From positions 22,249 through 86,248 of IMG/VR virus record IMGVR_UViG_3300031576_000022: a DNA stretch of 64,000 bases. One strand, 5' to 3'. Position numbers and translations under genes: made by a program. This DNA comes from a virus. Under the pieces are notes generated by a model that saw nothing but the letters and a program-made list of their open reading frames with translations, ran no database searches and was not told the DNA's origin. This document shows positions 1-64,000 of the stretch, piece after piece (within the stretch, counting starts at the first letter, position 1; every line of letters starts with the position of its first letter).

Positions 1-258
1 CATCAGGTACATACTCGCAGTCGAAGCCATTTTTTTTATGCAAATATCAATCCAGCGGCAACACCATGAGAAATATTCCGTATCAGACTCCCATTTGTCG
101 TCAAAATCACCGAATTTCTTTCCTATATTGTATGGAGGATCTGCAAATATTAGGTTGATAGAACCATCAATAACCGATTCGTCAAGAATTTCAAGACTAT
201 CTCCGTGTATTATTCGGCATCCATCTTTTTCATATATACTTTTCTTGAAATTATTCAT
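1..258 (-). CDS. Adenine-specific DNA methyltransferase, beta class, YhdJ-like (5' part; runs off the window edge)
   Basis: Not in the ORF track. Manual translation from ATG at 258: MNNFKKSIYEKDGCRIIHGDSLEILDESVIDGSINLIFADPPYNIGKKFGDFDDKWESDTEYFSWCCRWIDICIKKM..., with IIHGDSLE and catalytic DPPY. Start overlaps the stop of 251..580. Confidence 0.9.
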   Translation of the reverse strand, partial: MNNFKKSIYEKDGCRIIHGDSLEILDESVIDGSINLIFADPPYNIGKKFGDFDDKWESDTEYFSWCCRWIDICIKKMASTASMYLM

Positions 259-580
259 GTTTGTTGTTCTTGGCGTCCGCTGCGATTGACGCACGCACCG
301 CATCGCGAGCGGAGTTTATGGGAGGAAACCCGAGTACGACGACTGCTTCAAGAGTGCCGTCGTCCCGTTCGCGTTCCCAAGCATAGACGCGCAAAGAAGA
401 TGGGCCAATTTCAAAAATTTCGACGACGCCGTCCCACGCAACTTTTCCCTGCCACAATTCCTTGACATGAATAGGCTTAAGTAGGTTTTTGGCGGTGCTG
501 CCTGCGGCTCTCTCGACCGCGACGAGCAGGCTATCGATTTCATCGATCTTGTCTGGCAGGCTAGCCACTGTTAGAGTCAC
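251..580 (-). CDS. Conserved hypothetical protein, passenger of the IS1-like element
   Basis: 109-aa ORF with VKELWQGKVAWDGVVEIF...VYAW...VVLGFPPINSARDAVRASI, a pattern I recall next to this transposase type. GC-richer codon usage like the transposase. Confidence 0.7.
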   Translation of the reverse strand: MTLTVASLPDKIDEIDSLLVAVERAAGSTAKNLLKPIHVKELWQGKVAWDGVVEIFEIGPSSLRVYAWERERDDGTLEAVVVLGFPPINSARDAVRASIAADAKNNKHE

Positions 581-749
581 GAATGAGGTTGATGAAGCCG
601 ATTTGCCATGGAAAATACGTGAGACGAAACACTAGCAAGCATCGGAAATCGGTACCATAAATATTTGCAATAGTTTGAGATAAAAAAGATAGCAACAATT
701 GCGTATCGAAAAGTCGGCACAAAACCATTCCATGGATTATGGAGAAAAA

Positions 750-887
750 CATGAGGCTAGTGAAGGCCCTGACGATTGCAGGTAGTGGACGGATTGTCAG
801 GGCTGTAGAAACACGATGACCGTAGCTGATTCCCTGAGAAGGTCGGCTACGGCCATCGCCAGTCCACTCTACATGCCAATGAGGTAA
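750..887 (+). ncRNA. Structured RNA or leader: two long G.U-containing hairpins that also encode two coupled mini-ORFs (751..819, 816..887)
   Basis: GCCCTGACGATT(766-777)/GATTGTCAGGGC(792-803); ATGACCGTAGCTGATT(816-831)/GGTCGGCTACGGCCAT(841-856); outer pairing 755-763/856-864; GGAG at 741-744 before ATG 751. Confidence 0.5.
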
Positions 888-898
888 TCGACGTAATC

Positions 899-970
899 GG
901 GGAGCCAGGTGGCCCGGCGCGGTCGTTTAGAGGCTTAGCGCGAGGGGTTCGATTCCCCTGCTCTCCACCA
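899..970 (+). tRNA. Non-canonical compact tRNA-like RNA (72 nt) with G3.U70, encoded CCA and UUA anticodon-like triplet
   Basis: Acceptor GGGGAGC/GCTCTCC+ACCA; T arm AGGGG-TTCGATT-CCCCT; anticodon-like arm CGCGGTC-GTTTAGA-GGCT(TA)GCG; reduced D arm CAGG-TGG-CCCG. Confidence 0.7.
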
Positions 971-971
971 T

Positions 972-1145
972 TTACGTCAACAACCTCTGACGCACCCAAT
1001 CTACCAAAACCATGCCTTTGGCACAAGCTTTGTCTTCGATTACCGCAAGCTCATCCGGGGTGAGTCGGACTTGAAGACGTTTCGTTTTCCCTTCTCCGGT
1101 GGGGAGGCGTGGACGACCGCGTTTTGGCTTCACTTTTTTCTTCAT
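972..1145 (-). CDS. Small ribbon-helix-helix DNA-binding protein with AT-hook-like RGRP (57 aa)
   Basis: Manual translation: MKKKVKPKRGRPRLPTGEGKTKRLQVRLTPDELAVIEDKACAKGMVLVDWVRQRLLT. RHH pattern (LQVRL strand, two helices, DWVR); divergent from the transposase. Confidence 0.75.
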   Translation of the reverse strand: MKKKVKPKRGRPRLPTGEGKTKRLQVRLTPDELAVIEDKACAKGMVLVDWVRQRLLT

Positions 1146-1171
1146 CCTCGAATTTTATGGCCTGAATTTTG

Positions 1172-1266
1172 TGTCGTCCATAAATGGCAGCGGATTTTTT
1201 GTCGTCTGAAAATTCTTTTTTGTCGTCCAGGAAAATCCTCGACACCTAGAATTTCGGGAGTACAAT
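1172..1266 (+). promoter_or_regulatory. Three TGTCGTC direct repeats (putative RHH operators) and transposase promoter TCGACA-N16-TACAAT
   Basis: TGTCGTC at 1172, 1200 and 1221, each preceded by a T tract; -10 TACAAT at 1261-1266 lies 6 nt before ATG 1273 (leaderless-type). Confidence 0.55.
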
Positions 1267-1272
1267 ATTTCC

Positions 1273-2097
1273 ATGGCCAACGTACTCCGGTTCGACGTTC
1301 AGGTTGCGGTGGTTACCGCGCTCATCGAAGGGAACAGTACCCGTTCCGTCGAGCGGATGACCCGTGTTCATCGTGACACGATCACGCGCCTGGGCGTGCG
1401 GGTCGGTGAGGCGTGCGCCGCGATGATGGATCGCGAGATGCGCGATCTCGAATGCGAACGGATTCAGGTAGACGAAATTTGGGGATTCGTCGCGAAGAAG
1501 CAGAAGCACGTTCTTCCCACTGATGATATTTCGCTTGTTGGCGATCAGTGGACCTGGGTTGCGATTGACGCCGATACGAAAATTGTTCCATCACATCTTG
1601 TCGGAAAACGCGATGGTGCTCATGCTCGTGCCTTTATTTGCGACCTTGCCTCGCGCCTGAAAAACCGCGTTCAAATTTCATCGGATGCGCTGGCGAGCTA
1701 CGTTGAAGCAATCGAGGTTGGATTTGGTGGTGACGTCGATTACGGCCAACTAGTCAAAGTCTACGCAGCTACTACCGAAGGCCCGGCGCGCTATTCCCCA
1801 CCAAAAATCATGCAGGCGACCAAAAACGTAATCGTCGGGCATCCGAGACACGAGCACATTTGTACCTCATACGTCGAGCGGCAGAATCTTACGATGCGAA
1901 TGGCGATGCGTCGGTTGACTCGCCTTACGAATGCCTTCTCAAAGAAGGTCGAAAACCTTCGTGCAGCGGTCGCGCTTCATTTTGCGTACTACAACTATTG
2001 TCGTCGCCATCTCACGTTGAAGACGGCACCAGCTATCGCGGCCGGGCTGACCGATCGTCGGTGGACGGTTTCCGATCTTCTCGATCTTTCAAATTAG
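1273..2097 (+). CDS. IS1-family DDE transposase
   Basis: N-terminal HTH (EGNSTRSVERMTRVHRDTI), then IQVDEIW, WTWVAIDADTK, QISSD, TSYVERQNLTMR..RRLTRLTNAFSKK, HFAYYNY, TAPAIAAG. Confidence 0.92.
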   Translation: MANVLRFDVQVAVVTALIEGNSTRSVERMTRVHRDTITRLGVRVGEACAAMMDREMRDLECERIQVDEIWGFVAKKQKHVLPTDDISLVGDQWTWVAIDADTKIVPSHLVGKRDGAHARAFICDLASRLKNRVQISSDALASYVEAIEVGFGGDVDYGQLVKVYAATTEGPARYSPPKIMQATKNVIVGHPRHEHICTSYVERQNLTMRMAMRRLTRLTNAFSKKVENLRAAVALHFAYYNYCRRHLTLKTAPAIAAGLTDRRWTVSDLLDLSN

Positions 2098-2237
2098 GAC
2101 ACCACCATCGGTTTGGTTTCGTCATTTGCTGTGATAGATTGTGGTGAGCGGCAATCCTCATCATCGTCGTAATGCTGTTCAGGGTGGAGAGGCTAGGACC
2201 TTTCCCCTACCGGGCCTTCTAAGGTTTACGGACGACG

Positions 2238-4355
2238 ATGATCGCTTTGTTTACTCTTTTACGTAGATCGCAGCATGCTGCTGCTGCCGCTGATGATAGC
2301 GCGCAGGTTGTTTTGTTTGATCTATACATTGCGCTGCCAACTGAGACACAGGCTCGTCATGTAACCATGACTGAGAGCCCGTTGGAGGCATCCAGGCTAG
2401 TCGGAGAGCTTGGGCAGCCTGTGAGCAAGGATAAGCTCACCATGGCCAGTAAACAGCCTGAGATCGTACAGGCTGGCGCTGTGGGAGCGCGCGAACAAGG
2501 TCAATCTGTTTCTAGTGACAATACGAATACTCGTATCGAAATGATCGATACTGGTGAAGTCGAGATTGTTTCTGATGAAAATGATTCAAAAATCTTCAAT
2601 TTTTCTGGAAAGAAATTAATTGGAAGAATGATGATGACTCGTGATCCAGGGACGAGTCGTTTTAATATGACAATTGATAGTAATGGTGGTGATAATAGTA
2701 TCATTAGTGATAATGGTAATGGTAATGGTAATAATAATAATATTATAGATGATAAAAAACCAAAAGAAGATACAAAAAAAGATCCTGAACCTCTTTCTGT
2801 TGATGATTTTATTAGTCCTGAATTTGCTGAAGTTATTAATGAATTGATTAATCAAAATATACATATATCTGATGACGTAAAAGAACGTCTTACAGCTATT
2901 AGCCATCGTCTTTCTGATAAAAAACTTACAAATCGTGATGTTATTTTTGTTCTTAAATTTATTTCTGGCGGTGAAACCGCTGCATTGAATTCTATTGAAT
3001 CTACTACAGATACAATTTCTCTTTCTTTATGGGATACATCTGATAAAAAGAATGAAATTATATATCTTGACCAAGAAACAGGCGATCAATACAGGCTTGT
3101 TCCTTCTGAAAAAAATGATGGAACTTTTACTATTCCTCGTTTTCAGTTTATTTCAGAAGGTATGTATAATGATGAATTGTTTGATAGTAAAAAGGTTGCT
3201 AAAATTATTTCTAATTTTGCTGAATTGTCAAAAACTAAGATTCTTGATGTACCAGCAAAGATTGGACATCATAGGTCGCAGTCTTTACTTGGAAATACTG
3301 GTGAACTTGCCCATGGATGGGTTAACAATGTTTGGGGTGAAGAAACGGCAAATGGAACAAAAGGTTTTCTTTCTCTTGAAGGTATTCCGCAAACCCTTGC
3401 ATATTTGATTTCTAAAAAAGCATTGAAAAATCGTAGCGCTGAAATCTTTAAAAATGTCAATTACAATGGAAAGGATTATGGTCCTACCCTTAAGGCGATT
3501 TCGTTTCTTGGCGCGTCTACTCCTGCTGTTTTAGGAATGCAACCGGATGCGTCTGGCGCTGTTGTATTGAATTCGGCCGTGCAAATGTATACGCAGGAAG
3601 ACGGATCAAAAGTAATCATCGTAAAACCTAACGGGGGTAAGACTGTGAGCGATGCCAAGAAGACGATTGAAATTTCCGTTGATGATCTCAACAAACGTAT
3701 TTCTGATGCAGTTCAGGATGCTATGGAGAGGGCTAAGAAGATTGCTGAAGTTGATTCTAAGAAGATGAGTGATCAAGTTGTTGAACTTTCTGCAAAACTT
3801 AAAAACGAGCAAGATTCTCGTCGTAAGGATTTAGTTAAGTCAAATAAAGCAACAAATGAGTCTGAGTTTGATTCTCTTGTAAAGAATGGAAGTATTCTTC
3901 CTGTACAGAAGGATGATTTTATTTCTCTTTGCAAGATTATTGATGGTGTGAATGATATGGCTATGGGTCGTGATCTTAGCGATATGCTTTCTACTGTCAA
4001 ATGTGATAAAGATACTCTTGAGTTTTCTGTTGAAACAATGGAAGCTGACAAGAAGGTTGAGATTAAGGTTCCACTCAAGAATCTTTTTTTTCGGTTTGTT
4101 AAGGGGATCAAGCAGATTGATCTTTCTCGTCAGACGAATGATGGGAAAACCTCTACTAAAAATCCTGTCGATAAGAAGGTGCTTACAAAGAGCGATGAAA
4201 TTGATGAACTTACCCGTAAGTTGATGAAGGATAGCAACCTTCAATATGCTGAAGCTTTTATCAAGGCATATGATCTCAAGTTTGTTGGTGATGCAGGAAT
4301 TGATGCTGCAATTGATGGTGCTACCTCTGTTCCCTCTACTAGCGATTCGGAGTAA
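2238..4355 (+). CDS. Prohead protease-scaffold (Mu gpI-like); true start probably downstream of 2238
   Basis: IPRFQFISEGMY, PAKIGHH, AHGWVNNV, NRSAEI, GPTLKAISFLGASTPAVLGM, then a coiled-coil scaffold C-terminus; directly upstream of cement and capsid genes. Confidence 0.8.
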   Translation: MIALFTLLRRSQHAAAAADDSAQVVLFDLYIALPTETQARHVTMTESPLEASRLVGELGQPVSKDKLTMASKQPEIVQAGAVGAREQGQSVSSDNTNTRIEMIDTGEVEIVSDENDSKIFNFSGKKLIGRMMMTRDPGTSRFNMTIDSNGGDNSIISDNGNGNGNNNNIIDDKKPKEDTKKDPEPLSVDDFISPEFAEVINELINQNIHISDDVKERLTAISHRLSDKKLTNRDVIFVLKFISGGETAALNSIESTTDTISLSLWDTSDKKNEIIYLDQETGDQYRLVPSEKNDGTFTIPRFQFISEGMYNDELFDSKKVAKIISNFAELSKTKILDVPAKIGHHRSQSLLGNTGELAHGWVNNVWGEETANGTKGFLSLEGIPQTLAYLISKKALKNRSAEIFKNVNYNGKDYGPTLKAISFLGASTPAVLGMQPDASGAVVLNSAVQMYTQEDGSKVIIVKPNGGKTVSDAKKTIEISVDDLNKRISDAVQDAMERAKKIAEVDSKKMSDQVVELSAKLKNEQDSRRKDLVKSNKATNESEFDSLVKNGSILPVQKDDFISLCKIIDGVNDMAMGRDLSDMLSTVKCDKDTLEFSVETMEADKKVEIKVPLKNLFFRFVKGIKQIDLSRQTNDGKTSTKNPVDKKVLTKSDEIDELTRKLMKDSNLQYAEAFIKAYDLKFVGDAGIDAAIDGATSVPSTSDSE

Positions 4356-4430
4356 ACAACCGAAAACGCTAGCGTTCTCCCTACAGGGAAATCAAGGTAA
4401 AGATTAACAACAAAAACGAGGAACAGAGAA

Positions 4431-4814
4431 ATGACTACGACTTATGGAACGGCCCCTCGCAAAGCATTCGAAGCAATCTTTCAGTATGCATTCGTTAAGA
4501 TTCTTGGCACTACTGATGTCGAGATTCTTGATGGTGCCGTTGCAACTGATTTTGCGTGGGGTGTTTGTCAAACGCTTGCAGCGATTGGAGATCCAGTAGA
4601 AGTTGAGACACGCCGCGGTATGATTGGTCGCGCTGTCGCTTCTGCTGCGTTTGCTGCTGGTGTTCGCCTGAAGGTTGGTTCTGGTGCAGATCATGGCAAG
4701 GTTTTGACGCAAACGGCTGGTACGTTTACTGTAGCTACTGCACTTGAAACTGCTACTGCGGCTGGTGCAATTGTTCGTGTTGTGTATGTGTTTGAGACGA
4801 TCGCGCTTCCGTAA
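4431..4814 (+). CDS. Capsid cement/decoration protein (DUF2190-like)
   Basis: Ala/Gly-rich 127 aa with GVCQ..AAIGDPVEV, AGVRLKVGS..GK and ALETATAAGAIVRV; between protease and capsid. Confidence 0.8.
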   Translation: MTTTYGTAPRKAFEAIFQYAFVKILGTTDVEILDGAVATDFAWGVCQTLAAIGDPVEVETRRGMIGRAVASAAFAAGVRLKVGSGADHGKVLTQTAGTFTVATALETATAAGAIVRVVYVFETIALP

Positions 4815-4916
4815 TAATCGTGCTGTTGTAATAATCGGCCTACTAAAACGATCAATCCGTGTGACAGCGGAATTTGTATCAAGAAAAAAACAGAAACATA
4901 AACAGAGGATACGTAA

Positions 4917-5837
4917 ATGCCAGTCGCACGGAGCGAAGTGCATGTCGATACCGCACTTGGTAATCTAGCTCGGGAATTTATGTTTCCAGGCTTGATTGCT
5001 GATGTTATTGCGCCGCGGGTTAAGGTTAAGAAGGATAGTGATATTTATTGGACATTTGGACGCGAAGAAATTCGTATGAAATTGGATGGTGAGGGTGACC
5101 TTACTGCGCCTGGTTCTCCTGCGCCGGATTTTGATTGGAAGCCAAGCGGAAGGGAAACATATACGGCTTTTAAGCGTGCGTTTGTGGATAAGGTTCTTGA
5201 TGAAACAATCCGCAATGCTGATAGTCCGATTGCTCCGGTTTCGCGTACAATTGAAAAGTTGACACGACATTTACTGCTGCATCGTGAACGTCGTGTTGCA
5301 AAGCTTTTCACTACTGGTGTTGCATCTACTTCAACGCCTGCCATTAAATGGGATATTGCAACCGCAGATATTGAAGATGATGTTCGTGCTGCAAAAGAAA
5401 GCTTTAAGCTTTCTGCTGGTGGTTATCCGAATACAATTGTTATGTCTAGTTCTGTTGCTGGATTAGTTCGGTTGTATTTGAAGGCTGCTAGTGAGATCAG
5501 CTTCAAAGAGAAGGCAACTATCGATAAGATTCCTGATGAGCTTTGGGGTATGAAGGTTGTTGTGTCAGAGGCGATGATGAATACTGCTGGTGAGGGTATT
5601 GCGGAGGTTATTACAGATATTTGGCCGGATACCGTAACGCTTGCGTATATTAATCCGTCGAAGAATCCAACGCTTCAGGACAGTACGTTTGTGTGGACGT
5701 TTACGCCTGTTCCATTTCGTGTACGTCGTTGGCGCGATGAGGTTATCGAGGCAACTATGTACGAAGTTGGCATGTATGTTGCTGAGAAAGTTGTTGCTCC
5801 GTTTGCTGCTCATACTATCACGGATGTTTTGACTTAA
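4917..5837 (+). CDS. Major capsid protein (lambda gpE-like, HK97 fold)
   Basis: HVDTALGNLA..F...LIADVIAPRVKV, L.LHRERRVA, KWD, PNTIVM, IW; 306 aa; GAGG RBS; synteny. Confidence 0.88.
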   Translation: MPVARSEVHVDTALGNLAREFMFPGLIADVIAPRVKVKKDSDIYWTFGREEIRMKLDGEGDLTAPGSPAPDFDWKPSGRETYTAFKRAFVDKVLDETIRNADSPIAPVSRTIEKLTRHLLLHRERRVAKLFTTGVASTSTPAIKWDIATADIEDDVRAAKESFKLSAGGYPNTIVMSSSVAGLVRLYLKAASEISFKEKATIDKIPDELWGMKVVVSEAMMNTAGEGIAEVITDIWPDTVTLAYINPSKNPTLQDSTFVWTFTPVPFRVRRWRDEVIEATMYEVGMYVAEKVVAPFAAHTITDVLT

Positions 5838-5955
5838 TCTTAGTATATTGATCTAACATTGCTGTGCGCTGGTTGTAATAAGTGCGCGGCAATGTTAGAT
5901 TGGTATTAGTATTAAGCAAAATGGAATGGCAATAAAAAGATCCTGGTAGGGGAAA

Positions 5956-6492
5956 GTGGCTGATAAATATATCGATGTTATAACTGGCACCTTTTACCTT
6001 AAGAAAATCTTCTTGAGCATGGGTGTTGGAGTAGATAATCTTGATATTACGGCTGAAGAAATAGCATATTGTGAAACATGGGCTGAGAATCAAATTGATG
6101 GTTTGTTTGGTTTATCGTTTCCGTTATTTCCTGCAACACCATTGATAATTCGCGATATAGCACTTGCGCTAACTGCGTATAAAATCAGGCAGTTTCTTGT
6201 AACAGCTAATAGTCCAAATCTAGACGAACATACAAACGAAATTAGAGATGAAGCATATAGACTTATTCAAAGTATTATCCATGGCGATTTTTCGATTATT
6301 ATGCCAGATCTCAGTTATCATCCAAAATATCCTGGTCCGTCTGGTGGAGAAAGGTTTATGGTTCAGCCTGAATCATCTTTGAGGTTATTTTTTACAAATA
6401 TGGATAAAGAGTTTTATGCGATGCACCAAAAGGCTGAACCAGATGGGATTGAGCCAGCTTTTAGTGATCCCGAGTATGCAAACCAATCGTAA
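5956..6492 (+). CDS. Head-tail adaptor (Mu gp36/DUF1320-like)
   Basis: AENQIDG....SFPL.PATPLIIRDIALALTAY...EAYRLIQSI..G; position after capsid. Confidence 0.7.
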   Translation: MADKYIDVITGTFYLKKIFLSMGVGVDNLDITAEEIAYCETWAENQIDGLFGLSFPLFPATPLIIRDIALALTAYKIRQFLVTANSPNLDEHTNEIRDEAYRLIQSIIHGDFSIIMPDLSYHPKYPGPSGGERFMVQPESSLRLFFTNMDKEFYAMHQKAEPDGIEPAFSDPEYANQS

Positions 6493-6512
6493 TAAGACAG
6501 GTATTACATTAA

Positions 6513-7019
6513 ATGGTAAAGTTTCATTTCAGGGCAACAAATATAAACGATATAGTTTCGAGAGTATCCAAGTTAGTAGGAGGTTTAACTACAGGTGTAG
6601 GAGCAAGAGAGATCAAGGTTAATAGTGAACAAATAGTTGTTGATGAATATTTAAAGGCTTTCGATCGAGGTGGATTTCAGGGAAATAAATGGAGATCGTA
6701 TAAGGGAAAGGTTTCTTTGATAAGATCAGAAGATTTTATGAAGTCTTTTTTAAAGAAAGGATCAAATGGTTTAGAAACTAAAATTGTTGCTGGTAAAACA
6801 TATTTGTTAATAAGAATTGCTAGTGGATTTATTCATCCAAGAATGAATACTGAATATGTTGTAGCATTAAGACAAGGTATAGATCTTAGTGAAAAACATT
6901 CAATACAATTAGAGATAGGTGGTAAGGTTGGTGGAATTTCTCGGGGTGGAGAAATGGAGCTTTTTAGGAAGTTTCATCAAACGGTTGTAAAAGAAGCAAA
7001 ACGGGTTGGATATACCTAA
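6513..7019 (+). CDS. Virion morphogenesis / tail completion protein
   Basis: Basic 168 aa with F...G..G.KW and L.RS.....S pattern; synteny. Confidence 0.5.
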   Translation: MVKFHFRATNINDIVSRVSKLVGGLTTGVGAREIKVNSEQIVVDEYLKAFDRGGFQGNKWRSYKGKVSLIRSEDFMKSFLKKGSNGLETKIVAGKTYLLIRIASGFIHPRMNTEYVVALRQGIDLSEKHSIQLEIGGKVGGISRGGEMELFRKFHQTVVKEAKRVGYT

Positions 7020-7072
7020 TAAAACCAAAATCAAGAACAAACAACCTAGTAGTCGTTGGGGTATAATTTGTT

Positions 7073-7600
7073 ATGGACAGCATCCTGAGTCTCGAAGAAA
7101 TAATCGAGAGGATGCTAACAATTTTTCGAATTAAGTGGGAGCCTGAAAAAACCAAGGATACGGCATCAGCAAAGGCGCCACTGCTTGTTGACGAGCATTT
7201 TATGTTTGGTAACCCATCGTTGATTCCACAATCTGATGCAGTAGTTATTTTTCCAGAAGGTCAAGAAGAAATAGATAAAGAGGGTGGAATAACTAGGGCT
7301 GGTCCGTGTTGTATTATTGAAGATGGGTTGATTCACATTCGTTGGTACCATAAGGAGCATGAACAAGCTAGAGGACATCGAGTAATTAATCAAATGGGAG
7401 AAGTTATCAAGAGGATGTTGCTGAGAAACAAGCAGTTAATTTTTCTTGGTTTGGGTTTAATACACGGATTAACGATAGAATCGATTACATATGGCGAACA
7501 AGTAAGAGACGCATACGAAGGTACGCGAGTTTTTTTCCCTAAAGGTGATATGCTTGTTAGAGTCGAATACGCTGAAGGGCTGGACGAAGACTTGGCTTAA
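7073..7600 (+). CDS. Putative tail terminator
   Basis: 175-aa ORF between head completion and tail tube genes. Confidence 0.45.
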   Translation: MDSILSLEEIIERMLTIFRIKWEPEKTKDTASAKAPLLVDEHFMFGNPSLIPQSDAVVIFPEGQEEIDKEGGITRAGPCCIIEDGLIHIRWYHKEHEQARGHRVINQMGEVIKRMLLRNKQLIFLGLGLIHGLTIESITYGEQVRDAYEGTRVFFPKGDMLVRVEYAEGLDEDLA

Positions 7601-7658
7601 CAATTGATTGTAAGATCGGTTGTTAGGTAAAACGCAAAAAAAAAGAGGAAACGCTGCC

Positions 7659-8063
7659 ATGGCCGATACTACTCCGGGTTCAGCCCTAGTAACTCCGGTT
7701 TCGTTTGGTACGAGCAATGAGACGGTTTCGATCGATTTTGATCGTATTCGAATCCGGTTGCTTAATTGGAATTATGTTGCTGATTCGCTTTCTATTGGTG
7801 TTGATTATGGGCGTGAAGATCCGCTTAATCCACCATTTAGTGAATGGTTTTTAAAGAGTCAGGCGCATCCTATTGTTAATCTTGCTGCAAATGATACGGT
7901 TATTTTGAATGGAATTACGTTTAATCGCCTTGCTGGTACACACTATACAAACTTGAAAGCAACACTAACTACTGCTGCAATTACGGTAATGGAAAACGTT
8001 GAAGATATTGTGTTTTTTGCGTTGGTTGCGATTGGCTACTTCCCGCTTGGCGTTGAAACCTAG
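7659..8063 (+). CDS. Hypothetical virion protein
   Basis: ATG 7659 with GAGG RBS, within the structural operon. Confidence 0.55.
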   Translation: MADTTPGSALVTPVSFGTSNETVSIDFDRIRIRLLNWNYVADSLSIGVDYGREDPLNPPFSEWFLKSQAHPIVNLAANDTVILNGITFNRLAGTHYTNLKATLTTAAITVMENVEDIVFFALVAIGYFPLGVET

Positions 8064-8114
8064 TAGTTACGCTTCCAAAAAAGTAGTATGTAAAAAACAA
8101 ACTGGAGGCGTGCA

Positions 8115-9026
8115 ATGGCACTGGTACGGCTACGCGATATTGGCGATGCTACATTTTTTGGTGATGAATCTGGTAGTATGGGTTGTCCGAGAAGTGCTAC
8201 AATCACTCTTGATTCAGAAATTTTACGAGCCAAATGTGGTGCGGCAATTTCTGAAAGATATCAGGGCATTACTAGTCTTTCAATTGAGATTTCTATTGAA
8301 ACTCTTGACCCATTTGCTGATATCCATCCCGGTGATTTTGCAACATTTGGTATTACAATTCCTGGTGCTGTAGATGGAAGTGGACTCCCTGGTATTGGAA
8401 TTGGAATTACTGTTGCTGGTGTTGTAACTGGTACTGTTCGTAGGTTTGTTAGAAACGATTTATCAAACGGAACGTATACATTGCGTGGCATTAGTGCAGA
8501 TGGAATTACATGTCCAATTACATTTCTTGATGGTGTTCCAGCTATTGATTCTGGTGCTGGACCATCTGATTTTATTCGAGATATTGTTAGTTTCGACTTT
8601 GATGATGGGAAAATTACTGCTGATGATTTTTGTCCAGAATCTATAGAAATGACAGAAGCTGCTGAACTAATTGAAGATTCATGTCAAGGTCAATTGTGGC
8701 CGACATATGTTGGTGTAACAGGGTTAAATGTTACTGTTACTGCTACAGGTAAGGGTGTTAAGCATGGGTTTGATGGTGGGTCAAGTGCATTTACTTGTCT
8801 TGGTCGCAAGGGTAGAATTGAAGTTGAAGTTGCTGTTGGTTCGGATGTTGACTGTGCTTCTTTGACGCCAAGCTCAGACATTGCAATCGTTGCTCGTGCA
8901 AATGTTACATCAATGACAATTACTGCCACTAGTGGTGAAATTTCTACGATTTCTTTAACATGGGTTGGCCATGGTGAAGCTGGTGAGTTTACCGATGAGT
9001 CGAAGCGTGCATATGTTTTTGTGTAG
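8115..9026 (+). CDS. Major tail tube protein with internal tandem duplication
   Basis: Acidic, Gly/Thr-rich; halves share RDI...CP.S...T...E....C.......Y.G.T.L; GGAGG RBS; followed by terminator, chaperones and tape measure. Confidence 0.7.
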   Translation: MALVRLRDIGDATFFGDESGSMGCPRSATITLDSEILRAKCGAAISERYQGITSLSIEISIETLDPFADIHPGDFATFGITIPGAVDGSGLPGIGIGITVAGVVTGTVRRFVRNDLSNGTYTLRGISADGITCPITFLDGVPAIDSGAGPSDFIRDIVSFDFDDGKITADDFCPESIEMTEAAELIEDSCQGQLWPTYVGVTGLNVTVTATGKGVKHGFDGGSSAFTCLGRKGRIEVEVAVGSDVDCASLTPSSDIAIVARANVTSMTITATSGEISTISLTWVGHGEAGEFTDESKRAYVFV

Positions 9027-9062
9027 TAGGTTGATTGAAATCTTGGTCAAGAATCTGGTAGC

Positions 9063-9103
9063 AACGGACAATCATATTTTTTTGGTTGTCCGTTTGTTTT
9101 TTT
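9063..9103 (+). terminator. Rho-independent terminator
   Basis: AACGGACAATCA...TGGTTGTCCGTT hairpin followed by a T tract. Confidence 0.8.
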
Positions 9104-9126
9104 GTATGACAAAATGATTTTATTTA

Positions 9127-9135
9127 TGGTATAAT
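9127..9135 (+). promoter_or_regulatory. Extended -10 promoter TGnTATAAT
   Basis: TGGTATAAT with ATGACA 18 nt upstream of TATAAT, between the terminator and the chaperone gene. Confidence 0.5.
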
Positions 9136-9207
9136 TTCTGTTGATTGCTCGCGATTTCTTAAAAAGCGAGTGTTTTGTATCCATCTACCAGAACGAGGAA
9201 AAAAAAC

Positions 9208-9744
9208 GTGATCAAGAAGGACCTGCTTGAAGAGAAGTGTTTAGAGCTTTATCAATCTGGAAAGAAATTTAAGGTTAATAACGGTGCTGAAGTTCTAATT
9301 CCATCGCTTCCAATTGGCACTAAGGCAAGTCGTTTTCTTCGTATGCGCGATGCAATTGCAAAACCAGAATTTATTGATGGAAAAGATAGGGATTGTGATG
9401 GAAAAATTATTCAGGTAAAAAATCCTGAACATATTGATCTTACTACCGATGTTGGAATGAATGCAATTGCAAAAATGTTACATGAGATTATGTCTTTGAA
9501 TTATAATATTACTTCAGAAGAATGTGATGGACTTTTTTCAATGGCACATTTCGATCAAGTTATTACTTGGTTCTATACTGGTCAAGAAAATATTGGTGCA
9601 AGTATTGCCGTTAATTCTTCGGCGAATCGCCCTACACAGGCGCCGGAAATCGACGGCGCAGGAATGAGCACGAACAAGGCACAGGAAAACGGTACGACAA
9701 CCCGCTTGAACGTAGGCGTGAAAAATCAGGAGATATTGCGCTAA
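9208..9744 (+). CDS. Tail assembly chaperone (G-like)
   Basis: Between tail tube and tape measure; GTG start with GAGG RBS. Confidence 0.65.
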   Translation: MIKKDLLEEKCLELYQSGKKFKVNNGAEVLIPSLPIGTKASRFLRMRDAIAKPEFIDGKDRDCDGKIIQVKNPEHIDLTTDVGMNAIAKMLHEIMSLNYNITSEECDGLFSMAHFDQVITWFYTGQENIGASIAVNSSANRPTQAPEIDGAGMSTNKAQENGTTTRLNVGVKNQEILR

Positions 9745-9791
9745 GTGATGATTATCTAGAAAGGCATATTCGTTGGCTACGTGCAAACATA

Positions 9792-10028
9792 ATGGTCAAT
9801 AGAGATATTGAAAATATATGTTTGCATGAAGCTAATGATATTGTTATGGTTTTAGGCGGAACTTTCAGGGCTATTAGTATGGATGATTTTCAAGATTATT
9901 GTGATGGAGTAGTGAGAGATACGAAACATTTAGCGGGGAAGAAGGTTAGCGGTGTTAGTGGAGATGAAATTAGTTTGCCTGCTTTTATGCAAATGGTAAA
10001 AGGGATGTCTTTTGGTGGTAAAAAGTAA
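9792..10028 (+). CDS. Second tail assembly chaperone ORF (T-like, -1 frame)
   Basis: The -1 frame is open from 9615 to 10028 and overlaps the upstream gene. Confidence 0.55.
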   Translation: MVNRDIENICLHEANDIVMVLGGTFRAISMDDFQDYCDGVVRDTKHLAGKKVSGVSGDEISLPAFMQMVKGMSFGGKK

Positions 10029-10073
10029 AAGTAAATACAAGAAAAATTAGAAGTAAAAGAAAGGAGGTAAAAC

Positions 10074-13000
10074 ATGGCTGATATTAATGATAAATTGATT
10101 TTTAATCTTGAAGTTAATGCGGCAAGTTTTGCCTCTGAGTTGAAAAAAGCTGTAAATTCTGCTGTCAAAAATCTCACACCAACATTAATTGTTAAAGCTT
10201 CTGATATAAAATTGCAGGGTAAGGTCAAGGCTCTTGACCTGATTGACCTGACCGGATTTGCAGAAGCGCTGAAAGCCTCTATACAGTCCGCAGCGGGGAG
10301 TTTCTCCCCTACTGGGCAGGCTATCAGTAAGGCTATTGCCCAAGGTGGCGTGTTGTTACCTAGACCTTCTGTGCGGCCTGATGGGTTGACGGCTAAGGCT
10401 GTACCGGGTGGAAATGTTGTAGATATACCATTAATTGCTGCTAAAGAGCGTGCAGCATTATTGAAGGCAATTGATAAAGAAGTAAATGCATTTGCAAGAG
10501 CTGGTGAAAGAATTAGAGTTTCCGAATTTAAGCAAGCTGAAAAAGAAAAGGTTCAGGCAGCGAAAGATGCTGCAAATGAAAGGTCCGCTGCTGAATCTCG
10601 TTTTGTAAAAAGATTGCGTGGAATACCAGATACTACTGGTTTGGCTAGTGATTCAAGAACACCAATAAAAGCCTTTCCGCTTCCTGCAATTGTTCCTGGG
10701 TTAAATACTGCTACAACTAGTATTGCTGGACTTTCATCTATTATTGGTAATTTGAATGATTCTCTTACAAAAACTAGAACTATATCTCAATCATTATCTC
10801 AGATTTTATCGACGATTGGGGCACCAGCTATTGCTTTATTTGGTAAATTTAATATTTCTGTTCAAAATGTGTTGCGTTCATTTGGTACATTAATATCTCA
10901 ATCACTTAGGTTTGCTTCTATTTCATTTGGTGCAATAATTAGTGCATTTTCTAAAATAGCTGGTGCGGCAAGATCTGCATTAAGTCCTGTTTTATCATTA
11001 ACATCTGCTTTAGTTAGATCAACAGCAATCCTTACTGGATCTGGACTTTTATTTGGTGGTCCAGCATTTATTCCAGTTGCAACTGTTCGCGCTGCTTCTG
11101 TGGCGTTTGATGAGCTTAATTCATTTACAAAAGATGTTTCATTATCTGTTGTTCAGTTTAGTGATAAAATAGCTGCATTACAAGGTAGTGATCGTGTTGC
11201 ATTTATATCTGATAAGTTCAGAGAACTTTCTGCTAGTGTTCAAGATACTTCTACAAAGTTTGGATTAACATCAAAAGATATTGCTAGTGGATTATTTGAG
11301 ATTTTATCGGCTCAGGTTGGTATTTCATCTACCGCAGAAAGGCTTGAAGCGCTTAATGCATCGGCACGGGTTGCGGTTGGCGGTGCAACTGATGTTGCAT
11401 CAGCATTCAAGGGTCTTGTTGCAATTAATGCTGCTTTTAATACGTCGTTTGAGCAAGCATCTGATAAATTATTTGCTATTCAGAGATTGGGCATTGCTCC
11501 TGTTAAAGAGCTGGGTCCTCAGCTTGGTAGGGTGGCAAGTATTGCGTCTGAAGCTGGTGCAAATATTAATGAACTTGGTGCAGCTATTTCTACGATTACG
11601 TCTCGTGGTATTCCATTGGAGACAACATTTACAGGATTGCGTCAAGTGTTTGCTGAGCTTGCTTCTTCTGGTGGTGCTAGTATTCAAAAATTAGTGAAAG
11701 AAATACGAGAAACAAAAGGTATTGATATTACGTTTGATATTAATACATTACGTGCAGAAGGTGGTCTTAAGAGTTTCCTTGATAAATTGAATGAAATTAG
11801 AAGGATTGATCCTGGGTTAATTGGTAAGTTATTTCCTGATACTAGGTCTATTAGTGTAATTCTTCCTTTATTGGGAAGCGTTAGTAGATTTTCAAAAGAT
11901 TTAGTACAAGTAGCTGGTGCAAGGGGTGAGGCTGAAGCCGCAAGCGATGCGATTGTTAATACATTAGCTGGTTCTTATGATCGATTAAAGGCTGCCATTT
12001 CAAACAATGTTGTTGCTGGTGCAGATCATATAGCTTCTATTATCGGGTTAAAAGAAGTTATTGATGATATTATAAAAAGTTTGGATGATTTCCAGAAAAA
12101 AATTAGAGGAATTTCTTTTCTTGATTTGAAAAAATTTCTTGGTGATCTTGTAACAACCAAAGATGGAATTTCTTCAATTGTTGAGTTTTTGTCTAGAAAA
12201 TTTGGTGAGATTTCTGGTGTTCTATTAAAACAAACCGCTCCAATTTTACGTATTGGAGCGGTTCTTGGGCTTACTCTTGGAAAGATTATAGGTGATGCTA
12301 TATTTGGACAGATACAAGAATCAATTAGAAAATCATTGCCAAAAGTGGTTGCATTAACTGATATATTTGATGATTTTGGAACTGAAGGAAAATCATTAGA
12401 AAGTCGCAGGATAGGTCCAAAAAAAGATGTTAGCATTGCTAGTTCAATAAATGATTCACTAAAAGAATCATTTAAACTGATTGGTAATCTTGAGGCTTTT
12501 TCTGCTGGTATTGATGTAATATTTTCTGAAATGGAAGGTGTTGGTAAGAATTTTTCTAAATCGATTTTAGGTGCAGGTCTTACTCTTGAAAAACAATTTT
12601 CTAAATTAACCGTTTCTATTGATGCAGGTAGGATAGTTGATGATGCTAAATCATTGCGTAATGTTCTTGAACAAGAAATTGAGGGGATAAAGCCATTTGA
12701 TCCTACTATAATAAATTCATTTGTTAATGTTATTCAAAAACTTCAAGCTACTAATATATCTAAATCTGTTCTTGGTGGTATTGATGATAAAAATATTAAT
12801 GATTTATTTAAATCAATAGGTGGACTTGGAAGTGCAACAATAGAATTAAAGAAAGCATTTATAGATCTTGGCGCCGATATAAAGATTCCAGGTATTGGTG
12901 AAAGTGTTGAGGTGATTGATGAACAAATTAAAAAATTAAGGGTTGGTATTGCTTTCCTTGAAAGAAAAGGATTTTCTGATGCCGCTAAGAATCTTTCTAA

Positions 13001-13931
13001 TGGAATCAAAAGGTTAGAAGATTCTGTTGCTGGAACTTTTGATAAATCTGTTTTTGAAAAGCTTGGAATTAAAGATGCTGGAAATGATATACGTTCTCAG
13101 CTTGTTGCTGTAACAAATGCTGTGCGTGAGTTTGATAGTCAAATTAAAGGAAGGATAGGAACCGATGAAATTAAAAAGAAATTTATCGCATTAAGAAGTT
13201 TACTTAAATTTCTTGCAATTGAAAACTTGAGATTAGATGTTAGGTTCGATTTTTCAAGTACAGAAGAACAGGCTAAAATTGGTGCTGCAAAGGCATCTGA
13301 ATTTATAAAGGATGCATTGAAGACTGTATCTGATCAGGTTTTCACAGAGATTCCTTCAATATTTGGAATATCATCGTTTAAAATACCAAAATTTGAAATA
13401 TCTAAAATAGATAGAGATAGTTTGCAAAAACAAATCCAGCAAACACTTGGAAACTTTAAGGGGATTCTTTCTGGTATAGAAAATATTAGTGGTTTTGAAA
13501 TATTAAAAAAGCAGGTTCAAGATGCTATAAAAGAAATGGAAAAAATGCCAGGTATTGTAGAAAAGATTAAGGATTCAAGTAAAACAATTGGTGATGGTTT
13601 TGGTGAAGGATTTGATCAAATAACAATTCTTGTTGCAGATCAAGAGAGAGCATTTGAATCTTTTAATAAAGCTTTGCGGGATACATTTTTGACTCAAGAA
13701 CAGGCTGCAAAACGTGCCGCTGAAGCTCAAGCAAAACTTACTGAGGCTTACGAAAAAACTGCTGCTGCGGCACAAAAAGTTGCAGAATTACAAGCCGCTA
13801 ATGCTGGACTTGTAGGTGTTCAATCTGCTCCAACATCAATAATTGATGCTAGAAATCAAACATTAAATGTAATACCTGGAATTGGATTCAACACTGGTCC
13901 GATTTTTTTCCCAAAAATTCCACCTAAATAA
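10074..13931 (+). CDS. Tail tape measure protein (TP901-type core)
   Basis: 1285 aa, helical and Ala/Ser/Leu-rich; TKFG..DIASGLFEILSA, ELGPQLGRVASIASEAG; AAGGAGG RBS. Confidence 0.92.
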   Translation: MADINDKLIFNLEVNAASFASELKKAVNSAVKNLTPTLIVKASDIKLQGKVKALDLIDLTGFAEALKASIQSAAGSFSPTGQAISKAIAQGGVLLPRPSVRPDGLTAKAVPGGNVVDIPLIAAKERAALLKAIDKEVNAFARAGERIRVSEFKQAEKEKVQAAKDAANERSAAESRFVKRLRGIPDTTGLASDSRTPIKAFPLPAIVPGLNTATTSIAGLSSIIGNLNDSLTKTRTISQSLSQILSTIGAPAIALFGKFNISVQNVLRSFGTLISQSLRFASISFGAIISAFSKIAGAARSALSPVLSLTSALVRSTAILTGSGLLFGGPAFIPVATVRAASVAFDELNSFTKDVSLSVVQFSDKIAALQGSDRVAFISDKFRELSASVQDTSTKFGLTSKDIASGLFEILSAQVGISSTAERLEALNASARVAVGGATDVASAFKGLVAINAAFNTSFEQASDKLFAIQRLGIAPVKELGPQLGRVASIASEAGANINELGAAISTITSRGIPLETTFTGLRQVFAELASSGGASIQKLVKEIRETKGIDITFDINTLRAEGGLKSFLDKLNEIRRIDPGLIGKLFPDTRSISVILPLLGSVSRFSKDLVQVAGARGEAEAASDAIVNTLAGSYDRLKAAISNNVVAGADHIASIIGLKEVIDDIIKSLDDFQKKIRGISFLDLKKFLGDLVTTKDGISSIVEFLSRKFGEISGVLLKQTAPILRIGAVLGLTLGKIIGDAIFGQIQESIRKSLPKVVALTDIFDDFGTEGKSLESRRIGPKKDVSIASSINDSLKESFKLIGNLEAFSAGIDVIFSEMEGVGKNFSKSILGAGLTLEKQFSKLTVSIDAGRIVDDAKSLRNVLEQEIEGIKPFDPTIINSFVNVIQKLQATNISKSVLGGIDDKNINDLFKSIGGLGSATIELKKAFIDLGADIKIPGIGESVEVIDEQIKKLRVGIAFLERKGFSDAAKNLSNGIKRLEDSVAGTFDKSVFEKLGIKDAGNDIRSQLVAVTNAVREFDSQIKGRIGTDEIKKKFIALRSLLKFLAIENLRLDVRFDFSSTEEQAKIGAAKASEFIKDALKTVSDQVFTEIPSIFGISSFKIPKFEISKIDRDSLQKQIQQTLGNFKGILSGIENISGFEILKKQVQDAIKEMEKMPGIVEKIKDSSKTIGDGFGEGFDQITILVADQERAFESFNKALRDTFLTQEQAAKRAAEAQAKLTEAYEKTAAAAQKVAELQAANAGLVGVQSAPTSIIDARNQTLNVIPGIGFNTGPIFFPKIPPK

Positions 13932-13944
13932 ACGATAAAATTAT

Positions 13945-14349
13945 ATGGCTGATTCAGCTTGTCCAAAATGGGATACACTTGAGTTTGAAAACGGTGAAGA
14001 ATCGTATGGAAATATTATTATGTCAGTCAAGGAGGCTTCTCCGCCAGGTATTTCTGGTGTTGCGGTTATGCCTCTTGGTCTTACTAAACGATTTATTACA
14101 GTAAAGGGGATTATGGAGGGCGGTGTAGGTGAAGGAGATTCTTTAGCAACAAAACAAGCATTGCATGAAGCTGCTTGTGAAACAATGGGAATTAAAAAAT
14201 ATGTTACTGGAAATGGTCGTGAGTTTGACAAGGTTAGATATGTAACTATTATTTGGGGACGGATTTTTGGAAATGCGTCTTCCGGTGGTCAGGATGCAGA
14301 ATATACGGCAACATTAGAACAAATTATTCCACCAGAACCGGCGACGTAG
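13945..14349 (+). CDS. Putative distal tail protein
   Basis: Small beta-rich ORF right after the tape measure. Confidence 0.45.
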   Translation: MADSACPKWDTLEFENGEESYGNIIMSVKEASPPGISGVAVMPLGLTKRFITVKGIMEGGVGEGDSLATKQALHEAACETMGIKKYVTGNGREFDKVRYVTIIWGRIFGNASSGGQDAEYTATLEQIIPPEPAT

Positions 14350-14361
14350 TATAATAATCCC

Positions 14362-15516
14362 ATGACATTTCCAAATACGCTTCATACTCCGGTATCGAAA
14401 GATACAAGTGCTGATGAAATTGTTAATCCGCAATTTTATATTAATGGTGTTGATGTAAATCAGATTAATGCGGAGATATTTGGAATTGAAGTTCAGCTTG
14501 GGTTATCTAAAAAGCTTGATCTAACTGTTAGTGTAAATACATTACAAATTGCTGGTCCGGCTCAGTCAACGATTGGCGGTATTATTGTTTCTATTCCCGG
14601 TGGAAGTATTACATTTATTATTGCTGGTGTATTTTTTGTTTGGGTTGATTCTTTTGGTGTTTTATTTAGTGGTGCATCGTTACCAACTACTTCTAATTAC
14701 CTTCCCATCGCACAAGTAGTTTGTGGTGTTGGTGGTACAATTATTTCATTTGTTGATTTGCGTCCATGGCTTAATGGTACTGGTGGCGGTGGTAGTGGAT
14801 CTTTTCCAGCTAATTATCGTGCAACAACAACTGAGCCTAGATATGCTAGGCGTGATGTTATTGTACTTGCTGCTACTGATTTTCTTCCTGCTGGGTTGAT
14901 TCCACTTAGTTCATCTGCGTATTTTGATATTGATATTGTTACAAGTATTGCGGTTGAGGTTACGATCTTTCAGATTGAAGGGATTAATGTAACACCAATC
15001 ATTCTCGGAACAACCGTTGCTGGTGTTAATAAAAGGTTTAGGGTACAAGCTCCTAAAAATTATGATGGAAGTGTTGTTGATATTGAATATCAAATGCAAG
15101 TTGATTTTGCCTGTACTGTTGAGTTTCTTGGAATCATGGAGATTGATTTTGATGCGTTACTTGAAAGTACACCAGCAAGTCTTGGCGGTACTGAATTGAT
15201 TCCGTTCCAGGTTGCGTTCTTGTTCTCTGATATTAGTCCAGTTGTATTGTTCAATATGCTTGCTGGTGATGTACTTACCGAATGCGAGGTTATTATTCAA
15301 ACAGTGTTCAATACTGTGTCCGCTACGCTTGAGGTTGGGGTCATCGGCGATCTTGGTGCAGTGCTTGATAGTGGTGAGATTGATGCTGACGTAGTTGGAC
15401 AATATGCAACTATAGCTGATAGGACTTCTGCTATTGCAGATAATTTATTGTTAACTATTACGCCTTCAGGGTCAACAAGTGGAAGTGGATACGTTTCGGG
15501 TATTATTAGGCGATAG
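14362..15516 (+). CDS. Minor tail / virion structural protein
   Basis: Acidic, beta-rich 384 aa; PIAQVVC....IISFVDLRPW pattern typical of tail proteins. Confidence 0.55.
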   Translation: MTFPNTLHTPVSKDTSADEIVNPQFYINGVDVNQINAEIFGIEVQLGLSKKLDLTVSVNTLQIAGPAQSTIGGIIVSIPGGSITFIIAGVFFVWVDSFGVLFSGASLPTTSNYLPIAQVVCGVGGTIISFVDLRPWLNGTGGGGSGSFPANYRATTTEPRYARRDVIVLAATDFLPAGLIPLSSSAYFDIDIVTSIAVEVTIFQIEGINVTPIILGTTVAGVNKRFRVQAPKNYDGSVVDIEYQMQVDFACTVEFLGIMEIDFDALLESTPASLGGTELIPFQVAFLFSDISPVVLFNMLAGDVLTECEVIIQTVFNTVSATLEVGVIGDLGAVLDSGEIDADVVGQYATIADRTSAIADNLLLTITPSGSTSGSGYVSGIIRR

Positions 15517-15559
15517 GAACTACGACCTTCTCCCCTACCAGGCTTGAGTTACATTAGAA

Positions 15560-16354
15560 ATGTCGTCACAAGATTTTATAAATGCATTAGGAACACTTGC
15601 GAATCAATTTCGCATTGGGCTTAATGGACCAATGTTTGTTGCTGTTGGTGCAGAAAAATTTAGGTTAGTTAATATTGAAAATACTCAATATCTTAGACTT
15701 GAAACAAATAATCCAATTGATCCACAAGATGTTGTTACTCTTGCTTATTTAACATCATTATTTGCATTATTGGTTTCTAAAGGAACAACTATTAGTACGA
15801 TTGAAGGTATTCAAGGTGGTGGAGATTTATCAACTAATAGAACATTTAAGCTTGATATTAATGGACTTGTAGAAGTAGCTACGGTTGATCCACTTGTTGA
15901 TTTTATTGTTATATATGATTTTAGTGCTGGTTTTCATAGAAAGATAAAACCATCTGCTTTTGTTGCTTCAACAATTGCTGCCTATCCAATTTATTTTGGT
16001 GCCTCATCTGTTACTGGAAGCACAACTACTAGATATTTATATCCTTGCTTTGATTCGTCTATTGCACAAACCATTGAGATTGGTGTTAGAGTTACAAGGA
16101 ATGGAACATTACAAAACTTATTTATTGTTCAAAACAATCCAGCCGGTAATGGTAATAGTATAGTTTATACTGTTCGTATTAATGGGGTAGATACTTTGTT
16201 AGTAGTTACAATCGCTAGTAATGTTCAGAATGGATCAAATATTGTTGATACTGTTATTGTTTTAGCTGGTGATAGGGTTTCCATTAAGGTAACGAAATCT
16301 CTTACGATTGGTGTAAGTCCAGATGATATTCTTGCTACGTTGGAGTTAACTTAA
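15560..16354 (+). CDS. Tail fibre-like protein
   Basis: PIDPQDVVTLAY and GIQGGGDLSTNRTF fibre motifs. Confidence 0.6.
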   Translation: MSSQDFINALGTLANQFRIGLNGPMFVAVGAEKFRLVNIENTQYLRLETNNPIDPQDVVTLAYLTSLFALLVSKGTTISTIEGIQGGGDLSTNRTFKLDINGLVEVATVDPLVDFIVIYDFSAGFHRKIKPSAFVASTIAAYPIYFGASSVTGSTTTRYLYPCFDSSIAQTIEIGVRVTRNGTLQNLFIVQNNPAGNGNSIVYTVRINGVDTLLVVTIASNVQNGSNIVDTVIVLAGDRVSIKVTKSLTIGVSPDDILATLELT

Positions 16355-16355
16355 A

Positions 16356-17414
16356 ATGGCTAATGTAACTAGACGGTATCGAAGGACCGATATAAAATTA
16401 GAATCTTCTATATCAAAGCTTATTGCTTCTGGTGTTTTTATTTCTTTATCATCACCAGAACCAGGACAAATGGTTGATGCTATTGTTGATAATACGAATA
16501 CAAATTATGCAATAGATTCAGATAATATAATGAACTTAGAAGGGTTTACTTTTGTTTCTGAGAATCCAGTTACATCTTTAGAGATTGATGCTGCGGGTGA
16601 AATCCCTCCAGTAAATCGTATTAGAGAGTCTGGTGGAACAGAATTATCGATTGGTTCTGTATCAAATGGTCAAAATTTGCAACGATCTGGTTCAAGTATT
16701 ATTGGTGTAGCTCCCGGTGGTGGTGGTTCATTTGATCAAAGAGATGTGTTTCTTCACGAACATTTTTTATCTGGAAATACAGATATTGATGAAATTGGTG
16801 TAATGGGATGGAGAACATATTCTATTGGCACTGGAAATGATATTACATTTTTTATGTCTCAGGCTGGCCGTCCAGGAATACTGCAATTAAATGGTGGAAC
16901 TGCTGGTACATCTAGGGCAGCTATTGCTTTGGGTGATGAGCTTGGTGTTGGTGGTAGAACGATACTTGGTGGTACAAATCCAATCAATCTTGAATTTTTA
17001 ATGCGATTTCCATCTGCTTCAGATTTGTTGGTTGCAAATATTGAAAGGATGGAGTGTGGTTTTGGTTTAGATTGGAATCCAGATGTTCAATTACCTAATG
17101 CGTTGGTTGTGAGATATGATCCAGCGGCAAGTTCGTTTTGGAGTTTGGTTGCAGCAAATGCTGGTGTAAGAACCGTTGTGTCTACTGGAATTGCTCCTGT
17201 AGCTGGAATATGGGCAAGATGTAAAATAGTATTTACTACTGGTCTAGGGGCGGAATTATTTATCAATGGTGCATCGGTTGCTTCACTGAATACAAATATT
17301 CCTGTTATAGCTGTTGGTGTAGGGATTAAGATTAGTGCGAACAGTGGTATTGGATGTATGGGTCAGTGGGATTACATCATCGGAACACAGGTCACCAACA
17401 AAGAGGGGGCTTAA
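16356..17414 (+). CDS. Virion protein with C-terminal lectin/LamG-like beta-sandwich
   Basis: STGIA.....W....IV.......LFING..VAS..TNIP pattern. Confidence 0.55.
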   Translation: MANVTRRYRRTDIKLESSISKLIASGVFISLSSPEPGQMVDAIVDNTNTNYAIDSDNIMNLEGFTFVSENPVTSLEIDAAGEIPPVNRIRESGGTELSIGSVSNGQNLQRSGSSIIGVAPGGGGSFDQRDVFLHEHFLSGNTDIDEIGVMGWRTYSIGTGNDITFFMSQAGRPGILQLNGGTAGTSRAAIALGDELGVGGRTILGGTNPINLEFLMRFPSASDLLVANIERMECGFGLDWNPDVQLPNALVVRYDPAASSFWSLVAANAGVRTVVSTGIAPVAGIWARCKIVFTTGLGAELFINGASVASLNTNIPVIAVGVGIKISANSGIGCMGQWDYIIGTQVTNKEGA

Positions 17415-17417
17415 GAA

Positions 17418-18038
17418 ATGCCTGTTCCAGCAAATCATGGGTTTCCGATTCAACGTCCTGGTTTTATTACAGGAGCATCATGGCTGGGTGCCGATAATGA
17501 TCTTGATCTTCAGGTTAGTTATACCAATGCATTAGGAAACCCAGCCGTCATTCAGTTTGCAGCGCAAGCTGTTGGAAGGCCTGGTGAAGTTTGTGTTCCT
17601 GCTAGTTCTGATTTTAATAATCTTGGTCCACGCGCACGAGATATTCTTGCGGCACACCTTCGTATGGCATGCATGGTTGCTGGTCATGCTGTTCCAGGTT
17701 CCCGTGAATTTAATGATGTGTTTATTCAATCAGGATCGAATAATTTTCAAACTTCAATTAGTAATGCAGCAAAGGTTAATTCATCGGCAATGGTTTCTGA
17801 TACAGAAGTGGATATTCTTTGGAAAATCGGTGCCAATGGTCCTATATACACAACCAGGCTTGGTCATGGTGAATTGGGAAATTATGTATTTGTTCCTCAA
17901 ACACAATTGCTAGTTATTCCTGGTGCAGTAAAGGCGCAGTTTTCGAATTATGTTCACAATCATCCTAGCCAGGTATTAACTCAGGCTCAAAAAGATGATA
18001 TCGTAGCATATGTCATTGGATTAAAGCCTTGGGTTTAG
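17418..18038 (+). CDS. Hypothetical protein (structural operon)
   Basis: 206-aa ORF, GAGGGG RBS, closely packed. Confidence 0.6.
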   Translation: MPVPANHGFPIQRPGFITGASWLGADNDLDLQVSYTNALGNPAVIQFAAQAVGRPGEVCVPASSDFNNLGPRARDILAAHLRMACMVAGHAVPGSREFNDVFIQSGSNNFQTSISNAAKVNSSAMVSDTEVDILWKIGANGPIYTTRLGHGELGNYVFVPQTQLLVIPGAVKAQFSNYVHNHPSQVLTQAQKDDIVAYVIGLKPWV

Positions 18039-18103
18039 TTTTATAATAAATAAAAACATACCTAGTCATATAGAAATATATGACTAGGTTATGGAGTTTT
18101 AAA

Positions 18104-18601
18104 ATGCCAGCTATAGTTGAATTGCGTAAAAATTTATATCGAGTTGTTAGGTCTGAAGATGGTAGATTAATTAGGCATGAAAATGGAAAGCCTATTGATG
18201 GCGGTGGACACAAAACCAAGAAGAAAGCCGTATCTCAGGTTTGTAAAATAAACACATCATTACAATTGCGCGATTCTTTGATCAAAGAAAAAACAGTGGA
18301 ATTAGCGCTAGAGTCTGCGGATCGATCGCGACTACCAGATAGTTCCTTTGCCCTAGTATCACCAGGGGGCGAGATCGACGATTCTGGACGTACCGTGCCC
18401 AGGTCGAATCGGAAGCTGCCCTACCGCAATGTAGATGGGTCGGTGATGATCGAGAACGCCTATGCCGCTATAGCTGCCCTCAATGGAGCGCGGGATGGTG
18501 TAGATGCGACCAAAGAACAAAAGGATCGTGCATGGAATAAAATCATTGCGGCAATTAGAGAAAAATTTCTTGATTACAATCCGCCAAATAAAATGTTTTA
18601 A
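18104..18601 (+). CDS. Hypothetical phage protein with RSRLPDSSFA...RKLPY motif
   Basis: GGAG RBS before ATG 18104; motif recalled from phage head-module proteins. Confidence 0.55.
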   Translation: MPAIVELRKNLYRVVRSEDGRLIRHENGKPIDGGGHKTKKKAVSQVCKINTSLQLRDSLIKEKTVELALESADRSRLPDSSFALVSPGGEIDDSGRTVPRSNRKLPYRNVDGSVMIENAYAAIAALNGARDGVDATKEQKDRAWNKIIAAIREKFLDYNPPNKMF

Positions 18602-18616
18602 TTATAATAAAATTAT

Positions 18617-18748
18617 ATGTTATCTTATGTTTATAGTTTTTTTTATCGATATATTGAAATAGTATTTATGGCAATATTTTTTATAGTATTAGGATTTTTG
18701 ATTTTGTTGTTTCAAGTTCTACTTGACAAGAAAAAAAATGAGAAGTAA
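18617..18748 (+). CDS. Small single-pass membrane protein (43 aa)
   Basis: Manual translation MLSYVYSFFYRYIEIVFMAIFFIVLGFLILLFQVLLDKKKNEK; TATAAT at 18603-18608. Confidence 0.4.
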   Translation: MLSYVYSFFYRYIEIVFMAIFFIVLGFLILLFQVLLDKKKNEK

Positions 18749-18783
18749 TGTCCAGCACTTTTCCCTACTGAGCTATTTTTTAT

Positions 18784-19233
18784 TTATATAATTCCAAGTT
18801 CAGCACATCTTTTGTGCCATGACCACTCCAACAATCTTAATGTTGTAGTTTTTCCTAGTGTTCTTGATCCTACAAAAAAAATATGAACATTATACCTAAC
18901 ACTAAATGCAAGATACGATTGTACAACAGCTTTTGGATTTGCACGAGATCTTTGGTATGGTTTCAGTAAATCTTCCATAGTAGATTCAATTATAATTGCC
19001 CGATATTTATATGATTGCATTCTCTGCATTTCATCAATAAATCTTTCTCTATGATTTATAATTGTAGTAACAGCATCTTCTGGATTCTTGCGTTCAATTA
19101 CTATGCATGTTGGTGATTCGATTATTGCATAGTCTCCAGTTTCAAGGGTTACTGATGTCGAATTTACAAAAGAATATGGATATTTTTCGCGAGTATCTAT
19201 TGCTATAGTAAATGGTGGAATGTTTTTTTTCAT
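18784..19233 (-). CDS. ERCC4/XPF-family nuclease
   Basis: IAIDTREK, TLETGDY, VIERK..D, ERF..E..R, IIIE. Confidence 0.9.
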   Translation of the reverse strand: MKKNIPPFTIAIDTREKYPYSFVNSTSVTLETGDYAIIESPTCIVIERKNPEDAVTTIINHRERFIDEMQRMQSYKYRAIIIESTMEDLLKPYQRSRANPKAVVQSYLAFSVRYNVHIFFVGSRTLGKTTTLRLLEWSWHKRCAELGII

Positions 19234-19255
19234 TATATTTTATATGTGTATAATA

Positions 19256-19741
19256 CTATATAAGAGCAAGTGTTCTGTTATTATCACCTATATTTTTTTC
19301 TGCAAAAAATATTTCGAGCCATAAATTATGAATTTCTATTGTTGGTTTTGCGTTAGATGGAAGAAATACGGATTGTTTAAATGTAAGTATAATTACAATT
19401 TTAATTACATAGCATTCATTAATATTTTTAATTGTATGTAGATTTATTTCTTCAAATTTATTATCTGATAAGCAAAAATGAAAACTTTGTGTTATAACAT
19501 TTTCTTTTGTTGGTGTTAAAATAGATATCTGTGCGTCACATGGTAAATCGTGTTTAGAGTTCATCCATGTTTTTAATGAAATATTTTGATCTTTTTCAAT
19601 TATAAATGGAGGGCAGGTTGTAGAGTAAATAATAGATCCTGTTTGTGTAGTCGCAATCATTTGTGTTGAAATTTTTTCGATATGGTTTTTGCTATGAATT
19701 GATTGCATGTTAATCTTCCTTGTTACTAAAAAATACTGCAT
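19256..19741 (-). CDS. Hypothetical protein
   Basis: ORF packed in the - strand operon; start probably near 19708. Confidence 0.45.
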   Translation of the reverse strand: MQYFLVTRKINMQSIHSKNHIEKISTQMIATTQTGSIIYSTTCPPFIIEKDQNISLKTWMNSKHDLPCDAQISILTPTKENVITQSFHFCLSDNKFEEINLHTIKNINECYVIKIVIILTFKQSVFLPSNAKPTIEIHNLWLEIFFAEKNIGDNNRTLALI

Positions 19742-19916
19742 TGTTTTTTATTTGTTGATAGACCATTCGTGAGGCCCTTGTTGCTCCTGGTAGCCTGGAA
19801 TAGCTTTGAGCGCTATCTGCAATGATACGATTATTGCTAGAAATAAGTCGCCATCGCCATTTTTTAGCTGCATCGCGATAATGTTCAAACGTAATACCAA
19901 ATGGTGGATTGCTCAT
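19710..19916 (-). CDS. DUF1508/YegP-family protein
   Basis: FEHYRDAAKKWRWRLISSNNRIIADSAQSY. Confidence 0.85.
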   Translation of the reverse strand: MSNPPFGITFEHYRDAAKKWRWRLISSNNRIIADSAQSYSRLPGATRASRMVYQQIKNNAVFFSNKED

Positions 19917-19958
19917 TTATTATCTCGATTTTTACTGGATGTTTGTTTTTTGGTTAAA

Positions 19959-20231
19959 TTATATATTTGATTCAAGGGTTACCGATATAATTTCTCCTGT
20001 TGTTTCATCAAGTTGAAGCGACATGGTTACCGCAAGTCCAATGCATGGAGATCCGTCATTGCCAGATCCAAGCGCACCAATCGATCCAATTTCTCTTATA
20101 GATCCTGTTATATCTTTGCACAATAACTTTGGGAAGATTTGATCTAGAGCATTTTTATTAAATATGTCTTGCATTGCGTTAAATACATCTTCTGGTATTG
20201 CACCTTTATTGCATATTTGTATTGTTATCAT
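19959..20231 (-). CDS. Hypothetical protein
   Basis: GAGG RBS; operon packing. Confidence 0.5.
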   Translation of the reverse strand: MITIQICNKGAIPEDVFNAMQDIFNKNALDQIFPKLLCKDITGSIREIGSIGALGSGNDGSPCIGLAVTMSLQLDETTGEIISVTLESNI

Positions 20232-20421
20232 TGTTTGCCTCTATTTTTGTTTGTTGATCTGATTTGTTGTTGTTGAATGGGTCATAATTATAATGGTTAG
20301 AACCTATAATATGCCATCCAGCATTGCATGATTCGCAGAGTCTTCCTTGCTTGCTTCCTGATAATACAAGTATTGCTGGAGAACCGCACCTTGGACATAA
20401 ACCTTCAAGATGTTGATGCAT
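20206..20421 (-). CDS. Small zinc-ribbon protein
   Basis: CPRC...CESC. Confidence 0.5.
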   Translation of the reverse strand: MHQHLEGLCPRCGSPAILVLSGSKQGRLCESCNAGWHIIGSNHYNYDPFNNNKSDQQTKIEANNDNNTNMQ

Positions 20422-20899
20422 GTGTATTCAATTTTTCTAGAAATTGTTTTGATTTTTGTTGGCAAGCCTTATCACACCAAACATTATTAATATTACATTT
20501 ATTACCGCGCTTACCAATTCCAATAGATAATTGAAGTTTTGTTGGATGACCATCTACAATTTCATGCAATAAAAACCCTTTCAATCTGTTGTATTCTGTA
20601 TTCATTTTATTTTTCCATTGTTCGAAAATTCCGTTTGTTTTCCATCCATGAAAAATACGTCCTAATGTTATTTGGCTATCACTAAAAAGTGTGGCTGGTA
20701 TGTTTGATGGTGTTTTTGTCATACCGTATAATGCTGCAAGATATTCTGACATATTGTTTGTACATCCTGGATATAATATAATTTCACATCCTTCTGATAA
20801 TACGTTTCCATCTTCATGTACTAAACGATAAGCATATGTACCACCATATGGTGAAGGATTGCGAGATATTACACCTCCGTCTACATAGATAAATAACAC
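20405..20899 (-). CDS. Ribonuclease HI-like protein
   Basis: IYVDGG...NPS, TNNMSEY.A, FSDSQ, GH, N.WCD. Confidence 0.88.
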   Translation of the reverse strand: MLFIYVDGGVISRNPSPYGGTYAYRLVHEDGNVLSEGCEIILYPGCTNNMSEYLAALYGMTKTPSNIPATLFSDSQITLGRIFHGWKTNGIFEQWKNKMNTEYNRLKGFLLHEIVDGHPTKLQLSIGIGKRGNKCNINNVWCDKACQQKSKQFLEKLNTHASTS

Positions 20900-20936
20900 G
20901 AGACGTTTCCCCTACTTGGCCTTTAATGCTTTTAAT

Positions 20937-23324
20937 TTAGAACAGAAGTTCTTCTTCTTCAATATCTTTCCATCCAACGTCCTCAATGCTTTTTTTTATT
21001 TCAATTGTTTCACCAATTTTATTTATTTCATTTTTAATAAAGTATGATAGATAGCTATCCCTACTTTTGTCTGGTGTTAGGCAACAATATTCAAATGCAT
21101 TTCTTGGACTAACCACTATTACTAGATTTTTTCCACGCGATAAAGCTGTATATATCCAACTCCTGTTTAATAAATTATTGTTACCTTTTGGTAGTGGAAT
21201 TATTACTACTGGACATTCGCTACCCTGAAATTTGTGTGCAGTGACTGCATAACTTAAATCAATATTGTTCTTTTTTATTGGTACTCCAACTGTAACCTGT
21301 GGGAATTCAATAATCATATGAAGTTCTTTTGGACGAGCATTAAGAACTTCATACCTTGATCCATCATTGAGTTGTTCTAGATCGTATTGTGAGTAAAATG
21401 CGCCGCGCCAAAGTAATCCAATAATAAATCCTATATCACCATTTACTATTGGCACTTCTTTTAAAAGTATATTTTCATTTGGTATATATTCATATGATTC
21501 ACAGTTTTTTGTGTTTATTACCCTATCACCGATTTTAAATGAAATTTTATTATCTTTTGTAATTGTTTTTTCGCTTGCTTCAATAACAAAATTATTATTA
21601 ATAAGTCTTTGAATTTCATTGTTAATTTTATATGTTGATATAGGAAGATCTGGATTTTTATTTGGAGTTACAACTTGAATATCATTGATGGTATATCCAA
21701 ATTTTGATGTTATTTTTTTTGTAAAGAGATCAATGGTTGATGATATAGTATTTTCATCGCATGTAGAAGGCCAGAGATATAAATCGGTGTTTTCTGAGTT
21801 AATAATTTCTGGAACAAGATGATTTTTTATTTCATGACAAGCCTTGATGATTGCGGATCCTTCTCCTTGTCTTTTGATCTTTTTTAATTCGACGTGTGGA
21901 AAACATTGGCTGCGAATAGAGTCTACAAGAAATTTACCAGGACCAACACTCGGTAATTGATTTGGATCTCCAACAATAATCAATCTGGTTCCGTGACGAA
22001 TAGAACTGATTAATGAATATGCAAGTTCTATGTCAAGAAGAGACGATTCATCTACGATGATGATGTCTAGTTCTAGTTTGCAATTTTTTCCATGCATAAA
22101 AGAAAATGATACATCATCATCATCGCCTTTTGTAGCGATTGGAACTAATAGTGAGTGGATTGTTGTAGCTTGGCGGCCGGTAGACTCTGTCATACGCCTG
22201 GCTGCTTTTCCAGTTTGAGCACACAGTGCTGTACTGAAACCAGCGAATGACTCACATATCTTCTTAATTGTAAAGGTCTTTCCGACCCCCGGCGAACCAG
22301 TCATTAATAATACTGAATTTTTACAAGCAAGTGTTACTGCTTCTGCTTGGTCATCTTCAAGCCCTCCAGTACGCGGAGTCACTTCTCCTACTGGGCTCGT
22401 AGATAACAATACCAGCATCTTTGCAATTTCTTTTTCCATATGATACATACTTCTTCTATAAATATAATCGCTTACAGCAATAAATTTTCCAAGTTCAATA
22501 TGTTGATCTAATATTTGAACAATTATGTCTTTATCAAGGTTTGTTTCTGTACAAATATATTGAATTAATAATGTTTTCAGAATACATGTATGCCCGCCTC
22601 CACGTTCCCAGTTCTTGATTACATACTCGCCACAAGCAGATATTCTTTCTGGTGATTGAAGATCAATACCATTCTTTACAGCAATAGAATCTGCAATTTT
22701 GAATCCAATACCAGAAATTTCTGTAAGTGTATATGGTTGATGTAAAACAATATCTGGTCCAGATGATTTATATTTTTTAATTATTGAATTGATATGACCT
22801 TTGTGCGCCAGTGTTCCGCTTAGTAGGGAAGAAAGCTGCAATTTTAAAGACTCATTATCTTCAATGTCTTCGAGGCGCTTTGATGCTTCAATTGCCCTAT
22901 CTACTGATATGCCAATTTTATCTGCGATACGAAGTGGTTCTGATTTAAGTATTTCAATTGATTCAGAACCAAATATGTTATAGATTTTTTTGGCTGTTTG
23001 AACACCAATACCCTTACAATTAAATGCTAGATAATCTGTAATTGCTTTTTCTGAAATTGGACGTTGACGGGAGTATTCCGAAAAATTGAATTGCATTCCA
23101 TATTCTTTTTGTAATTGAAGTTCTCCAGTAAAATTATATTCAATAGCAAGAGCTGGATGCAACATTGTTCCTTTAACACAAATTTCTGTATCGCGATTTG
23201 ATTGTTCCCATAGAAATGTTTCTCCGTCTTGAGATGAAACATTTCCTTTAGCTAGTACACGAAGGATTACAAATCCATTATCTTCATAGATTATTCGACT
23301 AATTTTTCCAGTTATTGTTTGCAT
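20937..23324 (-). CDS. recD2: RecD2-like SF1B helicase
   Basis: N-terminal YGMQF and HhH (GIGVQTAKKI, GIGFKIAD); GSPGVGKT, IVDESS, VGDPNQLPSVGPG, YAVTAHKFQGSE, YTALSRGK. Confidence 0.93.
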   Translation of the reverse strand: MQTITGKISRIIYEDNGFVILRVLAKGNVSSQDGETFLWEQSNRDTEICVKGTMLHPALAIEYNFTGELQLQKEYGMQFNFSEYSRQRPISEKAITDYLAFNCKGIGVQTAKKIYNIFGSESIEILKSEPLRIADKIGISVDRAIEASKRLEDIEDNESLKLQLSSLLSGTLAHKGHINSIIKKYKSSGPDIVLHQPYTLTEISGIGFKIADSIAVKNGIDLQSPERISACGEYVIKNWERGGGHTCILKTLLIQYICTETNLDKDIIVQILDQHIELGKFIAVSDYIYRRSMYHMEKEIAKMLVLLSTSPVGEVTPRTGGLEDDQAEAVTLACKNSVLLMTGSPGVGKTFTIKKICESFAGFSTALCAQTGKAARRMTESTGRQATTIHSLLVPIATKGDDDDVSFSFMHGKNCKLELDIIIVDESSLLDIELAYSLISSIRHGTRLIIVGDPNQLPSVGPGKFLVDSIRSQCFPHVELKKIKRQGEGSAIIKACHEIKNHLVPEIINSENTDLYLWPSTCDENTISSTIDLFTKKITSKFGYTINDIQVVTPNKNPDLPISTYKINNEIQRLINNNFVIEASEKTITKDNKISFKIGDRVINTKNCESYEYIPNENILLKEVPIVNGDIGFIIGLLWRGAFYSQYDLEQLNDGSRYEVLNARPKELHMIIEFPQVTVGVPIKKNNIDLSYAVTAHKFQGSECPVVIIPLPKGNNNLLNRSWIYTALSRGKNLVIVVSPRNAFEYCCLTPDKSRDSYLSYFIKNEINKIGETIEIKKSIEDVGWKDIEEEELLF

Positions 23325-23417
23325 TAGATATTTTAATCGGGGATCATTTCCCCTACCTGGATTTTAGTAGATTGAGATTATGTCAAAAAGTGAATTTGAA
23401 ATCAATCAATTTAGACG

Positions 23418-23453
23418 AAACCGGCCGATGGGCTTGTCTTCATCGGCCGGTTT
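23418..23453. terminator. GC-rich hairpin, probable terminator
   Basis: AAACCGGCCGATG-N10-CATCGGCCGGTTT downstream of the SSB-like gene. Confidence 0.65.
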
Positions 23454-23478
23454 ACATTCAATAGCCTTAGCTTAGATC

Positions 23479-23964
23479 CTAAAAGGGCAATTCTGGATCG
23501 TTGTCTGGTGTTCCTTGTGCCGCTACAGTAGTTTGTGCGGCTGTACCGACCTTCCTGGCGTCTTTGGGCTCCCATGATTCATGGTTTGGACTAATAAAAT
23601 CGTTACGACGATCTAACTCAATCCATGCCATTTTTCCGTTAAAGGATTTTGGTGTAAATGCCATCTTGCCTTTTGTACCTGGAAGGAGGTTTTGAATCAT
23701 ACGTCGCATTGTTCTCATACCACGATCATCTTTAGAAACAACAATATTAAAATTGTACTTAGCCCAATCTTTAAGACCGTTTGCATCCATGACAATACCG
23801 CATTTGAATAATATCATGGGACAACCATCATCCCGTTTACGTGGGGTTTCGTTACCGGATGCATCTTTTTTTGTGTCTTCTCCATCAGTTATTTCGATGA
23901 GATATACACCTTTCGGTGGATGAATCTCGGTACTTCCTTCTGTATCAATATCCCATTCGTTCAT
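23479..23964 (-). CDS. ssDNA-binding protein (DUF669-like)
   Basis: PKGVYLIEI, G.PMI.F, acidic C-terminal tail DPELPF; next to the AAA recombinase. Confidence 0.7.
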   Translation of the reverse strand: MNEWDIDTEGSTEIHPPKGVYLIEITDGEDTKKDASGNETPRKRDDGCPMILFKCGIVMDANGLKDWAKYNFNIVVSKDDRGMRTMRRMIQNLLPGTKGKMAFTPKSFNGKMAWIELDRRNDFISPNHESWEPKDARKVGTAAQTTVAAQGTPDNDPELPF

Positions 23965-24022
23965 TGTTGTATTCCCCGATACAAGGTTTCGGTTGCTGTA
24001 GTTTTGTCGCAGACAATTGTAG

Positions 24023-24940
24023 TTAGAATGGTGTCACTTTAGCTAGTTTATTTTCAAGCTTTAAGACGATTTCGTTTGCTGAATCTAAAAGCAAATCGTC
24101 TATTTGGCTGACACCCCATTGGTTTAGTGCTGCGTATTTTTTTTCTTCTGTTACTCCAAGTGTGTTAAGTAGAAGTTCTATTTTTTGTTTTATTTCTTGT
24201 GTTATATATTGAATTGGAATAGCTTTTCTAGTTATGGATTCTCCATAATATTTTTTAAAAAAATCCATATTTGCACCAGTCCAATCGATCGATACAGGCA
24301 TTTTATTGTAAAAAGAACGATGCTTATCAGTATAAAGAATATATTGATCTGTCTCTTTAATCCTGGTTGAAGAAAACACTGTATCAAATTCATAATCAGT
24401 AGACTTTTGAGAATCAAAGGTTTTTCCTATTGATTTCATCATCACTTCACTGGATGTATCATATAATGTTTTCGATCTGGCGGTACAGATAACATTAAGA
24501 TCCATATTCCTTAGTCTTAAGAAGATTCTACTCCAGAATCTATTGATGAGTTTATAATCCAATGGCTGTACTTCATAAAAATCTCCATGGTGGCCTTTCT
24601 TTTTTTCTCTTGTTCTTAGAAAAATCTTGTCCCAATATAATAAAGTTAAATCATATACAATAGTTAGTGGGTCAATTACAATAGTAGTAAAATCGTGGTC
24701 TTTTGTTCCGAGGAAGTCAAGGATAGACAGTATTTCTTCGATGCTTGTTGGGATCGGATTCCATCGATAAAATTTGAATTCATTATCATATCGATTGGTT
24801 CCACCCTCAAGATCAATATATGCAAGCTTTCCTCCAAGCTCGCTCCATTTTAAAGGAAATGACGTTTTTCCTGTCCCAGATTCTCCGTAAATAAATATTT
24901 TGGCGCGTGGAATAGATTTTGATGCTAGTTCAAACGGCAT
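24023..24940 (-). CDS. AAA-family ATPase, Sak4-like phage recombinase
   Basis: KIFIYGESGTGKT, IDLEGG, TIVIDPLT, MDLNVICTA, YEFD. Confidence 0.85.
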   Translation of the reverse strand: MPFELASKSIPRAKIFIYGESGTGKTSFPLKWSELGGKLAYIDLEGGTNRYDNEFKFYRWNPIPTSIEEILSILDFLGTKDHDFTTIVIDPLTIVYDLTLLYWDKIFLRTREKKKGHHGDFYEVQPLDYKLINRFWSRIFLRLRNMDLNVICTARSKTLYDTSSEVMMKSIGKTFDSQKSTDYEFDTVFSSTRIKETDQYILYTDKHRSFYNKMPVSIDWTGANMDFFKKYYGESITRKAIPIQYITQEIKQKIELLLNTLGVTEEKKYAALNQWGVSQIDDLLLDSANEIVLKLENKLAKVTPF

Positions 24941-25403
24941 GATTATTATTTCCCTTGTTCTTATATGGCTTACCAGATCCATACTCTTTATTTTCGTATC
25001 TCTTTATATAATTACAATTAGCACAAAGTAATTGGTAGATTCCTTGTGGTCCATTTTTTCTAATATCTCGATATACTGATTTACTGCATCCGTAAATGTT
25101 CCTTCTTCTTTCTGCACCATCTCCATTTATATGATCAACATGAAGTGCAGCGAAATGTTCATTGTATCCACACGTTATGCACCTGCCACCAAGAATCTGT
25201 ATTACTTGTAATTTTAATTGAAATGAACGATTAATATTCTGAGTATTTCTTTGGATTCTATTCCTAACATAGAAATTATTCGCATCGACCCTTCTTCTCG
25301 CCCTTCTTATTTCCTTTTTCATTTTTTCTTCAATATCAATATTATTAATAAGATCAATCAGTATGGAATCATTCTTATTGGTATCAATAAATTTATCAAA
25401 CAT
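24930..25403 (-). CDS. HNH endonuclease
   Basis: LGGRCITCG...LHVDHINGDG...YQLLCANCN. Confidence 0.85.
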   Translation of the reverse strand: MFDKFIDTNKNDSILIDLINNIDIEEKMKKEIRRARRRVDANNFYVRNRIQRNTQNINRSFQLKLQVIQILGGRCITCGYNEHFAALHVDHINGDGAERRRNIYGCSKSVYRDIRKNGPQGIYQLLCANCNYIKRYENKEYGSGKPYKNKGNNNHAV

Positions 25404-25408
25404 CAGTA

Positions 25409-25861
25409 TTAACCTTTTCTTTTGTTAGAATCGTTAATTTTACCATGACGAACGATCATCGATCCTTCGGCAATTTTTGTTTTTAAGCTTTGATTTATTC
25501 TCCATTTCTCAAGATTTTTCATGTTGGTAGAATTAATATTTTTTTTCTTTAAGTCTTTTACAACCAATTTTTTACAGCATTTTGCATATTTTCTCAAGCT
25601 TCCGCAGATACAAGGATTATTTTTAGATGGAAATGGATTTGGATCGTTAAGCACTGGAAGGCTTGTATTTTCGTAAACTAATACACGATGACGCGCGCAA
25701 CGTCTTGTGTCCTTTTTTGATTTAGCAAGATTGAAAATAACTTTTTTACTAATAGGTCCAAAACTAACCGGCTTTGAAATATTAGTAATTTTTTCTGTTT
25801 TAATTGTATTATCTTGATCATCTTCTGCTTGATTCATCTTGATATTCCTTTGCTGCCTCAA
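25409..25861 (-). CDS. SEC-C motif protein
   Basis: NNPCICGSLRKYAKCC; start probably the second Met. Confidence 0.7.
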   Translation of the reverse strand: MRQQRNIKMNQAEDDQDNTIKTEKITNISKPVSFGPISKKVIFNLAKSKKDTRRCARHRVLVYENTSLPVLNDPNPFPSKNNPCICGSLRKYAKCCKKLVVKDLKKKNINSTNMKNLEKWRINQSLKTKIAEGSMIVRHGKINDSNKRKG

Positions 25862-26120
25862 TCAGTGATCGAATTAAATATTCGATATTACAAACAGTTG
25901 CTGATTCTCGTTGTCCAGGAGCTTGATGTCTTTTTTTAACTTTGGAAATGATATTAGATAGTGATTCTTCCCATTGAGCTATAATTCCATTGTTAGGTGG
26001 AAGGCATTCGAGCAATGCCATAACCTCTTGAATTTGTGCAACAGATTTTTTCCAACTTGCTGCATCAAGATCGCAGATCCATTTTGGTGGTTTTTTTTGT
26101 GAACTACTTAGGTAGGGTTT
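25818..26120 (-). CDS. Open -1 frame continuing the Gam-like gene (or standalone ORF from 26021)
   Basis: Frame opens at the A_AAC_CCT slippery site and stays open to 25818. Confidence 0.5.
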   Translation of the reverse strand, partial: KPYLSSSQKKPPKWICDLDAASWKKSVAQIQEVMALLECLPPNNGIIAQWEESLSNIISKVKKRHQAPGQRESATVCNIEYLIRSLIEAAKEYQDESSRR

Positions 26121-27349
26121 TCATTATTAATGGGTTCGATTGAATCTTGGTTTGTGTATTTATTTTTGATTGTTTTTGCATGAATAGCATAAGCACAAAG
26201 CTTTCGCCATGTTGCTTCATCGAATGTCGCAGGTATGATTTGATCTGGATGTTTTCCAAGATGGTATGCTGTCCATATGCGAACATCTGGTTTTTCAATA
26301 ATACCAATTTCGGAAAGAGTCGAAATGAATCCACTACGAATTTTTTCAATTGGAAGAGTTTCAATATGTTCTGGCTTAACCTTATCTTGATTTGTAAGAA
26401 GTCGTACAATATCTGATTCAATAAAAGTTGTTGCATTAATTTTAAGGGCTGAATCGACAAAATGATGCGCCTGGGGAATAGAGAAAAATCTTGGACGAAG
26501 ATCAATATTGGTGCCAGATGGTCCGCCAGATGGCCCAGTAGGAGAATGGGTTGACGTTTCTTGCGTTTTTTGAATAATTGGTTTATTGGTTGTTTTATTG
26601 GTTGTTTTCTTTGTTTTTTCGGTATCAACATCTTCAATCAATTTATTCATTGGGCTAGACGTAACGATTGGAGTAAGAGGAGGTTTATCATTTACTAGGA
26701 TTGGAGTTACAGGCGATTCATCATTTACTAAATCCTTGTTTTGTTTTGGAATATTATCTTTATCATAAAACGTAGGATTAGTCTTATGGATGATTTCAGC
26801 CCAATCAATTTTATGTCCAGATTTGATGGCTAATTTGATATTATCTAGTGCTGGTTCGTATTTTATACGGACACATGCTTTTAGAATTGGATCTGAAGAT
26901 GTTGATAGTTTTTCGAGAATACTATTTAGTTCTTCATTATCAATCTTTATTTCGATAGGATATGATCCATGTAATTGCATACGACCACTTGGACAATCAT
27001 AGTGTTGTCCAACTAATTTATCTTTTGTATATGATATCAATGCTTTTTGTACTTGATGTTTTACTGATGAAATTATATCTTTTGTTTCTTGGCGATCCCT
27101 TGAGTGACGATCCATGACAGTTTTATATGCAGAATCTTTTGTTTCGGCAATGGCATCGAGTTTGATAATAATTCGCATTGCATCATCAGCATCAGCTTGT
27201 GTCCATTCTTTTGAATCGATAATATTTAATTTGTTTAAATCAACACTAGAAATTTCATGTGGAATTCGATCAATAATTTTTGGATTAATAGAAGGAATCA
27301 AGTTCATCAACATATTATTGATAGCAGAGATTGCGCTGGCCTTACTCAT
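26108..27349 (-). CDS. Gam / siphovirus Gp157-like protein with long C-terminal extension
   Basis: Coiled coil, then PSGRMQL and VRIKYEPALDNIKLAIKSG..I..AEI; low-complexity linker; within the recombination cluster. Confidence 0.55.
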   Translation of the reverse strand: MSKASAISAINNMLMNLIPSINPKIIDRIPHEISSVDLNKLNIIDSKEWTQADADDAMRIIIKLDAIAETKDSAYKTVMDRHSRDRQETKDIISSVKHQVQKALISYTKDKLVGQHYDCPSGRMQLHGSYPIEIKIDNEELNSILEKLSTSSDPILKACVRIKYEPALDNIKLAIKSGHKIDWAEIIHKTNPTFYDKDNIPKQNKDLVNDESPVTPILVNDKPPLTPIVTSSPMNKLIEDVDTEKTKKTTNKTTNKPIIQKTQETSTHSPTGPSGGPSGTNIDLRPRFFSIPQAHHFVDSALKINATTFIESDIVRLLTNQDKVKPEHIETLPIEKIRSGFISTLSEIGIIEKPDVRIWTAYHLGKHPDQIIPATFDEATWRKLCAYAIHAKTIKNKYTNQDSIEPINNENPT

Positions 27350-27743
27350 GGTTCATCATCTCCTTGAATTCCTCACGAATTGAATCTGAGGTATCGGTAA
27401 TATACTTTTCAGTTATATTACCATTGCTTTCTTTTGCTATTTCTTTTAGTAGTAATTTTAGGTGATCTACCCAAATCGCTACTATACTGGTAGGTGTTCC
27501 GAGTCTGATTGGTTTGAATATAAATATTTCTTTTCCATTTTTTACGGATGTTTCGGTATATGTAACTCCAAATGTTGGAGTATCATCGTGAAAGTCGTAC
27601 CAAAATCTTTGGATATAAAATGGTCCTGTTTTTATCTTTAGTCCTTCAATACATATTGATGTTGGATTCAATACGATGCCTTCTAGATCAAGTTCTAGGT
27701 CGCTGATCTTTTGAATGAATTCTTCATCCATCAGTGTCATCAT
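27342..27743 (-). CDS. Hypothetical protein
   Basis: ORF coupled to the downstream gene. Confidence 0.5.
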   Translation of the reverse strand: MMTLMDEEFIQKISDLELDLEGIVLNPTSICIEGLKIKTGPFYIQRFWYDFHDDTPTFGVTYTETSVKNGKEIFIFKPIRLGTPTSIVAIWVDHLKLLLKEIAKESNGNITEKYITDTSDSIREEFKEMMNHE

Positions 27744-27977
27744 GTTTATATGTTACCAACAATGATTGGAAATGGAAGAGAAATAGAAATCATTTTTTCG
27801 ATGAACTGATAATTTCTATGATTGGGGGAGGAAATGGAATAGCTACTACTATTGGTGGTGGTTGAGACGTTTGATGTACTAGGTAGGGTTGGATCGGTCT
27901 AGAAGTCGGTTTGAGGTTGGTGTTGTTCGTGCAGTCCGCTTGGCCTGACACGCAGGAAGCCATGGAGCTGCTGTATT

Positions 27978-28361
27978 TCAGAGTTTTTTTCCGCGCCATC
28001 TACACGAAAAAATTAACGTATTATCCTTAATCATTTCTTCTGGATCTAATACACAAGGTTTATCCTTTTCAGGATTTCTACAATAAACAGTATTACAAAG
28101 GCATCTACGATATACATATTTGATGGATTGATCAAAAAATTTACGAAGCTCTAGAATATCTGCTATTTCTCGTGGAGATAATGGAATGGGTTGCCCTTTG
28201 CGACCAATAAATGCATCGTTGATCCGAAAAACGATCTCGAAAACATCGCGAATATTCCAGTTAACCTGAATCCTTTCCCTGATTTTCGCTTCTTCCTGTT
28301 CTTTTTCTGTTTGTTCTGGTTCTTGTTCTGTTTTTCTTGCTTTGTCTGGTAGATCGTTCAT
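27978..28361 (-). CDS. Hypothetical Cys-cluster protein
   Basis: RCLC...C...C...C C-terminus; follows the tail-tip block. Confidence 0.5.
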   Translation of the reverse strand: MNDLPDKARKTEQEPEQTEKEQEEAKIRERIQVNWNIRDVFEIVFRINDAFIGRKGQPIPLSPREIADILELRKFFDQSIKYVYRRCLCNTVYCRNPEKDKPCVLDPEEMIKDNTLIFSCRWRGKKL

Positions 28362-28382
28362 GTATGCTGTTATACCATATTT

Positions 28383-29924
28383 TTATGGTGGTGGAATAGG
28401 CGGAGGCGGCGGTGCCGGTTCTGCTGGTGGCGGTGCTGATGGTGGTGGTAAAACTGGCGGTGGTTCATCCTTGCATACATCTGGCAATGGTATTTCTGTT
28501 TTTAGTAATTCTAAATCTAAATCGATGGATATTAATGGAAACATAATTGGTGGAAATGCAGGATCTTTTGGTTCTAATTTTGGTATGTTTTCAAGTAGCC
28601 AGGCTATTATAGAACTTGTTGCCGTAATATGATCTTCTGTTAATACGGCCAATTTTTCAATTTTAAAATCTAAAGCTTTTACTATACAATATAAATGATC
28701 TATTTCATTGAGGAGGCTATTAAACCTATCTGTAATTGTTATCCATCTGTTATTATAGCTTTGAGATGAAACCTCTTCGCATGGTAGGTATGATGTTAGT
28801 AGTGATGTTTCGCATATTGTATCAAAACCAAGTGTTTCAATATCCGGGCATTTTGGTTCAGAAAATACTTTTATTCTTTCATCAATCGTTACTCCAGCAT
28901 CATGTTCTTCAAATGGTGTTGGGCTGTCTTTTGGATCTATGAAAATATCTTTTACTGTTGGGTCTTCTTCGAATGTTGCTGCAATGAGATCTTCATTGAG
29001 AATATTGCAATTATCAATTGCTGGTAAGGATACAAGAATCCCCCAGGCATGGTGTGTACGATTAAATGCGAAGGCTCCAGTCAAAATTTGACCAGACATT
29101 CTTGTTTTTTTTGTTGTTTCTATTTTTTCTTCTTCAAATTCTGTAGCTTCAATTGTAGTTTCGGTTAATTTTGCTGTTGATTCTACCTTTAACTGATCTA
29201 GTTCAACCGGACGATCTATTCCTCTTGGAAATACCGTTTCTCCATCTTCGTCGCTATCCCTAGGCCACGAAAATCCAGAAAAAAATAATGGCCCAGTTCG
29301 TTGATCGCTTTTATAGAAGTGTGCTGTAATACGAATCTCAAATCGACCATATAATAGATCTTTTCTTCCTGGAAACGCTCCAAATAAATCGTTATAAGAC
29401 GATCTTGATTCATATGCTTCAGCTAATGCTGCGTCATCGTCTACTGAACTTCCGCCAGTTCCAGTGACAGTCGGTGGAATTGGTGTATTTTTTGCTATAC
29501 TAACACGAAAAATATCTGTAAATTTTCCGATAGCTCCCATTTCTGATGGGTTCATTCCTGCATCGCCAGCCATACCGCTACGTGCGTTGTATTCTGTATC
29601 TCTACCGAATTTTTGTGGTCTTGTTGGTTCTAAATAATGTTGTATTACATATGCCTTATCAAGATTTATTCCAGCACGAGTTACTCTTGGTATGATTCTT
29701 TCACCTAGGCTTCCTGTATCAATATCTGCTTCGGATTCTGGTGGATCATCTGGATCAAATGGGATCTCTGGAATCCCATCTGGTGTAAACCTCATAAATT
29801 TATCGGATACGGTTCCAATACTCATTTCTTTTATAGAAAGCATATCAGATAGGACACCCCATATTCTGGTGTCACCACTAAATATTTCGTTACTATCTTG
29901 TCCATCTAATATACCAACAGTCAC
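28383..29924 (-). CDS. Acidic virion-associated protein with C-terminal coiled coil and poly-Pro tail
   Basis: 513 aa ending EPPPVLPPPSAPPPAEPAPPPPPIPPP; codon usage like structural genes. Confidence 0.55.
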   Translation of the reverse strand: MTVGILDGQDSNEIFSGDTRIWGVLSDMLSIKEMSIGTVSDKFMRFTPDGIPEIPFDPDDPPESEADIDTGSLGERIIPRVTRAGINLDKAYVIQHYLEPTRPQKFGRDTEYNARSGMAGDAGMNPSEMGAIGKFTDIFRVSIAKNTPIPPTVTGTGGSSVDDDAALAEAYESRSSYNDLFGAFPGRKDLLYGRFEIRITAHFYKSDQRTGPLFFSGFSWPRDSDEDGETVFPRGIDRPVELDQLKVESTAKLTETTIEATEFEEEKIETTKKTRMSGQILTGAFAFNRTHHAWGILVSLPAIDNCNILNEDLIAATFEEDPTVKDIFIDPKDSPTPFEEHDAGVTIDERIKVFSEPKCPDIETLGFDTICETSLLTSYLPCEEVSSQSYNNRWITITDRFNSLLNEIDHLYCIVKALDFKIEKLAVLTEDHITATSSIIAWLLENIPKLEPKDPAFPPIMFPLISIDLDLELLKTEIPLPDVCKDEPPPVLPPPSAPPPAEPAPPPPPIPPP

Positions 29925-29994
29925 GGCAGTTCCTTTCCCTACTGGGACTTGTTTTTGTTATGTTTATATAAATACTAAAATAGTTACTGGAATA

Positions 29995-30273
29995 TTATGG
30001 GATAAGTGGTGATGGTGGTGTAGCTGCTGGTTTTTTTGGTGGCTTTGGTACAAATGGGTCATGTTTTTTTGTAAGAGCATCAATGAATTCTTCGCTTTTA
30101 CTCCATGTAACTCTAGATTTAGAAACATTATCAATATTACTTGCAATAAGTAGATCCATGAATTCGCCATTATCGGCTTTTAGTATTGTTTTATGTCCAA
30201 ATTGTGATGGTTGATGGATCTTTTTAGAAATTATTTCTTCAATTAGTTGCAGTAAATATCTTTCTTCGGCCAT
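29995..30273 (-). CDS. Hypothetical protein, Pro-rich C-terminus
   Basis: GGAG RBS; coupled to the upstream gene. Confidence 0.55.
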   Translation of the reverse strand: MAEERYLLQLIEEIISKKIHQPSQFGHKTILKADNGEFMDLLIASNIDNVSKSRVTWSKSEEFIDALTKKHDPFVPKPPKKPAATPPSPLIP

Positions 30274-30275
30274 TT

Positions 30276-32708
30276 TTATTCGACTCCAACACCAAGGTTT
30301 GGATTCATAACTTCTGATTCAACACTAATTATTGTGTTCATTGATTTAAGATCAAATTGAATTGCAACAATAATACAAGCGGAAAATGGTTCTGGAGTAA
30401 AGTCTAGTCTATCTACTATACCAAAAATTGAATTTCCAGGTTTATATGCGATACTGATTGTTGGAATTCTTGCTCTCATAGAGATTATTGGAACAGTAAA
30501 ATATGGTATATCTGAATCAATATCTAATCCCATTTTTATTTTTTCTGCTATACTATAACTAGCCAAGCTTGGACTTGCTATTGCTGTTGCACCAGCCTTT
30601 GCTTGTTCTGGACTTACTGATGTTGTTGTATCGATTGCATTTACAATATCAATTCTGTATTTTTTTCCATCTACCCACCTTCTTCCAGACATCATTGTTC
30701 CAATTTTTCCAATAGAAAATAGTCCTCTTTTTATAACAAGTCCAGCTTGATCATGTTCTACTGCTCCAATTACCATTGGAGCTAAAAACGAAATTTTATT
30801 TGTTTTTGGATCAATAGTAACATTAACCATATTTAAATCGCCACTTTCTAAAAAAATACCAGATCTATCTTCAAGAATTCTAACGCTTCCTTTTTTTGAT
30901 CCGAATGGATAAAAATCTTTTCCATCTTTCTTAATTGTAGATTTATCTTTATCTATTGTTTCTCTTAAATCTATGTTTTCTGATACAAAATCTACAGCTA
31001 GTTGGGCTTCTTTTGTTTGTCCTGGACTAAATTTTGGAAAGTATGTTTTTGGTGGAGATGGATCGCCAGATTTTGCTGTAGCAATATTTCTTGAAAGAAA
31101 TGGTCTAGGTTTAATCATATATGTAGATCCATTTACCTTGAATAATGTAGGAATAAAATTAAATGGATCTCTTTTTTCATCTTTTGTTGTTGTAATCAAT
31201 CCCGTTTCATCTGTAATCCATCTTCTCATGGTCGAAAAAAATGAATCTTGACCTTTGAGTTTAATCGCTTCATCTTCTGCAAGATTATTGATACGAATTT
31301 TTATCATATTGTTTTGAAGTCTTTGCCATTCATATCTTGTAGATTTTCCCGTTGATTCTCCATCAATAAATGTTCCAGACATTCCTTCAAGTTTTATTTG
31401 ATCATTGCCTGTTGTTGCGTCGGCTACAGATACTTTTTTGATAATTTCAAACCATACTTCACTTGTCCATCCCTTTCTAAGATAGAATGCATTTTGTACA
31501 CGAATGTTTTGTGTTGTTCCAATTAATGCACCAATTACTTGTGTATAGTCTACGTTTATATCAATATCATCAATATTCCATTTTTCTTTATTAACAAGTG
31601 GATATGCGAGTGGTCCGGTGGATGCAATATTATAAAGTCCTACTGGCATTCCACTTCCACCTGATCCCATAAATATTTTTATAGCTTTTGTTGCTAATCC
31701 AGTTCTCCATACATTAAGTATTGAAGCTGATTCTGTTGGTTCAAGCCACCAATTATATCCAACAGATTGACATATTTTAGTAATTGCATCTGTTGCCCTT
31801 AATCCTTGAATGTCAATAGTTTCTGGATACAAATCATCCATCCCGGTTGGAGGCCCTAGTATTATTCTTTTTGTTTCTACAAATATATCTTCTACTGGTG
31901 CGCCACCACCAAATGGGCCTGCGTCAGCAACCGCATCTTCAAATGAATATGGTGGTGAATAACAATAAAACATTACATATTTTATCATATCCCATGCAGA
32001 CCATGCAATATTTCTATCTGCTGGTGGCGCCCCACCAAAACTTTTTATGTTTAATGCAAAATAATCTCCATCAAAAATTATTTCTGGTAAAATTCCAAAT
32101 GAATCTCCTGCTCCGACTGCTGGAGATTTTCTTCCATTTCCGTGTGGTGATATAATACCAAAATGTGACCATGATGATTCTGCTAGTTTAGAAAATGTTC
32201 GATCGTTGAATACACATGGAAGTCCAGTAAACCATCCAGATCCAGCACCATATATCCCGCCAGATACAGCTTCAGTACCATCATCATCTGCTTGAATGCC
32301 AACTTGACCTATAATAATTTCTCTGTATAAGTCATATTTATAATCAACACATTTTAATATAATTGTTTCATCTTTTGAATCATCCGATCCACCAGACGCT
32401 CTTAACGATTGAGCCATTATGTATCCACTGAAAAGTATGCTTTTAGTACCATCAGACAATGATGCGGAGATAGCTATTTCTGTTCCAACTGCTAAAAATT
32501 CAGATCCAAGATATGTGTCTTTATCTATTCTATTTTCAACTATTTCAATTTCTGCTGTTGAAAATTCGCTATTTCTTTTCCAATTAACATTACCAGCCTT
32601 TACATAGAATCCCAATAATGAATCTTTTGCTATAACAGTAATAATTGGTAAATCTATTTTACCATCTTTATCAACAAATCCAACCGTATCTGTTATTGAG
32701 AATGACAT
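30276..32708 (-). CDS. Baseplate hub / tail tip protein
   Basis: ILFSGYI....., LKCVD, DAITKICQSVGYNWW, YKPGNSI: hub-protein pattern. Confidence 0.6.
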   Translation of the reverse strand: MSFSITDTVGFVDKDGKIDLPIITVIAKDSLLGFYVKAGNVNWKRNSEFSTAEIEIVENRIDKDTYLGSEFLAVGTEIAISASLSDGTKSILFSGYIMAQSLRASGGSDDSKDETIILKCVDYKYDLYREIIIGQVGIQADDDGTEAVSGGIYGAGSGWFTGLPCVFNDRTFSKLAESSWSHFGIISPHGNGRKSPAVGAGDSFGILPEIIFDGDYFALNIKSFGGAPPADRNIAWSAWDMIKYVMFYCYSPPYSFEDAVADAGPFGGGAPVEDIFVETKRIILGPPTGMDDLYPETIDIQGLRATDAITKICQSVGYNWWLEPTESASILNVWRTGLATKAIKIFMGSGGSGMPVGLYNIASTGPLAYPLVNKEKWNIDDIDINVDYTQVIGALIGTTQNIRVQNAFYLRKGWTSEVWFEIIKKVSVADATTGNDQIKLEGMSGTFIDGESTGKSTRYEWQRLQNNMIKIRINNLAEDEAIKLKGQDSFFSTMRRWITDETGLITTTKDEKRDPFNFIPTLFKVNGSTYMIKPRPFLSRNIATAKSGDPSPPKTYFPKFSPGQTKEAQLAVDFVSENIDLRETIDKDKSTIKKDGKDFYPFGSKKGSVRILEDRSGIFLESGDLNMVNVTIDPKTNKISFLAPMVIGAVEHDQAGLVIKRGLFSIGKIGTMMSGRRWVDGKKYRIDIVNAIDTTTSVSPEQAKAGATAIASPSLASYSIAEKIKMGLDIDSDIPYFTVPIISMRARIPTISIAYKPGNSIFGIVDRLDFTPEPFSACIIVAIQFDLKSMNTIISVESEVMNPNLGVGVE

Positions 32709-32720
32709 GTTATTGTATAC

Positions 32721-35198
32721 CTAACATGGATTGCCTTTAAGGCCGAGCGGATTTGATGGTTTTGTTGCATCTGGTGTAAATCTTACTACAAATGGATTTC
32801 TTGTTTCAAAATCTCCGTCATCAGACATAACTCTAGCAACAGCATAATGTGGAATTTCTGAAAATGGACCAACAGTAGTTGATGTTAAAAAAAAGGTTTG
32901 GTCATATCCAATCTGATGAAATGGAATAAACATTGTTACGATAGGTGGTCCAGTAAAATCGGCAGGAACATTTTGTTCAAACATCCATATTTGTACGCTA
33001 TTTCCAATCGCTGGCTCACGAAATGCTTTATAAATGGCTGAAAATTCAATAAATCCATTTGGCTTAAGTGTTACAGTGAATTGTGATACTGGATTTGGTT
33101 GTGGTCCAATGAGCTTAAGTATTCCTGGCGAATCTTCAATAACAGTTATATCAAGTCTGTTTTCAAAATTACCGTCTTCTGTTATTCCATTACTGGCTCT
33201 AATTACAAATCTCCATATTCCAGGAGTCATTAGTATAATAAATCCAGGGATTGCTCCGGTTGCTGCTGGTACTGTAAAATCTGGAAATTCAAGCGTACCA
33301 TTATTGTGGTATAGGTTGTATGTAGTAACTGATGGGCTTGGACTTGAACTTGATGATACGGTTCCAAATAATCCTGTAAAAGATATTGTCATCCCGGTAG
33401 GGGCAATGATCATTTCTGGAATGATAAATGCTGTTGGATTATTTGATTCTGATGTAAGCAGATTAATTAATTGAGATGAAATTAATATTGGTTGTGGTAT
33501 GATAAAAGTAATTATTGGTCCAACAAATCCATCGATTCCTTTTCCTGGACTTGCTTCACCCCATACCCTTACATCTGTTGGTGCTATTGGTCCTGGAGCA
33601 GAAACAAATGCTGATATATTGTTTATTGTAAGAGCAAAATCTGTTCCATCGTATGAGGCACGGATTATGTTGATTTCTTCAAGAATTATTGGTAATACCG
33701 TTAATTTCATTCCTGATCCAGTATATATACGTGCAATGATTGCATATCCTGTGTTATAATCATTATCTGGTGTCTCAAAGAATTCATTTGAAAATTTTGC
33801 AGCTATTAATTCAAAAAAACTCTCAAATGAAAATATTTTTGTATATGTAGTTGTAGCGAAACTATCTAATGGTAATGTTGTTGGAGCGCTTCTTAGTAGT
33901 ACAGACATATAAATATCAAATTCTTGGCCTACACCGATCCATGAACCAGGCACAGACCCATCAAGGTTAAATGATGCACCCTGAAGTTCAATTCCTGCAC
34001 CATGATTAATCCCTTCGTAAACAAATATTGGTCTATTAGCTAGTATAGGTTGATTAATATTTGTTATTAATGAACCCTTGCTATCTATTCTTGCTACTCT
34101 ATCCTGATCATTTTCTATTTGAATTGTTCCAGCAAGATCTGTAAAAGTATTTGCTGGGTCAACTGGATCAAACCATGTTCTAGGTAAAAAATCTGCAAAT
34201 GTAATAGAATCTCCAATGTTTCCTGCTATATCTTTCGATCTAAGTCTAAAACGATATGCACCTTGAATTAATTGTGCTGTCGTATATTCGGTAGCTCCTG
34301 GCTGGATACTATCAAATTGAATATATGGTGCTCCATCTTTTGATATTTCAATAATAATTGCTGCATATCCATCTCTAATTAAAAAATGATTCCATTTTAA
34401 ATGTATTCGATTTGATGGACAATATTCAAGAATACCGCGCGCCTCAAGCTCGCGTCCTTCTAGTGAAACCCTTGATCCAGATATTGCAGCGCTGAACGTA
34501 CTGCGCTGAACTCCAAGTATTTGTTCATCAAAATCAATTATAAATTTGAATATATTATGAAACGATATGATACCATCAAGTAGATCATATGCTATTGCAG
34601 ATGATCCGGTTAATCCGTTTGCAACAATGGGATCGTCCCATAATGTCATATCTGATGTTAAATCAAACCTCATGTGTCCGTTTTCAATTCCAACAAATTC
34701 AACAGCACCTACACGAGTATTTCCACCAGATATTGTAAACGATAATTTATATTGATCTCCAAGAGAAGAAGATAGTTTCATTAAAATACTAAACCAACCA
34801 CCACCAAGTGAAGTTATTGTTTGTACTGAATTAAAACTATTTGTTTCGTTTATTCCAATACCTGTTAATTCAAGTTCTGTAAAGAATTGAACGATATCTG
34901 GATTATCACGACGAAATATTGAAGCTGTAAATATAGAAAATCCTCCAGTATCTTCAACTTCGAATGAAATAAAAATATCAATAGGAGTAAACTGAATATT
35001 TTTTGTTTGACGGTATTGACCATTTTTAAATAAGTGTGTTAGGTGCTCGAATCGTGGAACACCAAGCCAAATACGAATAGATGAAGATACTTTGTCAATC
35101 AATCTCATATCAAGGAATGGAACATTTGGTGGAAATCCAGGAAGATTTTCCGGTAAGAACCTTCCAAGCGGATTTCCTAAACGTCTACCAGCATGCAT
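32721..35198 (-). CDS. Tail protein with fibronectin-III and LamG-like domains
   Basis: LKW, YRFRLRSKDIAGN, YNLY, WRFVIRASN, DGDFE.N, PD.T.P; WFDP...NRP LamG-like segment. Confidence 0.65.
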   Translation of the reverse strand: MHAGRRLGNPLGRFLPENLPGFPPNVPFLDMRLIDKVSSSIRIWLGVPRFEHLTHLFKNGQYRQTKNIQFTPIDIFISFEVEDTGGFSIFTASIFRRDNPDIVQFFTELELTGIGINETNSFNSVQTITSLGGGWFSILMKLSSSLGDQYKLSFTISGGNTRVGAVEFVGIENGHMRFDLTSDMTLWDDPIVANGLTGSSAIAYDLLDGIISFHNIFKFIIDFDEQILGVQRSTFSAAISGSRVSLEGRELEARGILEYCPSNRIHLKWNHFLIRDGYAAIIIEISKDGAPYIQFDSIQPGATEYTTAQLIQGAYRFRLRSKDIAGNIGDSITFADFLPRTWFDPVDPANTFTDLAGTIQIENDQDRVARIDSKGSLITNINQPILANRPIFVYEGINHGAGIELQGASFNLDGSVPGSWIGVGQEFDIYMSVLLRSAPTTLPLDSFATTTYTKIFSFESFFELIAAKFSNEFFETPDNDYNTGYAIIARIYTGSGMKLTVLPIILEEINIIRASYDGTDFALTINNISAFVSAPGPIAPTDVRVWGEASPGKGIDGFVGPIITFIIPQPILISSQLINLLTSESNNPTAFIIPEMIIAPTGMTISFTGLFGTVSSSSSPSPSVTTYNLYHNNGTLEFPDFTVPAATGAIPGFIILMTPGIWRFVIRASNGITEDGNFENRLDITVIEDSPGILKLIGPQPNPVSQFTVTLKPNGFIEFSAIYKAFREPAIGNSVQIWMFEQNVPADFTGPPIVTMFIPFHQIGYDQTFFLTSTTVGPFSEIPHYAVARVMSDDGDFETRNPFVVRFTPDATKPSNPLGLKGNPC

Positions 35199-35208
35199 TT
35201 TTTATTGC

Positions 35209-35448
35209 CTATTTACTGGTTTCAGTTTTATCGCATGAGACTGATTGAATCGAATGTTTTGGTATAATCATTAATTCTGATTCTATAATTGATATCTCAT
35301 ATCTTGTAACAAACCTAAGTATTCCTGATGCTATTTTATCGCCTCCATACCTAACAATGACCCTTTTCCCTACCAAGCTAATGAACAAATCAAGATTGTA
35401 TAAATTTTTTTTATGTTTTTTATCTATTGGTTTCTTTTCAGTTGACAT
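35209..35448 (-). CDS. Hfq/Sm-like RNA-binding protein
   Basis: Sm1-like GKRVIVRYGGDKIASGILRFVTRYEISI and Sm2-like MIIPKHSIQSV (compare Hfq MVYKHAISTV). Confidence 0.7.
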   Translation of the reverse strand: MSTEKKPIDKKHKKNLYNLDLFISLVGKRVIVRYGGDKIASGILRFVTRYEISIIESELMIIPKHSIQSVSCDKTETSK

Positions 35449-35457
35449 TATTGATCA

Positions 35458-35486
35458 ATTATACTGCAACAGTATGTTTTAGTCAA
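35458..35486 (-). promoter_or_regulatory. Near-consensus sigma70 promoter TTGACT-N17-TATAAT with overlapping palindrome ATACTG-N3-CAGTAT
   Basis: Read on the - strand about 10 nt upstream of the Hfq-like ATG. Confidence 0.75.
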
Positions 35487-35501
35487 AAATTATTTAGATT
35501 A

Positions 35502-35696
35502 TTAAATTGTTGGATTGCTTTGGTAGGTAAGAAGTTCTTTGTATTTTTTATATTGATTTTCAATCATATCATTTGGTGTAATTTTTATTCTCATTAGTTC
35601 ATTATTCCTGCAATACCAACAACACGGATTATTTGGTTCGTCTTTTTTTTCCTCCTGCATGATATCCGCAGTAATGACAATTTTCGGTGCGAGCAT
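35502..35696 (-). CDS. Hypothetical protein
   Basis: 64-aa ORF with CWYC. Confidence 0.35.
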   Translation of the reverse strand: MLAPKIVITADIMQEEKKDEPNNPCCWYCRNNELMRIKITPNDMIENQYKKYKELLTYQSNPTI

Positions 35697-35803
35697 TCAA
35701 TTCTTCGCTCATTGGTTCTTCCACTAAACTGATTTTATTGGTACTGCCGCTTGTGTTTGTTACGATTCATCAACCACAAGCTATTGACATTCAAGGGTTT
35801 GCG

Positions 35804-35881
35804 TTGACCTTCGTTTTGTGGTCGGTTAGGATTCCGCCTATAGAAAACGCCCCGGCCTGATTCAGCGCAGGCCGGGGCGTT
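35804..35881 (+). promoter_or_regulatory. Promoter TTGACC-N17-TAGGAT and 14-bp leader hairpin upstream of the primase-helicase
   Basis: -35 at 35804, -10 at 35827; AACGCCCCGGCCTG-N8-CAGGCCGGGGCGTT at 35846-35881. Confidence 0.6.
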
Positions 35882-35923
35882 CGATCGAGGTTACGTATCT
35901 TGCCTCCGGGGAGAGGTCAGACA

Positions 35924-38900
35924 ATGGATAAGATCGCATCTGATGGCGTGTCTGTCAATTATGAATCACGGTTTTCTCGTGTCAGGGATGATGTGGAGAC
36001 ACTGTTGGCGCGTGATCCTGTTGGAGTAATTTTTAGTTTATTAAGTTGCCATATATCTAGTATAGAACGTCCAAATGGTACGCTTAGTATATGGGGTATG
36101 ACGTGTCCATGGTGTAATGGAGGCGGCAATAAAGAATCATCGCCACTTTTTTTATCGAGTCATGGAAGAAAGAAGCTTCATTGTGAGAAATGTGGTAAGT
36201 CTGAATCTATTGTTTTTTTATTTATAGAACAACATGGACTTTCATTAAAATCTAATATTGGGCTATGTTCAGAAAAGCTTGCTAATGCTGCTGGTGTGAG
36301 TTCTCATGACGAATATATAAAACAAAGAGCTACAGGAAGGTTTACTGATGATTTTATAATTGATATGGATGATAATCCGGTACAGGCGCAGGGACGAATT
36401 TTCTCCCCTACTGGGACTATGCCTCAAGATAAAAAGAATTGGATAATTAGAGGTATAGAATTTTTTTTAAATAGGGCTGATTTAGGAGAATTGAGCAAAC
36501 AAGAATCTGTAGCTATTTCATATGTTATGAAACGTGGTATATCACAGAATACTATTAGAAGCTGTAAACTATTTACTAGTATAAATTCAAACAAAATAAT
36601 GGTTGTAATGCCATCATATGATTGTAACAAAGATTTAGTTGGATATCAATGGTTTGATTATGCTAATGTTGATAAGAATGGTAAAGCTGAATATCGTGCA
36701 TGTAAAAATGAATTTGGTAGTTGTAGATTTCCGTTTGGGATGGAGGATTGTGTAGGAAATAATAATCCAATACTTATGGTTTGTGGGTTCTTTGATTATT
36801 TATCTGCTAAAGAAATTGGATTTGATAATGTACTTAGTCCATTTGGAACCAATATGTTATCTACTGATTGTTCTCATATAAAAGATGTAGTAAATGGAAG
36901 GTCTGTTTCTATTTTATTTGATAGACAGATTCAAGAATTAGATCAATCTTTATTGGTGGCAGAATCATTAAGAAAAGTTGGTGCAAAAGTAAACATATTA
37001 TTATGGATGAAAGGAAAGGAAGGATTTGATTTTAATGATTTTTTGTTGGGATGTAGAAAGAAAAACATAGAAAATCCTAGAGAATTTATTGGTAGTTTGA
37101 TTAAAGATGGTATGATCAGGTTGATTAAACATGGTAAAAATATAGATATTGATCAGATTATTAAAGATTCTGGTATTGAGATTGGTTCATATATAATGCG
37201 TGGCTCATGGCCTGCATCTAATATTATCGTAAAAAATCAAGAAAAACAATTATCAAACATTGATATATCTAAAAATGTTCATGGTAGGGGAAAAGGTGCT
37301 AGCTTCGAGCCTGATTTAGAAAAGGCCATATCTGGATTATCTCCAATGGGAGAATTTCATACTTTAATTATGTTTACAGACATTCATTCACGATTTGAAA
37401 TGTGTACTGTTCTTGATGTTAAGAGATGTGCATTGAGCGATAATTGTGGTTGCGCTGTTAACAATAGGTTAGATATATCAGATGGAAAATATTCATCTGC
37501 TTTTGTTAACAATACAAAGATGTTACCAGCAATAGAATCAATTAATGAAAGTTTCCAGTTTTTATGTCCAAATTCAAAAGGTTGGGATAAAAAGGAACCC
37601 AAAAAAATACTATATAAGGCTTCAACCAAATCAAATACGTGGTCTATTATTCATGCTAGATCATTATTTTCAAGTAGTTCAAAAATTAATATGGTTACAG
37701 ATATTAGTGATATAAGAACAGGTATATATGAGGTATATGGTTATAAATCAAATCATTGTGGTATGACCGGATCTGTATTTGTAATAAAAGAAATGAAACC
37801 ATATACGATTGAATCAGTTCTTCAGTCGATGCCACATGAAGAATCAAATTCTACTGAAATAGATTTTTTTGATGGGGTATCTGTTATATTAGATTCTGGA
37901 ATGATAGGTACCCCAGATATGATTTTTATTTCAACTGTTTGTGTATGGGCTTTTAGTCCTCCTGTTATTCCATTAATTAAAGATATTGGTAAAGATATAA
38001 TTAATCACAGGCAACCATCTCTTTCTATTTATGCTATTGGTGATCCTGCAACCGGAAAAACAAATACAATTAGAGAAGTGTCGGAACTTGCTGGACATAG
38101 ATGTGATCCAACTGATGCAAAAATGGCTACAAAGCCTGGTTTGGTTATTAGTGGTGCTGATGGGTCTCCAGGTCAGATGCCAAGATCCATTGGACGTGCA
38201 ATGGGGCTTGATGAGATTACTGATAGAAAATCTGTATTAGAAGTTATTCAGTTACTTGTTGAGAATCGCGTTTCTATTTCAATGAGTGGAAGAAATATAG
38301 ACGAAGTTGTACCAGTAAGAATTGCATTACTTAGTAATGCAAATGCTGAAAGAAAAAAACTACATGAATTTAGAACTCCAATGGAAGCAGCATCAGATTT
38401 AATTAAAGAACATCTTATTCGTAGAATAGATATGTGTGTAGCTACTATTAGTTTATCTAGTGAGGTTGATATAGATGAAAGAAATACGAATATATATCGT
38501 AAAGATATTAATATAAATATTGATAGAAATTATTTGATAAATCTTGGGAAAAGATGTTGGAGACAAAATCCAAAAAATATTATTGTTGATGATGTAGCCA
38601 TAGAATTTCTTTCTGATGAAAAAAACATTATATCAAAGATAGATCATATTCGTACTGGAAATCCAATGATGTATGGTGATATTTCTCAGCGTATATTTAG
38701 AATCGCATGTGGGATAGCTGGATTCTCTGGATCTTTCAGTGGTGAAAATATGATCGTAAAAATTAATCATATTATGTATGCGATATTATTGATGAATGAA
38801 ATGATGGATACTATGGGTGCATCTAAGGAAGCTAGGTTTCATATGAGAACAATGGATGTTGAAGGTGCGTATAAAGTTCTTGTTGATGTTTGTACAGAAG

Positions 38901-39241
38901 CTTTGAGTATGATGGATTCTACACAGGATTCTATGATGTATGCCGGAAAGGTAATTATTGCTTTTATTCAGACATGTAATGCTCACGATCCAGGATCGTT
39001 TGTTGATACTGGCATCAAAGAATTACATAGAGATTTGAAAGATTCCAAGAGTGAAGCATTATCTTCTGAAAGAAAATTAGCACCATATAAACGTGCATGG
39101 AAAATTATAGATAGAATGAAGAGAAATGGATTAATTAAATCTGAAGGACATGGATCATATTCTATTACTGAAACATTTGCAAGGTCTGTTTCGATTATGG
39201 AAACTGATGCGCCTGTTATTTACAAGAAAATACTTGAATAG
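35924..39241 (+). CDS. Primase-helicase fusion: zinc finger + Toprim + MCM-like AAA+ helicase
   Basis: CPWC...HCEKC; Y..KRGI; VCGFFD, FD, DFND; IGDPATGKT, ATKPGL, GLDEI, IRRID; GGAGAGG RBS before ATG 35924. Confidence 0.8.
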   Translation: MDKIASDGVSVNYESRFSRVRDDVETLLARDPVGVIFSLLSCHISSIERPNGTLSIWGMTCPWCNGGGNKESSPLFLSSHGRKKLHCEKCGKSESIVFLFIEQHGLSLKSNIGLCSEKLANAAGVSSHDEYIKQRATGRFTDDFIIDMDDNPVQAQGRIFSPTGTMPQDKKNWIIRGIEFFLNRADLGELSKQESVAISYVMKRGISQNTIRSCKLFTSINSNKIMVVMPSYDCNKDLVGYQWFDYANVDKNGKAEYRACKNEFGSCRFPFGMEDCVGNNNPILMVCGFFDYLSAKEIGFDNVLSPFGTNMLSTDCSHIKDVVNGRSVSILFDRQIQELDQSLLVAESLRKVGAKVNILLWMKGKEGFDFNDFLLGCRKKNIENPREFIGSLIKDGMIRLIKHGKNIDIDQIIKDSGIEIGSYIMRGSWPASNIIVKNQEKQLSNIDISKNVHGRGKGASFEPDLEKAISGLSPMGEFHTLIMFTDIHSRFEMCTVLDVKRCALSDNCGCAVNNRLDISDGKYSSAFVNNTKMLPAIESINESFQFLCPNSKGWDKKEPKKILYKASTKSNTWSIIHARSLFSSSSKINMVTDISDIRTGIYEVYGYKSNHCGMTGSVFVIKEMKPYTIESVLQSMPHEESNSTEIDFFDGVSVILDSGMIGTPDMIFISTVCVWAFSPPVIPLIKDIGKDIINHRQPSLSIYAIGDPATGKTNTIREVSELAGHRCDPTDAKMATKPGLVISGADGSPGQMPRSIGRAMGLDEITDRKSVLEVIQLLVENRVSISMSGRNIDEVVPVRIALLSNANAERKKLHEFRTPMEAASDLIKEHLIRRIDMCVATISLSSEVDIDERNTNIYRKDININIDRNYLINLGKRCWRQNPKNIIVDDVAIEFLSDEKNIISKIDHIRTGNPMMYGDISQRIFRIACGIAGFSGSFSGENMIVKINHIMYAILLMNEMMDTMGASKEARFHMRTMDVEGAYKVLVDVCTEALSMMDSTQDSMMYAGKVIIAFIQTCNAHDPGSFVDTGIKELHRDLKDSKSEALSSERKLAPYKRAWKIIDRMKRNGLIKSEGHGSYSITETFARSVSIMETDAPVIYKKILE

Positions 39242-39270
39242 TTTTAATTGTTTTTTCCGTATTCCTGGTC

Positions 39271-39560
39271 AAATCCTTGAAATCCCGGTTAAGTCCCGTG
39301 GAGCTAAGTTCATATGGACAAACGATTTACGTTCCAAATCCCGAAATCCCGGGGTTCCCGAAAAAATGAAGCCGTCCATTTTGGGCGCGTACCTGATCCT
39401 ACCTATATATGTAATATTTTATTACAAATACAGTTACATACGTGGGTACCTATTTTTAATAAGGGAATTCGGGATTTCCGGGATTTGAAGGATTTTGCTG
39501 GCGCCTTTCGAAAAGCGTCAGCAAAATAGCACTATGTTATCCCGGGAACACCCGGGAACA
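39271..39560. repeat. Candidate replication origin: inverted AAATCCCG / CGGGATTT iterons around an AT-rich palindrome
   Basis: AAATCCCG at 39280, 39336, 39344; CGGGATTT at 39470, 39479; TGTAATA-TTT-TATTACA at 39410-39426; CCCGGGAACA twice. Confidence 0.6.
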
Positions 39561-40190
39561 CGATCAGCCCGAGAATTATTCATGAGATCCTATTGTAAAT
39601 TACACCAGGAAAAGTGCAGTATAATTAAGAATGAAAATCGTCAAGGGGATTACATGCTTGTATGTTTGTCATGTTTGCGAGAAGAAAATATTGCAAAAAG
39701 AAAATATGAAGAAATCTTAATTAATAAAATTGAAAAATCTACACCAATCAATTATGAAGAAATATATTCAAAAAATCAATCAATTAAAAGAAAAAGATAT
39801 CGTCGTGATAAAATTAGGAAGGGTACCGTTGAGTATTGTTTATATTCTATTTTTTCTAATGTGATCAGTAGATCAAAACTTACCGGAATTCCTACAGACA
39901 TTGATCATGAATATTTAAAAGAATTATTAAGAGTTCAAAACAATAAATGTGCAATAACAGGATTAGATTTAGAATTTGAGTCTGGTTCCATTAAAAATAA
40001 AAATAAAAGAAAAATCAGTCTTGATCGTATAGATTCTAGCAAATTTTATTTAAAGGACAATGTATGGTTCGTATGCTGGTTCGTTAATCAATTGAAAAAT
40101 AATCTATCAATTGATGATCTTATATTTTTTGCTAGGTGTGTAGTAAGAAAATTTGGTGAAAATAACGGAGATCAGTCTTATGTCCCGTAA
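39495..40190 (+). CDS. HNH-like (homing-type) endonuclease; true start probably downstream
   Basis: QNNKCAITG, ISLDRIDSSKFY..DNV..VC..VN..K. Confidence 0.8.
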   Translation: MLAPFEKRQQNSTMLSREHPGTRSARELFMRSYCKLHQEKCSIIKNENRQGDYMLVCLSCLREENIAKRKYEEILINKIEKSTPINYEEIYSKNQSIKRKRYRRDKIRKGTVEYCLYSIFSNVISRSKLTGIPTDIDHEYLKELLRVQNNKCAITGLDLEFESGSIKNKNKRKISLDRIDSSKFYLKDNVWFVCWFVNQLKNNLSIDDLIFFARCVVRKFGENNGDQSYVP

Positions 40191-40770
40191 CGATAGTTCC
40201 GATCTATTGATTAGTTATATAGCTGCTATAGGATCTATGTTAGTCGATGACGATCCGGTTCGGTCAGATGAAGCTATGGCTTGGATTTATACCTTACATG
40301 TCGTAGGCAAGCCCTGGATCGTTGGGGCGCTTGACGAAGGGGTTAGCGTTAGTGTAATGGTCAAGTCGATAGGGAGCTTGTCTAGGGCTATTCTTCGTCC
40401 ATCAGCAATTATAATCCATGAAAAGGATGCGACTTATTCTCATCTCGGGAATCTACTTCCCTACGGGGAATTATTGCGTGCAGTTTTAAGTAATTTCAAT
40501 GCATTAATAATTGCAAGCGAAGAAACTGCTAGTATATTTAGACGCGGTCCAGATCCTCAACCTTGGATTGTTGATTGGAATGATCCGCGAGGTAATCCAG
40601 TAAAATGTGCAATTGATGATGGTATTATTTCAAGAGAAAATTGTGAAGAAAAATTTAAAAAATATATTCATAATATGAAGCATAGCCCTATTAGCGAAGG
40701 AAAACGCAAGCAGTTCTTGATGGATGCATCTCGTGCCTGTCCGTTGACTATTGAAAAAAAAATCTATTGA
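40153..40770 (+). CDS. Hypothetical protein
   Basis: 205-aa ORF; GGAG RBS suggests start at the second Met. Confidence 0.55.
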   Translation: MVKITEISLMSRNDSSDLLISYIAAIGSMLVDDDPVRSDEAMAWIYTLHVVGKPWIVGALDEGVSVSVMVKSIGSLSRAILRPSAIIIHEKDATYSHLGNLLPYGELLRAVLSNFNALIIASEETASIFRRGPDPQPWIVDWNDPRGNPVKCAIDDGIISRENCEEKFKKYIHNMKHSPISEGKRKQFLMDASRACPLTIEKKIY

Positions 40771-40862
40771 AAATAAAAATTTGCACTTGTGAACTATTTT
40801 GAATCTGATACTGTTATTTTGTCCTGGCTCAAAGATGGCTTCAACAAAAGGAGGAAGCCTCA

Positions 40863-41039
40863 ATGAGCAACCCGATAGTGATTTCCATCCTGGTGCTTTC
40901 TGAAGCTGCTGTTGCCGGGATTCCTGGTTCATTCGATCGTCTGCGTAAGGTTTTTTGTACGATTTGTGTCGATGAAATGACACATGAATTGGTGCGCGAG
41001 ACGATTGGAGGCGATAGGTATCGTAAGCTTGTTGCTTAG
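40863..41039 (+). CDS. Small hypothetical protein (58 aa)
   Basis: AAGGAGG RBS; MSNPIVISILVLSEAAVAGIPGSFDRLRKVFCTICVDEMTHELVRETIGGDRYRKLVA; below the ORF-track cutoff. Confidence 0.65.
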   Translation: MSNPIVISILVLSEAAVAGIPGSFDRLRKVFCTICVDEMTHELVRETIGGDRYRKLVA

Positions 41040-41046
41040 GATTTAG

Positions 41047-41463
41047 GTGTTTGTTGTGATGAAAACCAAGAATAGGTTGCGCGATCATTCCCATGGAAGG
41101 CGTGATAGAAGGTGTGATAGAAGGTGTGATAGAAGGCGTGGTCGCGTCGCTTCTACTTTGGATTTATGCGCTGCACAATATGGATTGGATAGTTTGATGG
41201 AAAACAGGCCTATTGTTTCTCTTGCTCCTGCTCCAATAAAAATTCATGAAAATCATAAGATAAGAATTGTTGAACAAAAAAATCCTAATTGGTTTAGAGA
41301 TTTATGTAGTTCTAAAGATTATCAATCATCTATTAGAAAACGAATTATTCGATTATTGAATTTAGTAAAAGAAAGATCCTATGTTCCACCCGGACCATGG
41401 AATATGACGGAACAAGCCTTATCGCTCATTCTTGAAGAGATGCAAAATTTATTTTTGATTTGA
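41047..41463 (+). CDS. Basic hypothetical protein containing a 12-bp tandem repeat
   Basis: GAAGGYGTGATA about 3.5 times at 41096-41140, encoding RRDRRCDRRCDRRR. Confidence 0.5.
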   Translation: MFVVMKTKNRLRDHSHGRRDRRCDRRCDRRRGRVASTLDLCAAQYGLDSLMENRPIVSLAPAPIKIHENHKIRIVEQKNPNWFRDLCSSKDYQSSIRKRIIRLLNLVKERSYVPPGPWNMTEQALSLILEEMQNLFLI

Positions 41464-41494
41464 AAGAAATAGATTTAGATGGTTATATAAAGAT

Positions 41495-42373
41495 ATGACT
41501 TTTCAATATTATAAAATTGGCGACCGCTTCGAGGCGCGTCGTGGTGATCAAACATTTACTGTTCTAGTTGCAGATATTTCTGCATATCAACGTGAAGTTG
41601 AGGGTCCGGCATTATGCTGGGTAAATCCTCCATTTCGAACGGGAAGCCTGTGTGAGTTTCAGCGTCAAGCGGCTCAAACCACACATGGAATTCGATTTGT
41701 TACTATTGATTTGATTTATCGTCAGATTGCGTCTATGTTGCATAATGACGATGAATTTGTTTGGATGATGCCACCAAATGACGAAATTGAGGACTTCTTT
41801 TCATCTTTAGGAATTTCAAAACAGGTTGTTTGGAGAAAAAATATAGCAAAAAATACTGCACATTTAGTTTATTCAATTGGTTTAGAGGGTAAAATTAATG
41901 TTTCTTCAGTTTCATTATCTAGAATAATGACAAACGATACCAATCACAGTTTCTTGACATTATTTCCAAATGGTATTACTGGATTTAAGAATATTTTTGA
42001 TCCATGTGCCGGATCAAATCCATTGCTTTCTTATGCATTTCGTCTTGGTATGGGATATTTTGGTGTTGAATTGAACAGTTTTAAGGCATTAAATATTCCA
42101 TTACTAAAAAAATTGATTAGAAAATATAACGCAGAAATTACAATAATTCCTGATGCAATGAATTATGCTCCGAATGGTGAAATAATTGATGCGCCTCAGA
42201 CCGAAAAATATAAACCAGAAGATCAACAGCGAAACTTTCGCGAAGGGCGATTGATTTCTAATATATCAATTCCTAGAGAAACAGGAGGTATTGTTGATAA
42301 AAACAATTTAATTTATTTAAATGATAAAATGTCAAGAAAAAATGCGCTTAAAAATAGGTTTCGTGGACAGTGA
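41495..42373 (+). CDS. DNA methyltransferase-like protein (N4/N6, beta order)
   Basis: WVNPPF catalytic motif; IFDPCAGS...GVELN SAM-binding motif. Confidence 0.7.
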   Translation: MTFQYYKIGDRFEARRGDQTFTVLVADISAYQREVEGPALCWVNPPFRTGSLCEFQRQAAQTTHGIRFVTIDLIYRQIASMLHNDDEFVWMMPPNDEIEDFFSSLGISKQVVWRKNIAKNTAHLVYSIGLEGKINVSSVSLSRIMTNDTNHSFLTLFPNGITGFKNIFDPCAGSNPLLSYAFRLGMGYFGVELNSFKALNIPLLKKLIRKYNAEITIIPDAMNYAPNGEIIDAPQTEKYKPEDQQRNFREGRLISNISIPRETGGIVDKNNLIYLNDKMSRKNALKNRFRGQ

Positions 42374-42391
42374 TTCGGTCCCTTCTCCTAC

Positions 42392-43108
42392 TTGGCCTAT
42401 AAAAACAAAAAAAGAGGAAAAATGGTAAACCAGACAAATCAATCAAATAAAACGACAAAAGTTCCTCATCCTGCTAGAGATGCAAACAAGCTTGCTGGTG
42501 CATTTCAGTGTGCATGGGATGGTTGTGGAAAATCTATAGATGATGGTCCGTTGATTGAATTTGTTGTGTGCTGTGGAAGGAACAGAAAAACTCGAATTTG
42601 GACATGTGTTGAACATATTTTGGGTATTGAAGCTTTAAAGGTTCCTGCGATTGCTGATAATGTTCGTAGTTCTGCTCATCATCGAAGAATTGATGAGAAT
42701 AGGCGTATTGCAGGTCGTAATGCAATACTTGCTAGTAGATTTACCAATAAATCCTCTGTAGATATTATTAGTAACAAGGATCATGATTTTGTAAAAGATG
42801 AAACTCATACTGAACAACGCAGAAAATCTTCTCATGATTCTTTTGTTCCAGCAAATACTCTTGTTGCCCGGCTTGGAATTCCTAGTGTAGCGATTGCTGA
42901 ACTTGTTAAAAATATGAATATTGTTATGGTTAATCATAATGGTATTCAATCTGTCAAGACTGAAGATTTTGATTTATTGAGTGGAGAGGTACGTAGAAGG
43001 ACAATCGAAAACCGCATGGCTGAAAAGAATTCGAATAGTAGCTTCGATATTTCCGATAATGAAGGTCAATCTGATAGTGATGAAAATATTGAAATTGATA
43101 GTCAATAA
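42392..43108 (+). CDS. Hypothetical protein with Cys/His cluster
   Basis: C....C...CC...C..H; GAGG RBS before Met at 42422. Confidence 0.55.
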   Translation: MAYKNKKRGKMVNQTNQSNKTTKVPHPARDANKLAGAFQCAWDGCGKSIDDGPLIEFVVCCGRNRKTRIWTCVEHILGIEALKVPAIADNVRSSAHHRRIDENRRIAGRNAILASRFTNKSSVDIISNKDHDFVKDETHTEQRRKSSHDSFVPANTLVARLGIPSVAIAELVKNMNIVMVNHNGIQSVKTEDFDLLSGEVRRRTIENRMAEKNSNSSFDISDNEGQSDSDENIEIDSQ

Positions 43109-43129
43109 CTAAAAAAAATAGAATTATCT

Positions 43130-43747
43130 GTGTCGATTAATTTTATTACTGGTTTGCCATGTTCTGGGCTTGGGTTGATTGAATTAGCATTGAATAGGAG
43201 CGGGGTTTTACAGGTAAAGGATTGGATTGAAGGACCAATAAAAAATTCAAAAGATTTTACTTATAATGATAATACGATTTATTTTGTTACCAAGAATATT
43301 AATTGGTTAAAAAATTTTATTGAAAAATCTGTAATTATTATTCGTTGTCCAATTACATCATTATTGTGTATTTTTGAAAGATATTACGAAAGGCTTGGTC
43401 GCGAATTAACGGATGATGAAGTTGAGTTTCATTCAAAAGTTTTTATAAACAAATTGATATTTATTAATAGTTTAATTGAAAATGGAATGAATTATTTTAT
43501 AATAAAAGATGATGAAAAATTGTTAGAAAGGATGAAAGGTTTTATTGATGTGATTTTTGTTAGGAATAAAATTAATAGAGAATTATTGGTGGTTGAATCA
43601 ATAAAAGAGAGTGATTTAATTTTATTTTATAAATCTTCAGAAAGAAACTTTTATACTGATTTAAGTTTTTTATCTCGTAGTAATAGAGAGCAAATTAATA
43701 GGATAGGTACGATTTATGGAAAACTTGAGATCGAATTAGAAATTTAG
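43130..43747 (+). CDS. Degenerate sulfotransferase-like protein
   Basis: FITGLPCSGLGLI (compare FITGLPRSGTTLL) and IIIRCPITSL (compare IIRDP..S). Confidence 0.45.
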   Translation: MSINFITGLPCSGLGLIELALNRSGVLQVKDWIEGPIKNSKDFTYNDNTIYFVTKNINWLKNFIEKSVIIIRCPITSLLCIFERYYERLGRELTDDEVEFHSKVFINKLIFINSLIENGMNYFIIKDDEKLLERMKGFIDVIFVRNKINRELLVVESIKESDLILFYKSSERNFYTDLSFLSRSNREQINRIGTIYGKLEIELEI

Positions 43748-43846
43748 TTGTCAGCAGTTTTTTTTTATTTGAATGATATTCTTTGAGAGAATAGATATAG
43801 ATTGTATGGATCAAAAGCGATTTGTTGGCAATGGTAGAGGGAAATC

Positions 43847-44161
43847 ATGAATGAAATATCGTGGGGATTATCTGGTGTTGTTGTATCACTTGCTGGTGTG
43901 ATCGGTTATCTTGCATTACATATTAGAGATTTAAATAAATCAAATGATGAAGCAAGGAAGGAACAGGTTAAACAGGCAGAAATGCATTCAAAGGAAAAAG
44001 ATAAGATCTATTCATTATGGATGGCTAATGAATCTTCTATAAGAAATGAATGCAAGCAAGAGTTAAAAGTTTTACTTGATAAAGATCAAGATTTACTTTT
44101 GAAGGTAACAATGACATTAAAGAGTCTTTTGGGAGATAGGGAGATTGAAAATGATACCTAA
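43847..44161 (+). CDS. Membrane-anchored coiled-coil protein, holin-like
   Basis: N-terminal transmembrane segment WGLSGVVVSLAGVIGYLAL, then a charged coiled coil. Confidence 0.5.
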   Translation: MNEISWGLSGVVVSLAGVIGYLALHIRDLNKSNDEARKEQVKQAEMHSKEKDKIYSLWMANESSIRNECKQELKVLLDKDQDLLLKVTMTLKSLLGDREIENDT

Positions 44162-44417
44162 TAATAGTATTGATCATACGGAAAGCAGTGATCAGTTAAA
44201 AGCGCATGTCAATGTTCTTCATGAACAGGCTAATCATCAAATAGATAGATTGGTTATGTGTGGTAAGCGGATCATTTCTAATAGTGGTGATTGTGCAAAA
44301 AATACAATAAAGGACCTGCTTGGAGATATTTCTAGTCATCGGGTCGAAACAGATAGAATAAGAAAGGCAATGCAAAATGATATTAATCAATTACTAGATG
44401 ATGATAGTCATGTATAA
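44145..44417 (+). CDS. Hypothetical protein
   Basis: Coupled to the upstream gene. Confidence 0.45.
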   Translation: MKMIPNNSIDHTESSDQLKAHVNVLHEQANHQIDRLVMCGKRIISNSGDCAKNTIKDLLGDISSHRVETDRIRKAMQNDINQLLDDDSHV

Positions 44418-44533
44418 TATTTTTTGTAGTTTAGTTAATAATAAGATTATTCATCGTTTTGTGTTAATAAAGCCAACACAAAAGCTATTAATGAAAGTCC
44501 AATAATTATTATATATAATAGTTTTATCATTAT

Positions 44534-46534
44534 TTATGGTTTTATTATTTTTTTAACACCATTTACACCATGAGATTGTATTTGAGCAACCAAATCTCTT
44601 CTAATAACATTTGACATATTTTTTGGAACCTGAATTGATTCGCGTAAAAATTTTTCTAAACATAATGTAAATTTTATATCGATCATTAGTTCGTTTAATG
44701 GTTTATCAAAATTTACTTCTTTCCCGAAACATTTTTCAATACTTTCACATGCTGCTTGCACTGTAGCGAATCTAGCACGACCAATACGAAGGCCGGATAT
44801 AATATGCGTGCATGTCATTATATTTGGTTCTTCTGGAATTTGATGGATAGCTAATCCATCTAATCCACTGTGGAATGATGCAAGGTTTCGTATGTAAGGA
44901 CGACCATCCCTTCCGGCAATACTTAGCAATGGTCCGGGTGTACCTGCGCGAGCAGCCATTCTTCAAGGCTCCATTTTTCTCCAGTGTTCATATTGAAGGT
45001 AATACTATCACCTTCTGTAAATAATCTACCACCACTACCAAAAATAGTTAATTGGTATTTACCATTTTTATATGATCTTTTTTCTATTAATTTATTTTCA
45101 TTTATCTCAATTCTACCATTTTTTAGTCCACTAGCCCATCTTATTTGAGCGGTTTCTTTTCCAGATTTTACTATAGTTCTTGTTAGGACGGTTTCTCCAT
45201 GTTTGTTTGTGTAATTAATAATTATTGAATTTACTCTAGTTAAAAAATTTTTAATACTGATTGGAAAAATAGGATCATTTTTAATTAGAGGAAATAATTG
45301 GAGACCTTCTTCCCTACTGGGCTCTAAATAATTATCTGAACCTTCGGTTAATGATTGCGCAAGAGATGTTGCAAGTGATGGTTGTTTATTTTGATTTTTT
45401 TTAGTTAATGATTCAGCTAGTGTTAGTTTTGTTGGTTTTTTTGTTGAATCATTATTATGATCATTAATTGTGGTAATGAATTTCACTCCTTTCATATGTT
45501 GTTTTTACTTGATTAATATTTGATCCGAATCCTGGTCTTTTTTGTTTGATACATTGATTCATAATTATATATAATTTTTTGTATACATCTATATATGATT
45601 CGCATTTGCTGATTTTATTAACTGTTTTATTCATAGCTGAAAACAATTCTTTAGATATCTTAAGAATTGTTTTGTTTTCTGGATAGTTATCTGAGTATAA
45701 TTCTAATGTATTTATTTCGATTGTACGAAGCAATTCGGCAATATCATGCATTCTTTGTTCATTGAATTTATTTGGATATTTAATAATAAATAATGATTGG
45801 TCAGTTATTTGATATGCTTTGTTGTGATTATTGTTGTGATTATTCATTTTTATTAACCAGAAATAAAACCATTCTATATAATGTATCATATACGTCGTTA
45901 TCTGTCAAGTTTGGAGAATTCGAAACATCTATGCATAGATCCTGGAATAGTTCTTGAGAATTATAGTAAGAAGAAAGTATTTTACTAATAATAAATCGTG
46001 GATTGGGAGCGGGAGTACATGAAGTGCATATCCATGAATCAAACTGTTTTGTTAGTTCAGGTCTTCCGATAAAAATATATGGTGTTTGACACCAACGACA
46101 CAAAGCGATACTTTCTTTATATGGATCAATTTTATTTTGTGGAAATTTCCATGGAATATTATTTGATATTAGAAATTCGACAAAGTTATCCATACATGAT
46201 CTTGTTTTGATTTTTAGATCATGAATGAGGTGATTAATTTCTTGGTTTTTATTCATTACTTCATTGTGAATGGGTATTCGTTATTTATAAAGTTTTGTCT
46301 TATTTTTTGAGTATTTTCGTCTGTTAATGAAATTAGCAGACGAGACAATCCTTCTCTACATTTTAAGCATCTTGTCGATTGCATTTTTTCTGTAGATTCT
46401 ATAAATGGATTTATATATGGAATTGAAGCTTCGAATTCAATTCCACATTTTGCACGAAATATAATTGTATCATATGATGTTGATATCGATACTATCATAT
46501 GATTGTAAAATTCGGCTGATGTGTCTTTTAGCAT
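44534..46534 (-). other. Five tightly packed hypothetical genes (44534..44959, 44923..45495, 45464..45889, 45840..46256, 46256..46534)
   Basis: Overlapping start/stop packing on the - strand; 45840..46256 has two CxxC pairs. Confidence 0.55.
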
Positions 46535-46536
46535 GT

Positions 46537-47817
46537 TTAATTCCTAACTGTAATTGGCTCACAAACAGAATTGAACAGTTTTTGTTTACCAGAAAGTAGT
46601 GCTCCAAGCCTATTGTCAAGTGGATGATCAAAGCAAACAAATCTGTAGTGAACTGATTCACTTGTTTGTCCTATACGGCACGTCCTGTCTTCCATTTGTA
46701 GGTTCAATGCTAGATTATAATGCAGGTCATTTATAATAGTTTCATTGGCTGATTGTAAATTAATTCCACATGATCCTGCTCCGATTGTTGCAGCAAGTCC
46801 GATGAGCTTGTTTTCTTTTAATCCATCAGCGGATTTTTGTCTTTTTGTTGTACTTATACTTCCTTCAATAATACCCCATTTATCTTGTAAACCAAAATGC
46901 CTGACAGGTTTTTTGTGTGCAGAATAAACCAAAACTTGTTTTCCGCATTCCAAAATTGAATCCACTAAAGATTGTGTATGTGGAATTTTTTCTACACTCA
47001 TATCATGTCGAGCGCGGGATAGTTCTGCTAGTGGAGGCAGTGTACCGTTTGCTATTGGTCCATTCATTGCTTCAAAAGCTTCGAGGGATGATAGTCCGCT
47101 ATTCATTACAGCATTAAGTGATCCAGTCCATGTATCGATTCTATGGACAGAGTAGACCTTTTTTGGCATATCTTCCATAACGTCTTTTTTCATGCGTCGA
47201 AGCATGATTTGAGAAAGTTTATCAGTAAATTCTTTTGTAATAGTTGGATTACGTATATCACCACGTTTACCGATTTTAGTATTTAGAATATCTGTAAATC
47301 CTTTTTTGCCACCAAAGTGATCGGTAAGTCCGATTAAATCGATAATATTAAAAATATCGTTTATTCTATTACAAATTGGTGTGCCTGTCATTGCAATGAC
47401 TTGCGAATCAATTCCAGCACGACGAAGTACATATTTCATATTCAAATATTTTTGTGGTCTATTGTTTCTATAGAAATGAGCCTCATCTATAATAATAGTA
47501 ATTGGTGATTGAGGCTCAAAACAAAAATCAGGAATAAGTTCGTAATTACAAATCACAGCTTCTCCGGGATTTGCCCATACAAAACTGTAAAGACCTTTAC
47601 ATACAATTGGCTTTAGATTTGTCCATGCAAGAACTTCGTTTGCCCAGTTGAGTTTAGTAGATGCAGTTGTAATAATGTTTACCGACTCGTGATGGCGAGC
47701 AAGCAAAGATTGTGCAGATTTTCCGAGTCCGCAATCGTCCGCGAGAATACATTTGCTTTTTGATTTAATCCAATCAATTCCTGTTTTTTGATATGGATAA
47801 AGTTCATGAGATTTCAT
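46537..47817 (-). CDS. SNF2-family (HARP-like) helicase
   Basis: LYPYQ, ILADDCGLGKS, IDEAH, MTGTP, GINLQSA, QMEDRTCRIGQ. Confidence 0.92.
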   Translation of the reverse strand: MKSHELYPYQKTGIDWIKSKSKCILADDCGLGKSAQSLLARHHESVNIITTASTKLNWANEVLAWTNLKPIVCKGLYSFVWANPGEAVICNYELIPDFCFEPQSPITIIIDEAHFYRNNRPQKYLNMKYVLRRAGIDSQVIAMTGTPICNRINDIFNIIDLIGLTDHFGGKKGFTDILNTKIGKRGDIRNPTITKEFTDKLSQIMLRRMKKDVMEDMPKKVYSVHRIDTWTGSLNAVMNSGLSSLEAFEAMNGPIANGTLPPLAELSRARHDMSVEKIPHTQSLVDSILECGKQVLVYSAHKKPVRHFGLQDKWGIIEGSISTTKRQKSADGLKENKLIGLAATIGAGSCGINLQSANETIINDLHYNLALNLQMEDRTCRIGQTSESVHYRFVCFDHPLDNRLGALLSGKQKLFNSVCEPITVRN

Positions 47818-47835
47818 TAATAAACTCCGTAAGCT

Positions 47836-48060
47836 TTATGCTTTATGTAATTTTTCTTGATTTTCTTTTGAGAACATTGTATTGATATTTGGCCGTTCTG
47901 CCGCACGCCATTCATTTTCATCCAACCATTCATTTAATGCTCGCGAACAAATAGCACTAATATTTATATTAAAGTCTATTGATTTTAGTTTAAGAATTCT
48001 TTCCCAAACAAACGGATCTATACAAATGTTTGTTCGTACATGTCTTTTTTCTTTTGACAT
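47836..48060 (-). CDS. Ribbon-helix-helix regulator (CcdA-like)
   Basis: RTNICID...W....K.....NISAICSRALNE. Confidence 0.6.
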   Translation of the reverse strand: MSKEKRHVRTNICIDPFVWERILKLKSIDFNINISAICSRALNEWLDENEWRAAERPNINTMFSKENQEKLHKA

Positions 48061-48168
48061 TTTATTTATCCTTAAATAATTGTAGGAGAATGATTATCAT
48101 ATTTGCCAGTGTTAATGACAATCGATAACCATTCTCCTACGGAGAATCTATTTCTGAAAATTTACTTT

Positions 48169-49708
48169 CTACTCTTTGTCATAATTATCATCCTTTGATT
48201 CACGTGAATCTTCGTACTCTCGTGCGTTACGCTCTTGGCGACGATTGGCTGATTCACTTGTCTTTTCGTAATATTCATCACGGTCGCTTAGGCGAAATTT
48301 CATATAGATTTTTGCGCGATTTTCGCCTTCTCCTGGAATATTTACAATAAATACAAGTTTGAACAAGAAAAGGTTGACGTAAAATACGATCATTTCTGAA
48401 TCGGATTTTGTTGGTTTTACGTTTCCCCAAATTACGACTTGGTGTGGATCTTGATCGTTGTTTTGGTTTGCTCCTTGTTGAGAACGCAACATCTTTTTTA
48501 GCGTATCGATTTCGCTAAGAAGCATTGTGTTTGATACTTCGGCTCCTGTTTCCCGATCGTCGTTGATAGGAATATTTGAATCTGGCATTGAATGATTACT
48601 CCTGGATTTTCTGGAAAAAGAGGTTGTGTTTTCTGAATCTGTCCAAGCTGATTCGGGCGAAAGTCCCGAGAGATTGGTTGGATTCCATGGATCGTGTGTG
48701 GATTGATGTGGCATTTTAGCTTGAATCGTTTTGATTTCAATGGGTTGGATTGGATTTTTAATGGAACATGACTTTGCTTCCTTTCCAGTTGATTTCGATT
48801 TTATTTTGCCTGAATCTTCCTTTTCTATAGTGTATGTTTCTATTTATATCGCAAATTTCAGTGTGAACTGTTACTTGGTGTTTTTTGGTTGTACAACTAT
48901 GGGTAAATTTTACATATAATATTCCAATGGAATAAAGCGCGTTCAAATCACTTATATTTATTGAATGAAAAATATTGGATTTTTTTGATTTAGATTTATT
49001 TTTGATTGATCGGTTTGACAAAGGCTTCATATTGTCCGACCTCAAGATGATCTTCAATGGATAATACGTCATCATTGAAGCATTCAGCTTCAAGTTTTGC
49101 GATCTGTTTTGGAGTTAGGTTTTGGTCGAGTTTTGAATCAATGAGGTAATCGAAGATGATTATAGCTCTCATTTTTAGTATTGTCATTTATTTTTTATTA
49201 TTTTCAGAGATCAGTATATTTAATTCTTTTCTTGTTGATGACCACAAATTGAATATATCTGAGATCTTTCCGTTATAATCTTCTAGAAGCTTACTGTAAT
49301 CCATTGTATGATCAGTATATTGGTTTTCTTGCATAATTTCTATTAGATTTTTTTCATGTATTTTTAATTTAACTTCTACCAAATGAATTTTTGCTTCGAT
49401 TTCTTTTTGAAATATTTTTCCATCGTCTGTAAGGAATGCCTGGATTTTATTGAAAGTCATGGTTTCTCCATTGTTGGTTGGCGTTAATCAAACATGATAG
49501 GTATTTAATTACGCTCCATAATGCCCCATTCAAGGTCTTCGCGTAGCGTTGCTTTACTGGTTGATCTTTTTTGATAACATACAAATATATAATAATCGTT
49601 GAATGAGGTAATTACTCCATAATCTTCTGCTATGCGAACGAAATTTATTGTTACAAAATATGTTACGCGCCGTCCGATATCTTGTTTTGTTGGATTTATC
49701 ATCAGCAA
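48169..49708 (-). other. Hypothetical genes 48169..48714, 48758..49093, 48996..49187, 49188..49460, 49505..49708
   Basis: Packed - strand ORFs with no recognised family. Confidence 0.45.
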
Positions 49709-49861
49709 TTAGATCCTCCACGAAATTCCGGTGATCTTTGTGTAGTTTTTTTCATGGATACTGCTTCAATTTCGTCGGCAAGATTTTCTAGTTCGTGCCA
49801 TTTTAGTAGAAGTTTTTGTTGTTCCCTCCTGATTTGATTGGTAGTTTGTTTATTCATTAGA

Positions 49862-49937
49862 TACTCCGTGTCGGATTCGAACCGACGATTTTTTCAGTGA
49901 AAATGAAATGTCCTGGGCCTGACTAGACGAACGGGGC
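49862..49937 (-). tRNA. tRNA-Glu (TTC)
   Basis: GCCCCGT..GTCTAG..GG..AGGAC, TTTCA-TTTTCAC-TGAAA, GTCGG-TTCGAAT-CCGAC; one acceptor mismatch; no CCA. Confidence 0.85.
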
Positions 49938-49942
49938 ATGAA

Positions 49943-50005
49943 TGGTGTGGCAATCTGCGGATTATGAGAAATCTGATGTTATAGACCTGACTAGACAATA
50001 TTGAT
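49943..50005 (-). pseudogene. Degenerate tRNA remnant
   Basis: D-arm-like GTCTAGTCAGGTC, CTCATAA loop and CACCA end, but no T arm. Confidence 0.4.
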
Positions 50006-50013
50006 ATGAATAT

Positions 50014-50088
50014 TGGTGGGCGCGGAAGGACTCGAACCTTCACTCTTTCCGTTATGAGCAGATTGCTTCGCCTTTAAGCTACGCGCCC
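50014..50088 (-). tRNA. tRNA with CAT anticodon (Ile2 or elongator Met)
   Basis: GGGCGCG/CGCGCCC-ACCA; CTCATAA loop; GAAGG-TTCGAGT-CCTTC. Confidence 0.88.
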
Positions 50089-50354
50089 AATACGGTGATT
50101 TATTCGTAGTATTCTCTTATTACGTGATCTTCTAATGATTTCTTTACTATATCATCTATTCCGTTTTGATTTATATATGCGCTGATTTTTCCCATTTATT
50201 GCAATTCTTGAGTAAATCTATTTCTCATTGTAATTACCTTTTCCGTTTATTTCCAGTGATTTTTAAAAATCGATTTTTGTTAATCGAAAAATCCGAGTTT
50301 AATATTTCTGGAGGTTTAGGCCCTGGAAATCGATGTGGAAGAAATCGTTTTATT

Positions 50355-50570
50355 TCAGTCAACCGCTGGTTCATTTTCTGAAACATATCCGATGATGTTC
50401 ATTAAGTCAAGTGCTTTAGTTATTGCGCGACGTTCGATAGTGTCGCCCCATTGATTTCTGAATCCGACTATGGCTAGTGATTCTAATACTCGCGGGAATC
50501 CTGCGGCGATTACATATGGTTCATTGAATATTTTCTTGCCAAGATCCATGATTTGATTTCTTAGTGTCAT
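50355..50570 (-). CDS. Hypothetical protein
   Basis: Packed - strand ORF. Confidence 0.45.
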   Translation of the reverse strand: MTLRNQIMDLGKKIFNEPYVIAAGFPRVLESLAIVGFRNQWGDTIERRAITKALDLMNIIGYVSENEPAVD

Positions 50571-50572
50571 GA

Positions 50573-51019
50573 TTAATTGAATCCTTCGATAAAGTCGATC
50601 ATTTCTTGGTTGCTACTGAGGAATCCACCAGAAAATAGTTCGATACCAATTTTGATAAATTGGTGATCTCGTGTTTCATTGTGTTTTGATAAGTCGGAGA
50701 TCATAGATCCAAATGCGCCAAGGAGATTGCCATGATTTGCATAGGGGATTGCGCGGGATTTGCACCAGGCGAGGTGCGCCATACGTGTCTGTTGATTTAG
50801 CGTAGGAGGTTCTAGTGGTGGATTGTTTCGATCTGGATCATCGATTGAGAATTGTGAAAGATCGGTAATATCTTCTAGATTTCCGATCCTTTTGATATAA
50901 TCAAATCCTCCATCAACTGCGACAGATCGACATTTACACCAAATAAAATCATATCGGTGTAATGATGTAATAATGTCTTTGCATTTATTGCACTGGATTC
51001 GATTATAGATGATTGCCAT
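50573..51019 (-). CDS. Zinc-ribbon phage protein
   Basis: NRIQCNKCKDII.S.HRYDF.WCKC..VAVDGG..Y; GGAG RBS. Confidence 0.7.
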   Translation of the reverse strand: MAIIYNRIQCNKCKDIITSLHRYDFIWCKCRSVAVDGGFDYIKRIGNLEDITDLSQFSIDDPDRNNPPLEPPTLNQQTRMAHLAWCKSRAIPYANHGNLLGAFGSMISDLSKHNETRDHQFIKIGIELFSGGFLSSNQEMIDFIEGFN

Positions 51020-51024
51020 TTCTG

Positions 51025-51372
51025 TTACTCCGCGAGCCTCATTTGGTAATCGTGACAGTAAACCGTGTATTCCTTATATTCAAATTTAACGTAGTAAATA
51101 GTTTCACGCCCATTGCTTGACGAATTGATAACGGTTCCTATTTTGTCTTTTAATCCAATATCGAATGTGGCAGGATTGACCAGTGTTACCTTGTCATTGT
51201 GGTTAAACTGGTTCGCTGATAGTTCGTGTCGTTCAGGGAATCTGCATGGAGGGTCGTAGTATGGAAGTCTGCAATAATCACAAAGATTGTCCGCGTGGCA
51301 TTTTTAGCGGCGACGAAGTTCTGTTGTAAGTTCATCGAATGAGTATTCGTCAAGGTCGCGTGGATATGTCAT
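51025..51372 (-). pseudogene. Gene interrupted by one in-frame TAA (codon 23)
   Basis: MTYPRDLDEYSFDELTTELRRR*KCHADNLCDYCRLPYYDPPCRFPERH...YCHDYQMRLAE; fills the gap between neighbours. Confidence 0.65.
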
Positions 51373-51491
51373 GGATTTATACTCTACTATTCTTGTTGAT
51401 GTTTTGCCTATGCATTATTGTTATTCATATTTTATGGATTTCTCGACTAGATCGATCTTGTTTGTATCTAACTAGCATGGATGAGTATCCT

Positions 51492-51992
51492 TTAGGATTG
51501 CCCCCAGTCTGATGTTCTATCTGGAGGTCTTCCAGTATCCTTGCATCCGTCATGTCCATGCGGCTTGTCTGGATGTTTTTCGCATACAAAATCTGTTTCC
51601 CAGATTTTACCAGCAATAGTACGACGCTGCTCTAATGTTTTATGTACATCACATGGATTGTCATATGGGCAGCAATCGGTAATTCCGATTCTTTTGCCAG
51701 TTTCATCGTATACTACTTTCAGCCAAACATGATTTCCATCGTGATTGATGACGTGATCGTTTTCTTTCCAGCGTAGATTGTCTAATTCATCTTTGGCATT
51801 GAAACTATTCTCAATATTTTCTAGATTAGTTTCAAGACGATCGATATGTTTTATGTTATGTTTTATGCACAAAAATGTGTTCCACCATGTTCCGGCTGGA
51901 TTACTGCATCCAGGCTCGATGCATCGTTTACCTGTATGATAGTAATCGCTATTACCTGGATGGGACAGGTCGCGATATGCGCGTTCTTGCAT
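51492..51992 (-). CDS. Cys/His-rich hypothetical protein
   Basis: CIEPGC..PAGT.W..LCIKHN; GITDCC...PC..H; VCEKHPD.P..H. Confidence 0.6.
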   Translation of the reverse strand: MQERAYRDLSHPGNSDYYHTGKRCIEPGCSNPAGTWWNTFLCIKHNIKHIDRLETNLENIENSFNAKDELDNLRWKENDHVINHDGNHVWLKVVYDETGKRIGITDCCPYDNPCDVHKTLEQRRTIAGKIWETDFVCEKHPDKPHGHDGCKDTGRPPDRTSDWGQS

Positions 51993-52543
51993 TTGATTGT
52001 CCTTTAGGATTGCAGGCCAGTAAGGTAAATCGTATTAGTATTCCATGTGAATTTAATTTCATCGTTTAGTAGGTATGTGCCATTGCGCGTAGTAACACTA
52101 TTATCTACTCTTGTTACGATAATGAGTGGGAATCTGCGGCTGATAATGAGTGGGAATCTGTTGCTGACAGTATTGCACCTGTATCTCCTATACTTATATT
52201 TAATGACGATTGATTTGATACCATAAGATTTGGCTGTCTCTATGTCGCCAAATTTGATTCTGATTTTCTTGGTAGGCATTTCAATATTGCCTCTGTTAGA
52301 GTGATGTTAGCACAGATTTACAGATATCCCTTAATCTATCAAATTCGTAGCATGGAGCTACGAAATACGTGTAGCCATCTGTGTCAATTTTATCGCCCAT
52401 CCTTTCTCTGCCCGTTTCGTCACCACCGAACGCAAATCGCGAAAACCTGCTACCGGCGGACACCTAACGGTCCTCCACGATTGTGCACCACGGACACCGC
52501 AGGGCCGCGCCGCCCTGCATCGTCACCGTCATGTTTTGGCTGC

Positions 52544-54028
52544 TCATCGTTCTACCCTCCTTTTTAGTAATCTTGCGATCGATGTCGCAAGTAATTCAGA
52601 CATATCTCTACTGAAGTCTGTTGCACCGCTGGCATGATGACAGCACTCTTCAACCGCAGTAATCATCAACGATTCGTTATCGCCTCCAGCATAATCGGTA
52701 TGGTAGTAGCAAGTTTGTTTGGTCGGATCATAGTATCCGAACACGTTCTTACCGCATTCTGTTGGTTGATAAAAACATTCGCATCCAGGCTTGTTCTTAT
52801 TCTTGTGTAGATTTTCTTGTATTAGAAAATCCCATACGATATCGTGAGCCTTTTGCACGGAAATCGTTACTGGACTAAACGTGCGCCCCTTTTGGTCATT
52901 ATCGGATAGGATTGTTTTTTCTGTCTTAAGATCAAACGTGCGAGCTGCTTGTGCCCAACAATTCGGCAGGACGATCGGATTGTAGCCTTTTCCCTTAATC
53001 ATCCCTTCAATCAGGTTGTTAGCGGACTTTTCCGTGAAGATTCCGTTGTCACCAAGTATGGCATTGCTCGCTTGCTGCCAATTTTCTTTGCGTTGTTCGC
53101 TGTTGACCGCACCATCATCACCGTAATCGTACATAATGGAATCCATGCTAGATTCCCAGTATTCATTCTTCTCTCCGTTTTCGTTTGTGCCCGGGTTGCA
53201 AATATGGAATAACGCTTCTGTCAAAATATCAACAGGAGCGTTACGCAATGCTAGCGCGCAAAAGTGCTTGGCGCGGAAGTCGTCAAATGTGCGTGATTCG
53301 TTCAGTTCAGGGTCTATATTGTAGTCGAAGATGGAGTCTTTGCCATGTTGGATTTGACGGACAAGCACACCGCGACGATAGATGTTTGCGCGACCTGAAC
53401 GTCCCTGTACTTTACGTAGAATTTTTTCTCGTTTACGCAATACATCTGGATTAGAGAAATGAAGGAAGAACATTCCAATATTCCGATGAAACATAACAAT
53501 ATCGTCGGTAATGCGAATGAAAATTCGCGTTACACCTTGCTTTGCACGAACCTGATTATCTTCAACCTCACAGATGCTTACTCCGGTGAAATCTCCTGTC
53601 GCATCAATTTGACCATCGATTGCGTTAGAGATGAATTCTCGTAGGGCTAAGGCGCATGTCTTCCAATCAGTTCTTCCGTAGTCGAGAGTGAATGACATAT
53701 CCTCTGTTCGGTTTACTGTTGATCCATCTTGGAGCTTTCCTGTGAGTTTACAGCAAACCTTGTGGTGTTCGGATTCTACGCCAGTTGACGAACGAATGTT
53801 GATTGGCTTAGTAAAGAATTCGAGTTTGGTGGAACCACAAAAGATGATTGGTGGATTGCTTTGACGAAGGAGGATTCCGAGACTGTGCTTAAAACCACTA
53901 CCAAATTGGCCGATTTGTAGTGGATGGATTGAATCCTTTTTTGTCGTTGCTCCAAATAAGAGAAATAGACTGATATCTCCGACTCCAATATTTTCGATCT
54001 TAAGATAAGGCATTTTACTTTTCTCCAT
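52544..54028 (-). CDS. Circularly permuted GHKL ATPase with C-terminal zincin-like motif
   Basis: IENIGVG and IGQFGSGFK precede ALREFISNAID; C-terminal VFGYY...EECCHHASGATDFSR. Confidence 0.75.
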   Translation of the reverse strand: MEKSKMPYLKIENIGVGDISLFLLFGATTKKDSIHPLQIGQFGSGFKHSLGILLRQSNPPIIFCGSTKLEFFTKPINIRSSTGVESEHHKVCCKLTGKLQDGSTVNRTEDMSFTLDYGRTDWKTCALALREFISNAIDGQIDATGDFTGVSICEVEDNQVRAKQGVTRIFIRITDDIVMFHRNIGMFFLHFSNPDVLRKREKILRKVQGRSGRANIYRRGVLVRQIQHGKDSIFDYNIDPELNESRTFDDFRAKHFCALALRNAPVDILTEALFHICNPGTNENGEKNEYWESSMDSIMYDYGDDGAVNSEQRKENWQQASNAILGDNGIFTEKSANNLIEGMIKGKGYNPIVLPNCWAQAARTFDLKTEKTILSDNDQKGRTFSPVTISVQKAHDIVWDFLIQENLHKNKNKPGCECFYQPTECGKNVFGYYDPTKQTCYYHTDYAGGDNESLMITAVEECCHHASGATDFSRDMSELLATSIARLLKRRVER

Positions 54029-54052
54029 GAAGGATGATTGTAGAAATCCTGG

Positions 54053-54697
54053 TCACGGACGCACCTCCGGTATCGGCGTAGCTGGCACGCGGCACGACAC
54101 GAGCCAATCGTGGAGCGCGTAGAGGTCGTCCGAGGTGACGGGCGGGTCCCTCTCCGGCGCGTCGTCCGAGTGTAGCTCGCGGTCGTTCTCGGCGGCGTTG
54201 TCCGCGGACTCCGTGCAGTAGCGCTCCAGCTCGGCGCCGTCCAGGTCGCGCAGCTCGTCTAGCTCGCCAGCGGCGTCGGTCCAGTTGTAGGCCGCAAAGA
54301 GCGGTTCGGGCAGCTTCGGTAGGGTCTGCATATCAGGGACTCCTGAAGGTGTCGGTGAAGTTTCCTCTTCAAAGATGAAAGGATTAGACCTGACACCTTT
54401 CACGTATTGCGCGATTGTACAGTTATACATTAGATCGATTTCCTCAAAATCATGTACATATTTTGTTGTACTGTATTTGATTTGGATAATGTTAGGAACA
54501 AGTCCGAGACGATGAGCCGCACGAATACGATGCGTACCTTCAAGTGCAATCCATGAGTATGCGTATTGTTTTGTGTATTTGTTTCGGTAGTTGTAGTGAA
54601 CAGCTCGCAAGGTAGGACGACCAAGAAGTTTCATTTGTACGATGACATCTTCAAGGTGCTCTTTATCGTAGTGGTTATGCGGTGGGATTATGATCAT
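54053..54697 (-). CDS. ParB/Srx-like domain fused in frame to a GC-rich domain with its own RBS and ATG (54331)
   Basis: WIALEGTHRIRAAHRLG; AGGAG before ATG 54331; C-terminal part paralogous to 56867..57088. Confidence 0.65.
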   Translation of the reverse strand: MIIIPPHNHYDKEHLEDVIVQMKLLGRPTLRAVHYNYRNKYTKQYAYSWIALEGTHRIRAAHRLGLVPNIIQIKYSTTKYVHDFEEIDLMYNCTIAQYVKGVRSNPFIFEEETSPTPSGVPDMQTLPKLPEPLFAAYNWTDAAGELDELRDLDGAELERYCTESADNAAENDRELHSDDAPERDPPVTSDDLYALHDWLVSCRVPATPIPEVRP

Positions 54698-54725
54698 GGT
54701 TCGTGAAGGCCATTGCTTATAGTCC

Positions 54726-57700
54726 CTAGTCTTCGTTATGGTGTGGTTTAATCTTGATTTCGTATACCTCAATCTCGCTTTCGCGGAGTAATGGCATTGC
54801 TTTTAATAGTAAATCTTTAAGCTTATTTGGTCTTGAAAGATTGATTTCAAGTTCTTTTGCAATTTCAATCCTGAATATCCAAATATCTTTGTCCATTGTA
54901 TTCCTATTAATTGTCAAGAGTGATACGCAATGCCCACTGCGTATTTAATTTCACGAAAGGTTGCACGATACCATCTGTTGAAGCAACAACCATGAAGAAG
55001 TTCGTGAATACCGTAGATTGTTGGACACAATTGTGCTTCACTGTAATCAGGTGGTTCATTTCTTGTTAAGAAGTTTCCATCAGGATCTTCAATGAGTAGC
55101 ATGTAGTCCCAATCATCCATGCGAACATCTTGGTCCCAAAATGATTGAATTTCATCTCTGGTAATATCGTCATATCTGCTAATGTATAAAATCTTAAGTG
55201 GTTGTTTTAATGATTGGCTCATTGGTATATCCTTCTGGTTTGTATGCAATACGCATTAGGCTGACTTGTTCGTATGTGTATTTAGGTGGTCGTGCTTTTG
55301 AAAAGATTACATCGTTTGATTTGAGATATTTCATTTGAGAGATACAGGCTTGATGGGATGAATGAATGGATACAATGTCAGATTGTAAGGTAATCGCGTA
55401 TTGTTTACGCCGGATGATCTTCCCGTTTTTGTTCTTGATGACGTTTGTTGCTAATGCGATCATTACGTTCAATTTCCTCGTAAAGTTTCTCTAGATTTAT
55501 CTGTTCAAGTGCATTTAATGTAGCACCAAGTATGCCATCTGTTGCTGATAGCATATTTTTGCATTTCTCTGTGATGATAGACTGGCGAAGTTCAGGTAAA
55601 AATGAAGTCCAAAATCTTACAAGGCAGAATACTTTGACGATTTCGCTTGTTGATTTTTTGAATTCTCCGCGAACATCGAAATGGATGTTTTCGATTTTCA
55701 TTACTATTAGGATACTTCTAGTATGACTGAATCAAGATTCCTGATATCTACATTTTGATTTTCAAAATCTTGATTATGCACTAAGAGTTGAATCTTGTGG
55801 TATTCAGCGCAGATTTGCGTGATTAGGACGATTGGTGAATAATGATGCCCAAGTTCTGAGTGATTACTGTCGTAAAGAATCGCCTTAATATGTAATCCTG
55901 ATCTATTGTCTTCGAGAAATTCCTGGAATTGATCTGCAATACTCTCGATGAGTCTGATTTTATCATATGGTGATTTGCTTGGCATATTTATGTCCTATTT
56001 TAGTGTTTATTAAAGACTATCGTAGATACTTTATACCGTGCGGCCCGCAACCTTCAATTGGATTTACTGCGTAGATATTACCCCGTGGGATTCTTTTAGG
56101 TTCCGGCGCTTTCCATCCAGCGGCTTTCAGAATATCTCCTGTTGCCTTGTCGATAAAGCAAAAGACTGATCGTCCATTGTTGTGTGACTCATTGCGAATA
56201 ATCTTGACATTGCGAGTGCCATATTCAGCGGTGAATGTTGGTGGAGTGAGATTCGAGTAATTGATTCGGAAGTATTCGTTGACGAAATCTTGGTAGATTG
56301 AAAGGAACTTAGCCAGTGCTAAGTCAAAAGCTTGATCTTCTATGAGTGTTGCTATCGCAGATTTTTTACACGTATGTCCGAGTCGGATAATTTCATCGCA
56401 GTGTGGGCAACGATCGGCTTCTTCAAGAGTAAGATCTGGCATTACAATTCTCTTTCAATTGACTTGATAAAAGATTTAGCGTCTGGCTTTTCGTAGAATG
56501 CAGCAATTTCAGTGTTGCGTCTACCTGTTTCTCGGACAATATACCATCCACAGGGGAATTTATTGTATAGATTGCCGCTAGCTGGCTTGTGTGGATCTTC
56601 GTAGTTATAGAAGATTTCGTATTCTGTTTTCATTTGAAGATTTCATTGATCTGTTTATTTGCAATTCTTTCGTTATCAGCTAGCGCTACCCTTGTATCGT
56701 ACAAGATATATTCGTAATGTCTTCCACGGATCAACCACGTAATTAGCATCCTAAGCTTATGGTCATTTTTGTTTTTGAGAAAGCCGATGATTTCATCGAT
56801 GTTATAGTTGTTGTAATTGATACTGTCGAGACTTGCGTCTGATTCGATTAGCATTTGTATTGATCCTTATTTGATTGATTGAAGCCAATGATATAGACGA
56901 TATATATCATTTTCTGTTATATCAATATTATGTGAATGTGCATTTTCGCTAGCATCTTTACAGTATTGTTTCGCGCTATCTTCATTCATAGAAGAAAGTA
57001 TGTGAATTTCTCCTGCTGCATCAACCCAGTTATATGCTGAAAATAGATTAAGAGGAAGCTCCACCTTTTTTGACATTGCAATATCCATTAGTGGTCCTTG
57101 TTTGATTTCCAGTAGAACCTAAGTGAGATGGTCCAGAAGATGAACGTAAGTCGTAATTCTCGCATATGGTTGAACCCAGGCTCATTGTATGTAGAGCCTA
57201 GGCAACCACCTTTGGTTGTGAATGAGAATCCGTATTCTGGCATGTATTCTTTGATTGATTCAAATATGTACCTCATTGATTTAGTTCGATAATCAGGCAT
57301 TCAACTTTAAGTTCGTCAACTAGGCTATCTTTAACGATGAAATCTGCAATGATATTTCTACAGATAACATCAATTAGTTTTTGACCGAGAGTCGGAAGCT
57401 TTTGTACGGCGCGGCACGCTTTGAACATGCAGCGCTTTTCGAATTTAGTCATTGCTTAATGCTCCATTGCTTGAGAAAGTAGAATATGGTTGTTATTTAT
57501 TCTACCTAAAATTTTAGCCATATTGCCGGTTCGATTTTTACTGTATTAATCATGTCAATTACATCTTTCATATCACAAATATCACTTTTACAAATAACCT
57601 TGTGATCTCCGTAGCATGAGATATTAATGTGTTCATCTACGATAATAAAGACTATCTCGGCTTCATTTAGATCATCTACGCCATCTTCGTATCCACGAAC

Positions 57701-57769
57701 AACGATGCGAACATTACCAGCTTTTGCTTGAATGGTTTTCAACGTTTTGATCAATTCGCTGACTAGCAT
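54726..57769 (-). other. Array of about 12 small early-type hypothetical genes (including 56017..56442 and 56867..57088)
   Basis: Consecutive overlapping ORFs; 56017..56442 has RSVFCFIDKATGDILKAAGWKAP..RGNI, a common phage pattern. Confidence 0.55.
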
Positions 57770-57887
57770 GATTTTTTGCCCTCACCCCTCACACCTCGTT
57801 TTGCTTCGCAAAACATTCGGAGCCTTCTTTCCCTACTGGGCTACTCCGTGGGATCTTTTGTCGGCCTTGTTTTTAGTATAAAAGTGA

Positions 57888-57960
57888 TGCCGATTACAGG
57901 GCTTGAACCTGTAACATCCAGCTTACAGGGCTGGCGCTCTGCCAATTGAGCTAAATCGGC
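57888..57960 (-). tRNA. tRNA-Thr (TGT) with atypical C33
   Basis: GCCGATT/AATCGGC, GCTC-AATTGGCA-GAGC, CCAGC-CCTGTAA-GCTGG, ACAGG-TTCAAGC-CCTGT. Confidence 0.88.
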
Positions 57961-58053
57961 TTTTGTATGTCATTGTGATGAGTTTTGTGGTATAATTGTG
58001 GGAAGATATTCTAGAATGGTTCGTTATAATAATGGTCAATCTTATTGATTGTT

Positions 58054-58742
58054 TTATCCGCTTGCTAGCTTAATCCCATCGCGAATTGCTTTTTGTGTAG
58101 CTGCATTCCACTTATACAATCGCGCATCCATATTCAGGTTTGCAAGGGCGCATGACGTATCTGGATTTGAAGTTAATGTTATCAGGAAGTTTTCAACTGC
58201 AATTTTCTTGACTTTCGCTCGCGAAGCGAGCTTGTCAATTTCGACCATCGTCAGTTCGCGCATTACTAGAGTCCTCCGATTGTTCCGTAATTGTATTGTT
58301 CAATACATTTGCTAACTAACGATATCGTCAATGATTTGCAATTACTTTTTGTGCTAATCGTATCTCTAGCCCAGTATCCTACTGTCCTGTCTAAATTATC
58401 TCCTGTAGCAAAGAAAAGTTCAAACGATCCGTCGTCAAGAATTTGCAGTTTGACATCAATAGCAAATCCTGGAGCTAGCAGATTCCTGTATGCCAATAGT
58501 TGTTGATGAATCCCATTGTTATCGATATTCAATTGGTTGTTCATTTTCCTCCAGTCTGGAAAGGTAAGCCGTCTTGGATAGTCTGGAAAGGTAAGCTGTC
58601 TTGGATGGTGCTTAATATTGATCCTAACACATTCAAGTTCTTTGATAAGCCAATTCATATATGCTTTACTAAATTCATCCTTTTCGGATTTAGGTATGAT
58701 TTTCTGATGATCCGTTGATTCTACGTTTTTGTCTGGAATCAT
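58054..58742 (-). other. Two hypothetical genes (58054..58263, 58266..58742)
   Basis: GGAGG RBS before 58263; short internal repeat PR.LTFPD twice in the second. Confidence 0.5.
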
Positions 58743-58826
58743 AGCGATTTTTCCGCTTCTGATTTTCCTGGACTTTTAGTCCTCGAAAACGATCGTATCA
58801 AAATCGTTTTGGAAGTCAAATACAGC

Positions 58827-59357
58827 TTAACTGTAACCATCACCGTAACCGTCACCGGAACCGGAACCGTAACCGGAACCGTAACCGTCACCGGAACCGT
58901 AACCGTCACCGTAACCGTAACCGGAACCGTAACCGGAACCGGAACCGTAACCGGAACCGTAACCGTAACCGTCACCGTAACCGTAACCGGAACCGTAACC
59001 GGAACCGGAACCGTAACCGGAACCGTAACCATCACCGGAACCGGAACCGTCATCGTAACCGTAACCGTCACCGTAACCGTAACCGGAACCGTAACCGGAA
59101 CCGTAACCGGAACCGGAACCGTAACCGGAACCGTAACCGGAACCGTAACCGGAACCGTAACCGGAACCGTAACCGGAACCGGAACCGTAACCGGAACCGT
59201 AACCGGAACCGGAACCGGTTCCGGTTGGTAATACATACGAGCTTCTTAAGATTTTCGAACTACATTTTTTCCCTATTTCCTCAAGGAAATCCGCTCTTAC
59301 TAATCTTGCATTTTTACCTTTAATTTTCAATAATAGCTTATATGTATCTCTTACCAC
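58827..59357 (-). CDS. Gly/Tyr/Ser-rich (GYGSG) repeat protein
   Basis: About 130 residues of G-X dipeptides after a basic N-terminus; coupled to 59351..59611. Confidence 0.75.
   Translation of the reverse strand: MVRDTYKLLLKIKGKNARLVRADFLEEIGKKCSSKILRSSYVLPTGTGSGSGYGSGYGSGSGYGSGYGSGYGSGYGSGYGSGSGYGSGYGSGYGYGDGYGYDDGSGSGDGYGSGYGSGSGYGSGYGYGDGYGYGSGYGSGSGYGSGYGYGDGYGSGDGYGSGYGSGSGDGYGDGYS
58833..59225. repeat. Hexamer-based tandem repeat (GTAACC/GGAACC/GTCACC)
   Basis: Directly visible; coding repeat. Confidence 0.95.
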
Positions 59358-59611
59358 ATTGGATCTAATGTTTCTGCAATCCAGATTGCATTGATTGGAT
59401 TGATTCTGATGTATCCATTTACCCCAACATTATTTGTTACCGCATTTTTCGCAAGACCTGAATGAGATGCTGTTCCGTGGTCGCGTCCAGCATTGGTAAT
59501 GAATCTTGCGCTTGTTAACCTCCAATCAAAGTCGTCTTCGATTGACTCTAGTTTTCCGATAATTACCCAGCCAAACGGCAGGATGCAATACAGCCAGTCG
59601 CCGATTTTCAT
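59351..59611 (-). CDS. Small beta-barrel protein of the type usually upstream of GYGDG-repeat genes
   Basis: GWVIIGKL.....LTSARFI....G..G.....G; GGAG RBS. Confidence 0.55.
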   Translation of the reverse strand: MKIGDWLYCILPFGWVIIGKLESIEDDFDWRLTSARFITNAGRDHGTASHSGLAKNAVTNNVGVNGYIRINPINAIWIAETLDPMW

Positions 59612-59647
59612 TTTTTATAGCTCCATGTAGTATCGGATTTCCTTTAT

Positions 59648-62144
59648 CTAGAATGGATTTCTTCCGTAGATTTCAATCAGAATCGGGAAAAGATCTCGCC
59701 TGATTTCTCCAGCATCTACAGTCCAGTCGGTATACTCAAATTCAATCTCATTTCCATCGTCATCTTCACCTAATTCGATTGCAGTATACTTGTAATCCTC
59801 GATGCTATCCCATACCTTTTCGATGATCTTCATAGCCTCATCAACGGAATAAGGTTCGCGACCATGTAAGGATGAATGTCAATTCCAGCAAGAAATTCGA
59901 CCAACAGGGCAATTGCATGGTCTTTGTTTTTTGCGCTTGAAACAAGGTGAACGGTTGTCATGCTGCATGACAATCTGTCTCTGTTTTTTCCTGTAATTTC
60001 GCCTCCGCGATGGAATCTGATTTGCGGACAGTGGCCATCATAAGGATGATAGGTTTCGATGTAGTATGTGACCATTAGTTATCGCTCCCGCATTCGTTGT
60101 CAATGATGGTAGTAATCCACTTCATTACTGAGAAATTCTGACGATACTCAGTGTTTTCAACAAATCCCCCGTCTCGGTATAGCTCGTAAAACCTACCACC
60201 TTCGTACAGTGGTGCCGGTTTGTATGTTACATCGTATAAAATCCAAGTGGATTTATATTTGTCGATTTGACAGATTTCCTTGGAAGATATATAGCAAGGA
60301 TGGTCGGCGCAAGGATGGTCTAGATTGCTGTCCATTTATTTATCCTTGTGTTTCTTTACGTTACGAAGTAGCGCACATAATAGTAGCGCGAAAGCCTTTC
60401 AAATCTTTCGCGCTATGGACTACGTTTCAATTATCAGCCTAGTGAAAATCGGACCATAAACTCTCCCAGGGTTTGAAGCTAGGAAAAACGCTCGCAACGA
60501 AATCGTTTTGTTTGCTATCTAGTGTTATCTAGTCGTGCTTGACGTAGTGGCAAGTAGTCTGCCACGCCAAAAGACGCGCTCGATCTGACAGGGCTTGCAA
60601 AGCGCTACGCTGCGAAACATCGCGCTTGCGTCGGTCAATCATGCGATCAAGCATACGATCAATCGCTGGATCGGGTCGCGGCGGATTCTGCGAGCAAAAA
60701 GCAATTGGATCAAACAACTGCGGATCATTGGTATAGATATGACTGTCGAACATGGTAAGAACTCCTAAAAGAAAATCCGCCATGACAGTATGGCGGATTG
60801 GTTATTAGCTAATCGGTGGGCCTTCTTCGCAAAACTTTGAACCTTCCCCTTACTAGGCCAGCGCAAAGCGTGTTAGCCTAGCTATCTGCCCATGTTACAA
60901 ATACTACTTGATTCATTCCATGCGGGCGAATCTCGATCATATCGCCCATATCACAAACACTTGCCCTTATACCAGACAATCCGCATAGTGCTTTAGCGCG
61001 TCGGACTAGTGCGAGCCTCGACCCGTTATGGATTGTGTATCTGTCTACCCAACAGTAGTTGGCTTCACCACCAAAAGTATCGGTATGCTCTACATTGTAA
61101 ATTGTACTATCTCCACATACATTGTTTCGCGGTAGCACGTCTGCTCCACAATGGCCATTTCCCCGTAATTTCCATGGTATATAATTCATCAAGTGCTTCG
61201 CGTTGTGTATTGAATGAGATAGATCCTTGGGGGATTCCTTTTTTAGTCATTTTGACCAGTTTTTCATTGTGATTTCTATTGACAAGAACTAGCCCAGTAT
61301 CGTCAATCAATATCCATGTATTATACATTTTAGTCACCCCTCTTCAATCTCACATAGAGATTGTTTTCGTCGTCGCACTCTACTTCTAACCCTTCACACT
61401 TGGCGCTATCGACAATATTTCCTGAATCCTCCATGTTGATTTTAGTTACATACCACGACCTGCCTTCCGATTCGTCGTAGTAGTCATCGAATTTCAGGTC
61501 GAAAATACTAGCTAAATGCTTGATCGCATTATCCTCTTGCTCGTCCCATTCCTCATTTTCCAGTGTAGAGAAATCACTCCCGTCTAGAATGGGATAGCTC
61601 TCTATACTATCTTCGATTTCTTTAGCGATTCTTTCACAATCTGAACCGGGCTTGACAATCAAAATCTCAAACCAGCCACAAGCCCAGTGCCCGAAACGAT
61701 GATTTTCGTAGCAATCATTATCGGACGGATCTTGTGATACAGAAAGCATTTGTTCCGCCATGCGGAAATTGCTACGATCAAGTGCTTCGCTATTACGATT
61801 TTGTCCGACTGGTACGACTAGCCAATCTTGTTGGTCGTGTAGGAAAGACCCGGGATGATCGAATTCCGTTGGGCGATAGTCGCTATATTTTTGCATTGTT
61901 ATTCAGATCCATTGATAAAGAGTACGTGATCCGTCGTAGGGTTTACAGATATGTCTGTTTCTAGGTCTTTCAAGTATTCGGCGATTTGTTCTGGATCGCA
62001 CCAATCCCTATTATCATTGATCCATTTACCAAAATTCAATCTAACTAAAATCCTGGCACATTCAATGCTGCCAGCAATAGCAATAACATATCCTTTTGCC
62101 CAATTTTTGAGCATACTGCTTCGCCACATATACATGGTTGCCAT
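59648..62144 (-). other. Early-region hypothetical genes (59648..59833, 59830..60075, 60075..60335, 60529..60753, 60878..61192, 61107..61337, 61330..61896, 61899..62144)
   Basis: Packed - strand ORFs; TDTFGGEANYCWV and SNF...RFGHWACGW are recurrent phage patterns. Confidence 0.55.
60774..60799 (-). terminator. Rho-independent terminator
   Basis: AATCCGCCAT-N6-ATGGCGGATT followed by TTCTTTT on the - strand. Confidence 0.7.
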
Positions 62145-62148
62145 TGTA

Positions 62149-62616
62149 CTATCTATCCGTGTTTATGTGCTTGACTTTCCATCCCATCGGGAGTTTCGCA
62201 TACATTTCGTACAGATTCTTTTCCATGTTCCTGATAGTGTGCTCGGGAACATTGTGCGTTTTCCGTGCAAGGCAAGTCTCGACGCTGGCATTGCAACAAA
62301 CAATGAGATGATCGTAGTCATATGCTTGTGCCGCGAGAATATACGGGGAAACGTTGTGGAGTTTCGACCCGCAGTTATCGACGATGATAGTATCAATTAC
62401 TTCATTGATGTTTCTGATATAAGATCTGAAGCATTTACCGTGGCACTCACCAAGCATGGTTGGGTTGAACTTATAATTTCCGTTACTGTCTATCATATAA
62501 TAATCTGATGATACGCAAATCGAGTCTAGATTATTTCGCATAAGGTATAGCGAATAGTAACTTTTGCCGCTGCCTGGTAAACCGGACATGATAACAACAG
62601 TCGGGCGATCAAACAT
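62149..62616 (-). CDS. P-loop kinase, polynucleotide kinase / N4BP2-like
   Basis: IMSGLPGSGKS, SSDYY, IIVDN, CLARK.HNVP..TI..M; GGGAG RBS before ATG 62616. Confidence 0.85.
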   Translation of the reverse strand: MFDRPTVVIMSGLPGSGKSYYSLYLMRNNLDSICVSSDYYMIDSNGNYKFNPTMLGECHGKCFRSYIRNINEVIDTIIVDNCGSKLHNVSPYILAAQAYDYDHLIVCCNASVETCLARKTHNVPEHTIRNMEKNLYEMYAKLPMGWKVKHINTDR

Positions 62617-62639
62617 TGCGTGTCTCCCTGATATGTAAT

Positions 62640-62927
62640 CAGTAAATGACAGCGCCGACACTTGTTATGTTGTCGGCGCTGTATTAGCTAGTATTGGTGA
62701 TATGCCATGATTCTAACATGGTCAACCTGCTAAGTCGCACCTAGCAGGTTGTTTCAGATAAAGCCTCAATACTGAGGAACCGCGTGCAACAGTATATCTC
62801 GACCGTATCTCATATCCGTGGCGAACTGCACCGGTCCTAGCCTTTGCTCGCGATGTATTCGCACTCCCATTTACTGTAAAGCTACCAGTAAATATTAGCG
62901 CCGAATCTTGTTATGTATTCGGCGCTA
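62640..62927. repeat. Two copies of a hairpin with identical 10-nt loop CTTGTTATGT
   Basis: 62649-62682 (12-bp stem) and 62896-62927 (11-bp stem), both preceded by CAGTAAAT. Confidence 0.85.
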
Positions 62928-62945
62928 TAGCGTTGACGCTATGTG

Positions 62946-63542
62946 TTACTCGTCATAATCGTGATTGTCAAGATGCTCTTGCAACGCATCCCTTACAATT
63001 GCGAACACTTCGCGCAATTCAGTATCCATGCCAAGCTTGATCCGCGTGTCCATGTTCGAGGATTCCATGCCGTACTCTTTTACTGCATCATCGCAATAAT
63101 ACATACGATCATTTCTGCTAGAAAGCCAAGCAAGATGCTCGTGATAGTGAATGTATGCGTTGTCAAGCCATTCTCCGAAACTCTCGTCACTATCCACGCT
63201 TTCATCTGAAAGGCTTGTGAGAGCATCGCCGATGAATTCATATCGCCAGTCGTCTGGCATCATGTCGCCATGAGCATCATGGCACATATCAATGATCCAC
63301 TGTGGGCAATCGTCTGCATGAATGAAGATACGGCCGATCCCAGGCGTTTCAAGGTCACCACGCTTGAAATGCGTGAGAACTTCCGCAGCAAGTTCACTGA
63401 TATTGGTAGCCTTGATTTTACGATCCACAGTAAACACTAGCCCTTCCCCTACTGGGAATGCAGTTTGATGATCACACAAAATGATAACAGCGTCGCGATA
63501 TTTCACGCGACGCTGCTCCTTTAGTATAACAGGTATCATCAA
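62946..63542 (-). CDS. Acidic protein, possible Ocr-like DNA mimic (start probably downstream)
   Basis: D/E-rich; PDDWRY; LDNAYIHYHEHLAWLSS resembles Ocr ADNAVPHYYADIFSVMAS. Confidence 0.45.
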   Translation of the reverse strand: MMIPVILKEQRRVKYRDAVIILCDHQTAFPVGEGLVFTVDRKIKATNISELAAEVLTHFKRGDLETPGIGRIFIHADDCPQWIIDMCHDAHGDMMPDDWRYEFIGDALTSLSDESVDSDESFGEWLDNAYIHYHEHLAWLSSRNDRMYYCDDAVKEYGMESSNMDTRIKLGMDTELREVFAIVRDALQEHLDNHDYDE

Positions 63543-63783
63543 TAATAATTGTATGGTGGAGGGATATTGGAGTATCCGTCATATTCCAATATTCATTTAT
63601 CATATTTTTGGTATACATACTTGTCGTGTTGTCGATGTTCCATGCTCTAGCCTTACTCCACATTCCGATTGGTTTTCCGAATTTATCATGGAATCTTGCT
63701 ATAGCAGCATCTTCACTGTCTGCTATTACCTGTAATTCTTTCGATTCTTCGCAGAAGTCAGACGATACAATGTATCTTGCCAT
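63472..63783 (-). CDS. Hypothetical protein
   Basis: GGAG RBS; 103 aa. Confidence 0.5.
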   Translation of the reverse strand: MARYIVSSDFCEESKELQVIADSEDAAIARFHDKFGKPIGMWSKARAWNIDNTTSMYTKNMINEYWNMTDTPISLHHTIIIDDTCYTKGAASREISRRCYHFV

Positions 63784-63820
63784 TTTTGATTTTCTCCATT
63801 GTCATCGTGGCTTGTAAATG

Positions 63821-63852
63821 AAAACCCCGCAGCATTTTCACGCTACGGGGTT
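63821..63852 (-). terminator. Rho-independent terminator
   Basis: AACCCCGTAGC...GCTGCGGGGTTTT on the - strand. Confidence 0.7.
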
Positions 63853-63870
63853 ATGGATTATGATGATCTT

Positions 63871-64000
63871 TTATTTAGTGAGTTTCCATCCTGGAAATAG
63901 GATAGCGTCTCGTAAGTTTGCGCCTTGCAAGCTTGCACCTCGCAAGTTTGCGTCTCGCAAGTTTGCGCCTAGCAAGCTTGCGCCTTGTAAGTTTGCGTCT
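63871..64000 (-). CDS. Pentapeptide-repeat protein (3' end only)
   Basis: ...DANLQGASLLGANLRDANLRGASLQGANLRDAILFPGWKLTK*; 15-bp repeats. Confidence 0.88.
   Translation of the reverse strand, partial: DANLQGASLLGANLRDANLRGASLQGANLRDAILFPGWKLTK

Follow-up and report, generated by a model that had tools for sequence, protein, structure and literature searches.

About 30 copies of a polar 20-base DNA signal in an uncultured phage, with nick-associated phage motifs as the closest documented analogue

Sequence motifs that mark single-strand nicks have been described in several phage groups. In the phiKMV group, one strand is nicked at 5'-CGACxxxxxCCTA/CTCCGG-3', according to PMC3517423. PMC3384331 describes the nick motifs of phikF77 as intergenic and, for phiKMV-like phages as well as T5, places the nicks in one strand only. 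For LUZ19, the account in PMC3604761 gives CCTACTCCGG as the only detectable intergenic motif, associated with nicks and unrelated to transcript abundance. The tf group has TACT/RTGMC at 14 sites, on one strand throughout and concentrated in one genome half (PMC3517423); WACTRTGAC is given as conserved in 61 phages (PMC11780129), and the localized nicks of T5/BF23 have the consensus R/GCGCRGG (quoted in PMC3517423). Here we describe an uncultured phage in whose DNA a specific 20-base signal recurs about 30 times. Its closest documented analogue is the set of nick-associated motifs found between genes in phiKMV-like and LUZ24-like phages, which a preliminary description of the motif did not consider.

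The motif was analyzed in a 64-kb window (the whole stretch of DNA under study) and in the 86-kb virus record that contains it, which is about 80% complete. With at most one mismatch, TTYYCCCTACYRGG has 17 matches in the window. Over 100 dinucleotide shuffles the mean number is 0.10, and no shuffle attained 17. Over the whole record this pattern matches 17 times forward and 4 times in reverse, and the backwards control gives 0 and 0. A weight matrix finds 30 copies in the record, 23 on the + strand and 7 on the - strand, with scores between 18.5 and 31.9 bits; 18 and 5 of these, respectively, fall in the window. The logo is RRNCYTTTYCCCTACYGGGM, non-palindromic and about 20 bp long, and can be written as RRNCYTTTY-CCCTAC-YGGGM, an asymmetric form with its information spread over about 20 bp; beyond these, an A at -15 is the sole conserved flanking base. 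Fifteen copies are intragenic, compared with a mean of 1.32 and a maximum of 3 in 60 synonymous-codon shuffles. The motif first noted in the preliminary description is real, and it is enriched over both the dinucleotide and the synonymous-codon shuffles. All 18 of the + places listed there hold a copy in the window, as do four of the five - places (5951, 22828, 26543 and 37289); the remaining one, at 43831, has the sequence TTTCCCTCTACCATTG, with an inserted base, and falls below the matrix pass. Throughout, the position quoted for a copy is the first C of CCCTAC, in window coordinates.

The copy GGACCTTTCCCCTACCGGGC (2196..2215, first C 2205, +, 31.9 bits) occupies the gap between an IS1-like ORF (end 2097) and a protease/scaffold gene (start 2238); as claimed earlier for the insertion sequence, no copy lies within the IS1-like transposase ORF (1273-2097). 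Another begins 10 nt past the stop (4355) of a 705-aa gene (4370..4389, first C 4379, +, 19.4 bits), and one lies in the gap 3' of the major head gene, which ends at 5837 (5941..5960, first C 5951, -, 23.5 bits). The tape-measure ORF contains a copy at aa 78, reading SFSPTG (10298..10317, first C 10307, +, 30.8 bits), and the copy at 15524..15543 (first C 15533, +, 31.0 bits) almost fills a 43-nt gap between a gene end at 15516 and a gene start at 15560. A copy is also present at the junction where the + tail module meets the - replication block (18754..18773, first C 18763, +, 25.0 bits). This junction is the left edge of a block (18784-35198) that is inverted relative to G002, a 77-kb relative with a portal 45% identical and a GC content of 48%.

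Within the replication block, a copy that is antisense to both neighboring - genes (20901..20920, first C 20910, +, 28.9 bits) sits in a 37-nt gap between an RNase H-like start (20899) and a RecD-like stop (20937). Two copies lie inside the - strand RecD/Dda-like helicase gene (22377..22396, first C 22386, +, 25.3 bits; 22818..22837, first C 22828, -, 20.3 bits), and another, antisense to the operon, lies past the start of the - strand RecD-like gene, at a distance of 13 nt (23342..23361, first C 23351, +, 27.9 bits). Further on are copies within a 413-aa - strand gene (26533..26552, first C 26543, -, 30.7 bits), between - genes in the gap from the start of a 513-aa gene (29924) to the end of the next (29995; copy 29928..29947, first C 29937, +, 30.2 bits), and within an 825-aa - strand gene (33392..33411, first C 33402, -, 22.8 bits), the last overlooked in the preliminary description. 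The right edge of the inverted block, a divergent region between the 825-aa gene (start 35198) and the + primase operon, holds the copy at 35359..35378 (first C 35368, +, 28.2 bits), which falls in a doubtful 79-aa ORF.

The 1113-aa primase-helicase ORF contains two copies, one at aa 169 reading IFSPTG (36397..36416, first C 36406, +, 26.1 bits) and one at aa 464 (37279..37298, first C 37289, -, 22.5 bits). FSPTG is indeed encoded by copies in both the tape measure (SFSPTGQ) and the primase (IFSPTGT), and the identity proposed between these two copies (listed at 10302 and 36401) holds over the 14-mer TCTCCCCTACTGGG. The remaining copies in the window are all on the + strand. They lie within a 205-aa + ORF (40450..40469, first C 40459, 23.7 bits), across an 18-nt gap of + genes between a stop at 42373 and a start at 42392 (42377..42396, first C 42386, 25.9 bits), within a 190-aa - strand ORF (45303..45322, first C 45312, 29.2 bits), between - genes (48126..48145, first C 48135, 18.5 bits), in the divergent intergenic region 57769-58049 (57822..57841, first C 57831, 27.7 bits), between - genes at 60783 and 60878 (60839..60858, first C 60848, 22.7 bits) and within a 198-aa - strand ORF whose reality is uncertain (63438..63457, first C 63447, 28.6 bits). 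At 48126..48145 there is pairing between the C-rich arm and the downstream side of the copy (ATTCTCC TAC GGAGAAT). The 9.7-kb stretch 48135-57831 is free of copies.

The motif is both intergenic and intragenic, as first described, with 15 of the 30 copies in the record outside ORFs, where only 10.3% of the sequence lies (p=5e-8). Inside operons, many copies take up gaps that are 18-43 nt long. Over the record as a whole the strand bias is 23:7 (binomial p=0.005); among the 15 non-ORF copies it becomes 13 + to 2 -. The + orientation said to be kept holds for 23 of the 30, while 7 lie on the other strand with scores similar to those of the + copies. The + copies are spaced more evenly than expected by chance (CV 0.57 vs 0.94, P=0.003), at a median distance of 3.1 kb. 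The + strand is G-rich and T-rich over the whole record; G exceeds C in 12 of 16 4-kb bins, and the remaining four, of which three belong to the - gene block, have values between -0.04 and -0.06. This skew points to an asymmetry between the strands along the whole chromosome, and the motif is oriented in line with it.

By a manual tally from the gene map, about 16 of the 30 copies are sense and about 14 antisense to local genes; five of the latter are in the - strand replication block, which is well supported. This indifference to gene direction argues against promoter, terminator, ribosome-binding and RNA readings. A transcription or translation signal (a promoter for a phage sigma factor, a terminator, a ribosome-binding site or an RNA hairpin) is accordingly very improbable, even though the LUZ19 motif of the same kind was first annotated as a 'phage-specific promoter', a sigma-70-family gene is common to the two records with the motif (G000 and G002) and was not found in the motif-less G001, and the reverse complement, in three - strand gaps, has GGGGAA or AAGGAA at 6-25 nt ahead of a start codon. 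The logo contains no T-run after the motif, the 9 terminator-like sites predicted in 15000-34999 all lie apart from the 9 copies of that interval, no -35-like region is conserved in G000, and at least 13 copies are inside ORFs. The data support a polar, sequence-specific site that acts at the DNA level and is neither a ribosome-binding site nor a coding by-product.

One relative points in the same direction. G002, a distant relative, carries a related motif, TTCTTCCCTACNGGGGGARG, which is nearly palindromic (CTTCCCC TACA GGGGAAG); the other relatives, G001 among them, are without it. The tape-measure copy is present in both phages, in similar local DNA but in different reading frames, indicating that the constraint acts on the DNA.

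A phage DNA-binding protein (a repressor, global regulator, ParB/KorB-like or nucleoid-like protein) might bind the approximately 30 sites without cutting them, and silence, insulate or compact the chromosome. We regard this as possible but doubtful. Multi-copy sites have precedents in the stoperators of cluster A mycobacteriophages, the dispersed C1 operators of P1, the KorB operators of RK2 and the 17-bp dyad repeats of cluster O mycobacteriophages. A long, specific site in many dispersed, evenly spaced copies, found outside ORFs above chance, would suit such a protein, as would the near-palindrome of G002, usual for sites of dimeric binders, and the ParB-like protein and sigma-70-family factor encoded in the record. 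However, plain binding gives no reason for the strand bias, and many copies fill operon gaps too small for a promoter. The ParB-like gene also occurs in the motif-less G001 and is missing from G002, all three records being incomplete. Stoperators, 13-14 bp long and bound by the immunity repressor, resemble the phage motif in that they form asymmetric sites by the tens and lie, for the most part, in the short gaps that separate genes of an operon, but they are oriented with transcription and the phage copies are not, which speaks against the stoperator-like repressor site suggested initially; no repressor was identified for the phage.

The compositional skew raises a replication role, in which the motif would act on the + strand exposed as lagging-strand template, in priming or primosome loading, or as a Chi-like guard of rolling-circle tails against a helicase-nuclease. 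A strand rich in G and T along the whole record is expected with one-way forks, the motif is co-oriented with that skew (23:7), the even 3.1-kb spacing is of the order of Okazaki fragments, and the phage encodes a zinc-finger primase-helicase, a RecD/Dda-like helicase, a Gam-like protein and a RecA-like ATPase. Nonetheless we consider this role unlikely. Fork direction is deduced from skew alone, and 20 constrained bp contrast with the 3-5 nt of primase recognition sites and the 5-8 nt of Chi and KOPS, so the Chi/KOPS-like signal proposed earlier is not supported in that form. Chi and KOPS are likewise strand-skewed and co-oriented with compositional skew (about 77% of the phage copies are on the G-rich strand), but they are host signals frequent in genes, whereas the motif is phage-specific and enriched outside ORFs. 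No stable hairpin forms at the copies: the mean DNA folding energy is -1.4 kcal/mol compared with -0.86 for shuffles, the complementary strand folds slightly better, and the upstream arm pairs in only about 8 of 30.

The copies at each edge of the inverted block (18763 and 35368), the gaps of 18-43 nt that scarcely exceed the motif, and the in-frame copies within large ORFs (tape measure, primase) would also suit a selfish insert of 25-35 bp (nano-MITE or REP-like) or a site-specific recombinase target that spreads into gaps and drives rearrangements. The edge copies are co-oriented, however, unlike the outcome of a simple two-site inversion, and at 30 copies per 86 kb their presence at both junctions is not improbable. 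REP elements with RAYT are short, intergenic and multi-copy, with GTAG beside a small dyad, and the reverse complement of the motif has GTAG followed by a small palindrome in some copies; the phage motif differs in its strong strand bias and inconsistent hairpin. The record contains no Y1/RAYT transposase, there is no target-site duplication, and the flanks are unconserved apart from the A at -15. Since a selfish insert explains neither strand bias nor even spacing, and both phages retain the tape-measure copy, we think this origin improbable.

Our preferred, still tentative, reading is that the copies are recognition sites of a strand-specific DNA-acting protein, most likely a nicking one of the phiKMV-like kind. 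A long, asymmetric, information-rich site fits an enzyme or specific binder, and the aligned strand asymmetry counts in favor of nicking. A sequence- and strand-specific protein would recognize RRNCYTTTY-CCCTAC-YGGGM, and the phage would keep these sites in short intergenic gaps, mainly on one chromosome strand, whatever the transcription. The protein may nick that strand site-specifically, roughly every 3-4 kb, as in the localized single-strand interruptions of packaged phiKMV-like, LUZ24/tf-like and T5-like DNA. The polar site of the preliminary description is borne out; protein binding, DNA cutting, and the strand and position of the cut are what we infer. The tf-type sites and the nicks of phiKMV-like phages and T5 are described as confined to one strand, and the 7 similarly scoring copies on the opposite strand count against nicking, as does the distribution of the only HNH endonuclease in the record (24930-25403, -), which is missing from the motif-bearing G002. 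Neither a nickase nor a ligase was found, and no DNA ligase domain was found in the approximately 80%-complete record. The public runs containing this DNA are all stored as assembled contigs, a form in which strand ends do not appear. To our knowledge, no nick sites have been reported to be evenly spaced.

Among the known systems, T5/BF23 are large siphoviruses like this phage, with interruptions on one strand, but have major and minor nick classes and a different, shorter consensus. The LUZ24/tf-like motifs (TACT/RTGMC; WACTRTGAC) are strand-specific, contain TACT and occur in 9-14 copies per genome, as described in PMC3517423 and PMC11780129. They are kept across relatives of little nucleotide identity; they are 9 bp rather than about 20 bp long, strictly on one strand rather than 23:7, and clustered in one genome half rather than evenly spread. 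The phiKMV-like phages (phikF77, phiKMV, LUZ19) belong to an unrelated lineage, and about 150 tblastn queries gave no proteins in common with LUZ19 (best E=0.002). Their nicks are proven and on one strand only, whereas the phage sites are known from sequence; they have 4 sites per 43-kb genome versus 30 per 86 kb, and the two motifs are only partly alike, the phiKMV-like one having a spacer 1 nt shorter and the 3' half CTCCGG instead of YGGGM. The four sites in the LUZ19 record read CGACC-N4-CCTACTCCGG(G/C)2, and the phage matrix does not retrieve them: out of about 87,000 positions, their ranks run only from 16th to 8604th. One of them, CGACCCTTCCCTACTCCGGCC, is similar to TGACCCTTTCCCTACTGAGCC, a copy beyond the window (record position 16289), and three of the four begin 1-2 nt past a stop codon, the same placement as the window copies 15533 and 4379. 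Both the phiKMV-like and the phage motifs are about 20 bp long and asymmetric, share a CCTAC(T) core and have a GAC(C) element followed by a pyrimidine-rich spacer, and both are intergenic, directly past stop codons and strand-restricted, with independence from transcripts known for LUZ19.

The CCCTAC motif, a strand-biased site of about 20 bp, is a real, conserved and polar DNA signal. Within the window, TTYYCCCTACYRGG is found 17 times with at most one mismatch (14 on the + strand, 3 on the - strand), compared with a mean of 0.10 in 100 dinucleotide shuffles, which bears out the enrichment over background that the preliminary description had predicted. Across the whole record the same word occurs 17 times forward and 4 times in reverse, and its backwards control 0 and 0 times. 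With a weight matrix that was refined on the copies, 23 + and 7 - sites are located in the record (18.5-31.9 bits), with 18 and 5 of them, respectively, in the window. The resulting logo reads R R N C Y T T T Y C C C T A C Y G G G M from position -9 to +10, and its information content is spread over approximately 20 bp. An extra A is present at -15 in 22 of the 30 copies, and beyond it the flanks are unconserved. The matrix recovers every + strand place reported in the preliminary description and four of the five - strand places; the fifth, 43831, is a broken look-alike, and a - copy at 33402 had been missed.

The motif is a signal at the level of DNA. The codon-preserving shuffle that had been suggested earlier leaves a mean of 1.32 intragenic copies (maximum 3 in 60 synonymous-codon shuffles within genes), compared with 15 observed. 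The other 15 of the 30 copies lie outside ORFs of at least 60 aa, in sequence that makes up 10.3% of the record (p=5e-8). Gaps of 18-43 nt between genes are nearly filled by several copies, and copies 15533 and 4379 (positions are those of the first C of CCCTAC, in window coordinates) are found 3-10 nt after the upstream stop codon. In the tape-measure gene, the DNA around the motif copy is locally similar in this phage and in its distant IMG/VR relative G002, and the copy is translated as SFSPTG here and as LFSSLLGG there; the frames differ because compensating indels flank the copy.

The strand split of 23:7 in the record is a significant bias (p=0.005), but not an absolute one. Outside ORFs the split is 13:2, or 15:2 (p=0.002) if two doubtful ORFs, of 76 and 79 aa, are left out, and copies inside ORFs divide only 10:5. 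The + strand is G-rich along almost the entire record, with a GC skew of about +0.2 in regions of + strand genes and about 0 in the - strand block, and the orientation of the motif thus agrees with an asymmetry between the two strands of the whole chromosome. The + copies are more evenly spaced than random points (coefficient of variation 0.57, compared with 0.94 in simulations; P=0.003), with a median spacing of 3.1 kb and a range of 1.0-9.7 kb, and the same holds for all copies together (0.62; P=0.005). The longest interval, window 48146-57821, is a 9.7-kb stretch that carries 494-aa and 239-aa - strand ORFs without a Pfam family; GC content is 0.37-0.43 in the 4-kb bins of 48001-60000 and 0.32-0.36 in those of 12001-48000. 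This motif-free stretch may be a foreign insert.

We treat the site as a sequence rather than as a hairpin. Pairing of the variable purine arm with the TTYCCC tract is limited to about 8 of 30 copies (for example GGGGAG TTT CTCCCC at 10307 and GGGGA TCATT TCCCC at 23351), and the mean DNA folding energy is weak, -1.4 kcal/mol compared with -0.86 for shuffles, the complementary strand folding slightly better. An upstream hairpin was rejected as a general feature on these grounds. A replication-linked signal read in single-stranded DNA is an unlikely reading.

Relative to the surrounding genes, about 16 copies are sense and about 14 antisense in a manual tally from the gene map and the context table. 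The - strand replication block, whose genes are family-supported, contains five + copies, and four - copies lie in + strand genes; the antisense set includes + copies 20910, 22386, 23351 and 29937, inside that block. The logo of the copies has no T-run after the motif, no copy falls on any of the nine terminator-like sites of 15000-34999, and there is no enrichment of promoter-like sites. The reverse complement does supply a purine-rich stretch before the start codon in a few - strand gaps. A signal acting in transcription or translation is nevertheless very improbable, and promoter, terminator, ribosome-binding-site and RNA-hairpin readings were set aside. In particular, the class of promoters and intrinsic terminators was rejected because its fixed gene-relative orientation and the T-run after a stem are both missing.

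The source virus is a tailed phage. Its 86,248-bp IMG/VR record, of which the window is bases 22249-86248, is classed as linear and about 80% complete, and in public runs the DNA of the window is found in one cave-metagenome sample (two runs), as assembled contigs. Genes were identified for a major head protein, a protease/scaffold, a Mu-like portal, a large terminase and a tape measure (1285 aa), for a zinc-finger primase-helicase (1113 aa), a RecD/Dda-like helicase, a sigma-70-family factor, MazG, a ParB-like protein and an HNH endonuclease, for ERCC4, RNase H-like, AAA_24 and Gam-like proteins, and for an N6/N4 DNA methyltransferase and an IS1-like transposase. Many of the large ORFs have no family assignment, and the ORFs scanned included no recognisable DNA polymerase. 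Window 28383-35198 (-) encodes three large proteins (513, 810 and 825 aa) that are conserved in both G002 and G001, a second distant IMG/VR relative, and belong to no Pfam or PHROG family. The sigma-70-family factor, with regions 1.2, 2 and 4, is encoded outside the window at record positions 9395-10222 (-; locus L033); a homologue is present in G002 and was not detected in G001. The IS1-like DDE transposase ORF (window 1273-2097, +; PF03400, E=1.6e-7) is an insertion flanked by a - strand gene cluster and the protease/scaffold gene, and a motif copy (2196-2215) lies just past its 3' end. In a 176-aa ORF at window 58827-59357 (-), the C-terminal two thirds form a Gly-Tyr-Gly-Ser repeat (GSGYGSGYGSGSGYG...), encoded by a 6/12/18-bp tandem array (58828-59218, about 32 copies, 88% matching).

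No close relatives were returned by megablast of 20 kb against GenBank phages or by a single-protein search of IMG/VR with the major head protein, and a head-protein profile found no prophage relatives in bacterial genomes. Portal homologues with 61-64% identity occur on contigs of 10, 39 and 132 kb. Distant relatives were gathered with portal and head-protein profiles. One of them, the 77-kb G002 (GC 48%), has a portal that is 45% and a head protein that is 47% identical, and a related motif is present in it. When up to one mismatch is allowed, YYCCCTACYRRGM occurs 8 times forward and 4 times in reverse (control 1 and 2), and CTACAGGGG occurs 7 times compared with 0.13 expected. An iterated matrix yields 22 sites (14 +, 8 -) of the form GAGyTnAATTTCTTCCCTACNGGGGGARG, with 45 scoring positions compared with 0-7 in 20 shuffles; the weakest of these sites are doubtful. 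In G002 the motif comes closer to a palindrome (CTTCCCC TACA GGGGAAG). The motif, its flanks co-evolving, is conserved between two phages that have only 24-56% identity in the proteins they share. A second strand-biased word of G002 (loci L039-L042), GATTTACGA, occurs 6 times on + and once on - (7 in total compared with 0.44 expected), and its flanks are not conserved.

The motif is absent from G001 (portal 45%), with 0 forward and 3 reverse matches compared with 3 and 1 in the control. This relative (loci L045-L046) carries a different strand-biased motif, CCCCGCCCC, 13 times on + and once on -, all in its last 15 kb (record positions 59531-74514); in several cases the reverse complement, GGGGCGGGG, directly precedes the ATG of a - strand gene. 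In 80 loci of head-protein relatives (1.01 Mb) there are 13 core matches compared with 30 in the reversed control, and hence no enrichment. The contig with the closest head protein (L035, 9.8 kb, 66% identical, GC 58%) has four YCCTACNRGG, all within genes and none in intergenic gaps. A RecD profile search found no relative beyond G002, and a metagenome scan returned only the 9.8-kb contig already found in IMG/VR. Exact-motif scans of IMG/VR gave 32 stretches for TTYCCCCTACTGGGC and 77 for TTTCCCCTACNGGGG, with one match listed per stretch and only the G002 contig listed repeatedly (three stretches); on a looser rescan, 7 of the 77 stretches held at least two core copies, three of them being G002's own. 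The conservation in related phages that the preliminary description had looked for thus holds in G002 and fails in G001 and the 80 loci, which makes the motif lineage-restricted. The replication/recombination block (window 18784-35198; ERCC4 ... RecD-like ... AAA_24 ... 513-, 810- and 825-aa proteins) runs in the opposite direction to its counterpart in G002, which is on the + strand after the tail genes. Motif copies lie at each edge of the inverted block (18763 and 35368), which, given 30 copies, may be chance.

Candidates for the acting protein were sought among genes that accompany the motif. The HNH endonuclease, found only in this phage, was rejected, as was the ParB-like protein, which is present here and in G001 but not in G002 and so does not track the motif. 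In a presence/absence comparison of the three records, all of them incomplete, the genes shared with G002 and not found in G001 are those for the sigma factor, methyltransferase, RecD-like, AAA_24 and RNase H-like proteins and for small proteins of 196, 173, 141 (window 44534-44959) and 78 aa (window 9792-10028). The 196- and 173-aa proteins are well conserved between this phage and G002 and have no PDB relatives; an Atlas search with both gave weak structural leads only, one such lead being that the 173-aa protein may be head-associated (DUF6582). No DNA ligase domain was found in the record (about 80% complete).

We tentatively favour the motif as the target of a strand-specific DNA enzyme, for which localized nicking would be the best precedent. 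More specifically, and more doubtfully, an uncultured cave siphophage lineage unrelated to T5, phiKMV and LUZ24 might package a chromosome in which one strand is nicked every 3-4 kb, at about 23 evenly spaced positions. The number of nick sites would then be far above that of any described nicked phage, and the CCTAC(T) core in common with the phiKMV site would point to a common nicking activity or, alternatively, to a general polar, evenly spaced 'punctuation' of phage chromosomes, tied to the direction of replication or packaging. A new, unrelated lineage would offer comparative leverage on the nick question through its many copies, even spacing, strand bias, overlap with the phiKMV core and co-evolution between two distant relatives; such leverage could come from the genes that travel with the motif and from what its polarity tracks. 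If the sites are not nicked, they still constitute a genome-wide polar signal that merits study. One public contig of 72.6 kb covers the stretch (depth about 22) and shows no variants at the motif copies; as a contig without read ends, it is uninformative on nicks.

Several known systems differ from the motif. The orientation of stoperators follows the direction of transcription, whereas the copies here ignore it (about 16:14), and the stoperator-like reading of the preliminary description is not retained. No repressor family was found among 59 ORFs scanned of about 150, many ORFs being without a family. A multi-copy site that is bound and not cut is a somewhat unlikely reading. The earlier suggestion of a Chi/KOPS-like signal agrees with the co-orientation with GC skew but gives way on length, such oligomers being 5-8 nt and the motif about 20 bp. 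REP/RAYT elements combine a tetranucleotide with a stable imperfect palindrome, whereas only about 8 of 30 copies pair here, and a search of the record (about 80% complete) with PF01797 at E<=1 did not find the associated Y1 (IS200-like) transposase. A small mobile or recombination element is quite improbable.

A literature search for four 10-mers of the motif gave no phage-genome-motif paper among the matches listed. Site-specific nicks have been known in T5 since the 1960s; in the excerpted accounts their function is not agreed and the enzyme not identified (PMC3517423, PMC11780129). Excerpts likewise describe TACT/RTGMC on one strand in the tf/LUZ24 group, conserved in 61 phages (PMC3517423, PMC11780129), the phiKMV-like nick motif 5'-CGACxxxxxCCTA/CTCCGG-3', with nicks in one strand (PMC3517423), and intergenic nick motifs in phikF77 (PMC3384331). 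For LUZ19, a phiKMV-like phage, the excerpted text presents CCTACTCCGG as the sole intergenic motif that could be detected, associated with nicks and bearing no relation to transcript abundance (PMC3604761). In the LUZ19 record the motif is found at four sites, as CGACC-N4-CCTACTCCGG(G/C)2; at three of these the site begins 1-2 nt downstream of a stop codon, and the four were formerly annotated as phage-specific promoters.

The nick-associated motif of the phiKMV-like phages is the closest documented counterpart of the CCCTAC motif. There are differences: the full consensus CGAC-N5-CCTA/CTCCGG is not matched, the spacer here being one base longer and the 3' half different; scored with the matrix from this phage, LUZ19 sites rank no higher than 16th and as low as 8604th among about 87,000 positions, and LUZ19 has no protein in common with this phage; and nick-site phages keep to a single strand, whereas 7 copies here are on the other. 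The two motifs nevertheless have in common the CCTAC(T) core, the upstream GAC(C), length, asymmetry and placement, including intergenic positions right after the upstream stop codon, and the motif shares with the nick-site class a conserved asymmetric consensus that is independent of transcription.
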